Part shown: piece after piece, positions 1 to 64,000 of the stretch
Numbering within the stretch: position 1 is the stretch's first letter
Layout of the letters: every line of letters begins with the position of its first letter
IMG/VR virus record: IMGVR_UViG_3300030098_004539
Span: 1-64,000 of that record
Length of the DNA stretch: 64,000 bases
Reading direction: 5' to 3' (one strand)
DNA from: a virus
Translations under genes and position numbers: made by a program
The notes under the pieces: model-generated
The model's database searches: none
Seen by the model: only the letters and a program-made list of their open reading frames with translations
Told to the model about the DNA's origin: nothing

Positions 1-780
1 AATGATGCTTCCGATGACGCTGATGTTGACGTTGTAAAAGATAAAGAGAGAAAGAAAGAAAGCCTATATAGGGCTGCAAGAGATAAAAGGTTAGCAGAGG
101 CGTTTGGTGTAAATCCTCGAACAGACATATATAGAGATGAATTACCTGAGTTTGAGGATTTCCCAGAACAACCTAGATATGGGGGAGAGAAAGGGCTTCC
201 TATTTGGAAAAAGACTTCTGACGAGAAGCAATATTACGCCAAAGATTGGGAAAAGAAAGAGCGCCCTATAAACAGCTTTAAGTCTTGGGTAGACGGGTTT
301 AGAAGTAGCTTGTCGGAACACAGAGAGTCGTTACTCGATAAGTATGGCATCCCTAAAAACTCTAGGAATCAAAATGCTGACCAAAAAGAGTTTTTAGACT
401 ATATTCGAGATTCTGAAAATCAGCTTAAAGAAGATATGGCTCGGAAACTACGTGAAGAGTCTGACGACTTTGGTGATTTATCAGATAAAGAACAACAACA
501 TATTCTAGGGTTAATAAAGAAATCCGTGGATAATAGTACGAGTCGGATCGGAGACGTAAGTATGCTAGGACTTTTCTTAGACATTAACCTGTTTAAAGCC
601 CTCCCTTTAGGGGAGTCTCAAAAAATTAAAGCGTTTAAAAATTCATTCGGACGCACCTCTAGTGGCGTAAACCCCCCTACGATGAATACGGGGGAGTTAG
701 AGGCTGAAGAAGAAAAAGAAGCAGAGCGCAAAGATAAGAAAGAGATGGAAAAGAGTCTTAATCTCTACGTGAGTTGTTAA
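1..780 (+). CDS. Partial (5' truncated) charged hypothetical protein, candidate internal head protein
   Basis: Frame 1 is open from base 1 to TAA at 778-780, so the 310 start in the ORF track is an edge artefact. Contains GLFLDINLFKA and MEKSL motifs. Confidence 0.75.
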   Translation, partial: NDASDDADVDVVKDKERKKESLYRAARDKRLAEAFGVNPRTDIYRDELPEFEDFPEQPRYGGEKGLPIWKKTSDEKQYYAKDWEKKERPINSFKSWVDGFRSSLSEHRESLLDKYGIPKNSRNQNADQKEFLDYIRDSENQLKEDMARKLREESDDFGDLSDKEQQHILGLIKKSVDNSTSRIGDVSMLGLFLDINLFKALPLGESQKIKAFKNSFGRTSSGVNPPTMNTGELEAEEEKEAERKDKKEMEKSLNLYVSC

Positions 781-781
781 A

Positions 782-3700
782 ATGAGTGACTACGAAGATA
801 TAAATAAAGGTTCTGAAGAAGGGTCTGGTGACTCCGCTGGCTCTGCCGGGGCTTTTAAGCCGCACGTACACGTCAAGCGAGGCATTAAAGATATCCAGCC
901 GATTAAGGGATCTTTTAAGCCTAAAAAGTGTGTTAAAACTGTGAGCTATCGTGGACGACCTCGGTACATCTGCCCCGCGTCTGGAGGAGAAACCGCAGTC
1001 CATAGTTTAGAGAATCTTCCTGTTAAACCAGAAGATACTCCGCGTAAATTAGCTGAAATTGCACAAACTGCCCCAGAACACTTAATTACTCCCAAAAGGC
1101 AACGAGAAGAGCCTCAAGAAGTACAAGCCGCTTTGAGAAACCGCCCCACAAGCATTCACTTACAGGATGTTGAAGAAGCCGGCCCAGATACAGAACATGA
1201 CCACCTACATTACCACTCTCCCAACGAGGCTACCGAGAAAGAATCGGATGCAATTATCTTAAAAGATAGTAAGCGCAAGTCTGGTGACGACGACGATGAC
1301 GGTGATGTCAAAAAAGGCCTGTTTATAACAGACTTGGTTAAGGGTAAGAAGCCTAAGATTGCTAAACCTATTAAGGCCCCTAAGAGGTCTAAACCTTCTT
1401 CTGGAAAAGCGCCTACTAAGAAAGCGCCTACTAAGAAAGCTCCTACTAAGAAAGCTCCTGGCGTCTACATTAAAGATGTTCGGCCCACTCTTAAGCCTCG
1501 TACTCAGGAGTCTAAAAAGAAGTTTAAAGACGATTTCCTTAATTTTCATCTTCGCCGCCCTAAGCAGAGTTCTTCTAAAGCGCCTGGTCGTAAATCAGAC
1601 CCTCTCGGCTCAATAATGCAGAGATTGCACCGCGACTATGGAGACAATTTTTTAAGTCCTGGTGCGGCCAAAAGGCCTTTAAGCTCTGCGGCCATACCTG
1701 TACCAGATTCGTACAGAGGAGGGGCGCTGACCGAAACAGAGAAGAAATACGGGAGAGGAGTTACGTCTAACTTTTTATCCGACAGTTCTAATCTTCCTGG
1801 CGGCGTTGCAAAACTCAAGAGCGGAGGGTTCATTGTTCCTGGAAAAGTAGGAATTCCTTTAGACGCCTTCTTTACATATAAAAAGCCTAAACAGTTTTTG
1901 TCGCAATTTTCTGATAAAGCTGTTTGGAGAGCAAAAATAACGCACGGCGCAGATCCCGTTAAGGGTCCTAAAATTTATAATAATTTAGAGGATGCGCTTG
2001 CGAGCCAGGAAGGTACTGAGTCAGAAGCAGACGAGTATATCACGCGGATTAACTGGAATGCGTTTAAAAAAGCTAATGACGGATTTACTCGCGGAGGAGA
2101 AGTACAATATCCAGAGTCTTTTAAAGTCCGTATTGGCCGGGAAGTAAAAACCGTACGTACTAGCGGTAAATGGTTTGGACGGTATGTTAAACCTTACTTT
2201 ACTCCAGGAAGGGACAGTTACGGTCGAAAGAAGATGGCTCCTGAGCAGGTTCTCAGTAAGTATATACGAGCAGTATACGATCGAGAAAATGAGCCGCCAC
2301 CAAAACCTGGTCGCGCCACCTTAAGGGCTGATAGAAAGAAGGGAACTTCTGGAGGCACGATAGATTCTGACGGAAATCTAAAGATTCGTACTCCTGCACA
2401 GTATGATGATCCTGGCGGTCGGAAGTTTGATCCTGCACCTCTTACGGATAAGGATTGGAAAGAAATCAAAGCTAGTATGGCTAAAAAGAAGGAAAAGGAG
2501 CTTAAGCGAGAAGCTGAGAGACGAGCGGAGGCGAAGCGACAAGGGCAAACTCCCGAAGCACAAAGAAAGTTTCGAGAAGAACTGAAGCGGATGAAGTATA
2601 CTCGGGAGCCTACTGTTGGAGAGTTTCTTTCTACTGTAGGCGAAGCTGCTTTATTTGTAGTAGATGCTCCTGTGATTGTTGGAGGTAAACTTGCTCAAAA
2701 AATTCCAACAGTTGCTCGCAATGCGGGCAAAGCTCTTGGTATTACCCTTAGTGCAGGTAAAGCTGCTGATGTAACACACAAAATGCGTACTGCCGTTATT
2801 GCGGTCTACAACAACGCCCAAGGGGTTAAAACGGCAATTTATGCAAAGACTGCTAAAGAAGCAGATAAGGTTCGAAAGCAGGTTGCAAATATGCCATCGT
2901 TTAACCGACTTGTCACTGCGGGAAGAGGAGGTGGTAAATCACCTATGCGCGTTGGCGTTACTAATCCTCGTCGTACAGCAAGAACTGCTGCACAGCGAAG
3001 AGCAGATGTTAGCCAACTTTACCCTACTGGTACTCCGTCACGCGTTCGTGTACCAAAAAAACGCCCCCCAACAAGAAAGAGTCCTAGCACCCCTTCACGC
3101 GTTCCTGACAAAATAAAGACACCGCCTAAGGCTAAACCTAAAAAGCCTACGGACAAACCTACACCTGAGCTTCCTCCTGTCCCTAAACCTACTAGGAGGC
3201 CTCCAGGATCTAAGCCTAAGCCTGTTCGTAGAAGGCGACAAGCACCTCGAAGAAGGCGTAAAGATACTCCTACAGAGAAGCCTCAGCAGAAGCCTACAGA
3301 TAAGCCGCAGCAGAAGCCGCAGCAGAAGCCTAAGGATAAGCCGCAGCAGAAGCCTAAGGATAAGCCGCAGCAGAAGCCTAAGGATAAGCCTAAGGGTAAG
3401 GATAAGCCTAAGGGTAAGGATAAGCCTAAAACTAGAAGCGCAATTAAACGCGCAGCTAGGCAATTACTCGCTGCTGATCGTGTTGAAGCTCCTGCAAAAG
3501 AAAAGCCTCCAAAGAGGGATAAAAAGAGAAAGAAAAAGAAGAAGAAGAGAAGAAGGTTTATTATTGCCGACGATAATCGTCGTATATATGAGGATACTCA
3601 ACGAAAAGAGGAGAAGGTTGCTCCTTTGCGCGAAGAGTTGCGACGAAAAGGTAGAAAGAAGGAAGAAGAGGAAGATGATGATTTAGCGGCCATCATCCGA

Positions 3701-3958
3701 AGAGCCAAAAAGAGACACCGACTTCAAACTTTAGATGATCGTTATTCTCAGATTGGTAAAGAAGGTAAACGCGACGTTGAAGATTTAGCTAGTCGCGCTG
3801 AGGCACGAGCTATGTTCTACAAAAGTCAGGCATTCATAGCCCCCTATGTACGGCAGGTTCGTAACAAGAAAATTTCTTTAAAAGAGGCTTTAGATAAAGT
3901 TCCTTGGTGGATGCAAGATGAGCTTTTAAGTCGATTACGAAGAAAGAAACGTCGCTAA
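782..3958 (+). CDS. Large Lys/Arg/Pro-rich low-complexity protein, candidate DNA-binding internal head protein
   Basis: 1058-aa ORF abutting the previous stop; KAPTK and KPQQKPKD repeats, poly-K/R runs, GLFITDLVKG motif. Confidence 0.7.
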   Translation: MSDYEDINKGSEEGSGDSAGSAGAFKPHVHVKRGIKDIQPIKGSFKPKKCVKTVSYRGRPRYICPASGGETAVHSLENLPVKPEDTPRKLAEIAQTAPEHLITPKRQREEPQEVQAALRNRPTSIHLQDVEEAGPDTEHDHLHYHSPNEATEKESDAIILKDSKRKSGDDDDDGDVKKGLFITDLVKGKKPKIAKPIKAPKRSKPSSGKAPTKKAPTKKAPTKKAPGVYIKDVRPTLKPRTQESKKKFKDDFLNFHLRRPKQSSSKAPGRKSDPLGSIMQRLHRDYGDNFLSPGAAKRPLSSAAIPVPDSYRGGALTETEKKYGRGVTSNFLSDSSNLPGGVAKLKSGGFIVPGKVGIPLDAFFTYKKPKQFLSQFSDKAVWRAKITHGADPVKGPKIYNNLEDALASQEGTESEADEYITRINWNAFKKANDGFTRGGEVQYPESFKVRIGREVKTVRTSGKWFGRYVKPYFTPGRDSYGRKKMAPEQVLSKYIRAVYDRENEPPPKPGRATLRADRKKGTSGGTIDSDGNLKIRTPAQYDDPGGRKFDPAPLTDKDWKEIKASMAKKKEKELKREAERRAEAKRQGQTPEAQRKFREELKRMKYTREPTVGEFLSTVGEAALFVVDAPVIVGGKLAQKIPTVARNAGKALGITLSAGKAADVTHKMRTAVIAVYNNAQGVKTAIYAKTAKEADKVRKQVANMPSFNRLVTAGRGGGKSPMRVGVTNPRRTARTAAQRRADVSQLYPTGTPSRVRVPKKRPPTRKSPSTPSRVPDKIKTPPKAKPKKPTDKPTPELPPVPKPTRRPPGSKPKPVRRRRQAPRRRRKDTPTEKPQQKPTDKPQQKPQQKPKDKPQQKPKDKPQQKPKDKPKGKDKPKGKDKPKTRSAIKRAARQLLAADRVEAPAKEKPPKRDKKRKKKKKKRRRFIIADDNRRIYEDTQRKEEKVAPLREELRRKGRKKEEEEDDDLAAIIRRAKKRHRLQTLDDRYSQIGKEGKRDVEDLASRAEARAMFYKSQAFIAPYVRQVRNKKISLKEALDKVPWWMQDELLSRLRRKKRR
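1406..1459 (+). repeat. 15-bp tandem repeat (about 3.5 copies) encoding KAPTK
   Basis: aaagc(g/t)cctactaag repeated in tandem. Confidence 0.9.
3278..3430 (+). repeat. Tandem 12/24-bp repeats encoding KPQQKPKD / KPKGKD
   Basis: aagccgcagcagaagcctaaggat units repeated. Confidence 0.9.
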
Positions 3959-3967
3959 AGGGATAAG

Positions 3968-4852
3968 ATGTCATCTTATAATCATCGGTCTTCTAAAAAA
4001 TTAGGTTGGACGCCTCAATGGTTTGGTGTGTCTGAGTTTGGAGACGATCTTCAAGAAGCTATTAAAGAGTTCCAAGGGGAATATGAAGACTTAAAAGTAG
4101 ACGGAATGTGTGGTCCGGTTACTTACCGGAGAATAAAGTTAGAAAGGGACACACAAGACATTGGTCCCTCTCACGGAGAGAAGATATTAATAGGTGGAAA
4201 ACTGTTTCCTATACCTTGGGATAAAGTAATAATTCCAGGGGAGAATGGAGCTTTAGAGTTAACTAAAGGTTTTCGCCGTAAAAAAGACCGATATATAAAT
4301 ATGGTCATTACACACTGGGATGTCTGCACCTCTGCTAAAAAGTGTAGGAATGTTCTTGCCGCTAAGAATATATCGACACACTTTTGTATCGACTGGGATG
4401 GCACTATCTATCAGTTTATGGATGTGATGCACGAGGGGTGGCATTCTGGGGTAGGTAAGATCAACCGACAGAGTGTTGGAATCGATTTGAATAACCCAGT
4501 TTATACAAAATATAATAAAATTTTGGTAAAACGAGGACAACCAGAACGGCCTGTGATAAGCGGTTATAGTATTAATGGTTGGAAGCCGAAGGAATTTTTA
4601 GGTTTCCATCAAGTACAAATTGATGCTTATATAGCTTTATTGGCTGGGTTAAATGCCCACTTGCCTGATTTAAACCTAATTCCTACTGGCGATACGGGAA
4701 ATCCCAAAGTGATCAAGACTATTCCTTTGGCTAAAGCCGCTTCTGAGGGCGGCGTAATGCACCATGCCCATGTAAAGAAGCGTAAGTGGGACACAGCAGG
4801 GGTTCACCTGTCCGAGTGCTGTGAAGCTGCTAAAGGGTTAGTTGTAGAATGA
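3968..4852 (+). CDS. Endolysin: N-terminal peptidoglycan-binding domain plus Amidase_2 (N-acetylmuramoyl-L-alanine amidase)
   Basis: IKEFQ...LKVDGMCGPVT (PG_binding_1-like); ITHWD, ISTHFCID.DGTIYQ, GWHSG..NRQSVGID, HHAHV..KWD (amidase_2-like). Confidence 0.85.
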   Translation: MSSYNHRSSKKLGWTPQWFGVSEFGDDLQEAIKEFQGEYEDLKVDGMCGPVTYRRIKLERDTQDIGPSHGEKILIGGKLFPIPWDKVIIPGENGALELTKGFRRKKDRYINMVITHWDVCTSAKKCRNVLAAKNISTHFCIDWDGTIYQFMDVMHEGWHSGVGKINRQSVGIDLNNPVYTKYNKILVKRGQPERPVISGYSINGWKPKEFLGFHQVQIDAYIALLAGLNAHLPDLNLIPTGDTGNPKVIKTIPLAKAASEGGVMHHAHVKKRKWDTAGVHLSECCEAAKGLVVE

Positions 4853-5973
4853 GGCTTTATCTAGACATAGACTTGTATAAGGCTGCTTCTGGGCCACCCT
4901 CTGAGGAGTATGAATTTTCTCCTCTGCGATTTAGTGGGTTGCCCCCCACTAAAGCTAATATAGATGAGCAGATATGGGTGGCTGCTCAAAAGTACGACAT
5001 ACCTGAAATTTATGATGCGCTTGTTGCTACCGCTAAACAGGAATCTGGCAGAACTCATTGGAGGAATCGTGGTAGGGGTAAGATTATTACGAGTCCTACG
5101 GACGCTCAGGGTGTTATGCAGTTAATGGCACGGACTGCTCGGGGGTTGGGTGTAGACCGTAAGGACTGGCGACAAAATATTTGGGGCGGTGTTAAGCTAT
5201 GGAGTATTAATTACAAGCAGGCTCTTAAGTCTGGTATGTCGCCTTCAGATGCTGTGGATTACGCAGCTATGGCTTATTATTCTGGCGGTGCGGGGGGTAA
5301 AGATCCTTCACAAAATACCAGTGCGGTAGAGGTACATAACCAGCGAGCGTTAGCTCGTCACAGACGTAAAAACCCAAACGCAACTATTTGGGACGTTCCT
5401 AGTAGCCAATTAAAGGGTGCGCCTAGTCAAGTATCTAAGTTTGGTGGTATTAAAAACTGGCGTAAAAATATGCAACGGGCCATGTCTCGGGGTGCTGGTA
5501 TTGATTCAACTACTGGCAAGAAGACATTTGGTGGTGCATTAGACAGGTACGCGAGAGGTATTAAGCGTCGTAGTGAGGCAGATCGTCACTATGTTCGTGT
5601 AGGTAAAGATAGAGCCCAGGCCGAAAGGCATGGGCTTAAGGGGTATACTGAAAGAGATAGCTCAGGTCGAGGGATTGCTAGTATGCCTATTAGGCAGACA
5701 ATGGCGAGGCCGGAAGACTTACGCCCTACGCCTTCTAAGCCTAAGTCTGTAGCGTCTGAGGGTTTGTATTTAAAAAGTCCTGTAGCTGCCCCTGCTAGGA
5801 AACAGGCTGAGACTAAGCGTGTTGCTGGACTAGACGCTGCCAGTAAAGATTTAGGTCTTCCGGCTCCGTCTAAAGTGTTAAGTAGACAACCTAAGTCTGT
5901 TGCGGTTCAGCCTCGACCTCCGGTTAAAGTTAGTAAGTCGTTATTTCAATCAGAATATTTTATTGAGGTATAA
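4849..5973 (+). CDS. SLT-family lytic transglycosylase with basic disordered C-terminal tail
   Basis: AKQESG catalytic Glu motif, AQGVMQLM..TA, NIWGG, AMAYYSG; ATGA overlap with the endolysin gene. Confidence 0.85.
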   Translation: MRLYLDIDLYKAASGPPSEEYEFSPLRFSGLPPTKANIDEQIWVAAQKYDIPEIYDALVATAKQESGRTHWRNRGRGKIITSPTDAQGVMQLMARTARGLGVDRKDWRQNIWGGVKLWSINYKQALKSGMSPSDAVDYAAMAYYSGGAGGKDPSQNTSAVEVHNQRALARHRRKNPNATIWDVPSSQLKGAPSQVSKFGGIKNWRKNMQRAMSRGAGIDSTTGKKTFGGALDRYARGIKRRSEADRHYVRVGKDRAQAERHGLKGYTERDSSGRGIASMPIRQTMARPEDLRPTPSKPKSVASEGLYLKSPVAAPARKQAETKRVAGLDAASKDLGLPAPSKVLSRQPKSVAVQPRPPVKVSKSLFQSEYFIEV

Positions 5974-5975
5974 AA

Positions 5976-8045
5976 ATGGGGCTATTAGATAAAGCTCTGA
6001 GTAAAGTATTATCGCCTTCGATTATTACCCCTACTGCTGAAGAGCTAGCTAAGGGGTGGAAGAAGATTTCTGGTACTGCTCCGGCGGGTCCTCCTAAGGC
6101 TATGACTTGGGACCCGATGTCCCTTGTTTACTCTTTGGGATATAAAGACCGACGAAGTAACCTTACGTACGATATTTTACGTCAGATGGTGGGGTCTTTA
6201 AGTGTGTTAGCGGCTATTGTTAATACGCGAGTTAATCAAGTAGCTACTTTTACCTCTCCTTATCGTCGAACTCGTAACCTTGGTTTTGAGATTAAACATA
6301 AAGACCGGGATCACCGTCTTTCTAAGTCGGAAAAGCGGTTTATTGTTGAGCTAGAGTCGTTCATCTCTAATTGCGGAAAGTCTAAGGTAAATAAGTTTAG
6401 TACTAAGCCTAGGGATAACTTCGAGCAATTTACTCGCAAGGTCATTAGAGATCGAATGACATATGATCAAATGACGTTTGAGATTGTTCCTGACCGGAAA
6501 GGTCTTCCTTATGAGTTTGTTGCTGTTGATGCAGCAACAGTACGTCTTGCGGCAGACCCTAGCGCCGAAAAATATAGAAATACTCGACAAGAAAAGAAAG
6601 AGCTTAAAGAGTTTTTAGAAAACTATTCAGGCTCTGCCTTAGCATACCCAGTACTTCAAGAACCTAGTAAGCGCGGTAAAGCGTCTTTTGTGCAAGTCTG
6701 GCAAGGGTCTATCGTTCGGGCGTACACGCGGCAAGAACTAGCATTTTGTATTGCTAACCCCCGCACAGACATTAAGTCTAACGGTTACGGGTACGCTGAG
6801 ACAGAACAGCTTGTAAATATTATTACGTCTCAACTGTGGGCGGAAGAATATAACCGTAACTTCTTTAAGCAGGGTGCTGCTCCTAAAGGATTGCTTAATA
6901 TTCGTGGAGATAATATTTCTCCAGAACAACTCGAAGCATTTAAGCGCCAGTGGGTGGCTAATGTTGCGGGTACTGAAAATGCGTGGCGCACTCCTATTCT
7001 TCAAAGTGAAGAAATTCAGTACCTCAACATGCAAACTAACAACCTGGATATGGAGTACTCTCGTTGGTTAGAGTACTTGATCAAGGTGATTTGCGCTGTT
7101 TATCTAATTGCTCCCGAAGAGATTGGTTTCTACCTGTCCCCCGGCGGCATGCAGCAGCCTATGTTCGATACGAACAACGAGTGGAAGCTAAAAGCCTCTA
7201 AAGACCGAGGACTACGACCATTACTTCGATTTTATGCAGATGCTCTTAATAGTAATGTTATCGATAAAATCGACGACCGGTTTTACTTGGACTTTGTCGG
7301 TCTTGACGAGCTTACAGAGAAAGAACGTATTGAACTCAGGAATCAACAAGTTCAGTTCTTTAGGACTGTTAATGAGATTCGCGCCGATGAAGATTTAGCC
7401 CCTATTGATGACGGGGACATTATCTTAAATCCAATTTACCTCCAAAAAATTCAGATGGAACACACCTGGAAAATGGAGGCAGAGCAGCGAAAAGAAGCTA
7501 AGAAAGCTCAAGATGAGCAACTTGCTATGCAAAAGAAGCAAATGTCTATGCAGGAGCAAGCACAGCAACAGCAGATGCAACAGCAACAGCAGATGCAACA
7601 GCAGGCGCAGCAGCAAATGGGTGCTGCACCAGAAGAAGGACAGCCTGGACAAGAGGGTCAGCCTCCAGAACAGGAAGGTCCGTCGATCGCACCATCTATT
7701 GACGAACTACGTGCACAAGGCGCAGAACCCGAAGCACAGCCCGCTCCTGAAGAAGGTGCTCCTCAACAAGAAGGTGCTCCCCCTGAAGAAGTTCAAGAAG
7801 GTGCTCCTCAACAAGAAGGTGCTCCCCCTGAAGAAGTTCAAGAAGCTGCACAAATGGAAGAGCAAGTCTCTCCCGAAGGTGTAGAGGAAGAAGCTGCCGT
7901 AGAAGAGCAAACATCCCCGGAAGAAGCAGCACAAGTTGCGCCTGAAGAAGCTCCAAAAAGTAAAAAAGAGCAAATACAGGAAATTTTAAATTCCCTTCCC
8001 CCTGAGATGTTGGTTAATAATACCAAGAACGTTGACGAGGAATAG
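5976..8045 (+). CDS. Portal protein (SPO1/Twort-like) with Gln/Glu/Pro-rich C-terminal extension
   Basis: AIVNTRVNQV, NPRTDIKSNGYG, YNRNFFKQG..PKGLLNI, LEAFKRQW, DMEY..WLEYLI, SKDRGLRPLL, TVNEIRA. Confidence 0.93.
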   Translation: MGLLDKALSKVLSPSIITPTAEELAKGWKKISGTAPAGPPKAMTWDPMSLVYSLGYKDRRSNLTYDILRQMVGSLSVLAAIVNTRVNQVATFTSPYRRTRNLGFEIKHKDRDHRLSKSEKRFIVELESFISNCGKSKVNKFSTKPRDNFEQFTRKVIRDRMTYDQMTFEIVPDRKGLPYEFVAVDAATVRLAADPSAEKYRNTRQEKKELKEFLENYSGSALAYPVLQEPSKRGKASFVQVWQGSIVRAYTRQELAFCIANPRTDIKSNGYGYAETEQLVNIITSQLWAEEYNRNFFKQGAAPKGLLNIRGDNISPEQLEAFKRQWVANVAGTENAWRTPILQSEEIQYLNMQTNNLDMEYSRWLEYLIKVICAVYLIAPEEIGFYLSPGGMQQPMFDTNNEWKLKASKDRGLRPLLRFYADALNSNVIDKIDDRFYLDFVGLDELTEKERIELRNQQVQFFRTVNEIRADEDLAPIDDGDIILNPIYLQKIQMEHTWKMEAEQRKEAKKAQDEQLAMQKKQMSMQEQAQQQQMQQQQQMQQQAQQQMGAAPEEGQPGQEGQPPEQEGPSIAPSIDELRAQGAEPEAQPAPEEGAPQQEGAPPEEVQEGAPQQEGAPPEEVQEAAQMEEQVSPEGVEEEAAVEEQTSPEEAAQVAPEEAPKSKKEQIQEILNSLPPEMLVNNTKNVDEE
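7751..7845 (+). repeat. 45-bp exact tandem duplication (EGAPQQEGAPPEEVQ x2) in the portal tail
   Basis: Direct reading of the sequence. Confidence 0.9.
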
Positions 8046-8047
8046 CT

Positions 8048-9139
8048 ATGAAATACCGTTCGTACGAAAAGTCTATTAATGCAAAGAAAAAGGACCTTGA
8101 CGAAGAGGGCGAAAATGCTCCTGTTGAAGGTGAGGATCTGGCTAAGAATCGTAAACACGGGTACGCCGAACCACCCCTTATGTCTAATGTAAGGGCGTTT
8201 AATAAGTCCTTATTTAAGTCTGTTTCTCTTTCAAAGGCAGTAGTGGGAGAAAGATTACCTACTGGCCCAGCGAATATCTACTCTAAGAAGAATCGTGAGA
8301 GGTTGATTGAGGGAGCTAAAGAGGGAGCTAAAGCAGCGTGGGGGGCGCTAAAGAACATTCCCAATATCTTTAGGGACAGGAAGAAGGACGACGATCAGCT
8401 TCCCCCGCCCCCGAAAAGGTCCAAGGGTTCCAGCCCTTGGAAGAAGCCCCGGAGTAAAAAAAGTCCATATTATTTACCGCATAATATACCTGGGGCTCCT
8501 GATACTTATGAAGGTATGGAACGTCAGCGGAAACCTTCTTCTCCAAAGTCCACCTCAGGATCTGGGGTAACTAAGTTAGAGTCTGGTGGGTTTAAAGCTC
8601 CAGGCATTGATAAGACTTTTGCAACAGAAAAGGATGCGATTAATGCAATTAAAGAAGCAAAACCAGAGCGCATTTATAAGCCTTTAAAATTTGATGAAGA
8701 GAAGCATGGTCGGCCCACCCCAAGAATCGTGCCTGCACCTGTGAGTAAGTCCTTATTTAAGTCTTCTTACGGCTCAAAAGTAGGATCTCCATGCGATCTA
8801 GGCGGTTCTAAAGGGAAAAAGGCTCCAGAATGGGAAGAAGGTAACGTCTCCCATGAAAAGCCTCGCGAAGAAAATGGGCAATACACGCCTCCCGGATGGT
8901 CCGCTAAAGGCGAAGACGACGAGGATAAGAAGAAGAAAAAGGACGTAAAGAAGTCTATTACGGAACTTCGTTACGGTGCTCAACCTCTTCATGGGTTTGA
9001 TTTACACAAGTCTTGTGCTGTGTGTGGGCGACTTTCAAAGTCTGCCGGTGAAAAAGGTCATGAAGGACACAGCGGATGCTGTGAAGATTGTAAGAAATCT
9101 ATGAATTCCATGCGATGGCACGAGTCGCATCTCGCGTAG
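8048..9139 (+). CDS. Basic hypothetical protein with C-terminal Cys/His cluster (CAVC...CCEDC), candidate internal head protein
   Basis: 363-aa ORF directly after the portal; many hydrophobic-x-KS motifs. Confidence 0.7.
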   Translation: MKYRSYEKSINAKKKDLDEEGENAPVEGEDLAKNRKHGYAEPPLMSNVRAFNKSLFKSVSLSKAVVGERLPTGPANIYSKKNRERLIEGAKEGAKAAWGALKNIPNIFRDRKKDDDQLPPPPKRSKGSSPWKKPRSKKSPYYLPHNIPGAPDTYEGMERQRKPSSPKSTSGSGVTKLESGGFKAPGIDKTFATEKDAINAIKEAKPERIYKPLKFDEEKHGRPTPRIVPAPVSKSLFKSSYGSKVGSPCDLGGSKGKKAPEWEEGNVSHEKPREENGQYTPPGWSAKGEDDEDKKKKKDVKKSITELRYGAQPLHGFDLHKSCAVCGRLSKSAGEKGHEGHSGCCEDCKKSMNSMRWHESHLA

Positions 9140-9149
9140 GAGAATTAAC

Positions 9150-9560
9150 GTGGCAAAAGATAAAGCTAGAACTAAAGTTCCTTTAAATTCTCCTATGAGT
9201 AAAGATAGGAACCCCTCGTGGCGTAAAGACCAGTACTTAGACTCTAAGTACAAGGCTCCAGAAGCTGTGTGGCAACCCGCTAATCCTATTTTCCGCAGGT
9301 ACGCTAACGGTATGCTTGATTATGAGTATGCATGTGGAAAGATTTTTGACGCACTAGGGGTGGTTCAAGATCACGGATACCTTAGTGAGTTTGAAAAAGC
9401 TGCACTAAGCATCATTGTTCCAGGCATTGAGAACATTGGAGTGCCACCTAATGCCGTGGCTATGACAAAAGTTCGCCTTGCCCCAGAAGAAATAATGAAG
9501 CTTCGCATTATTGTCGCTCAAAAACAGAAAGACATTAAGAATTACCGTACAGGATGGTAA
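9150..9560 (+). CDS. Hypothetical protein
   Basis: GTG start with GGAG RBS; tight spacing with neighbours. Confidence 0.7.
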   Translation: MAKDKARTKVPLNSPMSKDRNPSWRKDQYLDSKYKAPEAVWQPANPIFRRYANGMLDYEYACGKIFDALGVVQDHGYLSEFEKAALSIIVPGIENIGVPPNAVAMTKVRLAPEEIMKLRIIVAQKQKDIKNYRTGW

Positions 9561-9563
9561 GAA

Positions 9564-10184
9564 ATGCCCAAGGGCCTCTACATATTAGACGACGTGTTCA
9601 AAGGAATACGTGTTGCAGGGGGTACTCCTTTTTTTAGCGGAGCTAAAGGCAAAGCTAAAGGGGAGTTTGGAGGTCTTTATGTAGGCGGCTCGAAGGGAAA
9701 AACTTCGTACGGCCCTAAAGGCGGCCACATTAAAAAGATAAGTCCTACTACTGGAAAACCTATCTACTATAAGAAGTATGAAGGGAAACGTTCAGTAAAA
9801 GTAGCCACGCCCACTGAGGGCGGAGGACCTCCTGAAGGCTACTCCACTTATGAAGCACATCCAGAACACGTTATTGGGAGAACTGGTAACGGGCATGATA
9901 TTCACGCGTTCTCTGGTATTAATAATACGAAGCATTATAAGTGGGATGATCACCGGGACGCTAGCCACGCCCACTTTACTCTTGCACAACACTTAATGAA
10001 TGTGCTTCGAGATAGGGCAGGGGGCGGAAAAGATCTGTCGAAACTTCAAGGTTTGATAGACGCACACTCTAAATTTGCCCAACACCACCGCAAGGAGTCT
10101 ATTAAGGACTTGCTTCACGGTAAGCAAAAATCACGATCAGAAGAAGATTTAAGTCTTCGTAGAGACCCCAAAGGTGGTAAATGA
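9564..10184 (+). CDS. Gly/Lys/His-rich hypothetical protein, candidate internal head protein
   Basis: N-terminal GLYILDDVFKG motif; GPKGG..TTGKPIY; His-rich helix. Confidence 0.7.
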   Translation: MPKGLYILDDVFKGIRVAGGTPFFSGAKGKAKGEFGGLYVGGSKGKTSYGPKGGHIKKISPTTGKPIYYKKYEGKRSVKVATPTEGGGPPEGYSTYEAHPEHVIGRTGNGHDIHAFSGINNTKHYKWDDHRDASHAHFTLAQHLMNVLRDRAGGGKDLSKLQGLIDAHSKFAQHHRKESIKDLLHGKQKSRSEEDLSLRRDPKGGK

Positions 10185-10357
10185 ACGTAGATTTTGAAAT
10201 TAATACCGTCAATATTTTGACAGGAGCGCTCAGAAAATCTCTTTCTGAACAAGACGATCCTGCAATGATTGCTATTAAATTATCTTTAATTAAAAGCGAC
10301 GTACAAAATATTAACGATGTAGAGAGATTGTTTAACAGGTTTTCAGTAGATGACTAA
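10181..10357 (+). CDS. 58-aa hypothetical protein, below the ORF-track size cutoff (MNVDFEINTVNILTGALRKSLSEQ...)
   Basis: ATGA overlap with the upstream stop; fills the gap and overlaps the next start; contains LRKS and LIKS. Confidence 0.7.
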   Translation: MNVDFEINTVNILTGALRKSLSEQDDPAMIAIKLSLIKSDVQNINDVERLFNRFSVDD

Positions 10358-10799
10358 TAACCACCTTACAGACCAGCAAATACAGGAGCATTTAGATACG
10401 TTGTCTAAGTCTAAATCTCTAGAAAGCTACTGTAATAACTGCGGAGACTGCTGTAGCCCCAGTGTATTGGTTAAAAGTACTAGAACTTCTCCTTTTAAAG
10501 TACTAGTTAAAGATTTAAAGTGTAAGTTCAGTAAGTCTGTTAACGGAGACAATACGTGTACCGTGTATAATGAGAGATTCAATAAGGCTCCCTGGTGTTT
10601 AGACCTTAAGGGTATGATTAAGGGTGGAGTAGCCCCGCTACATTGCCCTTATGTAGAGACCTTGAAGGGTTATAGCCCTACGTTAGAGTTAAATGACCCT
10701 CAATATAAGACTGTATTACCTCTTCTTAAGAAAGCAGTCTCGGAGGGAGATGTTTCTCCTTTTGCCTCGTTAGACATTAAGACATTTTTAGGAGATTAA
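10350..10799 (+). CDS. YkgJ-like CxxCxxCC putative Zn/Fe-S-binding protein
   Basis: YCNNCGDCC...LKCKF...TCTVYNER...WC pattern typical of the CxxCxxCC family. Confidence 0.8.
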   Translation: MTNNHLTDQQIQEHLDTLSKSKSLESYCNNCGDCCSPSVLVKSTRTSPFKVLVKDLKCKFSKSVNGDNTCTVYNERFNKAPWCLDLKGMIKGGVAPLHCPYVETLKGYSPTLELNDPQYKTVLPLLKKAVSEGDVSPFASLDIKTFLGD

Positions 10800-10800
10800 G

Positions 10801-11913
10801 ATGAGTTACTGGGATGCATCGTGTGACTTTCTTATTAAGAGTTTAGAAGATCTTAATAAAGCGAAACCTAAGCGGTCTAGTAAAACGCAATCTACTCCGG
10901 TTGATTCGCCGCAAACTAAGCTGAGTGAGTTTGAGAAGCAAACTCAAAAGTTTAAACCCGCAGATGCGAAAAAAGTTCATATAGGTGTGGAAGATCGTGC
11001 GAGGTTAAAAGCGGCCAAGGCCGGAACAACCTTTACACCTAAGCAGGGGGGTTCTGCTGGGAGGACGTTTACGGTCGTACCGTCTAAGTCGAAAGGTACG
11101 CCTCCTACTAAAAAAGAACGTATTGAGCTTGGACCACAGCCTCGTAGCTCACCAAATTATCGCCTGCAACCTGCCGGGGAAAAGGCTAGAGAACAGCGTA
11201 AGAGCCCTATCATGGATATGGTTATGGAAGGGAGGGATGACTCAGAAAAAGAATCTGTTTGGCCACAGGGTTTTAAATCTGCTGACACCTGGAACAAAAA
11301 AGTAAAAAAAGACTGGGACGAGGAAAAATCAAGTATATTGGATCACCTTTGGGGCGGAAGTAAGCAAACACGGAAACCGCCAGCACAGTTTGGTGCATAT
11401 GCTGACTTTAAAGAAAAAGCTAAAGAGTATCTTGGTAACAAGGCCGATAAATACTATTCGGGCATAAGATCTGGATCTGGTGGTGAAGGTAAATTTGGCG
11501 AGCTTACCGCTAAACAGAAAGCGATGATGGCGATCATAAAGCGCATGCCAAAGCATCAGCAAGATAGGATTAGAGATCACCATATAAAGCTAATGACGGG
11601 ACAAAAGTTGTCTCCGGCAGGAATTCGTACCAGGGTAGCGGCGCAAGTTGGAGCGTTTCAAAACCCAGAAGAGTTGAATAAATATGGTTGGGCGTATTTT
11701 AACCCTGATGTAGCTCAAATTATCGCGGTTAATTCTCTCACTGAGGGCGCTAGGAGGGCTTCGTCCGCCATTAAGAATATTGGTAGTGCGGTGGGTGAGA
11801 TTCTTTTTCAAAAAAATAGCAGTAAAAAACCTCGTCGCTTAAAAGCCTATAAAACTAAAAAGGAATGGGGACCCTCCGGGACCGATTTTGGAGACGACGA
11901 CTGGAAGCGGTGA
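10801..11913 (+). CDS. Basic hypothetical protein, paralog 1
   Basis: GGAG RBS; N-terminus MSYWDASCDFLIKSLEDLNKAKPK resembles the next gene. Confidence 0.75.
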   Translation: MSYWDASCDFLIKSLEDLNKAKPKRSSKTQSTPVDSPQTKLSEFEKQTQKFKPADAKKVHIGVEDRARLKAAKAGTTFTPKQGGSAGRTFTVVPSKSKGTPPTKKERIELGPQPRSSPNYRLQPAGEKAREQRKSPIMDMVMEGRDDSEKESVWPQGFKSADTWNKKVKKDWDEEKSSILDHLWGGSKQTRKPPAQFGAYADFKEKAKEYLGNKADKYYSGIRSGSGGEGKFGELTAKQKAMMAIIKRMPKHQQDRIRDHHIKLMTGQKLSPAGIRTRVAAQVGAFQNPEELNKYGWAYFNPDVAQIIAVNSLTEGARRASSAIKNIGSAVGEILFQKNSSKKPRRLKAYKTKKEWGPSGTDFGDDDWKR

Positions 11914-11926
11914 AGGAGTAATTAAG

Positions 11927-13057
11927 ATGAGTTTTTGGGACGATTCGTCAGAAATTTTGACTAAAAGTTTAGAACCGATGGTTAAGGCTAAACCTAAACC
12001 TAGGAAGCTGTCTGGGTTTGAGCAAAGCACGCTTGACTACAAGGACAAAGACAGCCCATCGGTTCATATGGGAGTAAAGGATCGCGCTCGACTAAAAAGG
12101 GTAACACCAACGTTCCCAATTGGCCCCGCAGGTAGCGGTAGTACTTTTACTCCTCAAGAAGGTGGATCTCAAGGCAAGACGCGGGTCGTTACAGACCGAA
12201 CCCCCGAAAAGGGTAAAATCCCTAGTGCTGAAGACTGGGCAAGACTCGGAAAGAAGGCGGCGGATGCAGCAAGTTTAGGGTTCAAAAAATTAAAACAGGA
12301 TGTGAAATCTGCGAATCCGCGCAGACTGAAAAAAGAAAGAATTATCAAAAAGGATACGGAAGAGGCTAAAGGCGTTAAACCGATGTCAGGCGCTGCCGAA
12401 GTAGTGAATAAAAAGACACGAGAGCAACACGAGAAAGACTCTCCCGGTTTCGGTAGTTTTCTTTTAGCCGCGTATGGGGCCGACGACCCTAAGAGCCCCA
12501 GAAGAGAAACTTTGCGTAAATTAAGTAACCTCGATAACGCAAAGTTTCGTAGGAATGTAGCCAAAAAGTTAGAAAACTCTTTAAATAACTTTAAACGGTA
12601 CCTAACAGGCAAAACTTCCGATGGAATTTTTGGTAAACCGCTTACTAGAGCACAAAAAAAGATAGGTGAGGTGTTTGAAGCGTTGCCTGAAAGTAAGAAA
12701 AAGAAAATTGCTGCACTGTACGCCGACAAACCTATGAGTTGGGGTGACTCCCTTACGGATTCCAGTTGGACTAAACCTCTCGGAAAGCTCGGAAATATTG
12801 AAAATCTAAGCGAAATGGGTGTCAAAACTCGCGCCAGAGGGGCAGCAGGATTAATTCAGTCAGAAAGAGACATCGGATTGATCCCACTTATGTTCAACCC
12901 AGACATGCACGCGTATCTAAACAATAGACCTTCGCCGGAAGGTCGCGCAGTTGCTCCTCTCCCAACAAAAAAGATGCGGAACCAATTTCAGTACTCGCCT
13001 AAATCGTTTCCTAAAGGCAAAAGCAGCTTCTCCATTAAAGAGCCTAAAAAGAGTTAA
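11927..13057 (+). CDS. Basic hypothetical protein, paralog 2 (start reassigned from 11888)
   Basis: ATG at 11927 follows AAGGAG; MSFWDDSSEILTKSLEPMVKAKPK aligns with the paralog 1 N-terminus. Confidence 0.75.
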   Translation: MSFWDDSSEILTKSLEPMVKAKPKPRKLSGFEQSTLDYKDKDSPSVHMGVKDRARLKRVTPTFPIGPAGSGSTFTPQEGGSQGKTRVVTDRTPEKGKIPSAEDWARLGKKAADAASLGFKKLKQDVKSANPRRLKKERIIKKDTEEAKGVKPMSGAAEVVNKKTREQHEKDSPGFGSFLLAAYGADDPKSPRRETLRKLSNLDNAKFRRNVAKKLENSLNNFKRYLTGKTSDGIFGKPLTRAQKKIGEVFEALPESKKKKIAALYADKPMSWGDSLTDSSWTKPLGKLGNIENLSEMGVKTRARGAAGLIQSERDIGLIPLMFNPDMHAYLNNRPSPEGRAVAPLPTKKMRNQFQYSPKSFPKGKSSFSIKEPKKS

Positions 13058-13066
13058 GGATAAATA

Positions 13067-13840
13067 ATGTCAGATGAGACTTTAAATTTTAAATTTTGGA
13101 TGCCTTTAAGTAAGGCAAAGGCGTCTAAAGATGGAAAAGCGAGGATTATCGAAGGGATTGCCTCTACTCCAGACTTAGATCTTCAAAATGAACGGGTAAA
13201 CCAGTCCGGTATTAACTTTGATTACTTTATTAATCATGGATATTTTAACTGGGACCATAAATCTGGAGCAGAAAACAAGATTGGAGAACCTTGGGAGGTT
13301 AAAGTCACCCCTAAAGGGCTTTACGTTAAAGGTATTATTTACAAAGGTAAAAAAGTTGCCGATGACGTATGGGAACATATTCAGTCTTTAGCTCAAAATC
13401 CCGGATCTAAGAGAAAAGTGGGCTTTTCTCTCCAAGGAAAGACAGTACGGCGTAATGGAAACAGCATTTTAAAGTGCTGGCTGCAAGATATTGCCATTAC
13501 TACTGCCCCAATTAACTACAATACGTACTTAGACGTTGTTAAATCCTTCAGTAAATATGAGTGGGTAAACTCTGAACTAGAGAAGACTCTTTCTGCGGGC
13601 TACGGGCACGCAGGAGGCGGCGCACTCGTTCCAGAATCTCTCGACGATAAAGAACGAGATTTAAAATATGGGGATAAAAAAGACGGTAGGAACCCTGGTA
13701 ATAAAAATAATAAAATTATTACAAAGAAAAGTCTTGCCAATCTCATACAACGTCATTTAGGTTACTCAAAAGATACTTCTGGACAACTTTCAGACGTTAT
13801 CTTCCGCATGTCAGACATTAGGAGAAAACAGAATGGCTAG
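13067..13840 (+). CDS. Prohead (capsid maturation) protease
   Basis: IIEGIASTPDLDLQNE, GYFNWDH, IGEP, GLYVKG, GFSLQG, IAIT..PIN; located upstream of scaffold and capsid genes. Confidence 0.92.
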   Translation: MSDETLNFKFWMPLSKAKASKDGKARIIEGIASTPDLDLQNERVNQSGINFDYFINHGYFNWDHKSGAENKIGEPWEVKVTPKGLYVKGIIYKGKKVADDVWEHIQSLAQNPGSKRKVGFSLQGKTVRRNGNSILKCWLQDIAITTAPINYNTYLDVVKSFSKYEWVNSELEKTLSAGYGHAGGGALVPESLDDKERDLKYGDKKDGRNPGNKNNKIITKKSLANLIQRHLGYSKDTSGQLSDVIFRMSDIRRKQNG

Positions 13841-14603
13841 TCAAATCACACCGATGCAGCCTGGAAATCATCAGCCGATGGGCGTTGATTGGGCTGGCAC
13901 CGACGTAGAGAGTGAAGAGAACGCAGAAGACCGCGATAGCATGCCTAACGGCACAGACTATAAGCCGGTTAAAAAGAGTTATCGTCTTTACAAGTCTCTT
14001 ATCCAAGATGAAGACCTTTTAAAGGCTATGGATGAAGACGAAGAAGAGAAGGAAAAGCACTTTGAAGGTGCTATGAAGGACGATAAAGACCATATCGCTG
14101 CTTTAGAGCGAGATGAAGAGGAAGAGAAGCGGGACGAAGAAGACGCCAAAATGCGTAAGTCTTTCTTTGAGGTAGTAGAAGAGAATCCTGTTCTCCTAAA
14201 AGGAATTTCTAGCTCACCGTTCTTGTACGAGATGGTCAAATCCATCGGATACTCTTTCCTTAACTTAGAAGACCAGATTGGTACTCAGATGCTGCAAATG
14301 GACATGCATCATGACCAGTTTGCTAAGAGTGTCGATGGCGTTTTTGAAAATATGAGCAAAAGCTTAGGTTTCATTAATGACACGGCTGATCAAGTTGATA
14401 TGCACAAGTCTGTAAGTGCGGATGGAAATGTGCAGTATCTTGAGAAGGGTAACTTCAGCGGTGAGGCCGGTCCTTCTCAAGGACAAGTTCTTCAGGCCCT
14501 TGTTAAGGGTGTTGAAGCCGGTCACATTTCGCCCACGGAAGTGATTAAATTTGAAACTACTGGGGCGGTATCTCCGCATATCCAGAAAAGCCTTGGATTA
14601 TAG
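13833..14603 (+). CDS. Scaffold-like protein A
   Basis: Acidic and helical; lies between protease and capsid; about 11 hydrophobic-x-K[SAG] motifs. Confidence 0.7.
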   Translation: MASQITPMQPGNHQPMGVDWAGTDVESEENAEDRDSMPNGTDYKPVKKSYRLYKSLIQDEDLLKAMDEDEEEKEKHFEGAMKDDKDHIAALERDEEEEKRDEEDAKMRKSFFEVVEENPVLLKGISSSPFLYEMVKSIGYSFLNLEDQIGTQMLQMDMHHDQFAKSVDGVFENMSKSLGFINDTADQVDMHKSVSADGNVQYLEKGNFSGEAGPSQGQVLQALVKGVEAGHISPTEVIKFETTGAVSPHIQKSLGL

Positions 14604-14614
14604 GAGAGATTAAG

Positions 14615-15376
14615 ATGTCTGACGGAATGTACGAATCAGAGATTCTAAAGTCGTTAGAGGCTTTAGATGAGATTCTGTCGAAAGCTAATCCTCATGTTCA
14701 AAATCTACAACCTGGAAATCATCAGCCTATGGGTGTTGATTGGGCCGGTACAGATGTAGAGAGTGAAGAGGATGAAAGCTACGCTGGTCACATCGCTGAG
14801 AATGGAACGGATTACGATCCTCCCAAGAGCGGTGGAAAGAAAAAGAAAAAGATGAGCAAGGCTTTCGAGGAAGCAGAAGAAAAAGAAGAGTTTGAAGAAG
14901 ACGAAGACGAAGACGAAGACGAGATGGACAAGGGGTATGGCTACGGCAAGTCCAGCGGGATGTCCAAAGGTGTCGAAGTCAGCGAGTTTCTTCACGAGCT
15001 TACGAAGTCTGTAGCTATTTACTGCTACGAATTAGAAGGCTTAATTACTAAGTCTTTAAATCAGATTCACGAGGAAAACGGTGCGATGTCGAAAGCTATC
15101 GCTGAAAACCTCGTCGCTCTAAACGATATTATCTCTAAATCACAAGATAATATCAATGAATACGCGGAGGGTCCTGCTCGGGGTCCGAAGAGTATGCTCG
15201 ATATGAGCAAGTCTATTTCTGGTTCGCAAGAGCCGGAGTTGTCCAAGAGTGTTGTTATCGGCGCTCTTATGAAAGGTGTTGAGGCTGGCACGGTTTCTCC
15301 TCTTGAGATCATCAAGGTGGAGCAGTTCGGCGTTCAAGCCATTAATCAAGATGTCGTCAAAAGTCTTTTAGCTTAG
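14615..15376 (+). CDS. Scaffold-like protein B (paralog of A)
   Basis: Shares QPGNHQPMGVDWAGTDVESEE and ALxKGVEAG.xSPxExIK with A; about 13 hydrophobic-x-K[SAG] motifs. Confidence 0.7.
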   Translation: MSDGMYESEILKSLEALDEILSKANPHVQNLQPGNHQPMGVDWAGTDVESEEDESYAGHIAENGTDYDPPKSGGKKKKKMSKAFEEAEEKEEFEEDEDEDEDEMDKGYGYGKSSGMSKGVEVSEFLHELTKSVAIYCYELEGLITKSLNQIHEENGAMSKAIAENLVALNDIISKSQDNINEYAEGPARGPKSMLDMSKSISGSQEPELSKSVVIGALMKGVEAGTVSPLEIIKVEQFGVQAINQDVVKSLLA

Positions 15377-15394
15377 GAACTAGGGAGAATTTAA

Positions 15395-16825
15395 ATGGTA
15401 CCTCAAATTAGCTTAGGAGACTACGACGGGCTGAACGGGTTCGGAACATCAACTACGGGAGATGTTAACGAACTGTCTAAGGCACTTAGCGCGGGATATC
15501 AGGTCTCTAATCAGACTGGTGGGTCTGCCCTTCGCGTTGAGAGTCTGGAAGCCAGCCTGAAAGTAGTCACATGGTCCAACAAACACATCAAGCTCTGGAA
15601 GAAGATTCCGAAGAGCCCAGCGTACTCAACGGTTGAGGAATACAACGTCCTTAGCCAGTACGGTGCAGCCGGAGCCTTTGGCTTCACGCGAGAGGGAGAG
15701 CTTCCTGGTACTCAGGACAGCACTTACACTCGTATGACTGCACTGGTGAAGTTCATTGGAACGACTCGTTCTGTGACTCACCCAGCTACGTTGGTTAATC
15801 CGGCACACGGAGATGTTATCGCTCTGGAGAACCAGAACGGTATCCTTTGGATGTTGGAGCGTGTTGAGGATTCACTCTTCCACGGTAACTCTGGTCTTGC
15901 CTTTGATGGTGAAGCAGAGCAGTGGGATGGTCTGGATGCTCTCATCAATAACGCTAACGTTATTGACCTTGAGGGACAGCCTCTTCAAGAAGCTGACATC
16001 GAAGAAGCCTCTAACTTGGTCATTGAAAACTACGGTTACCCCACGGACATGTTCCTTGGTACCCGTGCGATGAGTGACCTCGTCAAGACCTTCTACCCCC
16101 GCGAGCGCGTGAATATGCCTGCTCCTTCGGAAGGTAAGGTTGGTCTGTCGGTTACCTCGATGGCTACGCAAGCTGGAACGATTGAGTTCAACCCTGACGT
16201 CTTTATTCGTCAAGGTAAGCAGCCTCCTGCGGCTGCTACGAGCGCTAACGCTCCTGCTACTCCGGCGGCTATTGTTAACGGTGGTGCTGCTGGTACTGCA
16301 AGCTGGGCGAAGTCGCTTGGTGCTGCTGCTGGTGGATTTTCCTACGCAGTGACTGCATGTAACCGGTTTGGTGAGTCCGCTCCCGTTCTTTCGGCAACAT
16401 ACAATGTTGGCGCTGGATCGACGACGGCTAACGGTATTCAGGTTACTAACGCTGCTGCGATTGGTGCAAATCCTCCTGAGTTCTTTATCATCTACCGTAC
16501 GCGGAACATTGGTTCCGGTGGTGCAGCACCTGCGGACCTTTCTCAGTACAGTGAGATTGCTCGCGTGCGTTGTACCAACCAGGGCGCTGGTGTGATGGGT
16601 GTTCAAGCTCAAGACCTCAACGCTACTATGCCCTTCACGGAAACGGCTTACTTGGGAGAGCTTACCCCTTCGGTGCTCACCTTCCGTCAGCTTGCTCCTC
16701 TGATGCGTATGGATCTCGCGGTTCTGGCTCCTGCCTACCGTTGGATGATTATGCTCTACGGTACGCCTATCCTGTTTGCTCCGCGCAAGTGGGTCCGGTT
16801 GACCAATATTGGTCGCCTTAGCTAG
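15395..16825 (+). CDS. Major capsid protein (SPO1/Twort-like)
   Basis: LSKALSAGY..GSALRVESLE, STVEEY, WDGL..LI...NVIDL.G, GELTP, LAPLMRMDLA, YG.PIL.AP.KW; codon bias typical of high expression. Confidence 0.95.
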   Translation: MVPQISLGDYDGLNGFGTSTTGDVNELSKALSAGYQVSNQTGGSALRVESLEASLKVVTWSNKHIKLWKKIPKSPAYSTVEEYNVLSQYGAAGAFGFTREGELPGTQDSTYTRMTALVKFIGTTRSVTHPATLVNPAHGDVIALENQNGILWMLERVEDSLFHGNSGLAFDGEAEQWDGLDALINNANVIDLEGQPLQEADIEEASNLVIENYGYPTDMFLGTRAMSDLVKTFYPRERVNMPAPSEGKVGLSVTSMATQAGTIEFNPDVFIRQGKQPPAAATSANAPATPAAIVNGGAAGTASWAKSLGAAAGGFSYAVTACNRFGESAPVLSATYNVGAGSTTANGIQVTNAAAIGANPPEFFIIYRTRNIGSGGAAPADLSQYSEIARVRCTNQGAGVMGVQAQDLNATMPFTETAYLGELTPSVLTFRQLAPLMRMDLAVLAPAYRWMIMLYGTPILFAPRKWVRLTNIGRLS

Positions 16826-16995
16826 TGCGGCCTGAAGGGACCGAGTCTGAAGATTTAAACTGGCCTCAGGAAGAGAAAACTCAACCTGGGGTCAGTCTTC
16901 AACTCCCCCTTCCTCATCCCCCTCTTATGGAGCCGGATTTAAACGTAGATAAAGAAAACGACGACAAAGAAGTTGTCATAGTTTTGGAGATCTAG
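16825..16995 (+). CDS. Possible 56-aa acidic protein (VRPEGTESEDLNWPQEE...VVIVLEI)
   Basis: GTG overlaps the capsid TAG (TAGTG) and the frame is open to TAG at 16993-16995; no clear RBS; overlaps a hairpin. Confidence 0.4.
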   Translation: MRPEGTESEDLNWPQEEKTQPGVSLQLPLPHPPLMEPDLNVDKENDDKEVVIVLEI

Positions 16996-16997
16996 AG

Positions 16998-17228
16998 ATG
17001 CCAGTTTGTACACAAGATCAATTAGATCGAATTGCTGCTAAAAGGGCAGCAAGGGCCGCTAAGAAGAGTAAGCCAGCATCTAAGTCAGATCCCGCTCCAA
17101 AAGCTCCTGCTAAAAAGGCAGTAGCTCCCAAATCCGAAAAGCCCGCGCCTAAACCGGTTGAGGCTTCTAGTAAAAAGCCTGCTGCAAAGAAGGCTTCACC
17201 CTCTGCCGATAAAAAGTCTAAGAAGTAG
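16998..17228 (+). CDS. Small Lys/Ala/Pro-rich basic protein (histone H1-tail-like composition)
   Basis: GGAG RBS; PAKKA-type low complexity. Confidence 0.7.
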   Translation: MPVCTQDQLDRIAAKRAARAAKKSKPASKSDPAPKAPAKKAVAPKSEKPAPKPVEASSKKPAAKKASPSADKKSKK

Positions 17229-17239
17229 GAGATTCAAAA

Positions 17240-17995
17240 ATGGCTTGCAAGTCAAAGACATTCATTAACGATACGGGCTCGAATGTAGTTGCGGAAATCA
17301 CTTCGCAGCTTAACACGGCCCTCAGTGCGACCCCCCTTCAGGTTTTACGCCAACCTACTGCTGATGCTGGTACGGGTGCTGCTGATGTTATCTCAGCCGC
17401 CGATGGAGCGAACATTTCTGGTGTCCTGTTTATGGCTCCCGAAGATTGTTTTGTGACGAGCATTAAGTTTGGTGGGCTGGGCTCTGTTGCATTAAACGCA
17501 AGTACGCCTGCTCAGACGCTGGTTATTGTTCTTCGTGTTCCTGCGGCTTGGACGGACGGCGGCGGTGCTGCTGCCGATCAACTTTTCCGCGCATCAGGTA
17601 TCCACGGTAATAATGTTGGTGTTGCTCTTGGTGCCGCCGGTACGTACGAAGTAGTGTGCGCTACTACTGGTGATGCTTTGACTGCTGCTGCGGGATTTGA
17701 TGGCAACCAGGTTGGCGAACTAGTTGGACTTACCGCGACTGGTGGTGCTGCTGGTATCCTTTCTGCGGACATTGCTGGAACTATGGTGGCTCAAGCTGCT
17801 GCTAACTCCGCCGCTGTTTCTATCCCCTCTACCGGGTTTGCTATGAACGCGGGTGACTCCTTGGTGTGGATGTTCCACAACAAAACGGGTGCTGCACAAG
17901 TGTGCGTCGGCGCTGTTGGTTACCGCCCTGTTAAAGACGAGTTGGCTTTGAGCCCTGCTCAGGTGGTTACACCGTTCTCTGAAAAGCCTCGCTAA
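17240..17995 (+). CDS. Ala/Gly-rich virion protein, possible capsid decoration
   Basis: AGGAG RBS; capsid-like codon usage; last gene before a terminator. Confidence 0.6.
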   Translation: MACKSKTFINDTGSNVVAEITSQLNTALSATPLQVLRQPTADAGTGAADVISAADGANISGVLFMAPEDCFVTSIKFGGLGSVALNASTPAQTLVIVLRVPAAWTDGGGAAADQLFRASGIHGNNVGVALGAAGTYEVVCATTGDALTAAAGFDGNQVGELVGLTATGGAAGILSADIAGTMVAQAAANSAAVSIPSTGFAMNAGDSLVWMFHNKTGAAQVCVGAVGYRPVKDELALSPAQVVTPFSEKPR

Positions 17996-18022
17996 ATCCC
18001 ATTCTTACATAGATCTCTGCAT

Positions 18023-18078
18023 AAACCCCCCTTACGGCACCCCACACTCTCTGCTCGTAAGGGGGGTTTTATATTTTT
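18023..18078 (+). terminator. Rho-independent terminator
   Basis: aaaccccccttacg...cgtaaggggggttt stem followed by a T-rich tract. Confidence 0.8.
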
Positions 18079-18092
18079 ATTTTAAAAAAAGG

Positions 18093-18123
18093 TTGAAAAT
18101 AGATAACAGCGACACTATTTTCA
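18093..18123 (+). promoter_or_regulatory. Sigma70-like promoter overlapped by a 9-bp inverted repeat
   Basis: TTGAAA-N17-TATTTT; TGAAAATAG-N12-CTATTTTCA. Confidence 0.45.
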
Positions 18124-18175
18124 TGCCAACCGTACTGGTTGAACAGTCACTTTTTACTTTAGGGGAAAACAAAGA

Positions 18176-21100
18176 ATGGGATTTGCAGAACGAAATACTA
18201 TGGCGGGACGGACATCTTCTGTTTCGTTCCCAGACGCGATTAAACGAGCGTCTTCGGATACCGCTACTCAATTTACAATTCAAATTACTGATGCTAATGG
18301 ATCTCCAAACGATCCAGATAGCGCCGTACTATACGTACGTGTAACAAACGCTACAGGGACAGGCCAAGACAACCTTCTCTACTCGGATTCTGGGCTGTCG
18401 TCGGTGTTGTCTGCAAGCTCAGACAGTACCTTTGCTACAGCATCCAAGTGGAAACAGGTAAGTACCTCTAACGGTGCAGCTACTATTTACCACAAAACCG
18501 GTACAGGGTCTTCGCTTGAAGGTATTTACCACCTAGAGTACGGTTGGTTCGAGAACAGCGAAGCCCTTTCTGCTTCAAAAATGTTCCGAATCATCGACCT
18601 TGCTGATCTCGATGATTTAAGCACTAACGTCGGTAGTGACTCTGACGGTTCTAGTGCAAGCGGCTCTGTCCACGGTAAGCTTAAAGACGTTAAGTCGGCA
18701 ATCTCCAGCATGACTGTTCCTACTGCTGCTCAAAATGCTGACGCAGTTTGGGACGAAGCCATCAGTGGACATACCGGATCAGGATCTACTGGTGCGGCTC
18801 TCGGAGACATACTTGCTGATACCGCAGCTATGCAACCCATTATTGCTGCTCTCCCCGACAGTGGTGCTCTTACTAGCCTAGCTACTGCAACAGCACTTGC
18901 TACCGTTGATAGCAATGTCGATGATATCGAAGCTGCGATCGGTGCTCTTGGAGATGCGGCCTCTGCTGACTACGCTACCACCCGTACTGCAATGGCTATG
19001 ATCCGAAAGCTCGGTGCTGATATCGCTACAGCAGATGCTGTAGTTGATGGCATTCAATCCGACCTTTCTAACGGTACTGACGGTCTCGGAGCCCTCAAGA
19101 CTCTGATCGACACTGTGGATACCGTTGTAGATGGCATCCAAACTGACCTCTCTAACGGTACTGACGGTCTCGGAGCCCTTAAGACTCTGATCGATACTGT
19201 AGATACGGTAGCAGACGCTATTCTAGTAGATACCGGAACTACACTACCTGCTACCCTCGGTAGTCCAGCCGGTGCCAGCATGTCAGCCGATATTGCTGCT
19301 ATCAAATCTGATACCGCTGCTGCGGTAGCAGACCTGGCTAATGGTACTGATGGTCTTAGTGCTCTTAAAGCGCTGATTGATATTGTTGATGGTAACGTTG
19401 ACGATATTGAGGCCGCAGTTGGTGCGCTTGGTGATGCAGCTTCTGCTGACTACGGTACTAGTCGTACTGCAATGGCTATGCTCCGCAAACTCGGTGCTGA
19501 TGTCGCTGTTGTCGATGGTGTAGCAGATGCTATCTTGGTCGATACCGGTACTACGTTGCCGGCTACTCTCGGTAGCCCTGCTGGCGCTAGTATGTCGGCT
19601 GATATTGCAGCCATTAAATCTGATACCGCTGCTGCGGTAGCAGACCTGGCTAACGGTACTGATGGTCTTGGAGCACTCAAGACTCTGATTGATACCGTAG
19701 ACACGGTCGTAGATGGTATCCAAACTGATCTTTCCAACGGTACTGACGGATTAGGCGCTCTTAAAACGCTTATCGATACTGTAGATACTGTGGCAGATGC
19801 CATCTTGGTTGACACAGGTACTACGTTGCCTGCAACTCTCGGTAGCCCTGCGGGTGCCAGCATGTCTGCGGACATTGCGGCTATTAAGGTCGATACTGCT
19901 GCTGCGGTAGCAGACCTGGCTAACGGTACTGACGGTCTTGGTGCTCTTAAGACGTTAATCGACAATGTTCAGACTGCTGTTAACGCTGTTCAGAACAACA
20001 CTCGATTTGTTGCTGCGGTTCCTGGAAAACTTAACCGCCCTGCGTCGGGTTCGGAAGCTGTAGCAATTGCATGCTACCTTTACGACGAAGCCGGTAACAT
20101 GGAAGATCCAGACAGTAATGAACTGTTTGTTAAGATCTCCCAGATGGACGGGACAGCACTTGCAGGACGTTACTTTAGTGACTCTGGACTTTCGTCGGCT
20201 ATTTCGGCTTCCGGTTCCGGTACTTTTAGTGGGTACTACCCGCTTACTAGGGTTTCCGCAGGTAAGTATGCATTCTTCTACAAGAATGATACGGGCCACG
20301 ACGAGGAAAACCTTGGTGTTGAGTTTGGTTGGGTAGAAGGATCGACGGCCCGCTACCAGGGTCGTGCAATGCAGATTAGTGATGCTGCCGACCTTGATAC
20401 CATCAAGTCTACAGTAGACGGTATCCAAACTGACCTCTCCAACGGTACTGATGGTCTTGGCGCTCTCAAGACTCTGATTGATACCGTAGATACGGTAGCA
20501 GATGCTATCTTGGTCGATACCGGAACTACACTACCGGCTACTCTCGGTAGCCCTGCTGGCGCTAGTATATCGGCTGACATCGCAGCTATCAAATCTGATA
20601 CTGCGGCTGCGGTAGCTGATTTAGCTAACGGTACTGACGGATTAGGCGCTCTTAAAACGCTTATTGACACGGTCGATACTGTAGTTGACGGTATTCAAAC
20701 CGACCTCTCTAACGGTACCGATGGTCTTGGAGCACTCAAGACGCTTATCGATACTGTAGATACGGTAGCGGATGCCATCTTGGTTGATACCGGTACTACG
20801 TTGCCGGCAACTCTTGGTAGCCCTGCTGGCGCTAGTATGTCAGCCGATATTGCAGCTATCAAATCCGACACTGCTGCGGCGGTTGCGGACTTAGCTAACG
20901 GTACTGATGGTCTTAGCGCTCTTAAGGCTTTAATTGATGTTGTTGACGGAAATGTCGATGATATCGAAGCTGCAATCGGTGCTCTTGGAGATGCTGCTTC
21001 TGCTGACTATGCTACCACCCGCACTGCAATGGCTATGCTCCGAAAACTCGGCGCTGATGTTGCTGTTGTTGACAGTGTGGCAGATGCTGTCTTGGTCGAT

Positions 21101-22354
21101 ACTGGAACTACACTACCTGCAACTCTCGGTAGTCCAGCCGGTGCCAGCATGTCTGCGGACATTGCAGCCATTAAATCTGATACCGCAGCAGCAGTAGCTG
21201 ATTTAGCTAACGGTACTGATGGTCTCGGAGCCCTCAAGACTCTGATTGATACCGTAGATACTGTTGTAGACGGTATTCAGACTGATTTGTCTAACGGTAC
21301 TGACGGCCTTGGTGCTCTTAAGACTCTGATTGATACTGCGGACGCTGCAATTGATGCTGTTGGTGTAGACCTCGGCAACTTTAGCGGTGGAACCAACCTT
21401 CAATCTGCTCTGGCAGTAATTGGTAGTGGCTTTGATGACCGAAACGTCAGCATGGCTGTTTCCTCGTTGGTCGGTGACAAGCACCTGTTTAAGGTTGCAA
21501 GCAATAGCTTCTCCGGTGGTGCTGGAACGTTTGTTCTGACTCGAATCGGAGCAGGGTACCCCTCACCAAGTGCGTCGGATGATGTATACATCGGCGGAGC
21601 TTTCCGAGTTCTTGCAGGCGGTGTTGTTGGTCGCGATGTTGCGGTTACTGACTACACGGGCAGTAGTGGCTCTGTAGCTTACGCAGGTGCTACGCTGACA
21701 GATGACGATGTCGTTGTCTTCATGCCGCAGTTTTCTAATGTCGGTCAATCTGATGATGCAGCAGCGTCGAGTGCGTCTGATGCAGGTAAGAGTGTTTTTG
21801 CTCGACTCCGCTACATTGCAGAACTGGTTTCTACTCAGAAGGCTATTCAGCGCGGTACGTTTAAGAAGTACCTTAAGCGTTCGACTGCTGGTGTTCTTAG
21901 CAACGATCCTACGGACGGTGCTGAGTCGGCATCTAGCACTTCTACGGCGGCTGCATACGAAGCTCTTGATGTTGTTACGATTTCCTTTGACGAGGGGTCG
22001 GACGCTTCTATCGAAGATGTCTTCGCAGTCTTCAAGTGGAAGCACCAGGGCACCAATGGTGGTGGCGGTGGTAGTATTACTACTCGCTGGTACGTCTCTG
22101 GACTATCCAGTGCTCCTAGTGCAGGAGACGCGATTAGTGGTGTAAGTGACGCTGTTGCAGTGTCGGGTGAGTTCGCAGGAACTACGACGGCGGCTACAAG
22201 CAGTGTTAGTGGTTTGTTGAACAACAACGCTCTTAGCGCGTTTTCAAATGGTAAGATCCACCTCATCCTTGCAGGAAAAGCCGGTACTGCCGGAGATACC
22301 TGCACTGGGTGGATTTACAACTCCTCCAGCGTAGAGGTTACTTACGAAGTATAA
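18176..22354 (+). CDS. Long repeat-containing fibre/whisker-like virion protein
   Basis: 1392 aa; 12x NGTDGL(G/S)ALK, 6x TGTTLPATLGSPAGAS, 3x DDIEAA.GALGDAASADY; duplicated globular domain (DPDS...SDSGLSS). Confidence 0.75.
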   Translation: MGFAERNTMAGRTSSVSFPDAIKRASSDTATQFTIQITDANGSPNDPDSAVLYVRVTNATGTGQDNLLYSDSGLSSVLSASSDSTFATASKWKQVSTSNGAATIYHKTGTGSSLEGIYHLEYGWFENSEALSASKMFRIIDLADLDDLSTNVGSDSDGSSASGSVHGKLKDVKSAISSMTVPTAAQNADAVWDEAISGHTGSGSTGAALGDILADTAAMQPIIAALPDSGALTSLATATALATVDSNVDDIEAAIGALGDAASADYATTRTAMAMIRKLGADIATADAVVDGIQSDLSNGTDGLGALKTLIDTVDTVVDGIQTDLSNGTDGLGALKTLIDTVDTVADAILVDTGTTLPATLGSPAGASMSADIAAIKSDTAAAVADLANGTDGLSALKALIDIVDGNVDDIEAAVGALGDAASADYGTSRTAMAMLRKLGADVAVVDGVADAILVDTGTTLPATLGSPAGASMSADIAAIKSDTAAAVADLANGTDGLGALKTLIDTVDTVVDGIQTDLSNGTDGLGALKTLIDTVDTVADAILVDTGTTLPATLGSPAGASMSADIAAIKVDTAAAVADLANGTDGLGALKTLIDNVQTAVNAVQNNTRFVAAVPGKLNRPASGSEAVAIACYLYDEAGNMEDPDSNELFVKISQMDGTALAGRYFSDSGLSSAISASGSGTFSGYYPLTRVSAGKYAFFYKNDTGHDEENLGVEFGWVEGSTARYQGRAMQISDAADLDTIKSTVDGIQTDLSNGTDGLGALKTLIDTVDTVADAILVDTGTTLPATLGSPAGASISADIAAIKSDTAAAVADLANGTDGLGALKTLIDTVDTVVDGIQTDLSNGTDGLGALKTLIDTVDTVADAILVDTGTTLPATLGSPAGASMSADIAAIKSDTAAAVADLANGTDGLSALKALIDVVDGNVDDIEAAIGALGDAASADYATTRTAMAMLRKLGADVAVVDSVADAVLVDTGTTLPATLGSPAGASMSADIAAIKSDTAAAVADLANGTDGLGALKTLIDTVDTVVDGIQTDLSNGTDGLGALKTLIDTADAAIDAVGVDLGNFSGGTNLQSALAVIGSGFDDRNVSMAVSSLVGDKHLFKVASNSFSGGAGTFVLTRIGAGYPSPSASDDVYIGGAFRVLAGGVVGRDVAVTDYTGSSGSVAYAGATLTDDDVVVFMPQFSNVGQSDDAAASSASDAGKSVFARLRYIAELVSTQKAIQRGTFKKYLKRSTAGVLSNDPTDGAESASSTSTAAAYEALDVVTISFDEGSDASIEDVFAVFKWKHQGTNGGGGGSITTRWYVSGLSSAPSAGDAISGVSDAVAVSGEFAGTTTAATSSVSGLLNNNALSAFSNGKIHLILAGKAGTAGDTCTGWIYNSSSVEVTYEV
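18895..21340 (+). repeat. Two blocks of modular peptide repeats separated by a globular domain (about 19980-20390)
   Basis: Near-identical amino-acid units with synonymous nucleotide differences. Confidence 0.9.
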
Positions 22355-22377
22355 TACTTCTACGTAAGTAGTGAACT

Positions 22378-22422
22378 AAGCCCCCACTCCTAGAATTTCT
22401 AAGGGTGGGGGTTTTTTCTTTT
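22378..22422 (+). terminator. Rho-independent terminator
   Basis: gcccccac...gtgggggt stem followed by a T run. Confidence 0.8.
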
Positions 22423-22541
22423 ATAGCGAATAGTTAATCTGGTGTAGAGTGTTGGTGAAAATAAGCCTTCTTTTTTAAGAATGTGCTCTCGTGTAAAGGG
22501 TCCGATTTTTATGAGACTCGTTGGAATAAGGAAAATTAGGA

Positions 22542-22940
22542 ATGTTAAACACTGTAAAACCAGTACACATCAACTTGAGCCTAGACTCCACAGCGGGTGC
22601 TGGAGACACTTCAGGTATTTATACCTACGAAACTGTTCCTGATACTACAGTGGCCCTTAAAGTAACCGTACCGGGGATGGGAGCGGGACCAAATCCTTCT
22701 GTAGGATCTAAATCTACGTGGCGAAAAGCTACTTGGATTTGGCTTCGTAATATGGACGTAGCTCACGATATTGCGATTAGTTTTGATAACGGTAACAATT
22801 TTGTCACTATTCAAAACGCAATTGCTGCTTCAAATAGTTATGATACGTTTTCTGCGAGCTTAATGTTTAGGCATTTTTATGTAAAAGCTCTTACAGGTAC
22901 CGCACTTGTTCAATGCATCGTTGGTATTAATCAGAGCTAG
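22542..22940 (+). CDS. Small beta-rich hypothetical (probably virion) protein
   Basis: 132-aa ORF with AAGGA upstream. Confidence 0.65.
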   Translation: MLNTVKPVHINLSLDSTAGAGDTSGIYTYETVPDTTVALKVTVPGMGAGPNPSVGSKSTWRKATWIWLRNMDVAHDIAISFDNGNNFVTIQNAIAASNSYDTFSASLMFRHFYVKALTGTALVQCIVGINQS

Positions 22941-22956
22941 CTAAGGGGTAGGGGCT

Positions 22957-23313
22957 GTGAGTGATGAAGATTCAAACGATCCTCCGAGTGACACTATGAT
23001 GAGTAAGATTCAAACATACTGGCCAATTTTTGTAGCTGTTGTAGTAGCTGTGGTGTGGGTAACTTCGACTGTTGTGTCGGCGTCTCTTTCTGTAGCTAGT
23101 GTCAAATCGGATGTAGAGATCAACCGACGAGACATTGCAAAAGGTGACGAGAAAGTTGAGAACCACCAAAAAACAGTACGTAAAGTTAACAATCGGTTAA
23201 TTACTGTAGAAACAGACATTAAACATATTCGGGTACAGCAGAAGCAGAACCACGAAGACATTAAGTCTGAGCTAAGGATTCTCCGACAAGACATTAAAAA
23301 AATGTCTAACTAG
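22957..23313 (+). CDS. Single-TM plus coiled-coil membrane protein
   Basis: YWPIFVAVVVAVVWVTSTVV hydrophobic helix followed by a heptad-like C-terminus. Confidence 0.7.
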   Translation: MSDEDSNDPPSDTMMSKIQTYWPIFVAVVVAVVWVTSTVVSASLSVASVKSDVEINRRDIAKGDEKVENHQKTVRKVNNRLITVETDIKHIRVQQKQNHEDIKSELRILRQDIKKMSN

Positions 23314-23322
23314 GAGGATCTA

Positions 23323-24207
23323 ATGGCAGTTACACCACAAGTATTTACTACAATTCAGATTCCGGTAAACCAGTGGCGCTGGCTTCCGGTTACTTGTGTA
23401 AGCGATGCTGGCGTTGCTCAAATCGATATAGTTTCAAGTGCTGCCAAAGTGTCGTTTATTCGATACGGAGAAATTTCTCCTACGGTATACAATAATGCCG
23501 CAGGTTTTGAGAACGATAATTCTGTAATAGTAGCGGCTACGACGTTACCTATTGGTACGACAACAATTAAGCTATTAGACACAAGCAAGTTTCCTCCAGA
23601 CAATGGTTATATTCACTTAGATCCTGGTAACGCCAACGACGAGAAACTTCAATACTCGTACAATAACGTATCTACAGGGGAACTAACTATTTCCCCTACG
23701 ACTAAAGTTCACGCTCCAGGAGAGATGGTAGGGCGTGTTGATTGGGTACAAGTTGATAAAGTTAACGCCCCCGGAAGTTACTTATTATTACTCCCTCCGA
23801 CTATTCTTAATAAGGTTGATCTGTTTACGTATATCGTAACAAATATTGGCGGTGGTAACGCATTTCAGCCGTATTACAATACGATTGATATCATAGGGAG
23901 CCTTGATCCGGTTTCGATGACGACCCCGTCGTTAGCTACTTGTAAGCTATACGGGTTTGTTGTTGACTTAACAGGTTCTCCGATAGCTAACACGGGAGTT
24001 TCTGTAAAATTGTTAGCTGTTCCTTCTACTATGAGTAACGCTGGATTGTACGACAATATTGTGTCTGCTAAAACAGATGCTAATGGTTACTTTGAGATAA
24101 GCGTCCTTCAACAGGCCACGGTAGATATTGTGATTGCAGATATTGGTTATCGTCGCACAGTTACGGTTCCCAGTACTACGTTAGCTAAACTGTTCGAGCT
24201 TTCATAA
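23323..24207 (+). CDS. Virion structural protein with C-terminal prealbumin/carboxypeptidase-regulatory-like beta domain
   Basis: LYGFVVDLTGSPIANTGV...AKTDANGYFEI; AGGAGG RBS. Confidence 0.65.
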   Translation: MAVTPQVFTTIQIPVNQWRWLPVTCVSDAGVAQIDIVSSAAKVSFIRYGEISPTVYNNAAGFENDNSVIVAATTLPIGTTTIKLLDTSKFPPDNGYIHLDPGNANDEKLQYSYNNVSTGELTISPTTKVHAPGEMVGRVDWVQVDKVNAPGSYLLLLPPTILNKVDLFTYIVTNIGGGNAFQPYYNTIDIIGSLDPVSMTTPSLATCKLYGFVVDLTGSPIANTGVSVKLLAVPSTMSNAGLYDNIVSAKTDANGYFEISVLQQATVDIVIADIGYRRTVTVPSTTLAKLFELS

Positions 24208-25685
24208 TGGCGATTACTTCGGTCACATCTATTGCTGTAAACCATGACGAGTACAGCAGGTTTGAGCAAGACAGGGCGGTGATCGAAGCTGTCGTATTTG
24301 TAAGTGGTACAGTTAGTGCGACTGCTTCAGAAAACACGTTAACTTTTGAAATTCGTAAGGCTCGAAGAAACAGGGACGTAGTTGTTTATACCTTAGATGT
24401 AAACGCTGCTACGTATTTTGGTTTAGGGGCTGCCGCTAATTTTGACGCCAACGCTCCTTTGTACGTTAATTTAGATACTCGTCTAGCGGTATCGTCTCCT
24501 TCACTAATCAGCCTTATTCGTCGCGGTGAGTATTTTGTTAAAGTTTACCGAAGTGACGACACTTCTCCTTTTACTGCTGCTACTACCAAGGATTCTTCTG
24601 ACTTTTGGATTAACCCAGTAACTGTACACCGTATGAAGAAGGATTGGTGTTTTGGGATTGATTTCCAGTCTTCAGATCTTAGAAACTGGCGGTTTGATCC
24701 TCGTCAGATTACTGGCGTATCGATTCAAGAGGTTAGCAGAAACCACAAACTATCTTTTTTTCCTCTTAATTACACAGTAGACCCTGCCGGTAATAAGTTC
24801 CTTTCTTGGAGTGACGGTAGCCTTATTCCGATAAGTACTGCGTATAGCGAGTACATGTTACCTTCGGGTGGCCCGAGTTCGGAATACATCGTAGTAAAGG
24901 TAGACCATAATAGGCTGCCTACTTCTACTAAGCAGGAAGAGTTATTTATTGAAGAGATGACTCTTTCAGACACCACTATCCGAAGGTATTTAAGTGATTC
25001 AATTGATCACATAGAGAACACTTTAGTTCAGGTGTACATTGAGCCTACGTCTATTGTTACGGATGTAGACCCGTCCGAGCTTACATACAGTGGCAGTGGT
25101 GGTGCACTGGTCATTAACAGTGACTACGATTTTATTAAATCTCCTATTTCGTTCTTCCCTCGAAGGCCTGGACAATGGATTGATATCCAGTTTCCTTTTC
25201 CTAGTCTTCTTTCTGTAGATCAACTTTACGGAGCGGTAGCTAATACCCGCGTAGTCCACATCAATCCAGAGTGGATTGAGGTCTCAGAAAAGTCTGGGTA
25301 CACACAGTTAGTACCCTTCAACACCGAACTAGCTTTTGATTTTATCGGACTTATTTGGGTTGAGGCGTTACGAAGCGCAACACCTATTCCTAATTTCTGG
25401 CACTACAATCTTATAGCAGGCCTTAGGGATTGTCCGGGAGATATCTTAGAGTTGATAGGGAAGCATGCTGCTATTCCTATCCTTACCGCAGCCGGTGCCG
25501 CGTTCCGAGGAGGATATTCTAGTCAGTCTATTTCTCGTGACGGTGTGTCAGAGAGTGTTTCTTACACCTCGTCTGCTATTTACGGCATTTATAGTGCTAG
25601 TATTGAAGATTATAGAAACTGGATTCGCGAGCATTTACCGGCTATCAAGAATAGGTACCGTGGACCACAGATGATAGTGATGTAA
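24207..25685 (+). CDS. Head-tail adaptor (neck) protein with N-terminal extension
   Basis: C-terminal SISRDGVSESVSYTSSAIYGIYSASI resembles Twort-like adaptor proteins; position after the head genes. Confidence 0.8.
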   Translation: MAITSVTSIAVNHDEYSRFEQDRAVIEAVVFVSGTVSATASENTLTFEIRKARRNRDVVVYTLDVNAATYFGLGAAANFDANAPLYVNLDTRLAVSSPSLISLIRRGEYFVKVYRSDDTSPFTAATTKDSSDFWINPVTVHRMKKDWCFGIDFQSSDLRNWRFDPRQITGVSIQEVSRNHKLSFFPLNYTVDPAGNKFLSWSDGSLIPISTAYSEYMLPSGGPSSEYIVVKVDHNRLPTSTKQEELFIEEMTLSDTTIRRYLSDSIDHIENTLVQVYIEPTSIVTDVDPSELTYSGSGGALVINSDYDFIKSPISFFPRRPGQWIDIQFPFPSLLSVDQLYGAVANTRVVHINPEWIEVSEKSGYTQLVPFNTELAFDFIGLIWVEALRSATPIPNFWHYNLIAGLRDCPGDILELIGKHAAIPILTAAGAAFRGGYSSQSISRDGVSESVSYTSSAIYGIYSASIEDYRNWIREHLPAIKNRYRGPQMIVM

Positions 25686-26470
25686 TGTCAGACAAGAAGA
25701 AAAACATCGCCAGGAGATTAAACCAGCAAACTGGTCTGGGGGTGACTTGGTCTGACAATTTTCGGATGCAAGACGGTCTCATTGCTAACCGAGGCCAAGT
25801 AGTAGTCCATGAAATTGGACTTTCTTGTACTTGCCGGTCTGGAAACTGGGGGGAAGATGTTGTTGGGGGAAGTGGTAAGTTTTCGTGTAGCAATTGTGAA
25901 AACGGTATCCTCTATCGTAAACCTCTTCAGATTATGGGTCTTATTTCCAGTATTTCTTCAAATCGTCAGTTGATTGAAACTGGATTCATTAACCCAGGAG
26001 ATTGCGTACTTTCCGTTTCTCCTAATTTGAAGAACCCGCCGTCTGACTTTGATAAGATTACGTTTACGTGGCCTGAGAATGTCGGTGACGGACAAGTTAT
26101 TATTCGCGGAGAATCCATAGACGCAATGCTTGGTTTGAAAGAGAACGAAGATTTTCTTCATTACCAAGGCGCAGAGGCTATTTACTGTGAAGACGAGAAC
26201 GGTAAAGAGTATCATGAGAACGTGGATTTTTACTTTAAAGAGAAGAAAATAGTTTGGACTAACCCTCCGGCTTTAAGAACTCGATATACGATTAAGTATA
26301 AAGCGTATTTAGAGTGGTTAGTTTATGATTCTCCGATGTCCCGTCGCGACCAAGATCGAGATTTAGGTTTTAGAGTTGTCCTTCGTAAGAAGCACCTTGT
26401 GAATCTGAGAGATTCAGTGGACGATAGTCCTCTGGACAAAGCTCAGTTTAGGTCAAGAGTGAGGGCGTAG
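25685..26470 (+). CDS. Head-closure (stopper) protein with Cys4 motif
   Basis: CTC...CSNCENG motif; synteny with Twort-like neck genes. Confidence 0.75.
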   Translation: MSDKKKNIARRLNQQTGLGVTWSDNFRMQDGLIANRGQVVVHEIGLSCTCRSGNWGEDVVGGSGKFSCSNCENGILYRKPLQIMGLISSISSNRQLIETGFINPGDCVLSVSPNLKNPPSDFDKITFTWPENVGDGQVIIRGESIDAMLGLKENEDFLHYQGAEAIYCEDENGKEYHENVDFYFKEKKIVWTNPPALRTRYTIKYKAYLEWLVYDSPMSRRDQDRDLGFRVVLRKKHLVNLRDSVDDSPLDKAQFRSRVRA

Positions 26471-27205
26471 ATGTCTACTAAAACTACAGATCTATTTACT
26501 AGGCGACAGGTTAAAGATTACGCAGTCGTAGACTATAAAAAGTTTAAGGCTCAGACAGACGTTCGTATGTTGGCTCTGGCTGCGGCAGCTTTGGTTAAGT
26601 GGGTAGATCACGCTAAAGCTACTTTCAGCGCGTCTACCAGTGCTCGTTACTTAGAAGCGTTGTATTGGGAGCCTGATAATCCCGAACGGATTGTGCTAGG
26701 CATTAAACCCGGTACGTTTGGAGCCCTTTTAGAATATGGTCTTGGAGAAAGAGACCTTCGAAGTGTCTTTTTGAAAAAGGCCAAGATTTCTAAAGACGGG
26801 CACCTGTACCGGCGCATACCTGTCGGTAAAATTCCACGTCCTGCTAGTACACAACCGTTTATTGCCAGCGTTGATGGAATTAGATCTGCTGTCAGTAAGA
26901 TGGAACCACAAGTAGCTAAGTTCGTTATCCAAGGACAGATGTCTCGTTTTGGAAAAGCCAACGTGACGGCGCACAACACTCAACAAAGAGGCGCGTTCTT
27001 ACCTACAGGGGAACAGCAGTTCAGGGTCATCTCGTCTAATAAGGACGTTAAACGACGAGAACGACTAGGCAAACCAAGTGACTCTTGGAAACATCCAGGC
27101 ATTAGAGCAGCACTTATAGGAAATCAAGTTTCCTCGTGGATGGATCTCAATCGCGAGTCGTTTACACAAGACATGTTCCAAGGGGACGCAGGCATCACTT
27201 CATGA
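26471..27205 (+). CDS. Neck/tail-completion protein
   Basis: LEYG...DLR, FRVISS...SWKHPG; synteny. Confidence 0.7.
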   Translation: MSTKTTDLFTRRQVKDYAVVDYKKFKAQTDVRMLALAAAALVKWVDHAKATFSASTSARYLEALYWEPDNPERIVLGIKPGTFGALLEYGLGERDLRSVFLKKAKISKDGHLYRRIPVGKIPRPASTQPFIASVDGIRSAVSKMEPQVAKFVIQGQMSRFGKANVTAHNTQQRGAFLPTGEQQFRVISSNKDVKRRERLGKPSDSWKHPGIRAALIGNQVSSWMDLNRESFTQDMFQGDAGITS

Positions 27206-28602
27206 TTATACCTGAAATAATCATACAACGTGTTCTAGTAAATGGAATACGACGGATACGTAATATTCCGTGGAAGTCTGATCAACTCTTTAAAAGTGTT
27301 CCTCAGAGCTTTGCACGACAGTTCTATGAGCTTGTATCTAAAACGCCTATCGACGTTACGATCAATTACCCCAGAGAAGATAGCCAGTTTCCGTGCATAG
27401 CTATCCTTCTTCGAGCAGAAGAAGAAACCGACATGTTCCTGGGAGACCTTTTGTCGGCAGGGTACGACAACACAGACAGCTTGTTTGGGTCCGAAGGCTT
27501 CTTCTACTCTAAAGGAGAAACGTCAAAGACCGAAACCTACGGCCTGACCGGAATGCTAGGAGACGGTAACGTCTTTGAAGATACGCCTAAACTCTTTGAT
27601 AAAGACGTACAAACGTACAAAGAGATTAGAGGCTCTGGGCAGTCTTGTAGCTATCTCCTACAAGTAATGACGGACGATCAAGACTTTACGATTTTCCTGT
27701 ATCACATGATCCGATACATCATCCTTGCAGGAATACCTACGTTTACCGCTAACGGTATGCATCAAATGCGACTCAGCGGTACTGACTTTCTCCCACAAGC
27801 CTCACAACAACCTAATTTCATATTTATGCGGGGTATAAATATGAACTTCTTGTACTTTGCGGATTACTTCCTCAAAGAAGGCGACCCCGAACTTGAAGCC
27901 GTTGCTAAAGCGTTTGTTATCAATATCGGAGACGCAAGAGGAGATAGCCCGGATATGCTAGCGCAGGTTCAAAAACCCGCCATAACAGCAGTATCTATCT
28001 CTACGGGAACGTTAAGCAGTACCGTAAACAATATAATTGTCTCCGGTATAAATTTTCAAAATGGATTAAGTATCGAGTTTATAAAAACTGAACCAGGATC
28101 TACGTTCTACATTAAAGGTAGTGATGTAGGACTTGTGGCCTCTAACATAAACGTAGGAAGTACAGAACATAGCATCGAGTTTATACCTACGTTAGCCGGA
28201 ACAGCTACCTCTACAACAAAAGACTTTGTTGCAAACTCCTCAGACACCGTACCCACAAATCTGCTTGCAGGAATGTTCTTAGAAGTTATCGGACCCACGT
28301 CCCATACAGCATATGGTGAAAAACGTAGGATTATTAATTTTACATCGGGTACAGGCGGCTCTATAACAGTGGTTAATGAGTTTTCTGCCTCCCTCTCAGG
28401 GGCTAAAGTTCAAGTAATTACTCAAAGTGCAGTAGGTCCTGCGGCTACAAGCGTAACCTACGTAGACGGTTTGGCGGTCACAAAACAATTTACTTTCGAT
28501 TTAACAATAGGTGCAGAAGTAGATACTGGAGTATGGGATATTAAAATTACCAATCCGGATTTAATCTCAACTACCTTAACTAAATCGTTTACTATTACTT
28601 AA
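27202..28602 (+). CDS. Tail terminator protein with C-terminal Ig-like/beta domains (start reassigned from 27136)
   Basis: ATGA overlap at 27202; INYPRE..FPCIAILL..EEE..FLGD; C-terminal PAITAV...G.WDIKITNPD. Confidence 0.72.
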   Translation: MIIPEIIIQRVLVNGIRRIRNIPWKSDQLFKSVPQSFARQFYELVSKTPIDVTINYPREDSQFPCIAILLRAEEETDMFLGDLLSAGYDNTDSLFGSEGFFYSKGETSKTETYGLTGMLGDGNVFEDTPKLFDKDVQTYKEIRGSGQSCSYLLQVMTDDQDFTIFLYHMIRYIILAGIPTFTANGMHQMRLSGTDFLPQASQQPNFIFMRGINMNFLYFADYFLKEGDPELEAVAKAFVINIGDARGDSPDMLAQVQKPAITAVSISTGTLSSTVNNIIVSGINFQNGLSIEFIKTEPGSTFYIKGSDVGLVASNINVGSTEHSIEFIPTLAGTATSTTKDFVANSSDTVPTNLLAGMFLEVIGPTSHTAYGEKRRIINFTSGTGGSITVVNEFSASLSGAKVQVITQSAVGPAATSVTYVDGLAVTKQFTFDLTIGAEVDTGVWDIKITNPDLISTTLTKSFTIT

Positions 28603-28643
28603 ATAAAGTATTAATGTTATACCCGAAATCGCGGTGGATTTAG

Positions 28644-28886
28644 ATGGCTACTAAGAAAACTTCAAAACCTGTTGAAAAAAAGGCACCTAGCGCCCCTAAA
28701 AAGAAAGAAGAGGTCGCAGGTCCGCCAGTGGCATTGGTGCACGATCCTGCGCTAGATGCCCAAACATATTTGATGAGTATTGGTACACGGCCTCAAAGGC
28801 TGGCACCTATGGTAGCCTGGGCAAAAGGCAAAGGCTTATCTGTAGCAACCTTTTCCCAGTGGGAAGAGTTGTTCAAGACTTTTTAG
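28644..28886 (+). CDS. Small protein preceding the tail sheath
   Basis: 80 aa; position matches the small pre-sheath gene of Twort-like phages. Confidence 0.7.
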   Translation: MATKKTSKPVEKKAPSAPKKKEEVAGPPVALVHDPALDAQTYLMSIGTRPQRLAPMVAWAKGKGLSVATFSQWEELFKTF

Positions 28887-28896
28887 GAGAGCGTAA

Positions 28897-31668
28897 GTGG
28901 CAAAGTTTATTACATTTAATGGGGTCACGCTCTACCATCCTGGTGGATTAACTAAAGTTGATGCTACCGGAATGGCGCAGGTTGCTGCGGGGGCTAGTGG
29001 AATCGTAGGCGTTATCGGGGAAGCAGATTACGGACAGCCGCATACGGCAGATAGTCCGAAAGTCTACACCTTTACCGACCCGGACGCGGCTTCTGCACTG
29101 TTCAAAAGTGGACCTCTTGCTGATGCAATCGATTTCCTTTTTAATCCGTCAAACGATACGCGTATCCCTGGCGGTACTCAGCAATTAGTTGCTATTAAGA
29201 GTAACGCAGATACGCAAGCTACGACGGGCTCTAACACTGCCGATGCCGTTGGAAACCAAGTCGGGAACGCAGTATCTTTGACGTTCACTTCTGTGGTGTA
29301 CGGTAAGTTTGCTAGCGCTATCTCTGTTAAAGTGGCCCGAAACGAGGCGAACACAGATACATTAGACGTTACCGTAACAGATGGAAACACTGCGACTACA
29401 GAGACGTTTACTCAAATTTGTGGCAAACCTCTCCTAGACGTTCAATACGCTCCTAGTACACCCGTTCAAGTTGGACTTGAACACACTACTGATGCTGGTG
29501 CCGGTAGTGCCAACGAGTTAAAGTTTAGTACTTTTCCTGGAGCTATTACTGCTTCAGATGAAGGTCGTTACGTACAAATTACGGCATCCACGACCCAAAC
29601 ACACTTAGTTGGGCAGGTACGTCGTATCCGAGACAGCGGGGTTAATGTAGGAGCAAAGACTATTACTCTTGCAGGGGACTTTTGTAATGCTGACGGTAGT
29701 GCGTCTGCTAACCCTGCAACAGGAACCTCGTTTAGAATCATCCGAGAAGCTATCGGACCTTTCTTTGTAAAGTCCTATAACGGAACTACTAAGAAAATAA
29801 CTGTAGAAGGTAATGCAGATGACCAACCTGCGGGTTGGACTACCGGAGAGTCGCTTTTCTGGGCTGCGACGGCAGATGTGGCTTTATATGCAAGTGCGCG
29901 AAATGGTCCTTGCTACATTCACATCGTGTCTGGGACGGGCGCGGGCCAGATTCGCCGGATCGATGCTGCCCCTACATCGGATGCTGCTACCCGTACTACG
30001 ACGTTTGCTTTAATTAACGGGTTTGCTACTAGTCCCGACAGTAGTTCCAAGTTTGTGTTTATTAACGCCGTACCTAAAAACACAGCAGGTACAGCGGATG
30101 CTCCTACTGCTACCGGCGGCAACGCTATGGGTGAGGGCGCGTTTGGTGTTATTGGCGGTGCGACAGGGATTTCTACATCTTTAACGCTGCAAGTACGCCC
30201 AGGTTTTGGGGAGCCGGCTGCTCATGGAGGAGCAACTGTTACTAAAAATAACGCAGGCCCTGCGCGTGCAGCCGATTGGACGTGTACGTTAAATGCTGAA
30301 CTGAACGTACAGTCTTTAGTTACGGCAATTAACAACGGTAACACGCTTACGTCACCCTCGATTACTAAAGGGTCAGACTGTACAACAGGTGCATGGAAAG
30401 CTCGGGTAGGACTGGGCCGCGCAGGTACGTTACCTACCAGCAGGTTTGATTTTACGGCCAAAGCTAATGGAGCTTATACGTCAGCCGCAGGTGCTGCTGA
30501 CGGGGTTGATTGTCTTTGTGACTTCAGCACAGACTCTCCTGCGGGTAAAGAGAATGGAGATTTTGGTGCAACACCTCACCGGTACCACCGATTTACCGAC
30601 AATCTCACGTTGTTAATCGATACACTCAATGCACAGAGTGCGTTAGTGACGGCAGTGCGAGGACCTAGAGGAACAGGCGCTGCTCCTGCTGGGGGTAATT
30701 TCGGGGACGGCGTACCTGCATTTGCAACATACCCATTGACCTCTGGCGGTGCATATAATGCAACAACCGCTTCTGGTCTAGCAGCCTGCTTTGACGAATT
30801 AATTAAGTATCGGCAAGACACGGCAGTGGCTCTGTGGAGTGCGGACGCGACTAATTTTACGATCGATTACGTACACTCGTTATTGGCGACACACGCTAAA
30901 AACGGTGCTGGCGCGTACAAGAACGAAGTTGATTGCGTTGCTGCTTACCGACCTAACAATGCGATTACTGCTTCCGCAGCGACTGAGCTTATTGAAGAAA
31001 AGTCTTCAATTCTTAATGATCGTAATGTCGCTTTGGTCTTCCAGGACATTAAACGTCCCGCCATGACAGGTAGCGTGGTGCAGTTTGAGCCTCACATGCT
31101 TGCTTGTGCGGTTGCCGGAATGCAGGCTGGAGCTACAGTTGGTACTCCGCTTACTTTTAAGCTGGTGCGAGCCAATGAAATTCTTTGTAACAACGCTCGC
31201 GTCGATACCTTAGACAAGAACACCTCTGACCAACTTTTACAAAACGGTATTTTGTTTACCGAAAAAGTAAAAGGTCAAGGTTACCGTATTGTTAAAAATA
31301 TTAGTACGTATACTGCTACAGATAATGTGGCGTATACAGATCGACACGTTAACTACGAACTCAATTACATGGCGTACGACCTACGTACGTTTATTGAAAA
31401 TAGGTTTACGGGAGTAAAGGCGACTCCTGCTGTAGTTGCTTCAGTTAAAAGCTCGGTAATCACTAAGCTAGAAGTCTACAAGAATGATTTAGAAATCATT
31501 GTTGATAGTCAGGACTTAAGTACTGGAGCTACTTTAAATGCCTATAAGAATCTCAAAGTAACCATTTCTGGTGATATCTGTACAATTCGTTTTGAGATAT
31601 TCCCAGCGGTTGGTATAAACTACATAACTTTCGAGATTTTTGCTCAACTCCCCACACTCAGCGCATAA
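28897..31668 (+). CDS. Contractile tail sheath protein, enlarged by inserted domains
   Basis: HPG..TKVD, VGVIGEADYGQP..VY.F...A..LFKSGPL, GTPLTFK, GYRIVK.ISTY, FIENRFTG. Confidence 0.93.
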   Translation: MAKFITFNGVTLYHPGGLTKVDATGMAQVAAGASGIVGVIGEADYGQPHTADSPKVYTFTDPDAASALFKSGPLADAIDFLFNPSNDTRIPGGTQQLVAIKSNADTQATTGSNTADAVGNQVGNAVSLTFTSVVYGKFASAISVKVARNEANTDTLDVTVTDGNTATTETFTQICGKPLLDVQYAPSTPVQVGLEHTTDAGAGSANELKFSTFPGAITASDEGRYVQITASTTQTHLVGQVRRIRDSGVNVGAKTITLAGDFCNADGSASANPATGTSFRIIREAIGPFFVKSYNGTTKKITVEGNADDQPAGWTTGESLFWAATADVALYASARNGPCYIHIVSGTGAGQIRRIDAAPTSDAATRTTTFALINGFATSPDSSSKFVFINAVPKNTAGTADAPTATGGNAMGEGAFGVIGGATGISTSLTLQVRPGFGEPAAHGGATVTKNNAGPARAADWTCTLNAELNVQSLVTAINNGNTLTSPSITKGSDCTTGAWKARVGLGRAGTLPTSRFDFTAKANGAYTSAAGAADGVDCLCDFSTDSPAGKENGDFGATPHRYHRFTDNLTLLIDTLNAQSALVTAVRGPRGTGAAPAGGNFGDGVPAFATYPLTSGGAYNATTASGLAACFDELIKYRQDTAVALWSADATNFTIDYVHSLLATHAKNGAGAYKNEVDCVAAYRPNNAITASAATELIEEKSSILNDRNVALVFQDIKRPAMTGSVVQFEPHMLACAVAGMQAGATVGTPLTFKLVRANEILCNNARVDTLDKNTSDQLLQNGILFTEKVKGQGYRIVKNISTYTATDNVAYTDRHVNYELNYMAYDLRTFIENRFTGVKATPAVVASVKSSVITKLEVYKNDLEIIVDSQDLSTGATLNAYKNLKVTISGDICTIRFEIFPAVGINYITFEIFAQLPTLSA

Positions 31669-31686
31669 TTTAGGAGATTTCGAAAA

Positions 31687-33090
31687 ATGCCAAGTCTTAC
31701 CGCAGCCGATCATCAAAACATCTTAAGCGTACTTCAACATTCGCTTAATGGTGACACTTCTGTCCTGATTCCTTCGGGCCAGGCATTCTACGTTCCCGGA
31801 ACAAGTGTTCCTCTCTCCCTTAATTACGACGGCTTTGTTACGAAGCGCGGTACCCTGAGTGAATCATCTCCCGCAAGCGGAGCTATTCTTGTTCTAGAGT
31901 CTGCTGCTCAAGCTGCTCAGTTCCGTGCAGGAGACGTATGTTACCTAGTAGGTAATGCTTTTGCTGGAGCCGTTAACGCTTCTGACAACACGGCAGACCA
32001 AGTTACGGTTTCTAGTGTTAGCGGACAGCAAGTCATTGTTACTGGACGCGCTGGCGGTATTTATTCCGTAGGTGCTAGCCTCGTAGTACTGGACCAAGCC
32101 CAACCGGGTGGCTACGCTGGTGGAACTTCTGACGGTCCTGCTATTGGAAATCAGGCTCTCGGAGAGTTGTTAGCGGCACTTGAGGCTGCTTGTGGCAGCA
32201 CCGGGACTGCTGGGGGCGGGGGTCACAGCGCTACGACAATCAAAATTAACAATCCGGCGTCGGCTTGGGATGAAGAAGGCGCTATGGTAGGCGCTACCAT
32301 TACAATGCTTACGGCTACTGCGGCAAACAACGTAGGAGTATCGGCTAAGGTTGTAAGCACCGGAGCAGGCGGCAACCCTACGGTAATATTGACTCTGGCA
32401 GATTTCAAAGACTCTGATGGGGTCGCGCTTACTCAGTGGCCTACTACCCCGAGTAATGGTGATACCATATCTATCTCCCTTGACACTTCTGAAGGTAAAA
32501 TTGCGGAGCTACAACAGGCCGGAGGAGACTGGAGCGTTGGTATAGCTGCGATGCTTACAATGCATCGCAGGTTAGACGAAGCTAAGGATGCTCCCGAAAT
32601 TCCTCTCATCGACGAATGGAAAGTTTCGGGGCAGAAGACAGGCGCTATTCTTCGTTTAAAAATGCCTGAGGGTCGCCTTAGCGGTAATGCATATACAGAC
32701 GCTTCGGACACGAGTATTACGGTAGAAATGGACCCTGCTGTAGGAGATATCCCAGCCCCATTGAGTGGAAGACTTCGTGTAATCAACGCACAAGATGGAG
32801 TAGGTAGTACGCCGTGGAATGCTGTCAGCGCTCCACTTCCTTCTAGCGGCGCGTTTGTTTCTTACACTCGACTAAAGAAATCTAACGTACTTAATCTCGG
32901 CGCAGCCGGAGTTCTAGGATCTAATATTCCTGGAACTAGCGGTGTCGGTCGTGTAGTAGAAATTGAAGGCGCTAGCTGTGGATTTGCTAGCAACTCTGGT
33001 TTTGCTCCGCAACCCGACAACAAGTACTTAGTAGGTCTGTTGTATCAGCTAGTCAACGCTGTTCACGCATACAAAATTCTTGGCGCATAG
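31687..33090 (+). CDS. Virion protein of unknown role between sheath and tube
   Basis: 467 aa, Gly/Ala/Ser-rich beta domains separated by short helices; AGGAG RBS. Confidence 0.7.
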   Translation: MPSLTAADHQNILSVLQHSLNGDTSVLIPSGQAFYVPGTSVPLSLNYDGFVTKRGTLSESSPASGAILVLESAAQAAQFRAGDVCYLVGNAFAGAVNASDNTADQVTVSSVSGQQVIVTGRAGGIYSVGASLVVLDQAQPGGYAGGTSDGPAIGNQALGELLAALEAACGSTGTAGGGGHSATTIKINNPASAWDEEGAMVGATITMLTATAANNVGVSAKVVSTGAGGNPTVILTLADFKDSDGVALTQWPTTPSNGDTISISLDTSEGKIAELQQAGGDWSVGIAAMLTMHRRLDEAKDAPEIPLIDEWKVSGQKTGAILRLKMPEGRLSGNAYTDASDTSITVEMDPAVGDIPAPLSGRLRVINAQDGVGSTPWNAVSAPLPSSGAFVSYTRLKKSNVLNLGAAGVLGSNIPGTSGVGRVVEIEGASCGFASNSGFAPQPDNKYLVGLLYQLVNAVHAYKILGA

Positions 33091-33109
33091 ATAATTACGA
33101 GGTTTAAAA

Positions 33110-33592
33110 ATGGCTGAAGTCTTTACCGGAGCACGAGCAAAATTTTATATCAATGGCCAAGCTATTGGTTATTGTGCTGGGGTTAGTGGTGAAGAAGCCA
33201 TTGACTACGAACCCGTAGAGACGCTTGACTTCTTGGAGGTCCGGGAACACATTCCTGTTTCTTACCGGGCCTCCTTGAGTGCGGCGTTCTTCCGACTGGT
33301 TGGGTCCTCCTTAAAGGAGTACCTTGGTCGCCAAAATAACCTTGGTGGCATGGAAATCTTCCCTAAGTTCGATAACATCCTTACTTCCGGTGTCCTCTCA
33401 GCAGCAATTCATAATACGAAGACAGTTGCTAACGAGGGTGAAGTAGCTGGGGCTATTCCTGATATTATTGCTAAGTTTACTTCGGTGCGTGCCGCTAGTA
33501 AAACGTTTGACGTATCTGCTCGTGGTGTTGTAACAGAGAATTGTTCTTTTGTTGCTATCAAACAGATGGACGAGTCAGAACTCAACGCGTAG
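33110..33592 (+). CDS. Tail tube protein
   Basis: VFTGAR..FYING..IG...VSGEE...EPV..L...EH.PV.Y; 160 aa; follows the sheath. Confidence 0.88.
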   Translation: MAEVFTGARAKFYINGQAIGYCAGVSGEEAIDYEPVETLDFLEVREHIPVSYRASLSAAFFRLVGSSLKEYLGRQNNLGGMEIFPKFDNILTSGVLSAAIHNTKTVANEGEVAGAIPDIIAKFTSVRAASKTFDVSARGVVTENCSFVAIKQMDESELNA

Positions 33593-33625
33593 TTAAATAT
33601 ACTTTTATAGAAATCAGAGGAAAAT

Positions 33626-34108
33626 ATGCGGGACTTTACTAAGTCTTTCAGTATCGACTTTACGTCTACAATGGACGGACAGCGGTACATGGGGACGTTT
33701 ACTGTTAAGAAGCTCACTATTGGTGACTTATCTAGGTTAGGTGCTCGGAAGGCACAACTTTGTGGCGGATATACAACAGGTCTTGGTGTCGAAGCCGGCA
33801 ACAGTATTGATGCTGGTACAGCGATGCTTAATGAGATGATTGCTCATTGTGAGATTGCTCTCTTGTCTAAGCCGGATTGGTTTGACCCAGAGAAGCTCAT
33901 CGATCCAAGCCTCCTGAACAGTGTGTACGAGGAGGTGGCCGCTTTTGAGGCTAATTTTCTCGGAACTAAATCCGAAACTAGTGGGGAAGGATCTGCTGTC
34001 AGCAGCAAAGTACCAAGCAGCGATGAACCTCCGGGGACAGGGGGACGAGCTAACTCCATTGCGGATGTGGTGGACAAAAAAATACCAAAAATCTCCCCGC
34101 TCGCCTGA
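33626..34108 (+). CDS. Tail assembly chaperone (G-like)
   Basis: GTFTVKKLTIGD...PDWF; position between tube and tape measure. Confidence 0.8.
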   Translation: MRDFTKSFSIDFTSTMDGQRYMGTFTVKKLTIGDLSRLGARKAQLCGGYTTGLGVEAGNSIDAGTAMLNEMIAHCEIALLSKPDWFDPEKLIDPSLLNSVYEEVAAFEANFLGTKSETSGEGSAVSSKVPSSDEPPGTGGRANSIADVVDKKIPKISPLA

Positions 34109-34451
34109 ATACCTCTCCTACACCATATTTGAGTTGCTAGTAGAGTTCTTTGAAGACTACTACGACCAAAACCGTGGCGAAATGCATAACCTCGATCTAC
34201 CCTTCTCCGGTACCGGAGATTCTATGGTGGATAAGTGGGAAAGAGAGATACGTTCAGGTATCGTACCTGACCTAATGGAAGATTTACCCAAGGAAGAGGC
34301 TGAGAAAGTCGTCAATTGGAGTAAAAAAGCGTATAAGAATAAAACCAACAAAGGTAGAATGCCTATTGCCGACGACGGCAATATAGGTGACCGAATAAAA
34401 GAATTAGATCAACTGCTAGGTAGTGATGGACACTTCGAGGAAGAGTATTAA
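33945..34451 (+). CDS. Tail assembly chaperone second frame (T-like); expressed by frameshift or from a TTG start at 33945
   Basis: Overlaps the previous ORF in the +1 frame; LRMWWTKKY..P...YT.FELLVEFFED. Confidence 0.7.
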   Translation: MRLIFSELNPKLVGKDLLSAAKYQAAMNLRGQGDELTPLRMWWTKKYQKSPRSPEYLSYTIFELLVEFFEDYYDQNRGEMHNLDLPFSGTGDSMVDKWEREIRSGIVPDLMEDLPKEEAEKVVNWSKKAYKNKTNKGRMPIADDGNIGDRIKELDQLLGSDGHFEEEY

Positions 34452-36622
34452 TGGCTAAGGACGCTGTTAGCGCTAGTATTCTAAAGTCGAATCTAGAGCT
34501 TCTTAAAAAAGAAGGCCAAGAACTACTTAACCTGTTCGAAAGCGTTAACAAGCAGTCTCAAGCACTGGGTACAAATATGTCCCAGTCTGTACGAAGCGTC
34601 GTTGGAGAAGTTAGACGCCTTGAATCGTCACTGTCCGGGCTACAAAGCCGTTTAAACCGACTTACAAGTACCTCTAGTGCGTTGGGAGCCGCTAATATTA
34701 GCGGGGCGCTAGGGGCGCTTACAGGGCAAGGTAGGGGGTTTTCCGGAGGCGGTGGATACGGAGGAGGAGGGGGAGGATACCGTTCTGGCGGACCTCTCTC
34801 AGGAGGTATGTTTGGCGGCGGTGGTGGATTAGGTGCTACTGCTGCGAGGATATCAAGGCCCGTTCTAAAAAGTTTACCTTTTGTCGGACCCTTTTTTGCT
34901 AACGCTGCTGCTGGTGCGGGGGGAATTTTTGACTTTTTCTCCGGCGCAATGATGGGAGGTATGAGGCAGTCATACGGTGCTCGATCTGCTATGGAAAGAG
35001 CTTCCCGTACTATGGGTGGGTTGTCTGGTGTCAGTAATTATGGCCAATTTAGAGCTATGGGACGACGGCACGGATATAGCCCTTTTGAGACTCATGGCCT
35101 TTCAGGAGACTTTCAGTCTGCCATAGGTAATCTGTACCAGACTAAATTCTTCCCTAATCTCCACTTTGACGGAGAACACATGCGCCGCAGTTCTGGTGGT
35201 CGCTTTTTGGGGGGTCGTGGAGGGTACCAAACACATGCGCCGTTGGCTGATTTTACAGGTCGCGCACAGGGAATGGGGTTAGATCCAAGACAGGCACTAG
35301 GTCTTATGTCGGGCCTACGAGGTTTAGGTCGAAACGTTTCTTTAGCAGGTGCTCCCTCAGAAGCCTACTATAGACACGTCCGTGGTAGTGGTGCGGGATA
35401 CTCACCGGTAGAGGGTGTAGGTGGTGGTGCTCCGGCGTTAGATCTCTTGCAGCGACTAGGAGGCATGACTGAAGTCTTGATGAGTAGGGCGGGGATTTCT
35501 GGTGCGGCAGCTAGGGGTGCAGAGCGTCGATATAGGAACCCTAGGTTACTTGCTGGAATGGCCTCGCTAGTTAATATGCAGATGGGTACTGGCGTTGCTG
35601 CGGCAGGTTCAATGCGGGACATGGGGGGCATGTTAGGCATCCTACAAGACCGAACTCGTGGCGGGTTTGACCCTCAGGTAGCAAATTTGTTGGCTCAAAG
35701 GCTGTTTCAAGGGTCTCTTAATCCGGGGGGAGGAGAAGCGGGAAATCTGCTTATGATGCGTGCCGGTGGATTTGGTAACCCGAACATCCGAGGTGTTCAG
35801 GCTCAGGCTGCTCGGATGGGTATGGACCCTTCAATTATTCGTCGTCGTAATTTCTTGGAGTATAGACGGTGGCGAGAAAGTAATCCGGGAGATCGTGCAC
35901 GGGCAGGGCTTGCACAGATTGCTTTTGATTACAGAGGGAATGCTGGTGCCGCAAGTCTGGCTTTAGCTGAGACGCTTGGTATAGGCCAAACGTACGCAGA
36001 CCGTTTGTGGGCTATGGGGCAGAGAGGTGAGTTTGGTTCGGGCATAGATAAGTTGATGAAAGAGGCGCTGGGTGCGAGAGTGCCGGGTAAGGCATCTGGT
36101 GCAGGATCGACTGCGATAACTCAGACGATTGCTCAGTACGAACAAGCGTTATTACGGGTAAGTAATCAGATTGGTGGGGCAGTTAGGGCCATAAATAATC
36201 TACAGGTGAAAAATCTTGATTCAATCGCAAAAGGCTTAGGATCGGTACGTAGGGAGTTTAATAAACTAGCGAACGATACTACCAAAATAAAAGAGTTAGG
36301 GGAGGTTTACAGAGGTGTTGCTACCGCTACCGTAGAGCTTATGAAGGCCATTATTAAAGCTGCTCCGAAGGAGTCAAAGAGGTCAGATATTAGGCTTAAG
36401 AAGAACATCGTTAAGGTGGGTGTGTCTGACTGGGGCATTAATATTTACGAATTTGAATATAAGAGTAAGCCCGGTCGTTTCCGTGGAGTTATGGCTCAAG
36501 AGTTGGTAGATACATACCCCGCAGCTTTGTCGGTAGGACAAGACGGTTATTACCGTGTAGACTACAGCGTATTAGACGTACCTTTTGAAAAGGTTTTATC
36601 TGTTTCTGAAGCACACCTTTAA
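34451..36622 (+). CDS. Tape measure protein with C-terminal Peptidase_S74-like intramolecular chaperone domain
   Basis: Position after the chaperones; N-terminal coiled coil, Gly/Ala/Met-rich body; SDIRLKKNI...IYEFEY...GVMAQEL...GYYRVDY from 36383. Confidence 0.8.
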   Translation: MAKDAVSASILKSNLELLKKEGQELLNLFESVNKQSQALGTNMSQSVRSVVGEVRRLESSLSGLQSRLNRLTSTSSALGAANISGALGALTGQGRGFSGGGGYGGGGGGYRSGGPLSGGMFGGGGGLGATAARISRPVLKSLPFVGPFFANAAAGAGGIFDFFSGAMMGGMRQSYGARSAMERASRTMGGLSGVSNYGQFRAMGRRHGYSPFETHGLSGDFQSAIGNLYQTKFFPNLHFDGEHMRRSSGGRFLGGRGGYQTHAPLADFTGRAQGMGLDPRQALGLMSGLRGLGRNVSLAGAPSEAYYRHVRGSGAGYSPVEGVGGGAPALDLLQRLGGMTEVLMSRAGISGAAARGAERRYRNPRLLAGMASLVNMQMGTGVAAAGSMRDMGGMLGILQDRTRGGFDPQVANLLAQRLFQGSLNPGGGEAGNLLMMRAGGFGNPNIRGVQAQAARMGMDPSIIRRRNFLEYRRWRESNPGDRARAGLAQIAFDYRGNAGAASLALAETLGIGQTYADRLWAMGQRGEFGSGIDKLMKEALGARVPGKASGAGSTAITQTIAQYEQALLRVSNQIGGAVRAINNLQVKNLDSIAKGLGSVRREFNKLANDTTKIKELGEVYRGVATATVELMKAIIKAAPKESKRSDIRLKKNIVKVGVSDWGINIYEFEYKSKPGRFRGVMAQELVDTYPAALSVGQDGYYRVDYSVLDVPFEKVLSVSEAHL

Positions 36623-36640
36623 GCTACTCAAAGTGAGATT

Positions 36641-39600
36641 ATGTCAATATATAGCCCAGACGGTCCTAGAGTAGAAACTAAAGGGGCTTCTAATACAGAA
36701 TGTATTGTCTTTGTGCACACACACGACAGAGGACCAAAGAACCCTTCTCAGTCGTTTGATTTATCTCCCTATATTACAGGCGTATCTACCTCCCAACATA
36801 TAATGGGAGGGGGCTCTGCTTCTATAGATCTTCCAGCAGTCGATCACATCGAAGACATTATTGCTGCGGGAGATATCGTGAACATCTACTTCAATACCAA
36901 TAGAAGTAGTGACAACATGTATAACATTGGGAGAGTAAGGACTTTCTTTGGGTATATAACCAGTGTATCGAAGTCTGTTTCTGTGGGAGCAGAAGGAGAA
37001 AAGGTCACTACGTATGGGATCTCCTGTAAAGATTTTAGTAAGTGTGTGAGAGACACTCAGATCTACAACAACCCACACTTAGCTAGTCAGGCCAGAGGTA
37101 GCAAAGAAGACGTTATCAGGAGCGACTTAAGCACAAACCTCGGAGGAATCGCACTCCTCCACCAAGGTATAGCTCTCCAAGGTACCCCCCGACAGATTAT
37201 TGTACAAAACCTTATGCGATTCTTAGGATTTGGAGGGCAGTGGGCACTCCCCCTCTCCTACGATGAAAAACTTCCGGGTAAGTCTTCGTGGACTTTTAAA
37301 GTTGATGAAGGGGGTAAAGGCTCTGTCATTAGTAGCTTACAAGCTATAACTGTGGAAATCCTTCGAGGAAAATCGAACACAGATGAAGCGCTTAGGAAAA
37401 AATATATAGACGCTATTGTAGCTCTTTCTAAACAGTCGATTGATAAAAAGAAAACTATATCTGCTCTGTGGGATAACGTAGATGAGTCAGGCGTGTCACC
37501 CAAAATTAAAGCGATCATTGAAGAGCTTAAAGCAAAGTTTAAAAATCTATCATATAAGTTAGTACCCCCAAAAAATAAAGACGAAGAAAGTCATATAAAT
37601 AACACCTTTTTTAAAATTAAAGGGGTTAACCAGAAAAAGATGTCTTCCAGCATATTGGGGACAGAAAACTCTACAGAAGTGACTTTAGAAGAGCAGGGCC
37701 TGTGGGGGGACATCCACACAGTCACGTCGCGTGTTATCAACGAAATTGAAGGTGTATCAAAGGACACCTTGACTAATGCCCCTGATTCTTTTCCCAAAGC
37801 TAATCAATATGCTCAGGCTTTTGACTCCTCGGAAAACAATAGAAAAGTCAAAACCATGTTCAATATCATGTGTTTAGACTACATGGAAAACGTTAAAGGT
37901 TATTGGGCTAATCTTGCAGTTCTTAATTTTGCAGGCTCTTTATACTCTGCCCTAGAGGTAGGAGCAAACTCGTCTATGAACGAGTTAATCTTTGACCTTA
38001 GACCCTCTCCTGAGTTTGAAGCAAAAGAAAAAGACGGACTAGGTGTGCCTCTAAAAGGAGCTATTCCTATGGTTCCTGCGGTGGTCTTACGTAGAAAACC
38101 GTTTACTAATTATAAAGTTCCAGGGGCTAAGGAGGATATAGGAAAGGCAGATGTATCTGAGCACTTAGTCGTTGGAGGGTACCAATCGAAAGCTGGAAAA
38201 TCAGGCTTTGACCAACTTGTAGTCAATAGTGGAGGAGCACTGGGCGTAGGAGGAGCTACTGCTATTGACGCTACTAGCATGGGTTCCGGTATGAAGGAGC
38301 GCGAAGCGGCTATTGACTTGCTATTAAAAAACTCAGGCGTGAATAAGGCGTTACAGGGTAAGTTCGAAACAATTCAATTAAAGCGAGTGACCCCTCCTAC
38401 CAAAAAGAAATCTGCAAAACTTGTTGGTGGTAAAAAAATTTTAGAGCGTTGGGCTAAAAAAATAGAAGAAATTGCAGAGAGGGCAGAGAAAGAAGGGGTT
38501 AACAATAACAAAGCGTTAGTTGAACTTTTCAGCGAAGCAACATCTGCAACAGTAACGGAAGATCAAATATATGAGATCCAATTAAGAGGAGCCAAGGTAT
38601 CTACGCAATTAGCTAAAGCAGCGTTGACGTCTACTGTTACTTTGCCTCGTCCTATATTTAGATCTCCAGATAACAACAGAATCTTAAAAGAACTAGACAT
38701 GTCTAGGACACAATACGTCTTAGGAGTTTTAGCCTCTATAGATGACACCTCAACTAGTACGAGTAAGTTTTTTGCTTTTGAAGCAGCGGACGGAGAAGGA
38801 ATGGCCTACACTACCCGCACGGCGAAAGATATCGGTTCAGGGAACGTAACAGGAACTACTAAAGCTGAAAAAGAGATCAAGCGCGTAGCTGTGGCTCCAG
38901 GCAGTGACATAAAGAGTATTGCTGAAGAATTTAAAAGTCGTGCGGCTATTGTTGAAAAAGAAAATAAAGAAGCCGCAGACGTCAATGACCTTGACTGGCA
39001 CGTTCTAGATTACATGAGTATCTTTCCAACCGATATTTTATCAGAAAATTATACAAGAGGAGATTTTGGGGTTGTTAATTTTTTAGAATACTTTGGAAAA
39101 ACTATAGGAGGTTTTGAAGCCCAACGACTTTTCTTGGGTGTCGTCATGCCAATTGTTACTCCTATATCTGTGTACAGATTTGGTGTTCGAGTATTTTCTC
39201 AGACAACTGACTTCGTACAGTCGTTACTTACGGGGAACTCCGAGCACCTTTTTGAAAAGAATATCTTACTAAGATGGGCTGTGTGCCAAGATATCTGGAA
39301 CCAACATAACCATGAGTTGCTTGGCGGCAGCATGACTTTACGAGGCATGCCGGGTTTAAGACCCGGATACCGAATAGATAGACCCGACACTAACATGTCA
39401 TTTTATGTAGAACAGGTAGCGCATTCGTGGACTTACCCAGGACGACTAGAAACTCAGGTTTCTGTGTCTCACGGCCAACCTATGAACCTAGAAAATGCTT
39501 TAGATTACTACAGACCTTCTTCAAGTGGGCCTCCACATAAAAGCGAGAGACAAAATCTAGGGAAGATATTTAAGGTGTCTGAGTTTAAACGAGGCGGTAC

Positions 39601-39721
39601 GGATGTAAAACTAAGTACTCCAGGCACGTTTACAGGCAGCGACGGCGTTGGTCGTCAGCTAAATGTAAAGTCTAGGAGTAAAAATCCGAAAGACGATCTT
39701 CCTTCTAAGAAAGAGAAATAA
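36641..39721 (+). CDS. Baseplate hub protein (gp27/gpD-like) with large insertions
   Basis: FFGYITSV...YGISCKDFSK at the N-terminus; GSMTLRG.PGLRPGYRI...FYVEQVAHSW at the C-terminus. Confidence 0.8.
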   Translation: MSIYSPDGPRVETKGASNTECIVFVHTHDRGPKNPSQSFDLSPYITGVSTSQHIMGGGSASIDLPAVDHIEDIIAAGDIVNIYFNTNRSSDNMYNIGRVRTFFGYITSVSKSVSVGAEGEKVTTYGISCKDFSKCVRDTQIYNNPHLASQARGSKEDVIRSDLSTNLGGIALLHQGIALQGTPRQIIVQNLMRFLGFGGQWALPLSYDEKLPGKSSWTFKVDEGGKGSVISSLQAITVEILRGKSNTDEALRKKYIDAIVALSKQSIDKKKTISALWDNVDESGVSPKIKAIIEELKAKFKNLSYKLVPPKNKDEESHINNTFFKIKGVNQKKMSSSILGTENSTEVTLEEQGLWGDIHTVTSRVINEIEGVSKDTLTNAPDSFPKANQYAQAFDSSENNRKVKTMFNIMCLDYMENVKGYWANLAVLNFAGSLYSALEVGANSSMNELIFDLRPSPEFEAKEKDGLGVPLKGAIPMVPAVVLRRKPFTNYKVPGAKEDIGKADVSEHLVVGGYQSKAGKSGFDQLVVNSGGALGVGGATAIDATSMGSGMKEREAAIDLLLKNSGVNKALQGKFETIQLKRVTPPTKKKSAKLVGGKKILERWAKKIEEIAERAEKEGVNNNKALVELFSEATSATVTEDQIYEIQLRGAKVSTQLAKAALTSTVTLPRPIFRSPDNNRILKELDMSRTQYVLGVLASIDDTSTSTSKFFAFEAADGEGMAYTTRTAKDIGSGNVTGTTKAEKEIKRVAVAPGSDIKSIAEEFKSRAAIVEKENKEAADVNDLDWHVLDYMSIFPTDILSENYTRGDFGVVNFLEYFGKTIGGFEAQRLFLGVVMPIVTPISVYRFGVRVFSQTTDFVQSLLTGNSEHLFEKNILLRWAVCQDIWNQHNHELLGGSMTLRGMPGLRPGYRIDRPDTNMSFYVEQVAHSWTYPGRLETQVSVSHGQPMNLENALDYYRPSSSGPPHKSERQNLGKIFKVSEFKRGGTDVKLSTPGTFTGSDGVGRQLNVKSRSKNPKDDLPSKKEK

Positions 39722-41823
39722 TGAGCCGATTTAGCGACACAGAAGAAGATAGTATTGAAGGGGGTCCTTGGGCGACACACGGGGTAGTGGACGAGGACAA
39801 CGAACAAGTGGCCGCTTCTCGATTAATTTCTTCGGGAAACAAAACTGTCGATGAAATCTATTACCCGATCTTAGGCGTCATCGACGCTGTTTATTACGCT
39901 GACGACCCTAGTAACGAATCTAATTCTTCTAAAAACCACAAAGATTCTAACGTCTCTTTTAATGAAATTTTAGCTAACACTGAAGAGACTTATTATCAAA
40001 AATCTGTTGCCGTCACACGCACCAAGGGCGCTCGGATAGAGGCAAGAGTTAAGATTGTGTCCGGCCCTCAAGGTCGTAGAAACAGTGGCCAATTTATAGA
40101 GAAAGTTCCTGTTTGTATCGGATTTGGTGGAGTACACAACTACGGGTATGTGGTTCCAACGGCCACTACTAATACAGGAGTACTTGGCTACCGAGGGACT
40201 GAAGATGGTGATTATTGTCTGGTTCAGTTCATTGGGGGTAGTTGGTTAAACCCTGTCATAACTAGCATTTGGCCAAACCCTCTCAATACTCAAGACCCCC
40301 CTAGTGTAGCAGACGGCGGGAGCGCGTACGCACGTATTAGTGGTACTGAGATTTTAATTGATTCAGAGGGAGACTTACTTCTTGATGCTCGTGGTGCGAA
40401 TGAGCGGGTGATCAGTGATTCTGAGAGTGGAAATTACGTAAGAAAGCCTGCGTCTGGAAACGACGGAGCTATCACAGTTGTTACGCGCAATAACATTTAT
40501 GTTGCAGCAGGCTATCCAAACGAAAACGAGTCGGCAGGGTCTTTACCTGAGGGGACAGCAGTTCTTCAGGCTAGTAAAGACGTGGAGATGTTTTCCACAC
40601 TTCAGTCTGTTAAAATCTACAGCAAGAGAGAATCTAAAGACGACGACGGTAAACTCACACGAGTAGACATTCAAGGACCGAGGGGAAGTCTTCGACCTGC
40701 GGCTAGAAAGTACGATCGAGTAAAGATTACTTCTGGAGATAGTGGAGACCTGTTTGAATATATTAAGCAGATGAGTGTGGCTATTAATTCTGCTGGAAAA
40801 CTTCTCACAAAATCTATCGACCCTGGTGCAGCAGCGGCAGGAGAAATATTAAGCAATTTTGTATCTAATAATCCCGTTCCGACATACCAAACAGGTCAAA
40901 TAACTACAGGCAGCGATTACTGCTACATAGCAGGAAAAGGTAATGCTAGCGATGTAGGTTTTGACGAAAACGGTATTAAAGATCAACTCGGAGAATCTAT
41001 CTCTCCTGAAACTCTTGAAGACTTTAAGAATTCATGTACCGCAGAAGCGGCATCTGACACAGTCACGGGGCTTACCTCTGAAGAGAGTAGCGCCGCTATG
41101 TTGTCTGGAGTCTCTGGAGGACTAAAGACCGCAGAAAAAGCTCTGGAGTTGGTTCCAGGAGGACAGCCCTTTGCTATTATAATTGGAGAGGCGCTTCCAA
41201 AAGTTCTTGGACTAGTAACTCAAACGCTTCTTTCGTCTCCTGATTCAGAGATGAAGGATGTTAATCTCCCTAGCGGAGCTAACATGGAAGACGTTGTCGG
41301 GGAGGATGGAACAGGAGGGGCTTCTGGAGAAGTAGCGACACTATCTTCAGAGGTAGACACACTGAAATCTATCGAAGAGGACATCAAAACTTCTTGGGAA
41401 GTTTACAGACTTAATCCTACAGAAGAAAATGCTAACGCAATTCCGGTAAATCCTAACCGCGAAAACAATCCAACTATTGTTGGAAACCAACCAGATCCTT
41501 CCCTCGACCCTCCAGGACCTCCTGTCAAAAATTCAGGGTACTGGTATACCAATGACGACCTAACAGACCCTCTATCACTTTACTATGACGGAGACGCAAT
41601 ATCGTCTCGTCAAGAACAAATGAAGTCTTTAGGGGATGAGATAGGGGATTTAATAGAAGGTATACCGTTCCTATCTCCAACAGAACAGAAAAGTATTGAA
41701 CTATCCACCGCGCTTGCCGAAGGAGCAGCTAGTGAAGATTATTCAGAAGTAAATAATTTAACTGGAGGAAGTATCGAGCAATCTGCTAATAGTTGCATAG
41801 ACAAAAAGATATCTGAGGCTTAA
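39721..41823 (+). CDS. Central spike (gp5/gpV-like) with acidic C-terminal extension
   Basis: OB-fold-like GDYCLVQFIGG...PVI followed by beta repeats (GTEILIDSEGD). Confidence 0.7.
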   Translation: MSRFSDTEEDSIEGGPWATHGVVDEDNEQVAASRLISSGNKTVDEIYYPILGVIDAVYYADDPSNESNSSKNHKDSNVSFNEILANTEETYYQKSVAVTRTKGARIEARVKIVSGPQGRRNSGQFIEKVPVCIGFGGVHNYGYVVPTATTNTGVLGYRGTEDGDYCLVQFIGGSWLNPVITSIWPNPLNTQDPPSVADGGSAYARISGTEILIDSEGDLLLDARGANERVISDSESGNYVRKPASGNDGAITVVTRNNIYVAAGYPNENESAGSLPEGTAVLQASKDVEMFSTLQSVKIYSKRESKDDDGKLTRVDIQGPRGSLRPAARKYDRVKITSGDSGDLFEYIKQMSVAINSAGKLLTKSIDPGAAAAGEILSNFVSNNPVPTYQTGQITTGSDYCYIAGKGNASDVGFDENGIKDQLGESISPETLEDFKNSCTAEAASDTVTGLTSEESSAAMLSGVSGGLKTAEKALELVPGGQPFAIIIGEALPKVLGLVTQTLLSSPDSEMKDVNLPSGANMEDVVGEDGTGGASGEVATLSSEVDTLKSIEEDIKTSWEVYRLNPTEENANAIPVNPNRENNPTIVGNQPDPSLDPPGPPVKNSGYWYTNDDLTDPLSLYYDGDAISSRQEQMKSLGDEIGDLIEGIPFLSPTEQKSIELSTALAEGAASEDYSEVNNLTGGSIEQSANSCIDKKISEA

Positions 41824-41826
41824 TAA

Positions 41827-43857
41827 ATGTCTGCTCCAACAAGTGTAACTGGTGGAAAAATTGCTACTTTTTCAGAAGGTAAAGCTGATGTTTTTGGCCG
41901 AGTTAATAATTGGGCAGCAGAGGCCGGTGGCTGGGCGGTAGACGCTTTTACCCCTAAAGCCTCAGAAATATTTGAGAAACGATCTGCTACTCAAATATTC
42001 ACCACCCACGAAGGAATCGCCTTAGAAAGTATTAAGGGCGGAAGAACTACAGAATTTAGTGAGAATGAAAACCTGTATGGTTTTAGTATTCTACGGTTCA
42101 CTAAAGGTATAATTGGGGGTGGATGGTTCCCCGCTAAAGTAAACAACCTGCTTTCGTCTAACCTAGACTCGTTTATATTAGGTAACGACGAACTAGCAGG
42201 GGCCAATAGTTACTTCTTTAACCTTCACCCCAAAGCCCTTAACCTTAGCGAACCCTTTGCAACACACATCATGCCCACACAAGGTGGCGGGGTTTATGTT
42301 GAATCACAAGGTATTGTTCTTCGTACGCTAACTATAGCAGGTACTACAGGGTACCGACCTGCAATGGTCGGGATACCAGGGGATAACAATAACAATATCA
42401 TTCCTCACCAACCAGGGGAGCCTACAGGGTTTTTAAATCTTTTAAAGTTACGAAATCTTTTTCGTAATTATGCGGATCTAAAAAAAGATAAAAGCCTTTC
42501 TTATAAAGTATATTTAGTTTGGTATAACAATAAAGAGCAAGAGGCTTGGTTCTTTGAACCGACAAACTTCTCTACGATGCGAGATGCTGCGTCTCCGTTT
42601 ACGTACGACTATTCAATTTCTGGAACGCTCACTCAAAAAGTAAGTTTTTCTACTGTCGTAAACACGATTAACCCAGACCCTACAAGCATACACTTTCAGA
42701 TAGCTACACTTCGACGAAGTGCTGCAATGATAAATAGTATCGTAGGAGGCCTCATTCCTGGACTAGGGAATGATGTAGTCGGGGACGTGCAAAACCTTAC
42801 TAGACAAGTGCTTGACCAAGTAGACTCTATTGACAGGGCAGCAACTGGTGTGGCTATGAACGTAGCGGCCATAGCTCAAATACCTACAGTCTTAGTAGCG
42901 GCTGCGTACCCCCTTGTTCAAGGTCTTAAAAAAAGCATCAGCGATCTTGTTAAGAATCAAGAGGCAATCTGGGACACAGATTATGATGCATGGGCTGACA
43001 ACTGGACAGCAAACAATGAAAAGTTCCTTGAACTGTTTCAAGCTACAGATGAACTTACGTGGGCAATGACGGCCATTGGCCAACCAGAGAACATAGCAGA
43101 CATAGTTAGCTCTACCAAAGCTCCAGGATCACCGAGCGTTGATAAGAAAAAACTATCACACCCTAACACCGGAGCAGATTACTCAGACTCTGAGTGGCGT
43201 CCTGTTAAAATTCCTAAAGAGACAACCCTCGCTGACCTTGTCTTTAATTCACTAGGAGACGACAGCGCTGTTGCTGCGGTAGCAGAGTATAACGGACTAG
43301 AACCCCCTTTTATAACAGATACACCTGTCTACGTAGGAGCGTTTACTAAGTTTTTAACTCAAGGGGATATAATTTATTTACCTTTCCCGAAAGAACTGGT
43401 GTCTGGAGACATCAACACTAAGATTAATCCTCTTAAGACTTCTTTAAGTCTTTACGAAGAATCACTAGGAAGAGACTTAAGACTTAATAAAAGTACCCAA
43501 GCTACGACAGGTGTGTCAGAATTCAACCTAACAATTAGCCCTACCGGAGATTTAGACCTCGTGGGCGGGCGAGATAATATTATACAGGCTATCGATATTA
43601 AGTTAAATACTGAGCGCGGAGAACTAGCGCCTCACCCAGAATTTGGAATAGTCTTTGTGGTAGGACATAAAGGAAACAGGAACTTAAATTTCAATCTATA
43701 TTTATCTTTAAATGATACTATGTTAAGTGATGGTAGGATTAAAGAGCTAGTAGACACTAGAGTAAATATCTCAGGCGACATCGCAAGCGTGAAGACGAAA
43801 GTACATGTAATAGGCCACGTCCCTTACGTCCCGGTGTCATTTACGATGGTAGGGTAG
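41827..43857 (+). CDS. Fused tube-initiator-like / LysM-like / gp25-like baseplate protein
   Basis: LTIAGTTG in the N-domain; TLADL...LGD....VAEYNGL; GDLDLVGG.DNI.QAI..KL.TERGEL..HPEFG. Confidence 0.78.
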   Translation: MSAPTSVTGGKIATFSEGKADVFGRVNNWAAEAGGWAVDAFTPKASEIFEKRSATQIFTTHEGIALESIKGGRTTEFSENENLYGFSILRFTKGIIGGGWFPAKVNNLLSSNLDSFILGNDELAGANSYFFNLHPKALNLSEPFATHIMPTQGGGVYVESQGIVLRTLTIAGTTGYRPAMVGIPGDNNNNIIPHQPGEPTGFLNLLKLRNLFRNYADLKKDKSLSYKVYLVWYNNKEQEAWFFEPTNFSTMRDAASPFTYDYSISGTLTQKVSFSTVVNTINPDPTSIHFQIATLRRSAAMINSIVGGLIPGLGNDVVGDVQNLTRQVLDQVDSIDRAATGVAMNVAAIAQIPTVLVAAAYPLVQGLKKSISDLVKNQEAIWDTDYDAWADNWTANNEKFLELFQATDELTWAMTAIGQPENIADIVSSTKAPGSPSVDKKKLSHPNTGADYSDSEWRPVKIPKETTLADLVFNSLGDDSAVAAVAEYNGLEPPFITDTPVYVGAFTKFLTQGDIIYLPFPKELVSGDINTKINPLKTSLSLYEESLGRDLRLNKSTQATTGVSEFNLTISPTGDLDLVGGRDNIIQAIDIKLNTERGELAPHPEFGIVFVVGHKGNRNLNFNLYLSLNDTMLSDGRIKELVDTRVNISGDIASVKTKVHVIGHVPYVPVSFTMVG

Positions 43858-43858
43858 T

Positions 43859-45799
43859 ATGGCGGTTTTTACCCCCAAGACATCTGAACAGATATTAAGA
43901 GATGCAATAAACTATTTGTATCTGAATACAAATATATCTGACTTTAATGTGGGTAGTGTAATTCGGACAATCCTCGAAACGATGTCTATCGAGGACGCTA
44001 ATCAGTACTACCAGATGTACAGTATCCTTAACGCCTTTTTCTTGGACGGCGCTGAAGGAACTGCCTTAGACGACCGGGCTGCTCAGTACGGAGTTACTAG
44101 ACGCCCTGCTACCAATTCAGCAGGTCAGGTTGTTTTCTTAGATACTAATCTTCAACGATCTTTTTTAGTAAGTAATGTTGAAGTAGGAGCAACCTCTCTC
44201 TTCGTAGAAGATGCCTCCATTTTTGGAGCAGCACCTTTTATAGTTCAACTAGGAGAAAGCACTAACGTAGAGCAAGTAGCGATTAACGCAGTTGATGCGA
44301 CTACCGGAGAGTTAACAATTAACCCAGGTGCAGCCGCGCCGTTAAATACAACTACCTATAGTCACGTAGCAGCCTCCGTAGGTGCTGATGAAATCGACAA
44401 CCTAGGTAGCTTAGTTTGCCTCTATGACCCCTCTACCGCTGACAGGACTATTCCGACTGGCGTTACGATCCGCGCAGAGCCCACAAACATTACTTTTGAA
44501 ATCGAGTGCATCACTACAGAAGTGGGCCTCCACCAGAACGGTTATTTTACCAGTAACCCGGTAAACGTCAGAAGTAACACTGTCGGAACTTCAAGCAATA
44601 TACCCGCCAGAAGAGCAAACCAAATTATAGGTGGATCTCCTTACGCAGGGGCTTCGGTTGTAAACCTGAAATCTATCTCAGGAGGACGAGACGCAGAACT
44701 TGATGAAGAGTTCAGAACTCGAATACGAGAACACGTTGCTGGATTATCCTCCGGTACCGTTACAGCTATTCTCAGTAAATTGCTTGTTACAACAAACGCC
44801 GCCACTAACTCTATTGTTACGAGAGCACACGTCGTAGAAGATTTTGACGCAGAGTTAGTGTACGCATATATCGACGACTCAAGTTCCTCAGGTATCGCTA
44901 ACAGTGAAGAAAGGTTTGCAGAAGATTCTGTAGCTGTTGCTAAACCTGCTGTAGGTGGAACCGTTATAGACCTAGCAAGCCTTACCGGGTTTGTAGCTAC
45001 TACAATCTCTAACCAGTCGTACATCATTATACACCCAGCAACTGAAGGAAAAGATCCTTTTGTGACTCGGTACGGGAACCTTAATCAAAGTCCCCCCCAG
45101 CTTCAGGAAATCCCCGCCGCTCCTCAAATGCCAATCTTGGTCATAGGGGATGTTGTGTCTTTATGTGAAGCAATCTCCATCAGCACCGAAGAAGGAAGGA
45201 AATATTATCAATTAGATAAGTTTCCTGTAGGAGATGACCTCCTCAAACTATACGTAGTGACGGGGAGTGAGCTTGGAAACGCGACTTTACAAACAAAGTT
45301 AGATTCTGGGGCGTGCAGTACAGGGTCGGAAGACTTCATACTCAACGAAGCTACAGGCCAGATAGAGTTTCTAGAGGGAAAAATACCCGTAGCTGGTAGC
45401 GGATTATACGCTATATATGAAAATTATACTAATTTGTTAAAAGAGGCCCAGACTGTAGTTGACGGTAACTTAAACGATATCGTTAATTACCCAGGGGTTC
45501 GGTCTGCTGGGGTAAAAGTCTTAGTCAGACCATCCAAGAGGACGCCAGTAGACGTTACTCTAAATATAACTATCGACTCTAGTCTTACAGACCTCGATAC
45601 GTCAGGATTTTTAGCAAAACAGCTTGTTATATCTTATGTTAATAACCTCGGTATAGGGGAAAGCGTTATCCTGGCAGAGATAATCGAGCGAGTCATGGGT
45701 GTTTCAGGTGTCACAAATGTGCACGTCCTTACCCCACAAGCTGATGTTACGATTAATGGGGATAGCGCAGCGTATGCTGACAACATTCTTGTTGTTTAG
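43859..45799 (+). CDS. Baseplate J-like wedge protein
   Basis: SDFNVGSVIRTILE, AEGTALD.RA..YGVTR.PA, GG.DAE.DEEFR.RI, RSAGVKV.V. Confidence 0.92.
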   Translation: MAVFTPKTSEQILRDAINYLYLNTNISDFNVGSVIRTILETMSIEDANQYYQMYSILNAFFLDGAEGTALDDRAAQYGVTRRPATNSAGQVVFLDTNLQRSFLVSNVEVGATSLFVEDASIFGAAPFIVQLGESTNVEQVAINAVDATTGELTINPGAAAPLNTTTYSHVAASVGADEIDNLGSLVCLYDPSTADRTIPTGVTIRAEPTNITFEIECITTEVGLHQNGYFTSNPVNVRSNTVGTSSNIPARRANQIIGGSPYAGASVVNLKSISGGRDAELDEEFRTRIREHVAGLSSGTVTAILSKLLVTTNAATNSIVTRAHVVEDFDAELVYAYIDDSSSSGIANSEERFAEDSVAVAKPAVGGTVIDLASLTGFVATTISNQSYIIIHPATEGKDPFVTRYGNLNQSPPQLQEIPAAPQMPILVIGDVVSLCEAISISTEEGRKYYQLDKFPVGDDLLKLYVVTGSELGNATLQTKLDSGACSTGSEDFILNEATGQIEFLEGKIPVAGSGLYAIYENYTNLLKEAQTVVDGNLNDIVNYPGVRSAGVKVLVRPSKRTPVDVTLNITIDSSLTDLDTSGFLAKQLVISYVNNLGIGESVILAEIIERVMGVSGVTNVHVLTPQADVTINGDSAAYADNILVV

Positions 45800-45809
45800 G
45801 AGCTAGTTA

Positions 45810-48800
45810 ATGGCTATTTATGTAAAGCTTACTAGCGGGAGTGCTCCCGCACAGACATGGAGCGGTAGTAACCTCGGAGTCCCGTTTGATAACGGGGCAA
45901 GTGCCGGTAATGTTATTATCCAAGCATTCTCTAACGCAGGTATGACCTCTAGTATCCCTGCCGGAAACGTTACTTGGGAACTGCTTAACGCTCCTGCCGG
46001 GACAACTAAGAATTCTGCTTGGTTTACTACCGCTAACGGAGGTTCTTTAGCAGGAGTTAACCCGCTGGCGTCGGGCGGGGGTCCTAGTCCTAATTTCCTA
46101 CCGGATATTCAAGGTACTTGGTTTTTTCGGTGTACGCGTACAGATACCAGTGAGTCGATAGATTTTGTTGTATCTACTTTAAACGTAAAGACGCGAATGC
46201 GTATCCCGGCTGCGGGGGAAACAACTGAGTCTGATCAGGATACGACTAATCACGCGTACCCTGGAGGCTCTCCTAGTGGGCAAGGTTGGGCAAAAGATCG
46301 AAACTCCGCTATGGCAGTCATTGAAGACTTAGCTACTACAGGCGGCGTGCAGGTATGCTACTTTAATGATGCTGGAGGCATTGCCGGTGCTCCGTGGGGA
46401 GGAACCCTTAAAGCCGGTGCAGCCGTAGCTATTTCTGGAACTACCCAAATCAATCACACAACAGGGGAACACGTACCTACTGTTGTGCTGGCTGACGGCA
46501 CCACTAACTACGAGTATATCGGTATTGTTAAGTCGGGAGTCGATGGGAACACAGCTACTATCCCTAACCAGAGCCTTATTTGGGTATCTCGTTCTGGTAT
46601 TGTAGATTCAGAAAATGGGATCATTGACACTCAAACCGTCTCAAAAGTAGTAGGGGAGATTCTCTACCTCTCTAACACTAAAGGTATCCTTCAACGAGGA
46701 ACTGACCGGTTTGCACTAGGGGCGGCAGCTACACCTAAATACGTCGTTCCGGCATGTATGGTGCTTACGCAAGCACTGGGAGCTAGAGTTCTTTCTCTTC
46801 CGAGGGAGTACCTGGGAGGTATTTCCGCAGTCACGGACGATCAAAGTTTCCGATTTGTGGGCTTGGGAGACTTTAGAGGACTGCGCGTAGGTAGTAGTGA
46901 AGCGGCACAAGTAGCTGGAGAACTTACTGGAGCTATCGAAATGATAGCTACCAATAAAGAATCTGGGGGCATTACAGCAGGACAGGTCTGTATGCTCTAC
47001 TACGACGTAGCCACAAACAAAATGAACGCCTACATTGGGGACTCAAACCCCAATAACGTTGCCGTCTCTGTTTACAAAAAACACGGTATTATTGGAGTAG
47101 CAGTACAGGCTGTAGCCTCCAGTGCTGTAGGACATTTTGTGGTTTATGGTCCCGCTACTACAAACCTTAGTACTGCCGCTAACTCAGTTAGGTACCAAGA
47201 TGTTTATGTAGGGTCTTCTCGAACAGGAACAGCTAACGTAGGTAAGGCTGTTTTGTTTAGTGAAGTTGCAGGAAACGATCAGTGGATGGACGCTTCGTCT
47301 AATACCTCCTATAATGCAGGAAACTTTATTATCCCTGTAGGTCACCTCGTTACTGATGCAGCTTCCGTTAGAACGGTTGTTGTGGGCTTCCACAAACAGA
47401 CAGGTTTCTTAGACTCCACAATAGGTGGCTTAAGTGATCAAGGGCTTAACTCTGGACTAATAACTACTCCAGGTACGTCTCCTCTAGCTTCTGTAGGAAG
47501 GTCTCGTAACAAGAGCAGCCTCAGCATTCAAGATAGCGCTGTCACTCTAACAGTTGATAACGAGGCTACTACGGTTAAAGTAGCCGGCTCTGGGGCCGAC
47601 GACCCCATCGTTGAAGTAGACCTTTACGAGTGTAAACTTCCAGGTACTGCACTATCGGCTACTGTCCCAGGAACAGCGTTAGCTGGGGCTCGCAGCGCAG
47701 GAATGCCCTGGCCTGGTGCGCCTCTTGTTCCTGCTACACCTTTGTACGGAACGTTTAATTACGACTACCGACTCGATTACGCGACACACGGAGTCGCTAC
47801 CGGTAATGAGATCTATGATAACCCTACGCGAGTCAAGATTTACGGGTACACTAAAGGTAATAACGTATCGATATTAACACTCAAGACAAAGCTACGCTTT
47901 AATGTAAAGTCGCTTATTGATGGGACAGTCATGCTCCCTACTACAAACGAAACTCCAGACTATCCGTTCTGGACGTACCTTCTAAATCTGCCAGAAGTGT
48001 CGATTACAAATACGAATGCTGGGGTGGCTACCCAATTTAAAGAACTGTGCTTTGACGTACCCATCTACGACAACAACACGGTTCCAAGTGCGGCAGGAAA
48101 CAAAGTAGGTTCTACTGGAGTACCTTCTTTAAGTTTTATTAATCCAGGACACTCAAAAGAAGTAACAACTACGTTCCCGGTTTCAGGAAACTTTAAAAAT
48201 AGAATCCTTACAGTTGATGCTGTAATTGAACGTACTGACGGCAGTGGTACTGATTTTTATGTTACGCATGTAGTTTTAGAATCCGACAAGAGATCTCAAG
48301 CTCCAGACCGGCACAGCTATTTCGAAGCCTGCTGGCCTGCGTACGCGTTTTTAAACGATGCTGGGGCATTTGATATTGTTGACGAAGGCGCAACAGTCAA
48401 CGCTGGACCTCCCGCAGGTGTAGACGTTGACTTGCGAGGCGTGGAAAATAGTAGCGCCCGAAGTAGTACGTTAAACGATATTGTAGGGTTTATCCCTAGG
48501 GACTCTCGGGCACCTACTCCCGGTGCAGCAATAGCTTCAAGTTATGCCCTACTGATAGATGGAAAATTTTCAGGAGCAGCAGGAACTGCCTCGGGAGATA
48601 CTTTAACTCTTAAATTCTACGTTAAAGAAGTAACCGCTACTACTGTCTGTACAAACTCCATATCGGCTGCCGCTCCTCTTCTAGTCAACGGCGCTACAAA
48701 TTCTTGGACGCCCGTGTTTACAGCAGCCTCTGGAGAGGTTGCTAACACTCGGCATACGCAAACCTTTAATCCTCCCAGCAATGACAACGTTATTGGATGG

Positions 48801-50360
48801 TGGTTTAAAGTAGAGCGAGACGTCTCTGGAGGAGTTAGCTCTGGAGGCGCGTCTGCAAACATTAATGGGGCAGAAGTTTTCTACCTCATGTCTAACGTTG
48901 GTCTTCACCAATTAACAGACAATAACGATGCAGCGTATCAAAACCCAAATACCCCAGAGGCTATCTACGAACAACACGTTCTCGGTACTGCAATGGTTTC
49001 TACCACTACAGGAGCGTTAACAAAAAATTCATACGGGGATATCGCCGGAGCACTTCTCAGAGGTACAGACCCTACTGTTGTGTTTACAACGGCATTTGAT
49101 GCTCGATACGACGACAAATCCGGGGTTATTATAGACGTAATCGTAGGCGCTGAAGACAACGGCGGTACGCTTAAATTAAAACTCAGCGCTAACTATTCAG
49201 ACTGTGGCGACCTAATGCCCGCAGCTTCGGTAGATATACAGACGTACGAAGTAGATAACTCTACCGCAGTTGCTGCCGGAGAAGTAAGGTTTCACAAGTT
49301 TAGTTTTTATGCTCCAGCAGACGTATTCTGGTCAAATCAGAACACCCCCGCCGGAACTTATGAAAACCCAAGCCTTAGTTCTGGAAGCAACAAAGGTACG
49401 GTTCGGTGGACTCTTACCCGAACAGACTCACAATCATACGACCTTACAGTGTTAAGTGCGACGGTACGTAGTGATAAATCAAATAAGACATCATTAGGTG
49501 GCGTCAATCTGATTAACGTGAACGAGAATTACGTTACCGCACGCGCTGCCGGCAGAGGACCTGTATACGTTCCCGGATACCCCCGTTACGACGGAAAACG
49601 GACAACGAACCTGTCCATTCAACGATTTTCTTGGAAGTTTGTATCACCACCTGCGTGGCTAGTTGGAGGGTCTGGAATTGCCGGTTCAGCAGCAGCTTAT
49701 TTAACTGTCCCAGGAACCGAAGGAATCGACCTGTCTGCGCGAGGACTGACGGGCGTATACTTCGGACAATACATCCCCTACAGCTTTGCCATCACGGACA
49801 TCTACGGGTATTGCGGACAACCGACAGGTGCAAACGTTCTTTCGCCATTAAAAGGCGGAGAATCAGGTACGGCTCAGATTGCTTTAGATTTTGGCATTCT
49901 AGAAATTCCTACTGCAACAGGGGATGCAACCGCAACCGCAGGTACGGCAAGTATCCAAGATTCGATCATGGGAACTGCTCATAGCGGTGCGACAGGTATG
50001 GCCCGCACTATAGTGTATCCTGGAGTACAAGGGTTCCCTCTTACTGTGTACCCAGACGCTAACGGCGCAGTGCGTTGGAATGCTACACAAATGAATAATG
50101 CCCCTGGCGGGACGGGTACTCAGGCCGAATACTTACCTAAAGTTATTCTTCCAAAAGATTACAAAGGGCTTATCCCAACTAATTTAGCTGGGTCTCAATG
50201 GCAGTTAGTGTGCATGGTCAGGAACGTCTCAGGTTCTGAGGTGTTACCTCTAATACACTTGACAGTAGAGATTGCACTCTTGCCCCAATATAACGCAGAC
50301 CGTTCAGGGTTAATGGGTGGATCTATTTCCAATACGACGAAAAAGACTTACGGGTATTAA
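45810..50360 (+). CDS. Large tail fibre/baseplate-associated protein
   Basis: 1516 aa, beta-rich; two cement-like modules (LKAG.AV...IGIV; ITAGQV...IIGVA). Confidence 0.7.
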   Translation: MAIYVKLTSGSAPAQTWSGSNLGVPFDNGASAGNVIIQAFSNAGMTSSIPAGNVTWELLNAPAGTTKNSAWFTTANGGSLAGVNPLASGGGPSPNFLPDIQGTWFFRCTRTDTSESIDFVVSTLNVKTRMRIPAAGETTESDQDTTNHAYPGGSPSGQGWAKDRNSAMAVIEDLATTGGVQVCYFNDAGGIAGAPWGGTLKAGAAVAISGTTQINHTTGEHVPTVVLADGTTNYEYIGIVKSGVDGNTATIPNQSLIWVSRSGIVDSENGIIDTQTVSKVVGEILYLSNTKGILQRGTDRFALGAAATPKYVVPACMVLTQALGARVLSLPREYLGGISAVTDDQSFRFVGLGDFRGLRVGSSEAAQVAGELTGAIEMIATNKESGGITAGQVCMLYYDVATNKMNAYIGDSNPNNVAVSVYKKHGIIGVAVQAVASSAVGHFVVYGPATTNLSTAANSVRYQDVYVGSSRTGTANVGKAVLFSEVAGNDQWMDASSNTSYNAGNFIIPVGHLVTDAASVRTVVVGFHKQTGFLDSTIGGLSDQGLNSGLITTPGTSPLASVGRSRNKSSLSIQDSAVTLTVDNEATTVKVAGSGADDPIVEVDLYECKLPGTALSATVPGTALAGARSAGMPWPGAPLVPATPLYGTFNYDYRLDYATHGVATGNEIYDNPTRVKIYGYTKGNNVSILTLKTKLRFNVKSLIDGTVMLPTTNETPDYPFWTYLLNLPEVSITNTNAGVATQFKELCFDVPIYDNNTVPSAAGNKVGSTGVPSLSFINPGHSKEVTTTFPVSGNFKNRILTVDAVIERTDGSGTDFYVTHVVLESDKRSQAPDRHSYFEACWPAYAFLNDAGAFDIVDEGATVNAGPPAGVDVDLRGVENSSARSSTLNDIVGFIPRDSRAPTPGAAIASSYALLIDGKFSGAAGTASGDTLTLKFYVKEVTATTVCTNSISAAAPLLVNGATNSWTPVFTAASGEVANTRHTQTFNPPSNDNVIGWWFKVERDVSGGVSSGGASANINGAEVFYLMSNVGLHQLTDNNDAAYQNPNTPEAIYEQHVLGTAMVSTTTGALTKNSYGDIAGALLRGTDPTVVFTTAFDARYDDKSGVIIDVIVGAEDNGGTLKLKLSANYSDCGDLMPAASVDIQTYEVDNSTAVAAGEVRFHKFSFYAPADVFWSNQNTPAGTYENPSLSSGSNKGTVRWTLTRTDSQSYDLTVLSATVRSDKSNKTSLGGVNLINVNENYVTARAAGRGPVYVPGYPRYDGKRTTNLSIQRFSWKFVSPPAWLVGGSGIAGSAAAYLTVPGTEGIDLSARGLTGVYFGQYIPYSFAITDIYGYCGQPTGANVLSPLKGGESGTAQIALDFGILEIPTATGDATATAGTASIQDSIMGTAHSGATGMARTIVYPGVQGFPLTVYPDANGAVRWNATQMNNAPGGTGTQAEYLPKVILPKDYKGLIPTNLAGSQWQLVCMVRNVSGSEVLPLIHLTVEIALLPQYNADRSGLMGGSISNTTKKTYGY

Positions 50361-50373
50361 TAGGTGATAAGGG

Positions 50374-51303
50374 ATGGCGTGTCTTGGCTGGGGACTATCA
50401 GAATGGGGTGATGACCCTTGGGGCGGAGGGGATCAAGTGGCTCCCTTTATATCCTCGATCAAGCCTGCGTGCGGCTCTACGAACGTTAATATCAACACCC
50501 CGATCGTTATCACCGTCTGTGACGACGGTTGCTCGGGAATGGGTATCGACTGCATCCGCATCTACGTCAATGGTACTCTAGTCTACGACGGTACCGGCCT
50601 TAACACAGGAAACCTTAATACCGGGTTTAAGGCTCCGTGTAATCAAGCCTGTAGTAGCGTTACTATTGCTACAGACACCACTACCGGACAGACCTGCTAC
50701 ACATTTAAAATGTGTTGTACGTCTTTTATATGCGGTAGCACCGTAACGGTCAGTGGAACTTTCTGTAACGCTAAAGGGGAAACAGTCAGTATCGGAGACT
50801 GTTCCTTTTCTACACAAGCGTGTAATTCAATATCTGGAATCGAGATTATCGATGAGCGACACATCGTAGTCAGATTCAATAATCACATGCTCCCTAACCC
50901 TACGCTTAATGGAGCGTTGTACGATACCGCAAGCTGGAGCGTATTGCCCGTCTCAGGAGGTTTTGTCTCAGGACAAGCTATCGACGTACAAGCAGTTTTA
51001 GTGGAAAAGACGTTCTTACCTAAAACTGTTATACTAGAAGTCAGCCCTCTTCGTAGAGGGGCTATGTACGAGGTTGTAGGCTCTTCTGCAATTCTCGACA
51101 TCTTTAAGCAAGGCCTTACATCAACAGGACACTCTACTCTTTTAGCCCGAAAAACTAAAGTAGATAGTATGATAGAAAAGTTACCCAGAATGTATAAAAC
51201 TAGAATTAATTCTGGGGCCGAAGACGATCAGAAAGTAATATCTATTTGGCAGATATTTGCTGCTCTTGGTATAGAAGATGAGCGTAAGAGCGGAGATTAT
51301 TAA
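50374..51303 (+). CDS. Cys-rich Ig-like baseplate protein
   Basis: GWGLSEWGDDPWGG N-terminus; 14 Cys in the first ~150 aa. Confidence 0.7.
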   Translation: MACLGWGLSEWGDDPWGGGDQVAPFISSIKPACGSTNVNINTPIVITVCDDGCSGMGIDCIRIYVNGTLVYDGTGLNTGNLNTGFKAPCNQACSSVTIATDTTTGQTCYTFKMCCTSFICGSTVTVSGTFCNAKGETVSIGDCSFSTQACNSISGIEIIDERHIVVRFNNHMLPNPTLNGALYDTASWSVLPVSGGFVSGQAIDVQAVLVEKTFLPKTVILEVSPLRRGAMYEVVGSSAILDIFKQGLTSTGHSTLLARKTKVDSMIEKLPRMYKTRINSGAEDDQKVISIWQIFAALGIEDERKSGDY

Positions 51304-54300
51304 TGGGCCAGAACACGTTACCTCCTGGTGTACAAACTTTTCTAAGTTCGGAAATGGGCGCTCAGTTACAAAGCGCCATGCGTTCTCTTTACGAGAACAT
51401 CATGCTAGATACGGCTGATGGCAAACAGCTTACAGACTTGGCTATAGACCTTGGTGTTCCTAGACCACCTGCTATTTTTTCAAACGATGACTTGTGGAGA
51501 GCTTCTGTAAAGGTACTGGCGTACGGACACAAGCACACACGTTCTGCTGTAGCCAGTTTTATGGAGCTTCTTCTTGGGCCGATCACTTCACAAGTAACTA
51601 CGCTATCTAGAACTACTTATACGCAGATTTCAAAAGGCGATACGCTGACGATTAATCCGCCATCTGCTAGTGCGGGTAATTACACGGTCAGTGAAGTCCT
51701 TACCCACCACCTTATTTTCCCCGCAGCAACGTTTACAGTTCCTGAATTAAATGTTTCCTACAAAATAGACGGGACCACTAGTGGTTACGGAAATCTTGTG
51801 GAACTGTCTGATGGAAGACAGGCTCTAGTAGACGTTACGGTGTCGTTTGTAAACACGCACCCGTATGACTTTATTACTAAAATAAATGCTGATATTCCTC
51901 AGTACGGGAAGTTGACGTTTAATAAAAACGCTATTGCACCGTATAAAGAGGAAAGTTTTACTTACCAATTCTACGACGGCAAGCGGTCGGGGATTCTTAA
52001 GTTAGAGACTTCTGGAGGAAAAGCTCCGACAGTTACTCACAATCAGTTTGTTCGTATACGATCAAGCGTATTAAACGCTTCTGTAAAGACGGGCGCTTTA
52101 AGTATCGAAATTAAAGATTCTACTAATTTCCCTACAAGCCCTGCAATGGTCCCTACCATCCAAGCAGGCGATAACATCACAATTTTGACAGTTCCTCCTG
52201 TGACCCCTGCGGGTGCAGGAAACATTACAGCGGTTAGCAAGCACGAACTTACTATTGGCGGTGGTGGCCTTCCTGTTCCGGGCGCTCCCTTAGAGGCAGA
52301 ATTTAAGTACATCGTTACTGCTCCAGGCAGTACTGAACTTAGTGGTGGTCGAGGACATTTCTTAAGTAAGAAGGGAAAGATTTTAAGTGCAACTCGTTTA
52401 GTCGATTACACTGTAGACTTCTTAAAGTTATTAAAGCCTTATGTTTCAGGGTCTAAAGAGCCTTTTAGTATTGTTATCAACCGAGGCCACAATAACGAAG
52501 AAACAATTGAGGTTCTTTCTCGGGCAGGTACTACGATTAACTTGGCGTTAAATCCTAATGACGCTCTTAACGAAACTTCTCTGCTTAAGTTTGATCACGA
52601 CAAAGGAGAAACTGTAGAGGTCTTTACAAAAGAAGACCACTCTACAGGGGCATATTTTGCCCTTAACGGTACCGGGACGACTGTTGCTGCCGTTAGTGCG
52701 GGGTCTACTCCAGGCTCTATTGTAGATACCGTCAACACTCCGTTTGTTGCTGAAAACGCAAACGCGTCTTATGGGGATGAGCTAGAGATTGTAACAACTG
52801 TTACAGGTGGTCCTGCGGTTGGAGAGAGAAGGACGATCACTACTATTGGTGGCGGAGGGACCACGGCTAACGTATCTCCTGATTTCACAGGACTTACTAC
52901 GATCGGATGTACTTACCGTGTGCGAAAGTTATACAAGCCCGGAACAGATAGGTTTTTATACCTAGCAGACTCTTCTATGTTTCCTGCGGCTAACTTCTCA
53001 GTAATATTGGATCGAGGCACTACCCAAGAAGAGGTAGTTTGGATTGACCAAAATACGTTAGCTACTAATCGATTGCGTATCGCAAACAGCGACAGCGGAA
53101 CAACGTTCGTAACCAAAAAACATAATTTTGGAATGAGTGTTGAGCCTGCACAAGTTTTAATAAAAAGCTGCAATTGGGACATTATAGAAACCCGCGCTAC
53201 GGGAGAATTTACACTGGCTATTGAGGGTGGTTGTATCCCCTCTCTTGAGATTAAGGACGCCTGGTATCTCCATGAAAAAACCCCAGCACATTTAGTAAAC
53301 GCCTCTAGCGATGTCGGGGCGGGGGGTCAAATCGGTCAGGTGCGCGGAGACGATGTAGTAGGTGGTGTTCCTACAAACTTTACTTATCTTCCAGATGCTC
53401 CTCTTCAAGCAGCAGTGGCGGCAGGGCAGTCTTTCTTCATGCTAACTAACAGCAACTTTGTCAGGTTGTTAGGAAACGCGGTTGGGGACAAAACTATTAA
53501 AAGTCCTAATTTAATTTTTCGGCCAATCTTTATTGATGATGGAAACGCTAAAGAAGAGAAATTAGTTACAACTATTAACCGTCACTATTACGGAACAGTT
53601 CTTCAAAACGTAGCTCCTGGAGCAACTACATTTATCTCCAGTATTGATCTTGCAGGAATGACTGTTGTTTTAGGGCAGTGGAACGGTAAGTACGCGGGGA
53701 AGGCTCCTTTTGTAGAAACAAGAACAGTTGGGGGCGGCGATTCGGTGTTAATTGCGGCAGGTAACCCGTTTGCAGGAAACTACACAATAACTGTTGCTGC
53801 TTTGGACTATGAACACGTTGCTGGGGAAAGTATTGTACCCGACCCTGTAAGGCTTGATACCAGTTTTCCTTTCAAGAACTCGTATGCAGTTCCTGCAAAT
53901 GCATTAGTAAATTATATTTACGCCCACCCCAGCTACCGGGCCGAATCTGATATTATCAAATTTCAAACAATGGAGACTCTTACCGACGCTAATTATCCTG
54001 CAAGCACTGCGTATGTTAGAAAGCGGGGGACTGGCGAACTTTCCAGGTTCGTTGTAAATGATGAGATTTACATAAAAGGCGGAGCAGGTGCGCCGTTAGG
54101 AGAGCGTAGGAGTATTGCTGCCGTTGGAGGAATCGGCAACAAAGTTATTTTTGTAGGGGAAGACGATACGTTTAGCGCTACAGTAACTGATGGTGACGAA
54201 TTTGATATTCGACCGTTTCTTCAGAGTGGGGACATCTCTGACAACATAGAGAAAGACATTTCAGCTAACGCCAACTCTGCTCAGTCGGCAGCGTTAAACT

Positions 54301-56303
54301 CTGTAAATTTAGAGTCGTATGCTGGCGGTCACAAGTCTATCTTTCCAGGGTGTTATATTTATAGGTTGTTGAACGATGACGGCACTGAGGCAGATCAACC
54401 GTCTTACGACACAAAGAATTTACTTTCTTCTTTTGCTGCTGAAGATGCTTCCGCAGCGTATAAGTTACCTGGACCTCGTCGCCTTATAGCCCCTCCGACT
54501 ATTCCGTACGGAGTATCTGTTGCTCCTGCTGTAGGAATAGGAATACTTAAATCTGCTGCTCTTCCTATAGGGGTGGATTTAAGTGAAAAATATATTGAGA
54601 TTTTAGGCCCTACAGACTCTTTAGATTATAGAAGAGTAATAAAAATTAATGGTGTTGTGGGGAGTGATGCAGGGGTTGGGATAGTACCTTTACTGCACCC
54701 TCTCTATGAAGAGGACATCGTACACGAGTTCCGAGTTTTAGGTGCCCAGAACGCTACGGCTCTTGTTCCTGGGGACAGTTATTGCTGGATAGATTACCCG
54801 GAGTTATTTCCAGACCCTGCACAAGGTGATTTTATTATCACTGTAGATCGAGGGGGTAACCAGATGGAAGACCTTCAGATCACCACTTGTGTAAATGCTC
54901 TTGGTCCTAATTACGGTAGATGCACTATTAACGCTGTAGAGAAGGTAGAGGGCGCGTTTAATCCAGGAACGTCAGTAGAGCTTAAGGTAACTAAGCTAGT
55001 CACAAGTTCTACGAGTGGTTCCTCCGCTGGAGGCTTATACCTAGCGTTTGGTTATGGATTTGATTCGTATAAGGTTCAAGATGTTGGATTAGGGGCAGAT
55101 TCTACTCTAGCGGGAAGTGATGTTCAGCAGGTAAATGACGTAAACATTGTCCCCGCAGGAGTTCACCCTCCAGTAAGTTATGAGTCTCCCTCAACCGTTA
55201 CTACTAAGTTAAAAGGTGGAATGTACGTTGTTCCAAACGCGGGGTTAAAACTTCCTACACCTACGTTAGCAAACACTAGGGTACGTTGTCAGATCATCCA
55301 AGCTACAGGAATTGCTCCTGCTGTTTCGTCTCAAATAAAAATATCTGATTTTAATTTTCTAAAACAAAAATATAAATCGTTTATTGGGGGAACAGTATCT
55401 ACCTTCGGTACGATAGGTACACAAACAATTACAGATATAGACCCTGTTAATTCAACTTTGACAGTCGTGCCTGCCTATACGGCGTCAACGCTTCCCCCTA
55501 ACGGAGCGCCTATTGTAATTCTGGCAAAGAAAGTTCCCTTTGATAATAAAGAGCGTCAGTCAGAAATAGATTACTTTTTTACTCTTGGAAAATTCGGATC
55601 AACGACAGGCACTACCCATAACGGTATTTTTCCTACGGTAGAAGCTGTTGGAGGAAGCACTACGACTTTAGTTAGATTAACTAACAGTAAACCCCTTTCT
55701 ACAGCTTTAGTGGGTAACTCTCTTTTAAGTATTACTCCAGGTAGCCCTATCTTAGGACAACGACGACAGATAGTAAAAATTACTGAAACTGCTCCAGGAA
55801 TAAGCGGATTTGATCAAGTTGTAGTCTTCCCGGCGTTTTCAGCAGGAGTGCCGGCTGGTGATGAACTTGCAATTATACCTGCAAAAGACTTTAAGTTTTC
55901 TAACTTATCTGACCTTGCGGGCGGAGTATACACCGGTATAAACGCACCTAATCCAATCAACACTAATGGAACAACTTATCCTGCACTCACTACTTCAAGT
56001 TTATCTACAGGGGTAAACAGGGAGTATGGTATCGTCCAAGAATATGTTGAGTATTCGTCTAGGAGTGGTAGGATTCTCACGTTGTCAGAACCTTTTTATT
56101 CAAAATACGATCATTTGCCCGGATCTACAGTAGTTTTTGGTACCGGCCAATTTGCTACCCAAGGTTACGGAAGAGACTACAGACCATTTTTAACTTCTAG
56201 TTACTTAGATCTTTTATTCAAATCAGGGATTTTAGACTTGAACTCTTTATTCTGTGCTGCTGGGATTGAAAGTAAAACTGAAGTTACTGAGTTAGGAAGC
56301 TGA
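51303..56303 (+). CDS. Giant baseplate wedge/fibre-attachment protein (P2 gpI-like N-terminus)
   Basis: LDTADGKQL..LA..LGVPRP...DDLWR, followed by many repeated beta modules; ends AAGIE. Confidence 0.75.
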   Translation: MGQNTLPPGVQTFLSSEMGAQLQSAMRSLYENIMLDTADGKQLTDLAIDLGVPRPPAIFSNDDLWRASVKVLAYGHKHTRSAVASFMELLLGPITSQVTTLSRTTYTQISKGDTLTINPPSASAGNYTVSEVLTHHLIFPAATFTVPELNVSYKIDGTTSGYGNLVELSDGRQALVDVTVSFVNTHPYDFITKINADIPQYGKLTFNKNAIAPYKEESFTYQFYDGKRSGILKLETSGGKAPTVTHNQFVRIRSSVLNASVKTGALSIEIKDSTNFPTSPAMVPTIQAGDNITILTVPPVTPAGAGNITAVSKHELTIGGGGLPVPGAPLEAEFKYIVTAPGSTELSGGRGHFLSKKGKILSATRLVDYTVDFLKLLKPYVSGSKEPFSIVINRGHNNEETIEVLSRAGTTINLALNPNDALNETSLLKFDHDKGETVEVFTKEDHSTGAYFALNGTGTTVAAVSAGSTPGSIVDTVNTPFVAENANASYGDELEIVTTVTGGPAVGERRTITTIGGGGTTANVSPDFTGLTTIGCTYRVRKLYKPGTDRFLYLADSSMFPAANFSVILDRGTTQEEVVWIDQNTLATNRLRIANSDSGTTFVTKKHNFGMSVEPAQVLIKSCNWDIIETRATGEFTLAIEGGCIPSLEIKDAWYLHEKTPAHLVNASSDVGAGGQIGQVRGDDVVGGVPTNFTYLPDAPLQAAVAAGQSFFMLTNSNFVRLLGNAVGDKTIKSPNLIFRPIFIDDGNAKEEKLVTTINRHYYGTVLQNVAPGATTFISSIDLAGMTVVLGQWNGKYAGKAPFVETRTVGGGDSVLIAAGNPFAGNYTITVAALDYEHVAGESIVPDPVRLDTSFPFKNSYAVPANALVNYIYAHPSYRAESDIIKFQTMETLTDANYPASTAYVRKRGTGELSRFVVNDEIYIKGGAGAPLGERRSIAAVGGIGNKVIFVGEDDTFSATVTDGDEFDIRPFLQSGDISDNIEKDISANANSAQSAALNSVNLESYAGGHKSIFPGCYIYRLLNDDGTEADQPSYDTKNLLSSFAAEDASAAYKLPGPRRLIAPPTIPYGVSVAPAVGIGILKSAALPIGVDLSEKYIEILGPTDSLDYRRVIKINGVVGSDAGVGIVPLLHPLYEEDIVHEFRVLGAQNATALVPGDSYCWIDYPELFPDPAQGDFIITVDRGGNQMEDLQITTCVNALGPNYGRCTINAVEKVEGAFNPGTSVELKVTKLVTSSTSGSSAGGLYLAFGYGFDSYKVQDVGLGADSTLAGSDVQQVNDVNIVPAGVHPPVSYESPSTVTTKLKGGMYVVPNAGLKLPTPTLANTRVRCQIIQATGIAPAVSSQIKISDFNFLKQKYKSFIGGTVSTFGTIGTQTITDIDPVNSTLTVVPAYTASTLPPNGAPIVILAKKVPFDNKERQSEIDYFFTLGKFGSTTGTTHNGIFPTVEAVGGSTTTLVRLTNSKPLSTALVGNSLLSITPGSPILGQRRQIVKITETAPGISGFDQVVVFPAFSAGVPAGDELAIIPAKDFKFSNLSDLAGGVYTGINAPNPINTNGTTYPALTTSSLSTGVNREYGIVQEYVEYSSRSGRILTLSEPFYSKYDHLPGSTVVFGTGQFATQGYGRDYRPFLTSSYLDLLFKSGILDLNSLFCAAGIESKTEVTELGS

Positions 56304-56304
56304 T

Positions 56305-59300
56305 ATGCCTAAAGAACTAAATCTCTCGGCCAATGAAAGAATTGATTTAGAAGACTTTCAATACGGAACGCGAACCTTCACTGTAGATTCGCTACGGGCG
56401 CATGTACAACGGTTATTAAGTGGGGGGTATCGAGGAGGTTTTGTACTTGAGGGTTTCCGTGTAGAGATCCCAAGTGAAAAAACGGATATGGAAATTACCG
56501 TTTACAACGGTATAGCCTTAGACCGAGGCGGTAGGATCGTTTCGTACGAAGAAGGCAACCTCTTCTTAAACAATCCTAAGACCCCATCCCAAACGGTCCC
56601 TCTTTTAGATGGCGCTCTTAAAAACTATGTAACTGTAGAGTTTACTCTCCAAGACGCCGACAATGATCAACGCGCTTTTTGGGACCCAACGTATGAAAAC
56701 AGTCCTATCAAAGATTCTGCGTCTAATGACGTTCCTCAGCCAAAAGGTAAAGAATTTACTATAACAGTGCCTACTCGAAAAGCGCAGTCGTGGAGAGTAG
56801 ACGTAAGCGCCACAGGGTTTGAAGATTCCACAGACCCTAACAAACTCCGTATTCCTATTGCTATTATTCCCGTTGACATAGCAGTGCCTGAAATCGATCT
56901 CGGAGCAAGTGATTTAGAATTAGCGAGTACCACATGTATTGAACAACCTATTGTAGGTACTGCCGCTACCGATACCCTTGGATATGTTCGATGCGCTAAT
57001 ACTCGTCTTTTTCCAGACGCAGGAACGTTTGAACTTTACGACCCCGAAACCAATGTTGTTCGAGCTTTCGCAGGCGGCGACAACACCTTACAAATCGTAA
57101 ATAACGACAGAGAAAATAACATTCTCTACGTAAAAACAGACAAGAATATAGACTCTGCTATTCAATACACTGCTGCCCCTCGCGTAGGGGATGTTGTGCG
57201 CCTTACTACTGTAGGTGAAGATTTTCTTGCAGGAGGCAGTAAGTACGATTGCCGTCCTATGTTTTTCTCGTTTACGGACGATGTCGCGTCTACAAGTGAG
57301 CTTACAAATCCGTTCACAGTTGGCGGACTTCTCACAGGCGATCGATATACTGCAACCCGAAACAATAGGTATTGGGCGTCTGCTGCACTGTTAACAAATC
57401 CAAGCACAACCGGCGACACTACAGTAAACTACCCTTCGACTAATTACGGCCAGCAAAAGGGTGTATCTGTTCCTGCTAACCGAGTAGAGAACCGATTAAA
57501 ACAACAACAAGATTTCTTTAGAGCTTTAAGTGCGATCTTACAGGAGTCTAAATACGGACTACCGTATGACATAGACAGCACTGCAAGTGAAACTACCGTG
57601 ACGTCGTCAACCTCTACTACAGGGGTTCTGTACACATTAGGTATTCGAAACACGTCGTCGCCCCAATACATCGTAGATACGACAAAGTATTTTTCTCAAT
57701 CTCTTATAGGAAGTTACGTCCAAGGTACTGACTCTTCAGTAGCGGCTAACTACGGACAACGTCGCATCATTACAGACGTATTAGGGTCTCACGTACTAGT
57801 TACAGATACATGGCCTGCTACATGGGAGTCAGGTAAATCTTACCGAGTAGAAGTAAATTATCCCAACACCGAAGATCCCACACTACGTAAGCAGTTTGTA
57901 GATACTCGATACACCGGGTCTCTAGGAGAAGTTTACGACGGTCGTGTAGACCAATTCACTAACTCTTACGCAGAAGATTTAAACCGGCGCTTTTCCGTTA
58001 ATAAGGTCGCCACCATTACTGTAGGTGATGGGATCAATACCCACGGCGATTTTACAGGCGGCACCGGAATTATTGCTGCGTTTGCTTTAGCGTACGCTAA
58101 AAAGCGCGGAGCGCATATTCACATTAAACGCGGCACTTACTACGTCCCGTGCCCAGACGCTACGCCAATATTAATTGGCCCTAACACGACAGTCACAGGG
58201 GAAGGAAAAGGCGCTACTGTAGTTAAGTTGTTAGGTAGTGGAACAAACGCTACGTCTACCCCTAACTACTTTTTAATCAGAGATTATTACGGAGAATACG
58301 CCACAGCACCCTTAAGCAGTTACGAAGAGATTGTCTGTAAAAACATTAAGTTTAAAGACTTAACGTTAGAAAGCGCAGACCAAACGACTACTGGGGACGG
58401 TAAAGGAAGTGCTACTTGGGACGTAGGAGACGGTTACCCCGTTATTTCTAACGCTCCACTTGATTTCTCTTTAGAACCTAATATTTGGGGAACAGGCGAC
58501 CCTCAATCAGGAATCTGGCTCCCCCGAGTAAATGTTCCAGCAACCGCATCATTAGTCGATAACTTCTCTCTAGAAAACGTCCACGTAATAGGTGGAGGGC
58601 GCGGGGCCTGGTCTACCGGCTACGATACCACTTACGGTATTTATATAGTTTCTACCGAACAGGCTCTTACTAATTATTTAAATAAAAATATTTCTTTTAA
58701 AGGGTGTACCTTTGATTCTAATCGAGGAGGTACGGCAATTCTTAGAAGTTGTCGTCTCGTAGAAGTTTCTGGTTGTACTTTTAGAAACGCTAATCCTACC
58801 AGCTTAACCAGTGCCGGCGGCAATATGGCCCCTTTAGAGGGGATCACCTTCTCTTCAAGAGCGTCCAGCGCTAACGTACTAGACAATTATGAAGACGGGA
58901 CAGAAGATGCTGATGGCGAAGTCTTAATCAGCAACTGCATTTTTGAAGGCCGTTTATACGGGCAAGATGAATCAGATCTTCGCTACCCAGCTAACGGAAG
59001 AGGGTGGATTAATTTTACCCCTAACTACCTAGGGCAAGACGTTAACGTCGTAGGTTGTAATTTCCGAGGAGACGTAACAGGAACGAACGCAAACCACCCT
59101 GAGTCTTGGCGAAAAAGAAAGTGGGGTGTTCCATACGACGGAAGTGTGGTCGCTAACCCCATTACTTCGACAGGTATTGTAAACTGCTCACCGTTTAATA
59201 TTGGAATATCTGGGTGTGAATTCCACACAATGAGATATGCAATTATTACTCAAATAGGATTTGTATCTGTCGATTCGTGTAATTTTTGGAACTGTGAAAC

Positions 59301-61881
59301 TTCAATAACTGTACGTCCTGAAATTAATTCTCACCGATATAATTACGCTCGTTTTAGTGGATACGTAGATGGAACCGCTACTTGGTTAGCTGGGACAGCT
59401 ACTGCTAATTTTTGGAACGCCGCCGTTAATACGTCGTACGCTGGGTACTATAGGCAACCTTCTAACCTTGTATACCCAGACACCTATTTTAAAACCAAAG
59501 TTTCAAACTGCTCTTTTATGAAAGGGTCTGTAGGGGTAAACGTTGGCTTGCCGTATTGGCGCGACACCGGAGAAGGCTTTTCATCTGTAATAAAAGATTA
59601 CAGGTCTACTCTAAATGTTCAAGGGTGTTCGTTTGATCAACAATCAAATGCCGCCATCTCGTTTAAAGACTGTAACTTAGATACTCAAACCACTTTATTA
59701 ACTTTTGACCCCGTTATTAATGAAAACTGGGGCAACATATCTGTAGATTCTTGCGACTTTTCTGCTGTGCCAGCTTCTGTAAAATTTTATGGAAAGCTTC
59801 AATCTTTAGTTAAAGACCACAAAAGCATTTACTCTTCAAGCGATCACAGACTAGTCGTTAAGACTTTTAACTACACCAATAACAAACATACTTGGTGTGA
59901 GTACGATGGAAGACGTCGAACATTTAGTCCTACGAATATACTTACCGACACTAACGCAGGTGCCTTAGCATTTATTGTAGGACAAAGCGTTATTGCCCAC
60001 GGTAATATCTTTAAAGATTGCTATAACCTTAATGGTGTACCTCACTCCGCTCCAGGGGCAGCGGTCGTAAGTGATTATGAAATCTCTCCAGTATTGTTTG
60101 CTCTAGTAGGAGAGAACGGCACTAACATTGCAGACAATATCTGGGACCACTGTGTACCAACAGAAGATAGTAAAATATCTACGGCCCTTCAAATAGGTTT
60201 AGCAGGCGCAGAGCACGACTCTCTGTCAGGTGGAGGCTCGCTAACTTACAACGAAGGCCCTCTTATATCGATTTGCGGAAACGAAATAGATGGGCGATCT
60301 GCACGAGGTGTTCAGAACGGCGTCTACATTTCGCAAGTTTATCCAGAGGGTCAAAACAACATGACCGGTATGTCCACCACTCAGGCTGCTAACTCTGGCG
60401 TCTTAGATGGAGGACCACACATACGGCCAAAGTTAGAATTTAAAAATAATTCTTTTAAATTATTTGATGCTAATTTTGGGCTAGTGAGTGTTCAACACGC
60501 TAACTATATAGGCACCGCAACCGCAGGAAATTTTAATCTTGGTGGTGGGTATTCTAATTTTTGGGAGTGGTATTCCGCTGACGTTTCTGGAAACACAATT
60601 AACTTAAACAATAAAACTTTAGGCTACGCAGGTGCTGGAAAAGCAGGAAGCAAGCAATACGGAAACGATATTGGAACTAATTTAACAACCCACGCGTTTA
60701 ACCTTGTTAATGGCGGGGGAGTTACCCGAGCTTTTGCTGCTGCTACCTCTAGGTATAGTTTCTTAGGGGCAGCTAACTCGGCACAGCCAGGAACTTATGT
60801 TGCTTGTGTTGACTTACGTCGATGCTTTAGAGGGGAGTCAGGGCTTCCAAATTACGCCGTGGGCGACGACCCTGATGTAGGAAGTATTGTTAATGTTGTT
60901 AACAACAACTTTGATATCTTACAAGCAGGTTTAGGTTCTACGCCTGCTAATAAAGATACACAAGAAATTATGGGATTTCGGGTTTCAAAATTTCCTATGG
61001 AAATTAACGTTCGTGGAAACTCTTTCAACAGAGCCCCACTCTATATTAAGTGGTCGTGGTTATGTCCTTATCATACAGACTCTTCTCCTGTTTACAGCGA
61101 CCACTTTGGCGGGTCTGCAATTAACATTAAAAACAACTCTTTCTACAACTACAGAACTGGAAACACGGTAGACATTAACCCTGCAACAGGTTTTGGACGA
61201 GATTGGAATCCAGACTCACTTGCTCTCCAAACGGGGGCAGGTTACATGCAAGTTGTATTCAATGGCAATAGTGTTCGTAACTCTCAAAGTGGTACTGTAG
61301 GTCCAGCTACTGCCTTAAATTGGAACACCGGTAGTGGGGGCGTCAGACTTTGGCATCCGGCACTAGAAAGTTGGGGACAAGCTGGCGCGGCCCCTGCGGG
61401 CAATCTGTGGACGTTAGCCGGAGGGTTCCACGTTAATCAAGACAACTGTTTCTATTTATGGAAAGTAGAACATAACTACCTTCAAGACCTTTATTTCAGA
61501 CTTACCGAAGACTACAGAGGAGGGGCTTCAACTACGTTTACTACAGGCGAGTTGCGTTATCGTCCCGACTTATCTAAAACAGTTCCCGCGTCTACTTGGC
61601 AGCATAACAGTTTTTTAATTTCTGTAGGATCTGCTACAGGAGCTACTACTAAGTGTAGTATTTTTGGATTAGACTGTTCTTTGGTCTTTCCAGCAACTAG
61701 TGTTGCTGGAGCAGGGCGATTTGATTGGACCACACCGTATCCCGCAATGACCGGTGCAGGGACCGTTGATGATGCAAATCGCATTCAAATAAACTTTAAT
61801 TACGGCGTTGTTGGAGGCTTAATAGTAAAAGCCGATACAACTGCGGGTACAGGCGGCGGCGGAGACGTCTTAGGAACTTAG
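56305..61881 (+). CDS. Tail spike / receptor-binding protein with right-handed parallel beta-helix (possible depolymerase)
   Basis: TVGDG...GDF.G, IHIKRGTY, TVTGEG..TVVK, then repeated I/V-S-N/G-C-x-F rungs. Confidence 0.8.
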   Translation: MPKELNLSANERIDLEDFQYGTRTFTVDSLRAHVQRLLSGGYRGGFVLEGFRVEIPSEKTDMEITVYNGIALDRGGRIVSYEEGNLFLNNPKTPSQTVPLLDGALKNYVTVEFTLQDADNDQRAFWDPTYENSPIKDSASNDVPQPKGKEFTITVPTRKAQSWRVDVSATGFEDSTDPNKLRIPIAIIPVDIAVPEIDLGASDLELASTTCIEQPIVGTAATDTLGYVRCANTRLFPDAGTFELYDPETNVVRAFAGGDNTLQIVNNDRENNILYVKTDKNIDSAIQYTAAPRVGDVVRLTTVGEDFLAGGSKYDCRPMFFSFTDDVASTSELTNPFTVGGLLTGDRYTATRNNRYWASAALLTNPSTTGDTTVNYPSTNYGQQKGVSVPANRVENRLKQQQDFFRALSAILQESKYGLPYDIDSTASETTVTSSTSTTGVLYTLGIRNTSSPQYIVDTTKYFSQSLIGSYVQGTDSSVAANYGQRRIITDVLGSHVLVTDTWPATWESGKSYRVEVNYPNTEDPTLRKQFVDTRYTGSLGEVYDGRVDQFTNSYAEDLNRRFSVNKVATITVGDGINTHGDFTGGTGIIAAFALAYAKKRGAHIHIKRGTYYVPCPDATPILIGPNTTVTGEGKGATVVKLLGSGTNATSTPNYFLIRDYYGEYATAPLSSYEEIVCKNIKFKDLTLESADQTTTGDGKGSATWDVGDGYPVISNAPLDFSLEPNIWGTGDPQSGIWLPRVNVPATASLVDNFSLENVHVIGGGRGAWSTGYDTTYGIYIVSTEQALTNYLNKNISFKGCTFDSNRGGTAILRSCRLVEVSGCTFRNANPTSLTSAGGNMAPLEGITFSSRASSANVLDNYEDGTEDADGEVLISNCIFEGRLYGQDESDLRYPANGRGWINFTPNYLGQDVNVVGCNFRGDVTGTNANHPESWRKRKWGVPYDGSVVANPITSTGIVNCSPFNIGISGCEFHTMRYAIITQIGFVSVDSCNFWNCETSITVRPEINSHRYNYARFSGYVDGTATWLAGTATANFWNAAVNTSYAGYYRQPSNLVYPDTYFKTKVSNCSFMKGSVGVNVGLPYWRDTGEGFSSVIKDYRSTLNVQGCSFDQQSNAAISFKDCNLDTQTTLLTFDPVINENWGNISVDSCDFSAVPASVKFYGKLQSLVKDHKSIYSSSDHRLVVKTFNYTNNKHTWCEYDGRRRTFSPTNILTDTNAGALAFIVGQSVIAHGNIFKDCYNLNGVPHSAPGAAVVSDYEISPVLFALVGENGTNIADNIWDHCVPTEDSKISTALQIGLAGAEHDSLSGGGSLTYNEGPLISICGNEIDGRSARGVQNGVYISQVYPEGQNNMTGMSTTQAANSGVLDGGPHIRPKLEFKNNSFKLFDANFGLVSVQHANYIGTATAGNFNLGGGYSNFWEWYSADVSGNTINLNNKTLGYAGAGKAGSKQYGNDIGTNLTTHAFNLVNGGGVTRAFAAATSRYSFLGAANSAQPGTYVACVDLRRCFRGESGLPNYAVGDDPDVGSIVNVVNNNFDILQAGLGSTPANKDTQEIMGFRVSKFPMEINVRGNSFNRAPLYIKWSWLCPYHTDSSPVYSDHFGGSAINIKNNSFYNYRTGNTVDINPATGFGRDWNPDSLALQTGAGYMQVVFNGNSVRNSQSGTVGPATALNWNTGSGGVRLWHPALESWGQAGAAPAGNLWTLAGGFHVNQDNCFYLWKVEHNYLQDLYFRLTEDYRGGASTTFTTGELRYRPDLSKTVPASTWQHNSFLISVGSATGATTKCSIFGLDCSLVFPATSVAGAGRFDWTTPYPAMTGAGTVDDANRIQINFNYGVVGGLIVKADTTAGTGGGGDVLGT

Positions 61882-61890
61882 GACAAGACT

Positions 61891-62262
61891 ATGACTGATA
61901 CAGTACTTTCATTAGCGTTAACGTTAGTAATCCTGGGTGGCGTCACTTACGGCATTGTTGCGTTTTCAAAACAATTAATCCGAGCTTCGTGGCGTCAGAC
62001 CACTCGTATCGGCAGAGCTACTATGCTTTTACTTCCTATGTTAGTTGGAGGTCTACTTAGTGCAGTGTCTTGCGAAAGCCTTATTGAAGTAGTTTCGGGG
62101 CTTACAGGTGGGCCTAAAAAAGTTTCTCTAGGGGTAGGGGCTGCTTTCTTACTGGGTATGTTTAGTGGATCTTTTGCTACTCAAATCCACTCCGCAGTTC
62201 GAAGCCGTATTAAATTTGCAGCCGCGAAAGCCATCGCATCAGACGATGCGCCTCCAGCGTAA
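61891..62262 (+). CDS. Putative holin (three predicted TM segments)
   Basis: Three hydrophobic stretches in 123 aa, at the end of the virion operon. Confidence 0.6.
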   Translation: MTDTVLSLALTLVILGGVTYGIVAFSKQLIRASWRQTTRIGRATMLLLPMLVGGLLSAVSCESLIEVVSGLTGGPKKVSLGVGAAFLLGMFSGSFATQIHSAVRSRIKFAAAKAIASDDAPPA

Positions 62263-62264
62263 CT

Positions 62265-62645
62265 ATGTTGTTAGTCTGGTCGTTTCTGCGAAGGACTATC
62301 TTTAGTCTAAAGTGGTGGAAAAAACATTGGTATCTACCGTGGATTTTCTTAGCAGGGCTTGTGGTCTGGGTACTGACTGCGGGTCGTATGTCGATAGCTT
62401 CGTTCGTCAAAAAGACAAACGAAATTCAAGACGAAGAACGAACTAACATAAAAAACATAGAGGCTTCTTCAAAAGAAGAAGTCCGTAAATTAGAGGCCGC
62501 TGCTGAAAAAGATAAAGAAGCTGTGTCTGCTCGTACAAAAGAAAAAATAGATACAGAAAAAAAGAAAATAAAGAAACAGCAAGAACTAATCCGGGGAGAT
62601 GGCGAGGCCATCAACAAGGCGTTGAACAATGCTATTCAAGACTAA
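62265..62645 (+). CDS. Putative i-spanin-like protein (N-terminal TM plus coiled coil)
   Basis: Basic N-terminus, YLPWIFLAGLVVWVL helix, highly charged helical C-terminus. Confidence 0.55.
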   Translation: MLLVWSFLRRTIFSLKWWKKHWYLPWIFLAGLVVWVLTAGRMSIASFVKKTNEIQDEERTNIKNIEASSKEEVRKLEAAAEKDKEAVSARTKEKIDTEKKKIKKQQELIRGDGEAINKALNNAIQD

Positions 62646-63072
62646 GCTCGTTGCTTTCATATTACTTCTTATCTTTCCTACGATCTGCTCTGCACAGAAC
62701 ATCACGTTCTACAAGAAAGGAACGAAGCTTAAACTTCGACAAGACCTTCACTGTATGGATAACGACACAGCGCTTTTCGTTATCCAGAAGTTAGAGTTCT
62801 GCCCCACTGAGTGCGAATTCAAACTTCAAGAGGCTAAAAAATTAGCCCAAATAGATATTAAACTCTTGAAAGACAAATTAGTTTTACAAGAAAAAAAATA
62901 TCTTAGTATCGTAGAAGAGAAGGACCAGACCATAAGAAAGATCCAGACGGAAGCTATCGATGAAATGGATAAAGCTAGGAATTCCCTCTGGTGGAAAATC
63001 ACTGTTAGTGTTCTGGGGGGCATTGCTCTCGGCGCTAGCACTACTTTTCTCATTATGAAGTATGTTAAATAG
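62629..63072 (+). CDS. Putative spanin partner: signal peptide, coiled coil, C-terminal TM
   Basis: MLFKTKLVAFILLLIFPTICSAQ; WWKITVSVLGGIALGASTTFLIM; overlaps the previous gene. Confidence 0.5.
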   Translation: MLFKTKLVAFILLLIFPTICSAQNITFYKKGTKLKLRQDLHCMDNDTALFVIQKLEFCPTECEFKLQEAKKLAQIDIKLLKDKLVLQEKKYLSIVEEKDQTIRKIQTEAIDEMDKARNSLWWKITVSVLGGIALGASTTFLIMKYVK

Positions 63073-63120
63073 AGTCTCTTCGACCTATCCTTGTAGACCC
63101 TTCTAGTATAAAGTACTCAC

Positions 63121-63525
63121 ATGTTTGTTGTGAGACTTGTAAAAGGGAGTTCTGGAAAAGAATCGATGCTCATCGACGTAGATGACATCTTTCCAGAGTG
63201 CCAGAGGTTTATAAAAGATACGAACCTAACAAAACTGTGTTGTTGGACAAAGCCCAACTCTTGTCATGTAGGTTCCTTTACCACTGACATGTCTGTTCTT
63301 GTAGAGCGTGTGTATAGAATATTCTATGCTATGCCTCGGCTAGACCTCATCGTTCTTTATTGGTGGGCTCCTCACCCAGACGCTCCTAACAAGAAGCGTC
63401 GGTGGGGGCTTGTCATAGATAGAGACGAAGAAAAAGAGATGCGGGTTAGTACCCTAAACAAGTGGGCGGTACATGCAATCGCTCATCGTGTAGGTAAACC
63501 TTACACTATCGATATGGAATTATGA
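63121..63525 (+). CDS. Hypothetical protein
   Basis: 134-aa ORF. Confidence 0.6.
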   Translation: MFVVRLVKGSSGKESMLIDVDDIFPECQRFIKDTNLTKLCCWTKPNSCHVGSFTTDMSVLVERVYRIFYAMPRLDLIVLYWWAPHPDAPNKKRRWGLVIDRDEEKEMRVSTLNKWAVHAIAHRVGKPYTIDMEL

Positions 63526-63554
63526 TTGACAAAAGACTACTATGGTAGTACAAG
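63526..63554 (+). promoter_or_regulatory. Possible sigma70-type promoter
   Basis: Perfect TTGACA at 63526-63531 with a weak -10 (TACAAG) at 17-nt spacing. Confidence 0.3.
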
Positions 63555-63567
63555 AAAGATACTTTAA

Positions 63568-63780
63568 ATGATTGTAACAGAAGTTCAACTTAGGGTTCTT
63601 AAAGCATTAGATTCTGAAGGAGATGATTACGATCCCGATCACCGCCCTCGTAATAGCCTTGAACGACTTAAGAAGAAAGGGCTTGTACACGGGGATAAAA
63701 AGTCAGGGTGGTACTTAACTTCTTCCGGCAGGTCTTACTTACGCGTACAAAAAATTATATCAAAACATAATATAAAATAG
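63568..63780 (+). CDS. Small winged-helix-like protein
   Basis: TEVQLRVLKAL...LERLKKKGLV...WYLTSSG pattern. Confidence 0.65.
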   Translation: MIVTEVQLRVLKALDSEGDDYDPDHRPRNSLERLKKKGLVHGDKKSGWYLTSSGRSYLRVQKIISKHNIK

Positions 63781-63788
63781 GGGGTTGC

Positions 63789-64000
63789 GTGTTAGCACCT
63801 ACGCTGCATATCTATGCAAACTATACTTTTATAAAGGGAACTTTTGATCCCGACATCGTAGACAAGGCTTGTAGGTTTAGGAAGTCTGGTTACCGACATT
63901 CTACTGCGTATAAGAATCGCGTGTGGGATGGCTATACGCGCTTGTTTAGTCGAGCTAAGAATGCTTTCCCTACGGGACTTAAAGACCGAGTGCTCAAGGT
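63789..64000 (+). CDS. UvsW-like SF2 DNA helicase, N-terminal part (3' truncated, not in the ORF track)
   Basis: GTG start; translation ...GYRHSTAYKNRVWDGYTRLFSRAKNAFPTGL... matches the UvsW N-terminal AYK..WDG..RLF...PTGL pattern. Confidence 0.8.
   Translation, partial: MLAPTLHIYANYTFIKGTFDPDIVDKACRFRKSGYRHSTAYKNRVWDGYTRLFSRAKNAFPTGLKDRVLK

What the first reader, a model, noticed from the sequence alone, without database searches (positions are those of the whole stretch)
1..15500. Candidate protease-addressed internal-head cargo system: many ORFs share the capsid maturation motif hydrophobic-x-K/[S,A,G]
Seen: the capsid N-terminus has ELSK/ALSAGY, and the two scaffolds carry about 11 and 13 copies of the motif (LYKS, MVKS, MSKS, LTKS, LSKS, VVKS...). 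The motif also sits near the N- or C-terminus of most unannotated ORFs here: 1-780 (LFKA, MEKS), 782 (LVKG), 4849 (LYKA, VSKS), portal (LDKA, LAKG), 8048 (FNKSLFKSVSLSKA), 9564 (VFKG), 10181 (LRKS, LIKS), 10350 (LSKS), 10801 (LIKS, LNKA), 11927 (LTKS, MVKA). Established: Twort-like capsids are matured by cleavage after a Lys in a K/S context, and T4 and phiKZ package protease-trimmed internal proteins. Inference: about ten basic proteins are loaded into the prohead, trimmed by the 13067 protease, and either condense DNA or are ejected into the host.
Basis: partly seen in the sequence, partly recalled or inferred. Interest (0 to 1): 0.85.

Follow-up and report, generated by a model that had tools for sequence, protein, structure and literature searches.

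The report
Lysine cut-site tags on phage head proteins
An uncultured 128-kb phage related to SPO1/Twort-like viruses marks most proteins of its head gene cluster with the likely cutting motif of its head protease, so it probably loads and trims internal proteins much as phage T4 does, though nothing has been measured.

Summary
By count against within-protein shuffles, [LIVMFY]xK[SAG] is enriched in only 5 of 15 head-cluster ORFs: both scaffolds (12 and 14 sites, about 1.5 expected), 8048, 10350 and 10181. By position the signal is broad. A site lies in the first 35 residues of 12 of 15 cluster ORFs, against 17 of 123 elsewhere (p=2.6e-7).

The capsid site LSK|ALSAGY aligns with the first residue of a deposited phi812-type capsid chain. 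SPO1-like and Twort-like scaffolds are equally site-rich.

Two longer leaders are shared by unrelated proteins. One of them also heads a 3097-aa DdrB-ParB-type giant just upstream of the window. All 35 homologues of ORF 9564 keep the leader.

Best reading: these are cut sites of a Lys-specific head protease. They work together with T4/P1-like capsid-targeting leaders on basic internal proteins. The multi-site proteins are probably degraded rather than delivered. Cleavage and packaging are untested.

The scan has noted comparable leader systems on other DNA, including one SPO1-like rumen phage.

The parts
1..780 (+). 3' part of a 649-aa ORF that starts at genome position 126887, across the contig junction. 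It carries an internal class-1 leader-like element LFLDINLFK|A (nt 571-597) about 60 residues from the C-terminus, and MEK|SLNLYVSC at the very end.
   Evidence: Orthologues in L011 and L013 keep the element at 674/740 and 892/968. In L012 it heads a separate 394-aa ORF.
782..3958 (+). 1058-aa very basic protein (pI 10.3, net +126) with an internal leader-like LFITDLVK|G ending at residue 187 (nt 1340-1342). Everything after that point is strongly basic.
   Evidence: No Pfam, PHROG or NCBIfam match. No count enrichment (5 observed vs 6.4 expected).
3968..4852 (+). PG_binding_1 plus Amidase_2 protein, a likely endolysin. It has no N-terminal site and is not part of the tagged set.
4849..5973 (+). 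SLT lytic transglycosylase, basic (pI 10.2). It has the class-1 leader MRLYLDIDLYK|A (nt 4849-4881) and a C-terminal VSK|SLFQSEYFIEV.
   Evidence: Pfam SLT 22.2 bits (cut-off 21.3) and phrog_342 'internal virion protein with endolysin domain'. Leader seen. Orthologues MLYLKDDIYK|G (L002) and VFLDTDLYK|A (L011).
5976..8045 (+). Portal protein with N-terminal sites LDK|A (residue 6) and LAK|G (residue 26).
   Evidence: phrog_12 E 4e-51 and Pfam Phage_portal. The site at about residue 20-27 is present in L010, L011, L012, L013 and L005. No count enrichment.
8048..9139 (+). 363-aa basic, largely disordered protein with 9 sites (2.6 expected). Tandem sites FNK|SLFK|SVSLSK|A and VSK|SLFK|S bracket a 171-residue basic cassette and are encoded by a DNA repeat at 8203-8240 and 8746-8783. 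The C-terminus has a Cys/His cluster.
   Evidence: Orthologues are also enriched: 7 vs 1.7 and 5 vs 1.5. The Atlas model has pLDDT 0.46.
9150..9560 (+). 136-aa basic protein of unknown function with no N-terminal site.
9564..10184 (+). 206-aa basic protein with the class-1 leader MPKGLYILDDVFK|G (nt 9564-9602). The N-terminal half is disordered and the C-terminal helical domain is confidently modelled.
   Evidence: 35 of 35 homologues keep the FK|[GA] site. K13 is invariant and F12 at least 90% conserved in 33 aligned sequences. AF2 pLDDT is 85-93 for residues about 100-190. No fold match.
10181..10357 (+). 58-aa acidic protein with 2 sites (LRK|S, LIK|S), which would be cut into thirds.
   Evidence: The first site is kept in 4 of 4 aligned sequences.
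10350..10799 (+). 149-aa CxxCxxCC (YcgN-like) cysteine-cluster protein with 6 sites (0.8 expected).
   Evidence: NCBIfam YcgN 33.9 bits and Pfam CxxCxxCC 16 bits, both below cut-off. 4-6 sites are kept in 10 of 10 close homologues. Site richness is absent from distant family members.
10801..11913 (+). 370-aa basic protein (pI 9.9) with the class-2 leader MSYWDASCDFLIK|SLEDLNK|A (nt 10801-10860).
11927..13057 (+). 376-aa basic paralogue (pI 10.1) with the class-2 leader MSFWDDSSEILTK|SLEPMVK|A (nt 11927-11986).
   Evidence: Orthologues in L002, L004 and L012 keep W...L.K|[SGA].
13067..13840 (+). Prohead protease of the SPO1/Twort type. It has invariant His64 and Ser121, an N-terminal site LSK|A (K16), and the invariant internal site VVK159|S160 (nt 13541-13546). 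Its C-terminal tail resembles the mature capsid N-terminus.
   Evidence: phrog_1028 E 6.6e-51. tblastn matches 766 phage records, mostly Herelleviridae. Alignment. Tail vs capsid: 16/38 identical, E 0.001.
13833..14603 (+). Acidic scaffold 1 with 12 sites. Predicted fragments are 4-48 residues.
14615..15376 (+). Acidic scaffold 2 with 14 sites. Its N-terminus resembles the class-2 leader (ESEILK|SLEALDEILSK|A). Predicted fragments are 4-59 residues.
15395..16825 (+). Major capsid protein. The predicted 29-residue propeptide ends at LSK29|A30 (cut between nt 15481 and 15482).
   Evidence: phrog_752 E 1.8e-106. PDB SPO1 Gp6.1 E 3.7e-109. The 439-aa chain of 9row/9rox/9roz starts at the residue aligned to A30. 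L27 and K29 are invariant in 5 sequences.

Best explanation
Hydrophobic-x-Lys followed by Ser, Ala or Gly is the recognition and cutting site of this phage's SPO1/Twort-type prohead protease (ORF 13067). The head cluster encodes three kinds of substrate.

(1) Core parts, as in other phages of the group. The capsid protein loses 29 N-terminal residues. Two acidic scaffolds are chopped into peptides of 4-59 residues. The protease trims itself, and the portal is perhaps trimmed too.

(2) Small proteins with many sites (8048, 10181 and the cysteine-cluster protein 10350). These most likely sit in the prohead core and are cut up during maturation.

(3) Proteins with a single N-terminal leader ending in the site.
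- Class 1, L-[YF]-[LI]-x3-[LV]-[FY]-K|[AG], is found on the SLT transglycosylase 4849, on 9564 and on a 3097-aa DdrB-ParB-type giant upstream of the window. It also occurs internally in the first ORF and in the 1058-aa basic protein.
- Class 2, W-x(7-8)-L-x-K|S, is found on the paralogues 10801 and 11927.

These leaders probably act like the T4 and P1 capsid-targeting sequences. They bring the protein into the prohead core, the protease removes them, and the mostly basic mature proteins stay with the DNA and can leave with it at infection.

Shown here: the statistics, the conservation and the homology of the capsid site. Inferred: cutting, packaging and ejection.
For: Enrichment and context of the sites
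- Count enrichment in 5 ORFs against shuffles.
- N-terminal position enrichment: 12/15 vs 17/123, and 14/18 vs 16/120 with the extended cluster.
- In the five enriched ORFs, P3 is L or M in 29 of 43 sites, P1' is Ser in 29 of 43 and P2' is V, L or I in 26 of 43.
- 12 of 21 and 16 of 23 scaffold Lys are followed by S, A or G, against 122 of 535 in tail ORFs.

Conservation in relatives
- Orthologues in IMG/VR loci show the same enrichment.
- They also show the same N-terminal sites: 47/67 against 11.7 expected, compared with 2/23 downstream of the capsid gene.
- Motif Lys are kept more often than other Lys of the same proteins: 104/140 vs 68/132.

Link to the known capsid maturation site
- The capsid site aligns with residue 1 of the 439-aa phi812-type chain, which is the 463-aa chain of 5lii minus its first 24 residues, i.e. 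it starts after VVK.
- CP-51 and Remus scaffolds and proteases are also site-rich: 13 vs 1.4, 8 vs 1.15, 9 vs 1.7 and 6 vs 1.4.

Shared leaders
- The leader regex gives 6 hits in 138 ORFs, all in the cluster. The mean of 300 shuffles is 0.08.
- The giant ORF's leader is kept in 2 of 2 homologues at 38-40% identity.
- 35 of 35 homologues of 9564 keep FK|[GA].

Nature of the tagged proteins
- The tagged proteins are basic.
- The SLT domain matches a PHROG of internal virion proteins.
- A homologue of the giant ORF carries ddrB-ParB at 42 bits, in a region that aligns to the giant ORF.

Precedents in print
- P1 DarB lies just before the portal and protease genes (ORFs 10, 11 and 12 in the paper's protein table) and is targeted by its first 30 residues (PMC9024508, passages).
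- T4 capsid-targeting sequence (PMC3012670, passages).
- SPN3US A-x-E propeptides, including the portal and the protease tail (PMC10052503, passages).
Against: - There are no proteomic, N-terminal or structural data for this phage or any close relative. All relatives are metagenomic.
- The leader regex was written after seeing the sequences, although the giant ORF's copy was found afterwards.
- Orthologues are not independent samples.
- Sites inside folded domains may be inaccessible. Examples are 10350 and the protease segment LYVKGIIYK|G.
- The deposited 439-aa chain shows where its depositors began the sequence. I did not read the paper behind it.
- One 70-aa ORF far from the cluster (87106) is also site-rich, so false positives occur.
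Confidence: 0.6

Rival explanations
1. The motif is a true protease site only in the capsid protein, the scaffolds and the protease, as in all SPO1/Twort-like phages. On this view the N-terminal elements on the accessory proteins are docking or chaperone-binding motifs, or shared ancestry of short N-terminal modules. They are not cut, and the proteins need not be in the virion.
For: - The accessory ORFs 782, 4849, 9564, 10801 and 11927 have no count enrichment.
- Invariance of F12 and K13 in the 9564 family shows constraint, not cleavage.
- N4 virion RNA polymerase is packaged unprocessed (PMC5512222, passage), so targeting without cutting has precedent.
Against: - Both leader classes end in exactly P3-hydrophobic, P1-Lys, P1'-small, the rule seen at 43 scaffold-type sites.
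- That ending is the most conserved part of the leaders.
- Class 2 is shared with the N-terminus of a scaffold that carries 14 sites.
Confidence: 0.17
2. All the extra proteins between portal and protease, and perhaps those upstream, are transient prohead-core or scaffold components. They are fully degraded and expelled, so nothing is delivered to the host.
For: - 8048, 10181 and 10350 carry 9, 2 and 6 sites, and would be cut to pieces of 4-171 residues.
- Site richness in the YcgN-like lineage is not tied to position: observed/expected is 34/8.3 in the ten closest representatives and 32/26 in the farthest tier. That is what would be expected for disposal sites.
Against: - The leader-bearing proteins have one or two N-terminal sites, and long site-poor bodies.
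- An SLT wall-cutting domain and a DdrB-ParB-type giant make sense only if they reach the next host (PMC5512222 and PMC9024508, passages).
Confidence: 0.15
3. The pattern is a by-product of Lys-rich, Ser-rich low-complexity composition or of helical repeat periodicity, with no signal function.
For: The cluster proteins have 8-15% Lys, against 2-5% in tail proteins. The pooled non-enriched cluster ORFs give 28 observed vs 23.5 expected.
Against: - Within-protein shuffles keep composition and still give z of 4-10 in 5 ORFs.
- Shuffles predict 2.9 N-terminal sites in the cluster, where 12 are seen.
- P2 varies while P3, P1 and P1' are kept across orthologues.
Confidence: 0.04
4. The motif marks lysines that are modified, for example methylated, by the CxxCxxCC protein 10350.
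For: A YcgN-like cysteine-cluster protein sits in the middle of the cluster.
Against: - CP-51 and Remus have equally site-rich scaffolds and proteases. Their annotated portal-to-capsid intervals hold only portal, protease, scaffold and capsid genes, with no such protein.
- 10350 itself is studded with the motif.
- The capsid site coincides with a mature N-terminus.
Confidence: 0.03

Closest known systems
Phage T4 capsid-targeting sequence on internal proteins IPI-III and Alt, removed by prohead protease gp21
   Same: Unrelated proteins share a short N-terminal leader that ends in the head protease's P3-x-P1 rule. The cargo is basic and travels with the DNA. The scaffold core is cut to small peptides (PMC3012670, passages; the gp21 rule L/I-x-E is recalled).
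   Different: - P1 is Lys, not Glu.
- The protease belongs to the SPO1/Twort group. It had no Pfam or PDB sequence match, and no relation to gp21 was tested.
- There are two leader classes.
- Leader-like elements also lie inside two large proteins.
- The cargo includes a 3097-aa protein.
Phage P1 Dar system (DarB, DdrB, DarA, Hdf) and 'polyvalent proteins'
   Same: A giant protein is encoded upstream of the portal and protease genes, in P1 immediately before them (ORFs 10-12 in that paper's protein table). It has an N-terminal targeting signal (the first 30 residues of DarB suffice). The giant ORF's family carries a DdrB-like ParB domain (PMC9024508 and PMC5512222, passages).
   Different: - The window phage's own ParB hit is below threshold: 17 bits vs 27.6.
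- No DarB-like methylase or helicase domains were detected.
- The P1 signal is not reported to end in a protease motif.
phiKZ/SPN3US head maturation (gp175/gp245, A-x-E)
   Same: Many head proteins, including the portal, lose N-terminal propeptides at a three-residue motif. Long propeptides hold several sites. The protease removes its own C-terminal tail (PMC10052503, passages). Here the matching features are the invariant VVK|S160 in the protease and the conserved portal site.
   Different: The genome is 128 kb rather than a jumbo genome. The P1 residue and the capsid lineage differ. No virion RNA polymerase was recognised.
Canonical Herelleviridae head module (SPO1, CP-51, phage K/phi812/Remus)
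   Same: Homologous capsid protein (42-47% identity to the listed Bacillus phages, SPO1-like ones included), protease and portal. Same capsid site, and site-rich scaffold and protease.
   Different: - In CP-51 the portal gene is followed directly by the protease. In Remus the portal reading is interrupted by a transposase gene but also runs up to the protease. Here seven ORFs lie between them.
- There are two scaffolds instead of one.
- About 6000 codons of large tagged or basic ORFs lie upstream.
- ORFs 9564 and 10350 have no tblastn match in 50,697 phage records.

Membership tests
SPO1/Twort-type (Herelleviridae-like) head module | Homologous major capsid protein | tested here: met
   tblastn gives 782 phage records, the best at 42-47% identity over 93-97% of the query. 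PDB SPO1 Gp6.1 E 3.7e-109 and phi812 E 3e-36.
SPO1/Twort-type (Herelleviridae-like) head module | Homologous prohead protease with conserved catalytic-type His and Ser | tested here: met
   phrog_1028 E 6.6e-51. 766 records, mostly annotated prohead or head maturation protease. His64 and Ser121 are invariant in 5 aligned sequences. Their catalytic role is inferred, not shown.
SPO1/Twort-type (Herelleviridae-like) head module | Capsid propeptide removed after a Lys at the homologous position | tested here: inconclusive
   The 439-aa deposited chain starts at the residue aligned to A30, right after K29. K29 is invariant. Cleavage in this phage is not measurable here.
SPO1/Twort-type (Herelleviridae-like) head module | Portal gene directly followed by protease, one scaffold, then capsid gene | tested here: not met
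   Seven ORFs (8048-13057) lie between portal and protease, and there are two scaffolds. In CP-51 the portal gene is directly followed by the protease. In Remus the portal reading, interrupted by a transposase gene, also runs up to the protease.
T4-like capsid-targeting / internal-protein system (functional class) | Shared N-terminal leader on otherwise unrelated proteins, ending in the head protease's motif | tested here: met
   Class 1 on 4849, 9564 and the giant ORF; class 2 on 10801, 11927 and scaffold 14615. The leaders are conserved in homologues.
T4-like capsid-targeting / internal-protein system (functional class) | Leader is sufficient to load a protein into the prohead and is cut off there | not testable with these tools
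   This needs reporter fusions and virion analysis in a cultured host. None is known.
T4-like capsid-targeting / internal-protein system (functional class) | Mature proteins present in virions and ejected with the DNA | not testable with these tools
   There are no proteomes. All relatives are metagenomic.
T4 gp21 protease family (sequence membership) | Sequence or fold relation of the protease to gp21 | tested here: inconclusive
   No Pfam hit. No PDB sequence hit at E<=1. The single-sequence AF2 model was unusable, pLDDT 37.8.
Polyvalent / P1 DdrB-like packaged proteins | DdrB-like ParB domain (PF18763) | tested here: inconclusive
   The giant ORF scores 17 bits, below the 27.6 cut-off, at residues 2198-2260. 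Its homologue P0046 scores 42 bits at 1990-2066, inside a block that aligns to giant residues 2092-2593 at E 1.6e-49.
YcgN / CxxCxxCC cysteine-cluster family (ORF 10350) | Match to the family models above the curated cut-off | tested here: not met
   NCBIfam best is 33.9 bits vs a cut-off of 170. Pfam gives 16 vs 23. The Cys pattern is present and 178 representatives match at E<=0.001, so it is a distant relative only.

The most novel reading that the evidence does not exclude
An uncultured lineage with an SPO1/Twort-type head has built a T4/P1-style delivery system on a Lys-specific protease. A short docking code would load more than 6000 residues of distinct cargo into the head. The cargo would include a 3097-aa DdrB-ParB-type polyvalent protein, a 1058-aa protamine-like DNA-condensing protein released from a mildly acidic (pI about 6) N-terminal pro-region, a wall-cutting transglycosylase and several basic proteins.

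The code itself may be copied from the protease. The class-1 leader resembles the protease's own conserved segment KGLYVKGIIYK|G, and the protease tail mimics the mature capsid N-terminus. Protease, cargo and shell would then share the same docking surfaces.
Probability: 0.2. Interest if true: 0.75.

Novelty: new variant of a known kind. Interest (0 to 1): 0.55.

Why it matters
If confirmed, leader-addressed, protease-trimmed head cargo would extend from T4-like, phiKZ-like and P1-like phages to a lineage with the SPO1/Twort head, with Lys instead of Glu at the cut site. It would also give a simple sequence rule for finding virion-delivered proteins in uncultured phages: hydrophobic-x-Lys|small residue within about 20 residues of the start, in the head cluster.

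There is a practical warning for proteomics. Trypsin also cuts after Lys, so standard virion proteomics cannot see these maturation sites. That may be why none were found in print for this group.

The family-wide site-rich scaffolds and the capsid-like tail of the protease are testable ideas about how SPO1/Twort-type proheads are emptied and how the protease gets inside.

Tried and rejected
Searches that found nothing
- Megablast of 11-17 kb against 50,697 phage records gave no match.
- tblastn of 10350 and of 9564 against the same records gave no match.
- ORFs 1-780, 782, 8048, 9150, 9564, 10181, 10801 and 11888/11927 had no match in PHROGs or Pfam. The subset also sent to NCBIfam (782, 8048, 9564, the protease, the giant ORF and the 933-aa ORF) had none there either. 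At E<=10 the only extra Pfam rows were chance-level.
- The 1058-aa ORF 782 showed no similarity to the similarly sized CP-51 gp28 (best E 1.3).
- The giant ORF had no PDB sequence match, no PHROG match and no NCBIfam match.
- Its first 400 residues found no relative in IMG/VR.

Structure work
- The protease was folded without an alignment and the model was unusable (pLDDT 37.8).
- The 9564 model has a confident C-terminal domain, but Foldseek found nothing at E<=0.001 in PDB (best 1.2) or BFVD (best 0.18).
- The Atlas search for 8048 gave no usable hit. All structure rows had TM below 0.3.

Literature
- I found no paper in the held library on the Lys cut site, on multi-site scaffolds or on leader-tagged cargo in SPO1/Twort-like phages.
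- Passages checked in PMC5923470, PMC12282133, PMC3601020, PMC5646251 and PMC6266503 said nothing on it.
- The library lacks most subscription journals and supplements were closed, so this does not show that such work is not in print.

Ideas rejected
- Lysine modification by 10350 (see rivals).
- The idea that the sites of 10350 are a feature of the YcgN fold. Only 2 of its 6 site columns recur in distant homologues.
- The site-rich 70-aa ORF at 87106 as cargo. It lies far from the cluster and I treat it as a chance hit.

Full report
What the DNA is.
The window is the first half of a single 128,195-base IMG/VR virus contig. Its last 139 bases repeat its first 139 with one mismatch, so it can be read as a circle of about 128,056 bases. 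All large ORFs of the window are on the + strand. The capsid protein (15395-16825) is 42-47% identical to those of the listed Bacillus phages (CP-51, SP-10, SPO1-like isolates) and matches 782 phage records, nearly all Herelleviridae. It also matches the solved SPO1 and phi812 capsid proteins. The portal (5976), a protease (13067, phrog_1028, E 6.6e-51) and two scaffold-like proteins (13833 and 14615, phrog_15087) are recognisable. An amidase (3968) and an SLT transglycosylase (4849) lie upstream. The ORFs at 1-780, 782, 8048, 9150, 9564, 10181, 10801 and 11888/11927 match nothing in PHROGs or Pfam, and ORF 10350 gives only sub-threshold Pfam and NCBIfam matches. No nucleotide-level relative exists among 50,697 phage records. 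The closest relatives are metagenomic contigs.

The observation, by count.
Over 45 window ORFs and 141 genome ORFs, the two scaffolds stand far out, with 12 vs 1.3 and 14 vs 1.6 (z about 10). They are followed by 10350 (6 vs 0.8), 10181 (2 vs 0.2) and 8048 (9 vs 2.6). Five of the six highest z-scores in the genome lie between portal and capsid gene. The sixth is a 70-aa ORF at 87106. The other ORFs of 1-15.4 kb are not enriched (28 vs 23.5 pooled), and neither is the rest of the genome (151 vs 136.7).

The observation, by position.
A site ends within the first 35 residues in 12 of 15 ORFs from 782 to the capsid gene, against 17 of 123 elsewhere. Shuffles predict 2.9 and 17.9 (Fisher p=2.6e-7). 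With the cluster extended upstream (see below) the figures are 14 of 18 against 16 of 120. The result holds for every cut-off from 15 to 50 residues and with ATG-only starts. The C-terminal enrichment is marginal, 5 of 15 vs 15 of 123. Paralogue pairs (10801/11927 and the two scaffolds) reduce independence somewhat.

What the site looks like.
The five enriched ORFs contain 43 sites. P3 is Leu or Met in 29, P1' is Ser in 29 (Ala 7, Gly 7), P2' is Val, Leu or Ile in 26, and P2 is variable. In the scaffolds 12 of 21 and 16 of 23 lysines are followed by Ser, Ala or Gly, against 122 of 535 in sixteen tail ORFs. Cutting at every site would reduce the scaffolds to peptides of 4-59 residues.

Link to a known maturation site.
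The capsid site is ...NELSK29|A30LSAGY. A PDB capsid chain of 439 residues (entries 9row, 9rox, 9roz) has the sequence of the 463-residue phi812 capsid protein (5lii) without its first 24 residues. It begins at the Ser after VVK, and that Ser aligns with A30 of the window protein. L27 and K29 are invariant among the window phage, two metagenomic relatives, CP-51 and Remus.

The trait is shared by the whole group.
In Bacillus phage CP-51 the protein between protease and capsid gene has 13 sites (1.4 expected, z 10) and the protease has 9 (1.7 expected). In Staphylococcus phage Remus the figures are 8 (1.15 expected) and 6 (1.4 expected). In five aligned proteases His64, Ser121 and an internal V158-K159-S160 are invariant. 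After that site, the tail of the window protease resembles the mature capsid N-terminus: 16 of 38 residues identical, E 0.001. The protease PHROG also touches capsid residues 28-73. Site-rich scaffolds are therefore not special to this phage. What is special is the set of additional tagged proteins. In CP-51 the portal gene is followed directly by the protease, and in Remus the transposase-interrupted portal reading also runs up to the protease, whereas here seven ORFs intervene.

Conservation in relatives.
Eleven IMG/VR loci were fetched with the protease and portal as queries. Scaffold, 8048-like and 10350-like orthologues are enriched in every locus that holds them. In six loci, 47 of 67 ORFs from portal to capsid gene carry an N-terminal site (11.7 expected), against 2 of 23 downstream ORFs (2.7 expected). 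In alignments P3, P1 and P1' are kept while P2 varies. Motif lysines are kept in 104 of 140 orthologue cells, against 68 of 132 for other lysines of the same three proteins (the cells are phylogenetically linked).

Longer shared leaders.
Beyond the four-residue rule, unrelated proteins share longer N-terminal elements. Class 1 is MRLYLDIDLYK|A on the SLT protein and MPKGLYILDDVFK|G on 9564. Internal copies are LFLDINLFK|A, about 60 residues from the end of the first ORF, and LFITDLVK|G at residue 187 of the 1058-aa ORF. A regex written from these gives 6 hits in 138 ORFs (40,039 residues), all within the cluster, against a mean of 0.08 and a maximum of 2 in 300 shuffles. The regex is post hoc. 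One hit was new: a 3097-aa ORF at genome 117592-126885, just upstream of the first ORF, starts MSANLYLDSKLFK|G. Its only two long homologues, at 38-40% identity over about a fifth of the length, start MSANLYLKPELFK|G and MSANLYLSSSLFK|G. All 35 database homologues of 9564, down to 43% identity, keep [IVLF]-F-K|[GA] at about residues 10-13. In a 33-sequence alignment K13 is invariant and F12 is at least 90% conserved. The element in the first ORF recurs at the same relative place in L011 and L013, and heads a separate ORF in L012. Class 2 is MSYWDASCDFLIK|SLEDLNK|A (10801) and MSFWDDSSEILTK|SLEPMVK|A (11927). It resembles the start of scaffold 14615 (ESEILK|SLEALDEILSK|A) and recurs in orthologues. 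The sixth regex hit is a conserved segment inside the protease itself, KGLYVKGIIYK|G, which CP-51 has as KGLYVEGELFK|G. I record that resemblance without an explanation.

What the tagged proteins are.
Basic proteins (pI 9.5-10.3):
- the 933-aa ORF at 114749 (net +86);
- 782 (net +126, almost all of it after residue 187);
- 4849, 8048, 9150, 9564, 10801 and 11927.
The giant ORF is acidic (pI 5.6) and the scaffolds have pI 4.4-4.6. ORF 4849 has an SLT domain and matches a PHROG named internal virion protein with endolysin domain. The giant ORF has only a sub-threshold ddrB-ParB hit of 17 bits. Its homologue P0046 has that domain at 42 bits, plus an FtsK-gamma domain, inside a block that aligns to giant residues 2092-2593. 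DdrB of phage P1 is a head-internal protein, and such 'polyvalent' proteins are predicted to be packaged (PMC5512222, passages). ORF 9564 has a disordered N-terminal half and a confident helical C-terminal domain with no fold match. ORF 8048 is predicted disordered. Two tandem-site blocks, encoded by a DNA repeat 543 bases apart, bracket a 171-residue basic cassette that orthologues lack.

The cysteine-cluster protein as a test case.
ORF 10350 is a distant YcgN/CxxCxxCC relative. A full-library search gave 178 representatives at E<=0.001. I analysed the 126 of the 150 listed that are 95-200 residues long. Observed vs expected site counts are 34/8.3 for the ten closest, 45/11.0 for ranks 11-30, 19/10.6 for ranks 31-60 and 32/26.0 for the rest. 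Of the top 30, 10 are individually enriched. Only two of the six site columns recur in distant members, and in the enriched relatives the sites lie at other positions. Site richness is therefore a lineage trait that moves along the sequence, not a fold feature. That fits disposal by a protease better than it fits a structural motif.

Mechanism proposed.
The protease cuts after Lys in hydrophobic-x-Lys|small. As in its relatives, it trims the capsid protein, itself and perhaps the portal, and destroys the scaffolds. Multi-site proteins (8048, 10181, 10350) are probably core components that are cut up. The 171-residue basic piece of 8048 may survive. Leader-bearing proteins are probably docked to the core through the leader, trimmed and retained. 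The internal elements in the first ORF and in 782 would release a C-terminal peptide and an N-terminal pro-region. Precedents are the T4 capsid-targeting sequence (PMC3012670), the first 30 residues of P1 DarB (PMC9024508), and the SPN3US propeptides, which include the portal and the protease tail (PMC10052503). None of the cutting, loading or ejection steps is shown here.

Rivals.
Chance or composition is excluded for the enriched ORFs and for the N-terminal pattern. It remains possible that the leaders dock without being cut, or that all the accessory proteins are disposable and nothing is delivered. Together I give those two about one chance in three. Lysine modification by 10350 is unlikely, because CP-51 and Remus show the same motif load without such a gene in their portal-to-capsid interval.

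Novelty and standing.
The kind of system is known from T4, phiKZ/SPN3US and P1. New here are its occurrence on an SPO1/Twort-type head with a Lys rule, the two leader classes, the internal leader copies and the size of the presumed cargo. Ten literature searches found no description for this phage group, within a library that lacks most subscription journals. The scan itself has noted many comparable leader systems on other genomes. Of the eight shown, one is in a rumen SPO1-like phage, which I did not test. Other notes on this same genome describe the class-1 leader, the SLT leader, the 19-base repeat, the cysteine-cluster protein and the basic 1058-aa ORF. I checked those points as cited above.

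Limits.
- The protease fold was not obtained.
- Supplements were closed.
- The host is unknown.

Noticed in passing
G000:C1:117592-126885 (outside the window; L008:7593-16886): 3097-aa acidic ORF immediately upstream of the ORF that runs into the window. It starts with the class-1 leader. It has a sub-threshold ddrB-ParB hit, and its homologue P0046 has ddrB-ParB (42 bits) and FtsK_gamma. Apart from a 240-residue block (28% identity, E 5e-11) in the long 5'-open ORF of L012, the search of near-length proteins (1703-5420 aa) found only two homologues.
   Followed up: partly
G000:C1:114749-117550 (L008:4750-7551): 933-aa very basic ORF (net +86) with 13 motif sites vs 5.8 expected (z 3.1). Its first 44 residues match phrog_2423, a 52-position family of unknown function.
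   Followed up: partly
window 13574-13681 vs 15470-15583: The protease tail after the invariant VK|S site (ELEKTLSAGY...GGGALVPESL) resembles the mature capsid N-terminus (ELSKALSAGY...GGSALRVESL). The same holds in CP-51 and Remus. It may be how the protease enters the prohead.
   Followed up: partly
window 13313-13348: The conserved protease segment KGLYVKGIIYK|G resembles the class-1 leader (compare KGLYILDDVFK|G of 9564). K83, G84, L85 and K93 are invariant in five proteases.
   Followed up: no
window 13857-13919 and 14708-14770: The two scaffolds share a nearly identical stretch, QPGNHQPMGVDWAGTDVESEE. They are partial paralogues, whereas CP-51 and Remus have one scaffold gene.
   Followed up: no
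window 16998-17228: 76-aa protein with 25% Lys (pI 10.4), made of AKK/PKA-type repeats, directly after the capsid gene. It has no motif sites. Orthologues are present in relatives.
   Followed up: no
window 18176-22354: 1392-aa Ala/Gly/Ser-rich ORF. Residues 979-1054 match phrog_1620 'Hdf-like antirestriction' (E 2.6e-10). It has zero motif sites vs 4.4 expected.
   Followed up: no
window 7562-7857: The portal C-terminal region is encoded by tandem 18- and 45-base repeats (Gln/Glu/Pro/Ala-rich).
   Followed up: no
window 9000-9139: The C-terminus of 8048 has a conserved Cys/His cluster (C..C...H.GCC..C...W H..H), kept in L002, L004 and L005.
   Followed up: no
G000:C1:87106-87318: 70-aa ORF far from the head cluster with 3 motif sites vs 0.28 expected (z 5.4). 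I treat it as a chance hit.
   Followed up: no
L004 4889-5650, L010 5590-6350, L011 11815-12500: In three relatives no ORF of 50 aa or more equivalent to scaffold 1 was called between the protease and scaffold 2. The scaffold 2 ORF extends upstream in frame. This could be gene loss, a frameshift or an assembly error.
   Followed up: no
G000:C1 ends: The contig's last 139 bases repeat its first 139 with one mismatch, so the record classed as linear (CheckV 77%) may be a complete circle or a terminally redundant genome. There is a run of 10 N at 82619-82628.
   Followed up: partly

Follow-up and report, generated by a model that had tools for sequence, protein, structure and literature searches.

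A lysine-ended peptide shared by unrelated head-block proteins of an uncultured SPO1-like phage: a candidate capsid-targeting leader

Why should several otherwise unrelated proteins, encoded in the head-gene block of a phage, carry the same peptide of about ten residues? The question is raised by a 64,000-nucleotide stretch of viral DNA (the window). It is one half of a circular assembly of 128,195 bp, the beginning of which recurs at position 128,056. The source genome, that of an uncultured SPO1-like phage, is circular and ~128 kb long, and holds 125 non-overlapping ORFs with a total of 39,692 aa. [quoted passage not shown]

A shared peptide in the head-gene block

The features on which the argument draws are the following (window coordinates unless stated otherwise; ↓ marks the presumed cut).

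1..780, + strand: final 259 codons of protein A, which has 660 aa; the gene begins at genome position 126854 and wraps over the assembly end
568..600, + strand: motif copy 1, internal in protein A (residues 591-601 of 660), ending K600↓A
751..777, + strand: C-terminal tail of protein A, starting K-S-L
782..3958, + strand: protein B, 1,058 aa, Lys/Pro-rich, matching no known family
1316..1345, + strand: motif copy 2, internal in protein B (residues 179-188), with a 2-residue spacer
4849..5973, + strand: protein C, 374 aa, with a lytic transglycosylase domain (Pfam SLT, E 1.1e-4)
4849..4884, + strand: motif copy 3, extreme N terminus of protein C, ending K11↓A
5935..5970, + strand: C-terminal tail of protein C, starting K-S-L
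5976..8045, + strand: portal protein, given for context (Pfam Phage_portal, E 2.8e-23)
9564..10184, + strand: protein F, 206 aa, matching no known family
9564..9605, + strand: motif copy 4, extreme N terminus of protein F, ending K13↓G
13067..13840, + strand: prohead (head maturation) protease, SPO1/Herelleviridae type (phrog_1028, E 6.6e-51; tblastn to annotated prohead proteases)
13316..13348, + strand: motif-like stretch inside the prohead protease, not counted as a copy
13833..14603, + strand: scaffold paralogue A, 12 hydrophobic-x-K↓[SAG] sites, C terminus K-S-L-G-L
14615..15376, + strand: scaffold paralogue B, 13 such sites, C terminus K-S-L-L-A
15395..16825, + strand: major capsid protein (Pfam SU10_MCP; SPO1 Gp6.1 structure 9vel, E 3.7e-109)
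15479..15484, + strand: inferred maturation cut of the capsid protein, K29↓A30, aligned to the first residue of phi812 chain 9row_B
Genome 117592-126885, outside the window: giant protein, 3,097 aa, with the motif at residues 5-14

Protein C also matches phrog_342, "internal virion protein with endolysin domain" (E 1.6e-7). Protein F is encoded by no cultured phage in a collection of 50,697 records. Judged solely by the position of their genes, the carriers would be head-internal proteins.

An initial annotation of the window had reported four of these peptides in unrelated proteins, two of them at the extreme N terminus, and both statements hold: a six-frame scan placed its pattern at 571-600, 1319-1345, 4855-4884 and 9576-9605, each match preceded, as it had said, by G or MR, and ORFs 4849-5973 and 9564-10184 begin with theirs. 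The copy in the giant, a fifth, was not among them. The peptide is common to otherwise unrelated proteins; beyond it, an all-against-all BLASTP search among the carriers returned low-complexity matches only, and its codons differ from carrier to carrier. Three of the five copies begin no more than five residues from the initial methionine, a placement that we counted in favour of a leader role; two are internal (residue 592 of 660 and residue 180 of 1,058), which is unlike T4 leaders and which we counted against it.

Across the 125 ORFs of the whole genome, the annotation's pattern matches five times; 300 shuffles gave 0.023 matches on average and never more than 1. All five matches fall in the head-gene block (genome 117592-128056 plus window 1-10184) and none outside it, and this confinement answers the concern, raised with the original proposal, that the peptide might be as frequent in non-virion proteins. 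For wider comparisons we used a generalised pattern, [L/H/V]-[Y/F]-[L/I/V]-x3-[L/I]-[F/Y]-K↓[A/G], defined post hoc, after seeing the data. In the 100,984-bp record of a relative, it matches three times against 0.175 expected, always in the head block, one copy being placed at residue 2 in a protein of 3,791 aa.

That the likeness arose by chance, or is a remnant of common descent or of recent copying between neighbouring genes, with no function of its own, seems to us very improbable. The annotation's pattern was, admittedly, derived from the four copies themselves, the carrier genes adjoin each other, and the stretch inside the protease, a conserved part of the protease domain, shows that structural reasons can yield such strings; that match (13319-13348) is weaker than the five copies and within the chance range. 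On the other side stand the fifth copy, found outside the window, the different codons in carriers with no other similarity, the retention of the peptide in orthologues at 26-45% identity and the outcome of leave-one-family-out tests, in which scoring matrices were built without one family and the proteome was then ranked. Every left-out family was recovered, its window copy ranking fourth in the proteome, directly after the three training families. The scores were 20.6, 19.5, 12.6 and 22.6 against mean null maxima of 11.4-12.5; for families A, C and F, three of the four, the left-out score fell below the highest null maximum.

Conservation and a swapped protein body

The peptide is conserved in homologues, as the initial annotation had expected: the generalised pattern, with the caution due to its post hoc definition, is present in 36 of the 37 orthologues examined (family A, 3/3; family C, 14/14; family F, 14/15; the giant, 2/2; proteins with a swapped body, 2/2; and the L004 protein, 1/1). 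Of the 32 distinct instances, 31 have Y or F at P8, all 32 have K at P1 and 30 have A or G at P1', while the three spacer positions vary; K13 of protein F is one of 13 invariant columns in its family alignment. The motif holds up better than its surroundings where overall identity is low: family A members share 26-33% identity overall but 6-7 of the 10 motif residues, and the giant 33% overall but 8 of 10. Families C and F show no such difference, the percent identity of their motif being no higher than that of the rest of the protein; this lack of excess, and the post hoc nature of the 36/37 count, we also counted against a leader role. The same applies to two departures among the orthologues: the protein F orthologue L006 has only the I-F-K↓A end, without the aromatic-centred hydrophobic triplet, and copy 2 is kept only loosely in family B, where L003 and L004 retain the hydrophobic triplet but have, at the aligned position, no cut site ending in Lys.

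The peptide is also modular. Two proteins of relatives, P0016 and P0017, lie between the amidase and the portal, the slot otherwise held by the transglycosylase, and no similarity of their bodies to the transglycosylase was found; despite the non-homologous body, both keep the N-terminal leader and the C-terminal tail. That the motif travels with a swapped protein body fits a portable tag, as first suggested, its targeting function being proposed by analogy.

The tails themselves, the related C-terminal strands after K-S that had been noticed earlier, do end the ORFs stopping at 780 and 5973, and the tail of protein A is kept in 3/3 family members. In the genome, ORFs ending in K-S-L plus 1-10 residues number 4 of 125, against 0.58 in shuffles, and the four are both scaffolds and carriers A and C. 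Carriers A and C appear to be trimmed at both ends. A bolder and rather doubtful extension would be a swappable address system with two ends, in which the cargo is bracketed by the Lys-ended leader at its N terminus and by a K-S-L tail, with its scaffold-like ending, at its C terminus, so that any body would ride into the SPO1-type procapsid alongside the scaffold and be freed by the same protease. The bodies that bear the tags range from a wall-cutting enzyme to the 3,097-aa giant. If such a system were real, cargo would be readable from sequence across a whole lineage of uncultured phages, and the tag pair might be reused for loading foreign proteins.

The apparent trimming of both ends of the slot protein recalls T4 Alt, about whose propeptides the same question has reportedly been asked: could such a leader be an inhibitory or folding propeptide, silencing proteins that degrade the wall or do other harm up to its removal by the protease within the head? 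A transglycosylase is among the carriers, and the different body in its slot retains the leader. Nevertheless, we regard this as quite unlikely: the same ten residues stand on proteins of 3,097 and 206 aa and inside two long low-complexity proteins without an enzyme domain, and ten residues with a variable centre would hardly inhibit unrelated folds.

The peptide and the inferred protease site

Downstream of the carriers, the genes follow in the order prohead protease, two scaffolds and capsid protein, the protease homologue thus adjoining the scaffold and capsid genes. The specificity of the protease can be approached through its presumed substrates. In the capsid protein, L-S-K29↓A30 aligns with V-V-K24↓S25 of phi812, and the deposited 439-aa phi812 chain (9row_B; the full-length chain, 5lii_P, has 463 aa) begins at S25. 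The scaffolds hold 12 and 13 hydrophobic-x-K↓[SAG] sites, P2' being hydrophobic in 87%; the scaffolds of CP-51, Adastra and ISP have 13, 10 and 7 such sites and their sheaths none. Judged by sequence, hydrophobic-x-Lys↓Ser/Ala/Gly at the maturation site of the capsid protein and at many scaffold sites is the substrate feature of the SPO1/Herelleviridae type, and the consensus of this type of prohead protease would be hydrophobic-x-Lys↓small. Positions P3-P1' of the motif fit the predicted site as read from capsid protein and scaffolds; homology and site statistics both point to a cut after the lysine.

Could the motif then be nothing more than a site, if a strong or extended one, that the prohead protease recognises, used for trimming or for cutting modules apart and without a role in loading? 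We consider this unlikely, if still a serious contender. The cut-site consensus ends every copy, two copies are internal, and the L006 orthologue has the cut site without the triplet; in proteins B and F, furthermore, a second K↓G site directly precedes the motif, so that the decapeptide could be a mere excised linker. The carriers would in that case be loaded by other parts, and the K-S-L endings, enriched as described, are an alternative candidate for the shell-binding one. The upstream aromatic triplet, however, is absent from the scaffold sites and from the capsid-protein site, and the protease therefore does not need it: at 23 scaffold sites, P9-P7 are hydrophobic in 26%, 17% and 39% against a background of 30%, that is, with no excess. 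Since the scaffold sites do without it, the motif goes beyond a cut site. The near-constant aromatic residue at P8 argues the same way, as do the family B orthologues L003 and L004, which keep the triplet though not the cut site, and the loss of 11-13 N-terminal residues would have no evident purpose unless the peptide had acted beforehand.

For the loading role that we prefer, the two halves of the peptide would have separate tasks. The 3' half (hydrophobic, aromatic, Lys, then Ala/Gly, usually followed by a hydrophobic residue) would be the cutting site of the prohead protease; the 5' half, the hydrophobic triplet, three mostly acidic or polar residues away from the cut site, would, prior to cutting, dock the carrier to some component of the procapsid, in its core or its shell. 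Once the head is assembled, the protease would cut off the leader, and the mature carriers would stay with the DNA in the head and probably accompany it into the host. The proteins so retained may include the 3,097-aa giant, the wall-cutting transglycosylase, protein F (206 aa) and fragments of proteins A (660 aa) and B (1,058 aa). A structure model of protein F gives its leader region, residues 1-47, a pLDDT below 50 and thus no structural support for a docking element.

Known loading signals and what the candidate leader may mean

Mullaney and Black (1996) are reportedly the source for the T4 capsid targeting sequence. Later accounts place this sequence on the internal proteins IPI-III and Alt and document exactly this loading role for short N-terminal propeptides; the T4 propeptides are there 10-20 residues long, the cut site is I/L-x-Glu, the protease gp21, and Alt is trimmed at both ends (PMC3012670, PMC5694885, PMC12991175). 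As far as these accounts go, the likeness lies in a short peptide that is common to unrelated proteins, head-internal in T4 and predicted to be so here, ends at the prohead protease's own site and is presumed to be removed after loading, with carriers A and C apparently trimmed at both ends like Alt. The differences are as clear: hydrophobic-x-Lys and an SPO1-type protease here replace I/L-x-Glu and gp21, the tags have no sequence similarity, two copies are internal and one carrier has 3,097 aa, and loading is demonstrated in T4 and predicted from sequence here. Given the lysine in 32/32 distinct instances and the phrog_1028 protease, the motif is a T4-type analogue and not a member. The T4-like targeting tag of the initial annotation thus survives in part: the peptide ends exactly at the inferred protease site and is conserved, whereas two of its five copies lie inside their proteins, the final four positions amount to just the cleavage consensus and targeting would follow by analogy.

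Other systems share single aspects. The P1 protein DarB (250 kDa) is described, in the sections available, as having an N-terminal capsid localisation signal within its first 30 residues, with key residues 6-10, and its targeting was demonstrated with a reporter (PMC9024508). The giant (about 340 kDa by length) is comparable by signal position alone, and, as far as described there, only one protein is known to bear the P1 signal and no protease site is mentioned at its end, whereas the tag here is common to five and ends at a cut-site consensus. In SPN3US and phiKZ-like phages, the propeptides of ejection proteins are thought, according to the available part of the account, to target proteins into the prohead; processing of head-internal and ejection proteins by the prohead protease is a likeness (predicted here), but the SPN3US propeptides mostly exceed 100 residues and have no single shared short motif (PMC5694885). 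The heads of the Herelleviridae phi812 and SPO1 share the protease family phrog_1028, the homologous position and local sequence of the capsid cut, and scaffolds dense in the same site. In contrast, the SPO1-like Adastra and Staphylococcus phage ISP have adjacent portal, protease, scaffold and capsid genes without cargo genes bearing the leader, and CP-51 has two upstream proteins with a different, shorter Lys-ended motif in common. Encapsulin cargo-loading peptides are short, C-terminal and uncleaved and dock cargo inside an HK97-fold shell; we considered a likeness to the K-S-L tails of the scaffolds and carriers A and C, for which only the shared ending was counted, and the parallel may be drawn by analogy.

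The literature searched, outside supplementary files, yielded no account of capsid targeting leaders for phages of the SPO1 type. Should the leader indeed load proteins, it would provide a sequence rule by which to list those proteins of an uncultured SPO1-like lineage that are packaged and probably also injected, including one of 3,097 aa. A tag of ~12 residues ending in a protease site could be tried for the loading of foreign proteins into such heads, and the address-tag solution of T4 would have arisen again with another protease specificity, lysine instead of glutamate.

The head-gene block and the copies of the leader

The window makes up the leading half of a contig of 128,195 bp, whose first bases reappear at position 128,056; the contig is therefore a circular phage genome assembly. 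Every long ORF in the first 62 kb lies on the + strand.

Genes of the head region (window coordinates unless marked genome)
3968-4852, + strand: amidase (domain search)
4849-5973, + strand: SLT transglycosylase, protein C (Pfam E 1.1e-4; phrog_342 'internal virion protein with endolysin domain', E 1.6e-7)
5976-8045, + strand: portal (E 2.8e-23)
8048-13057, + strand: seven ORFs without a family (Pfam and PHROGs negative)
13067-13840, + strand: prohead protease (phrog_1028, E 6.6e-51)
13833-15376, + strand: two scaffold paralogues (mutual identity 34%)
15395-16825, + strand: capsid protein (SU10_MCP)
genome 117592-126885, upstream of A: gene of a 3,097-aa giant protein, without a family
genome 114749-117550 (L014:4750-7551), upstream of A: gene of a 933-aa protein, without a family

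The gene of protein A (660 aa) starts at genome position 126854 and wraps across the assembly ends, its 3' part being the window ORF 1-780. Pfam and PHROGs gave no family for A, B (1,058 aa, 782-3958), F (206 aa, 9564-10184), the giant or P0016, a 318-aa protein found in the transglycosylase slot of some relatives. The closest cultured phages are Herelleviridae, with 42-47% identity on the portal and the capsid protein (the latter compared with CP-51 and SPO1-like phages); the capsid protein also matches the SPO1 Gp6.1 structure (9vel, E 3.7e-109). The protease sequence had no match among solved structures, and tblastn against 50,697 phage records found no protein F in cultured phages.

The initial annotation had drawn attention to four peptides in the window, summarized as L[YF][LI]x2-3[LV][FYV]K[AG]; all four lie exactly where it had placed them, and the observation of a shared motif is confirmed. 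Across the 125 non-overlapping ORFs of the genome (39,692 residues) that pattern has five matches, compared with a mean of 0.023 and a maximum of one in 300 shuffles. The fifth copy, which is new and lies beyond the window, occupies residues 5-14 of the giant, at its extreme N-terminus, and makes a cleaner test because the pattern had been derived from the four window copies. BLASTP among the carriers found no similarity beyond low-complexity sequence, and the motif codons are not the same from copy to copy. When scoring matrices were built from the orthologue copies of all families except one, the window copy of the left-out family ranked fourth in the proteome, right behind the three training families; the left-out scores were 20.6, 19.5, 12.6 and 22.6 against mean shuffled maxima of 11.4-12.5. 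In three tests out of four, those for A, C and F, the top single shuffled maximum lay above the score of the left-out family.

A motif-like stretch in the protease was rejected as a sixth copy: its score of 10-14 falls within the range of shuffled maxima, and the stretch is conserved within the protease domain, in CP-51 and Adastra as well. A looser pattern, aromatic-x4-hydrophobic-x-K-small, proved too loose, with 10 matches in 9,947 head residues versus 10 in 29,789 others, a threefold difference only. It revealed three internal repeats in the 933-aa protein, S-[N/H]-W-D-x-F-D-L-x-K↓G (the arrow marks the putative cut), each following another K↓S site; the aromatic P8 and the L-x-K↓G ending of this second leader class match up with the corresponding positions of the shared motif. 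Two paralogous proteins, at 10801 and 11927, start with M-S-[Y/F]-W-D and have two nested candidate cut sites (stretches 10801-10860 and 11927-11986).

Conservation in relatives and exchange of protein bodies

When viral contigs were scanned using the transglycosylase, portal and protease as queries, ten distinct related contigs came up. Protein searches found 15 transglycosylase homologues and, among 1.84 billion proteins, nine representatives homologous to protein F; P0001, a homologue of the giant, shares 35% identity across the first 400 residues. A generalised pattern, [L/H/V]-[Y/F]-[L/I/V]-x3-[L/I]-[F/Y]-K↓[A/G], written post hoc, stands in the same place in 36 of 37 family members: 3/3 for A, 14/14 for C, 14/15 for F, 2/2 for the giant, 2/2 for the proteins with swapped bodies and one further protein on contig L004. 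This count leaves out P0002 (identical to the window), P0006 and P0013 (N-terminally truncated), P0020 and P0025 (matching only from query residue 106 or 118), P0026 (E 1e-4), the duplicates among contigs L001/L009, L006/L012 and L017, and family B, which was handled separately. The exception is the F orthologue on L006, which retains the last four positions only.

Residues at each motif position (32 distinct instances)
P9: L 17, H 7, V 5
P8: Y 18, F 13
P7: L 21, I 7, V 4
P6-P4: variable, largely D/E/S/N
P3: L 21, I 7
P2: F 17, Y 13
P1: K 32
P1': A 16, G 14, S 2
P2': chiefly V or I

The motif stands out where overall identity is low: six to seven of its ten residues are identical in family A, against 26-33% overall, and eight of ten in the giant, against 33%. 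In families C and F the motif and the whole protein reach similar identity. An alignment of 13 sequences has just 13 invariant columns, and K13 of protein F is one of these. The whole 100,984-bp record of a more distant relative holds three matches to the generalised pattern versus 0.175 expected, two of them in the head block (one in a 394-aa protein, the other at residue 2 of a protein of 3,791 aa) and the third being the protease's own motif-like stretch. Family B keeps the motif loosely: the L005 member has an I-I-I variant ending in N-K↓A, and those on L003 and L004 have the hydrophobic triplet (P9-P7), the corresponding position in them lacking a cut site that ends in Lys. Protein B is rich in Lys and Pro; its C-terminal 45 residues, which include V-P-W-W-M-Q-D, are kept in all four relatives examined, while the rest varies from 192 to 1,058 aa.

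Between amidase and portal, some relatives encode a different protein in place of the transglycosylase, either P0016 or P0017 (328 aa; L007:1402-2385), whose body shares no similarity with that enzyme and has no Pfam family. Both start with the leader and end with the same tail as protein C, the final 28 residues of P0016 being 89% identical to the window protein. This tail, a C-terminal strand beginning K-S-L, ends exactly four of the 125 ORFs, namely A, C and both scaffolds (mean 0.58 and maximum four in 500 shuffles), and it is kept in every orthologue examined. In tailed phages the scaffold C-terminus is the usual capsid-binding part, so the K-S-L tails are a second candidate address, and possibly a better candidate for binding the shell than the leader. 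The amidase, which has a peptidoglycan-binding domain, sits in the cargo block with neither leader nor tail, an internal negative example for both; it may be an endolysin rather than a packaged protein.

Putative cleavage and the possible role of the leader

The end of the motif fits a putative prohead-protease site, hydrophobic-x-K↓small. The phi812 capsid protein has been deposited as chains of 463 aa (5lii_P) and 439 aa (9row_B), and in alignments residue 1 of the shorter chain is S25, directly after V-V-K24; these chain lengths suggest where the mature capsid protein begins. V-V-K24↓S25 aligns with L-S-K29↓A30 of the window capsid protein, and phage ISP likewise has V-V-K↓S. Hydrophobic-x-K↓[S/A/G] sites number 12 and 13 in the two scaffolds (about 255 residues each), and there are 9.35 per 1,000 residues in the head block versus 3.49 elsewhere in the genome; P2' is hydrophobic at 87% of scaffold sites versus 42% in non-head proteins. 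Cultured Herelleviridae scaffolds hold 13 (CP-51), 10 (Adastra) and 7 (ISP), and their sheaths none. The T4 scaffold offers a parallel, being cleaved into pieces at I/L-x-Glu according to PMC12991175 and PMC5694885. The 363-aa protein at 8048-9139 has eight candidate cut sites, some of them in the sequence K↓S-L-F-K↓S, which occurs twice.

Residues 169-204 in the C-terminal part of the protease (13571-13678) resemble residues 25-63 of the capsid protein, in its N-arm (15467-15583), cut site included, with 41% identity over 39 residues; the window capsid protein and relatives' protease share 55% over 42, and CP-51 shows the same resemblance. The protease may imitate the capsid N-arm and in this way become part of the procapsid.

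The main rival reading is that the motif is nothing but a favoured cleavage site that marks points of trimming. It draws support from the internal copies, from the L006 orthologue of F with no triplet and from the K↓G sites on either side of the decapeptide in B and F, and still we consider it rather improbable. At 23 scaffold sites P9-P7 are hydrophobic in 26%, 17% and 39% of cases versus a 30% background, with no hydrophobic or aromatic excess, and the triplet is absent upstream of the capsid-protein cut site; since these sites do without it, the triplet is a separate conserved feature of the carriers. We lean, with modest confidence, towards the leader being a loading tag that the prohead protease takes off. 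The reasoning is that unrelated proteins of one gene block have the leader in common, that it accompanies the swapped bodies, and that N-terminal signals do this job in T4, where they load head proteins (PMC3012670, PMC5694885), and in P1, as a capsid signal (PMC9024508). Further, a conserved leader of 11-13 N-terminal residues, if cut off, would have to act beforehand. The carrier would dock via the triplet, and perhaps also the tail, to the procapsid core or shell; cleavage after Lys by the protease would follow, leaving the mature carrier in the head. The capsid-targeting tag of the initial annotation is thus partly supported: a shared, conserved motif, portable onto swapped bodies, stands, and targeting itself is argued by analogy.

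Structure predictions were neutral or too weak to use. Complex prediction for the capsid protein with residues 1-40 of protein F scored 0.00 in two runs without controls, which is neutral on binding; the protein F model (mean pLDDT 56.4, leader residues 1-47 below 50) is too weak to use though compatible with a free extension, and the protease model, from a nine-row alignment, was too low to use at a mean pLDDT of 38.8.

Parallels in cultured phages

The T4 capsid targeting sequence ends in Glu, whereas the motif described here ends in Lys and goes with a protease of another type; the motif is therefore an analogue of that sequence, not a member of its family. In the main texts of the literature we found no published leader of this kind in SPO1-type phages. 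Cargo genes of this sort are absent from the neighbourhood of the portal gene in SPO1-like Adastra and in ISP. In CP-51, two proteins upstream of the portal share a shorter Lys-ended motif, L-[I/V]-[I/V]-D-I-S-K↓A (L013, 4694-4720 and about 6150-6176), N-terminal in gp27 and at residues 59-66 in gp28; gp28 also has a C-terminal tail of the K-S-L-G-L type, as does the scaffold here. On the strength of this shared motif, a cultured Herelleviridae phage may use a related tag. Chryseobacterium phage MA9V-3, which has been cultured and whose host is Gram-negative, carries a related protease as a fusion with a longer protein (532 aa; L015, 14715-16313). The neighbouring proteins have candidate Lys-ended sites and a K-S-L C-terminal tail, and this phage could be the closest system open to experiment.
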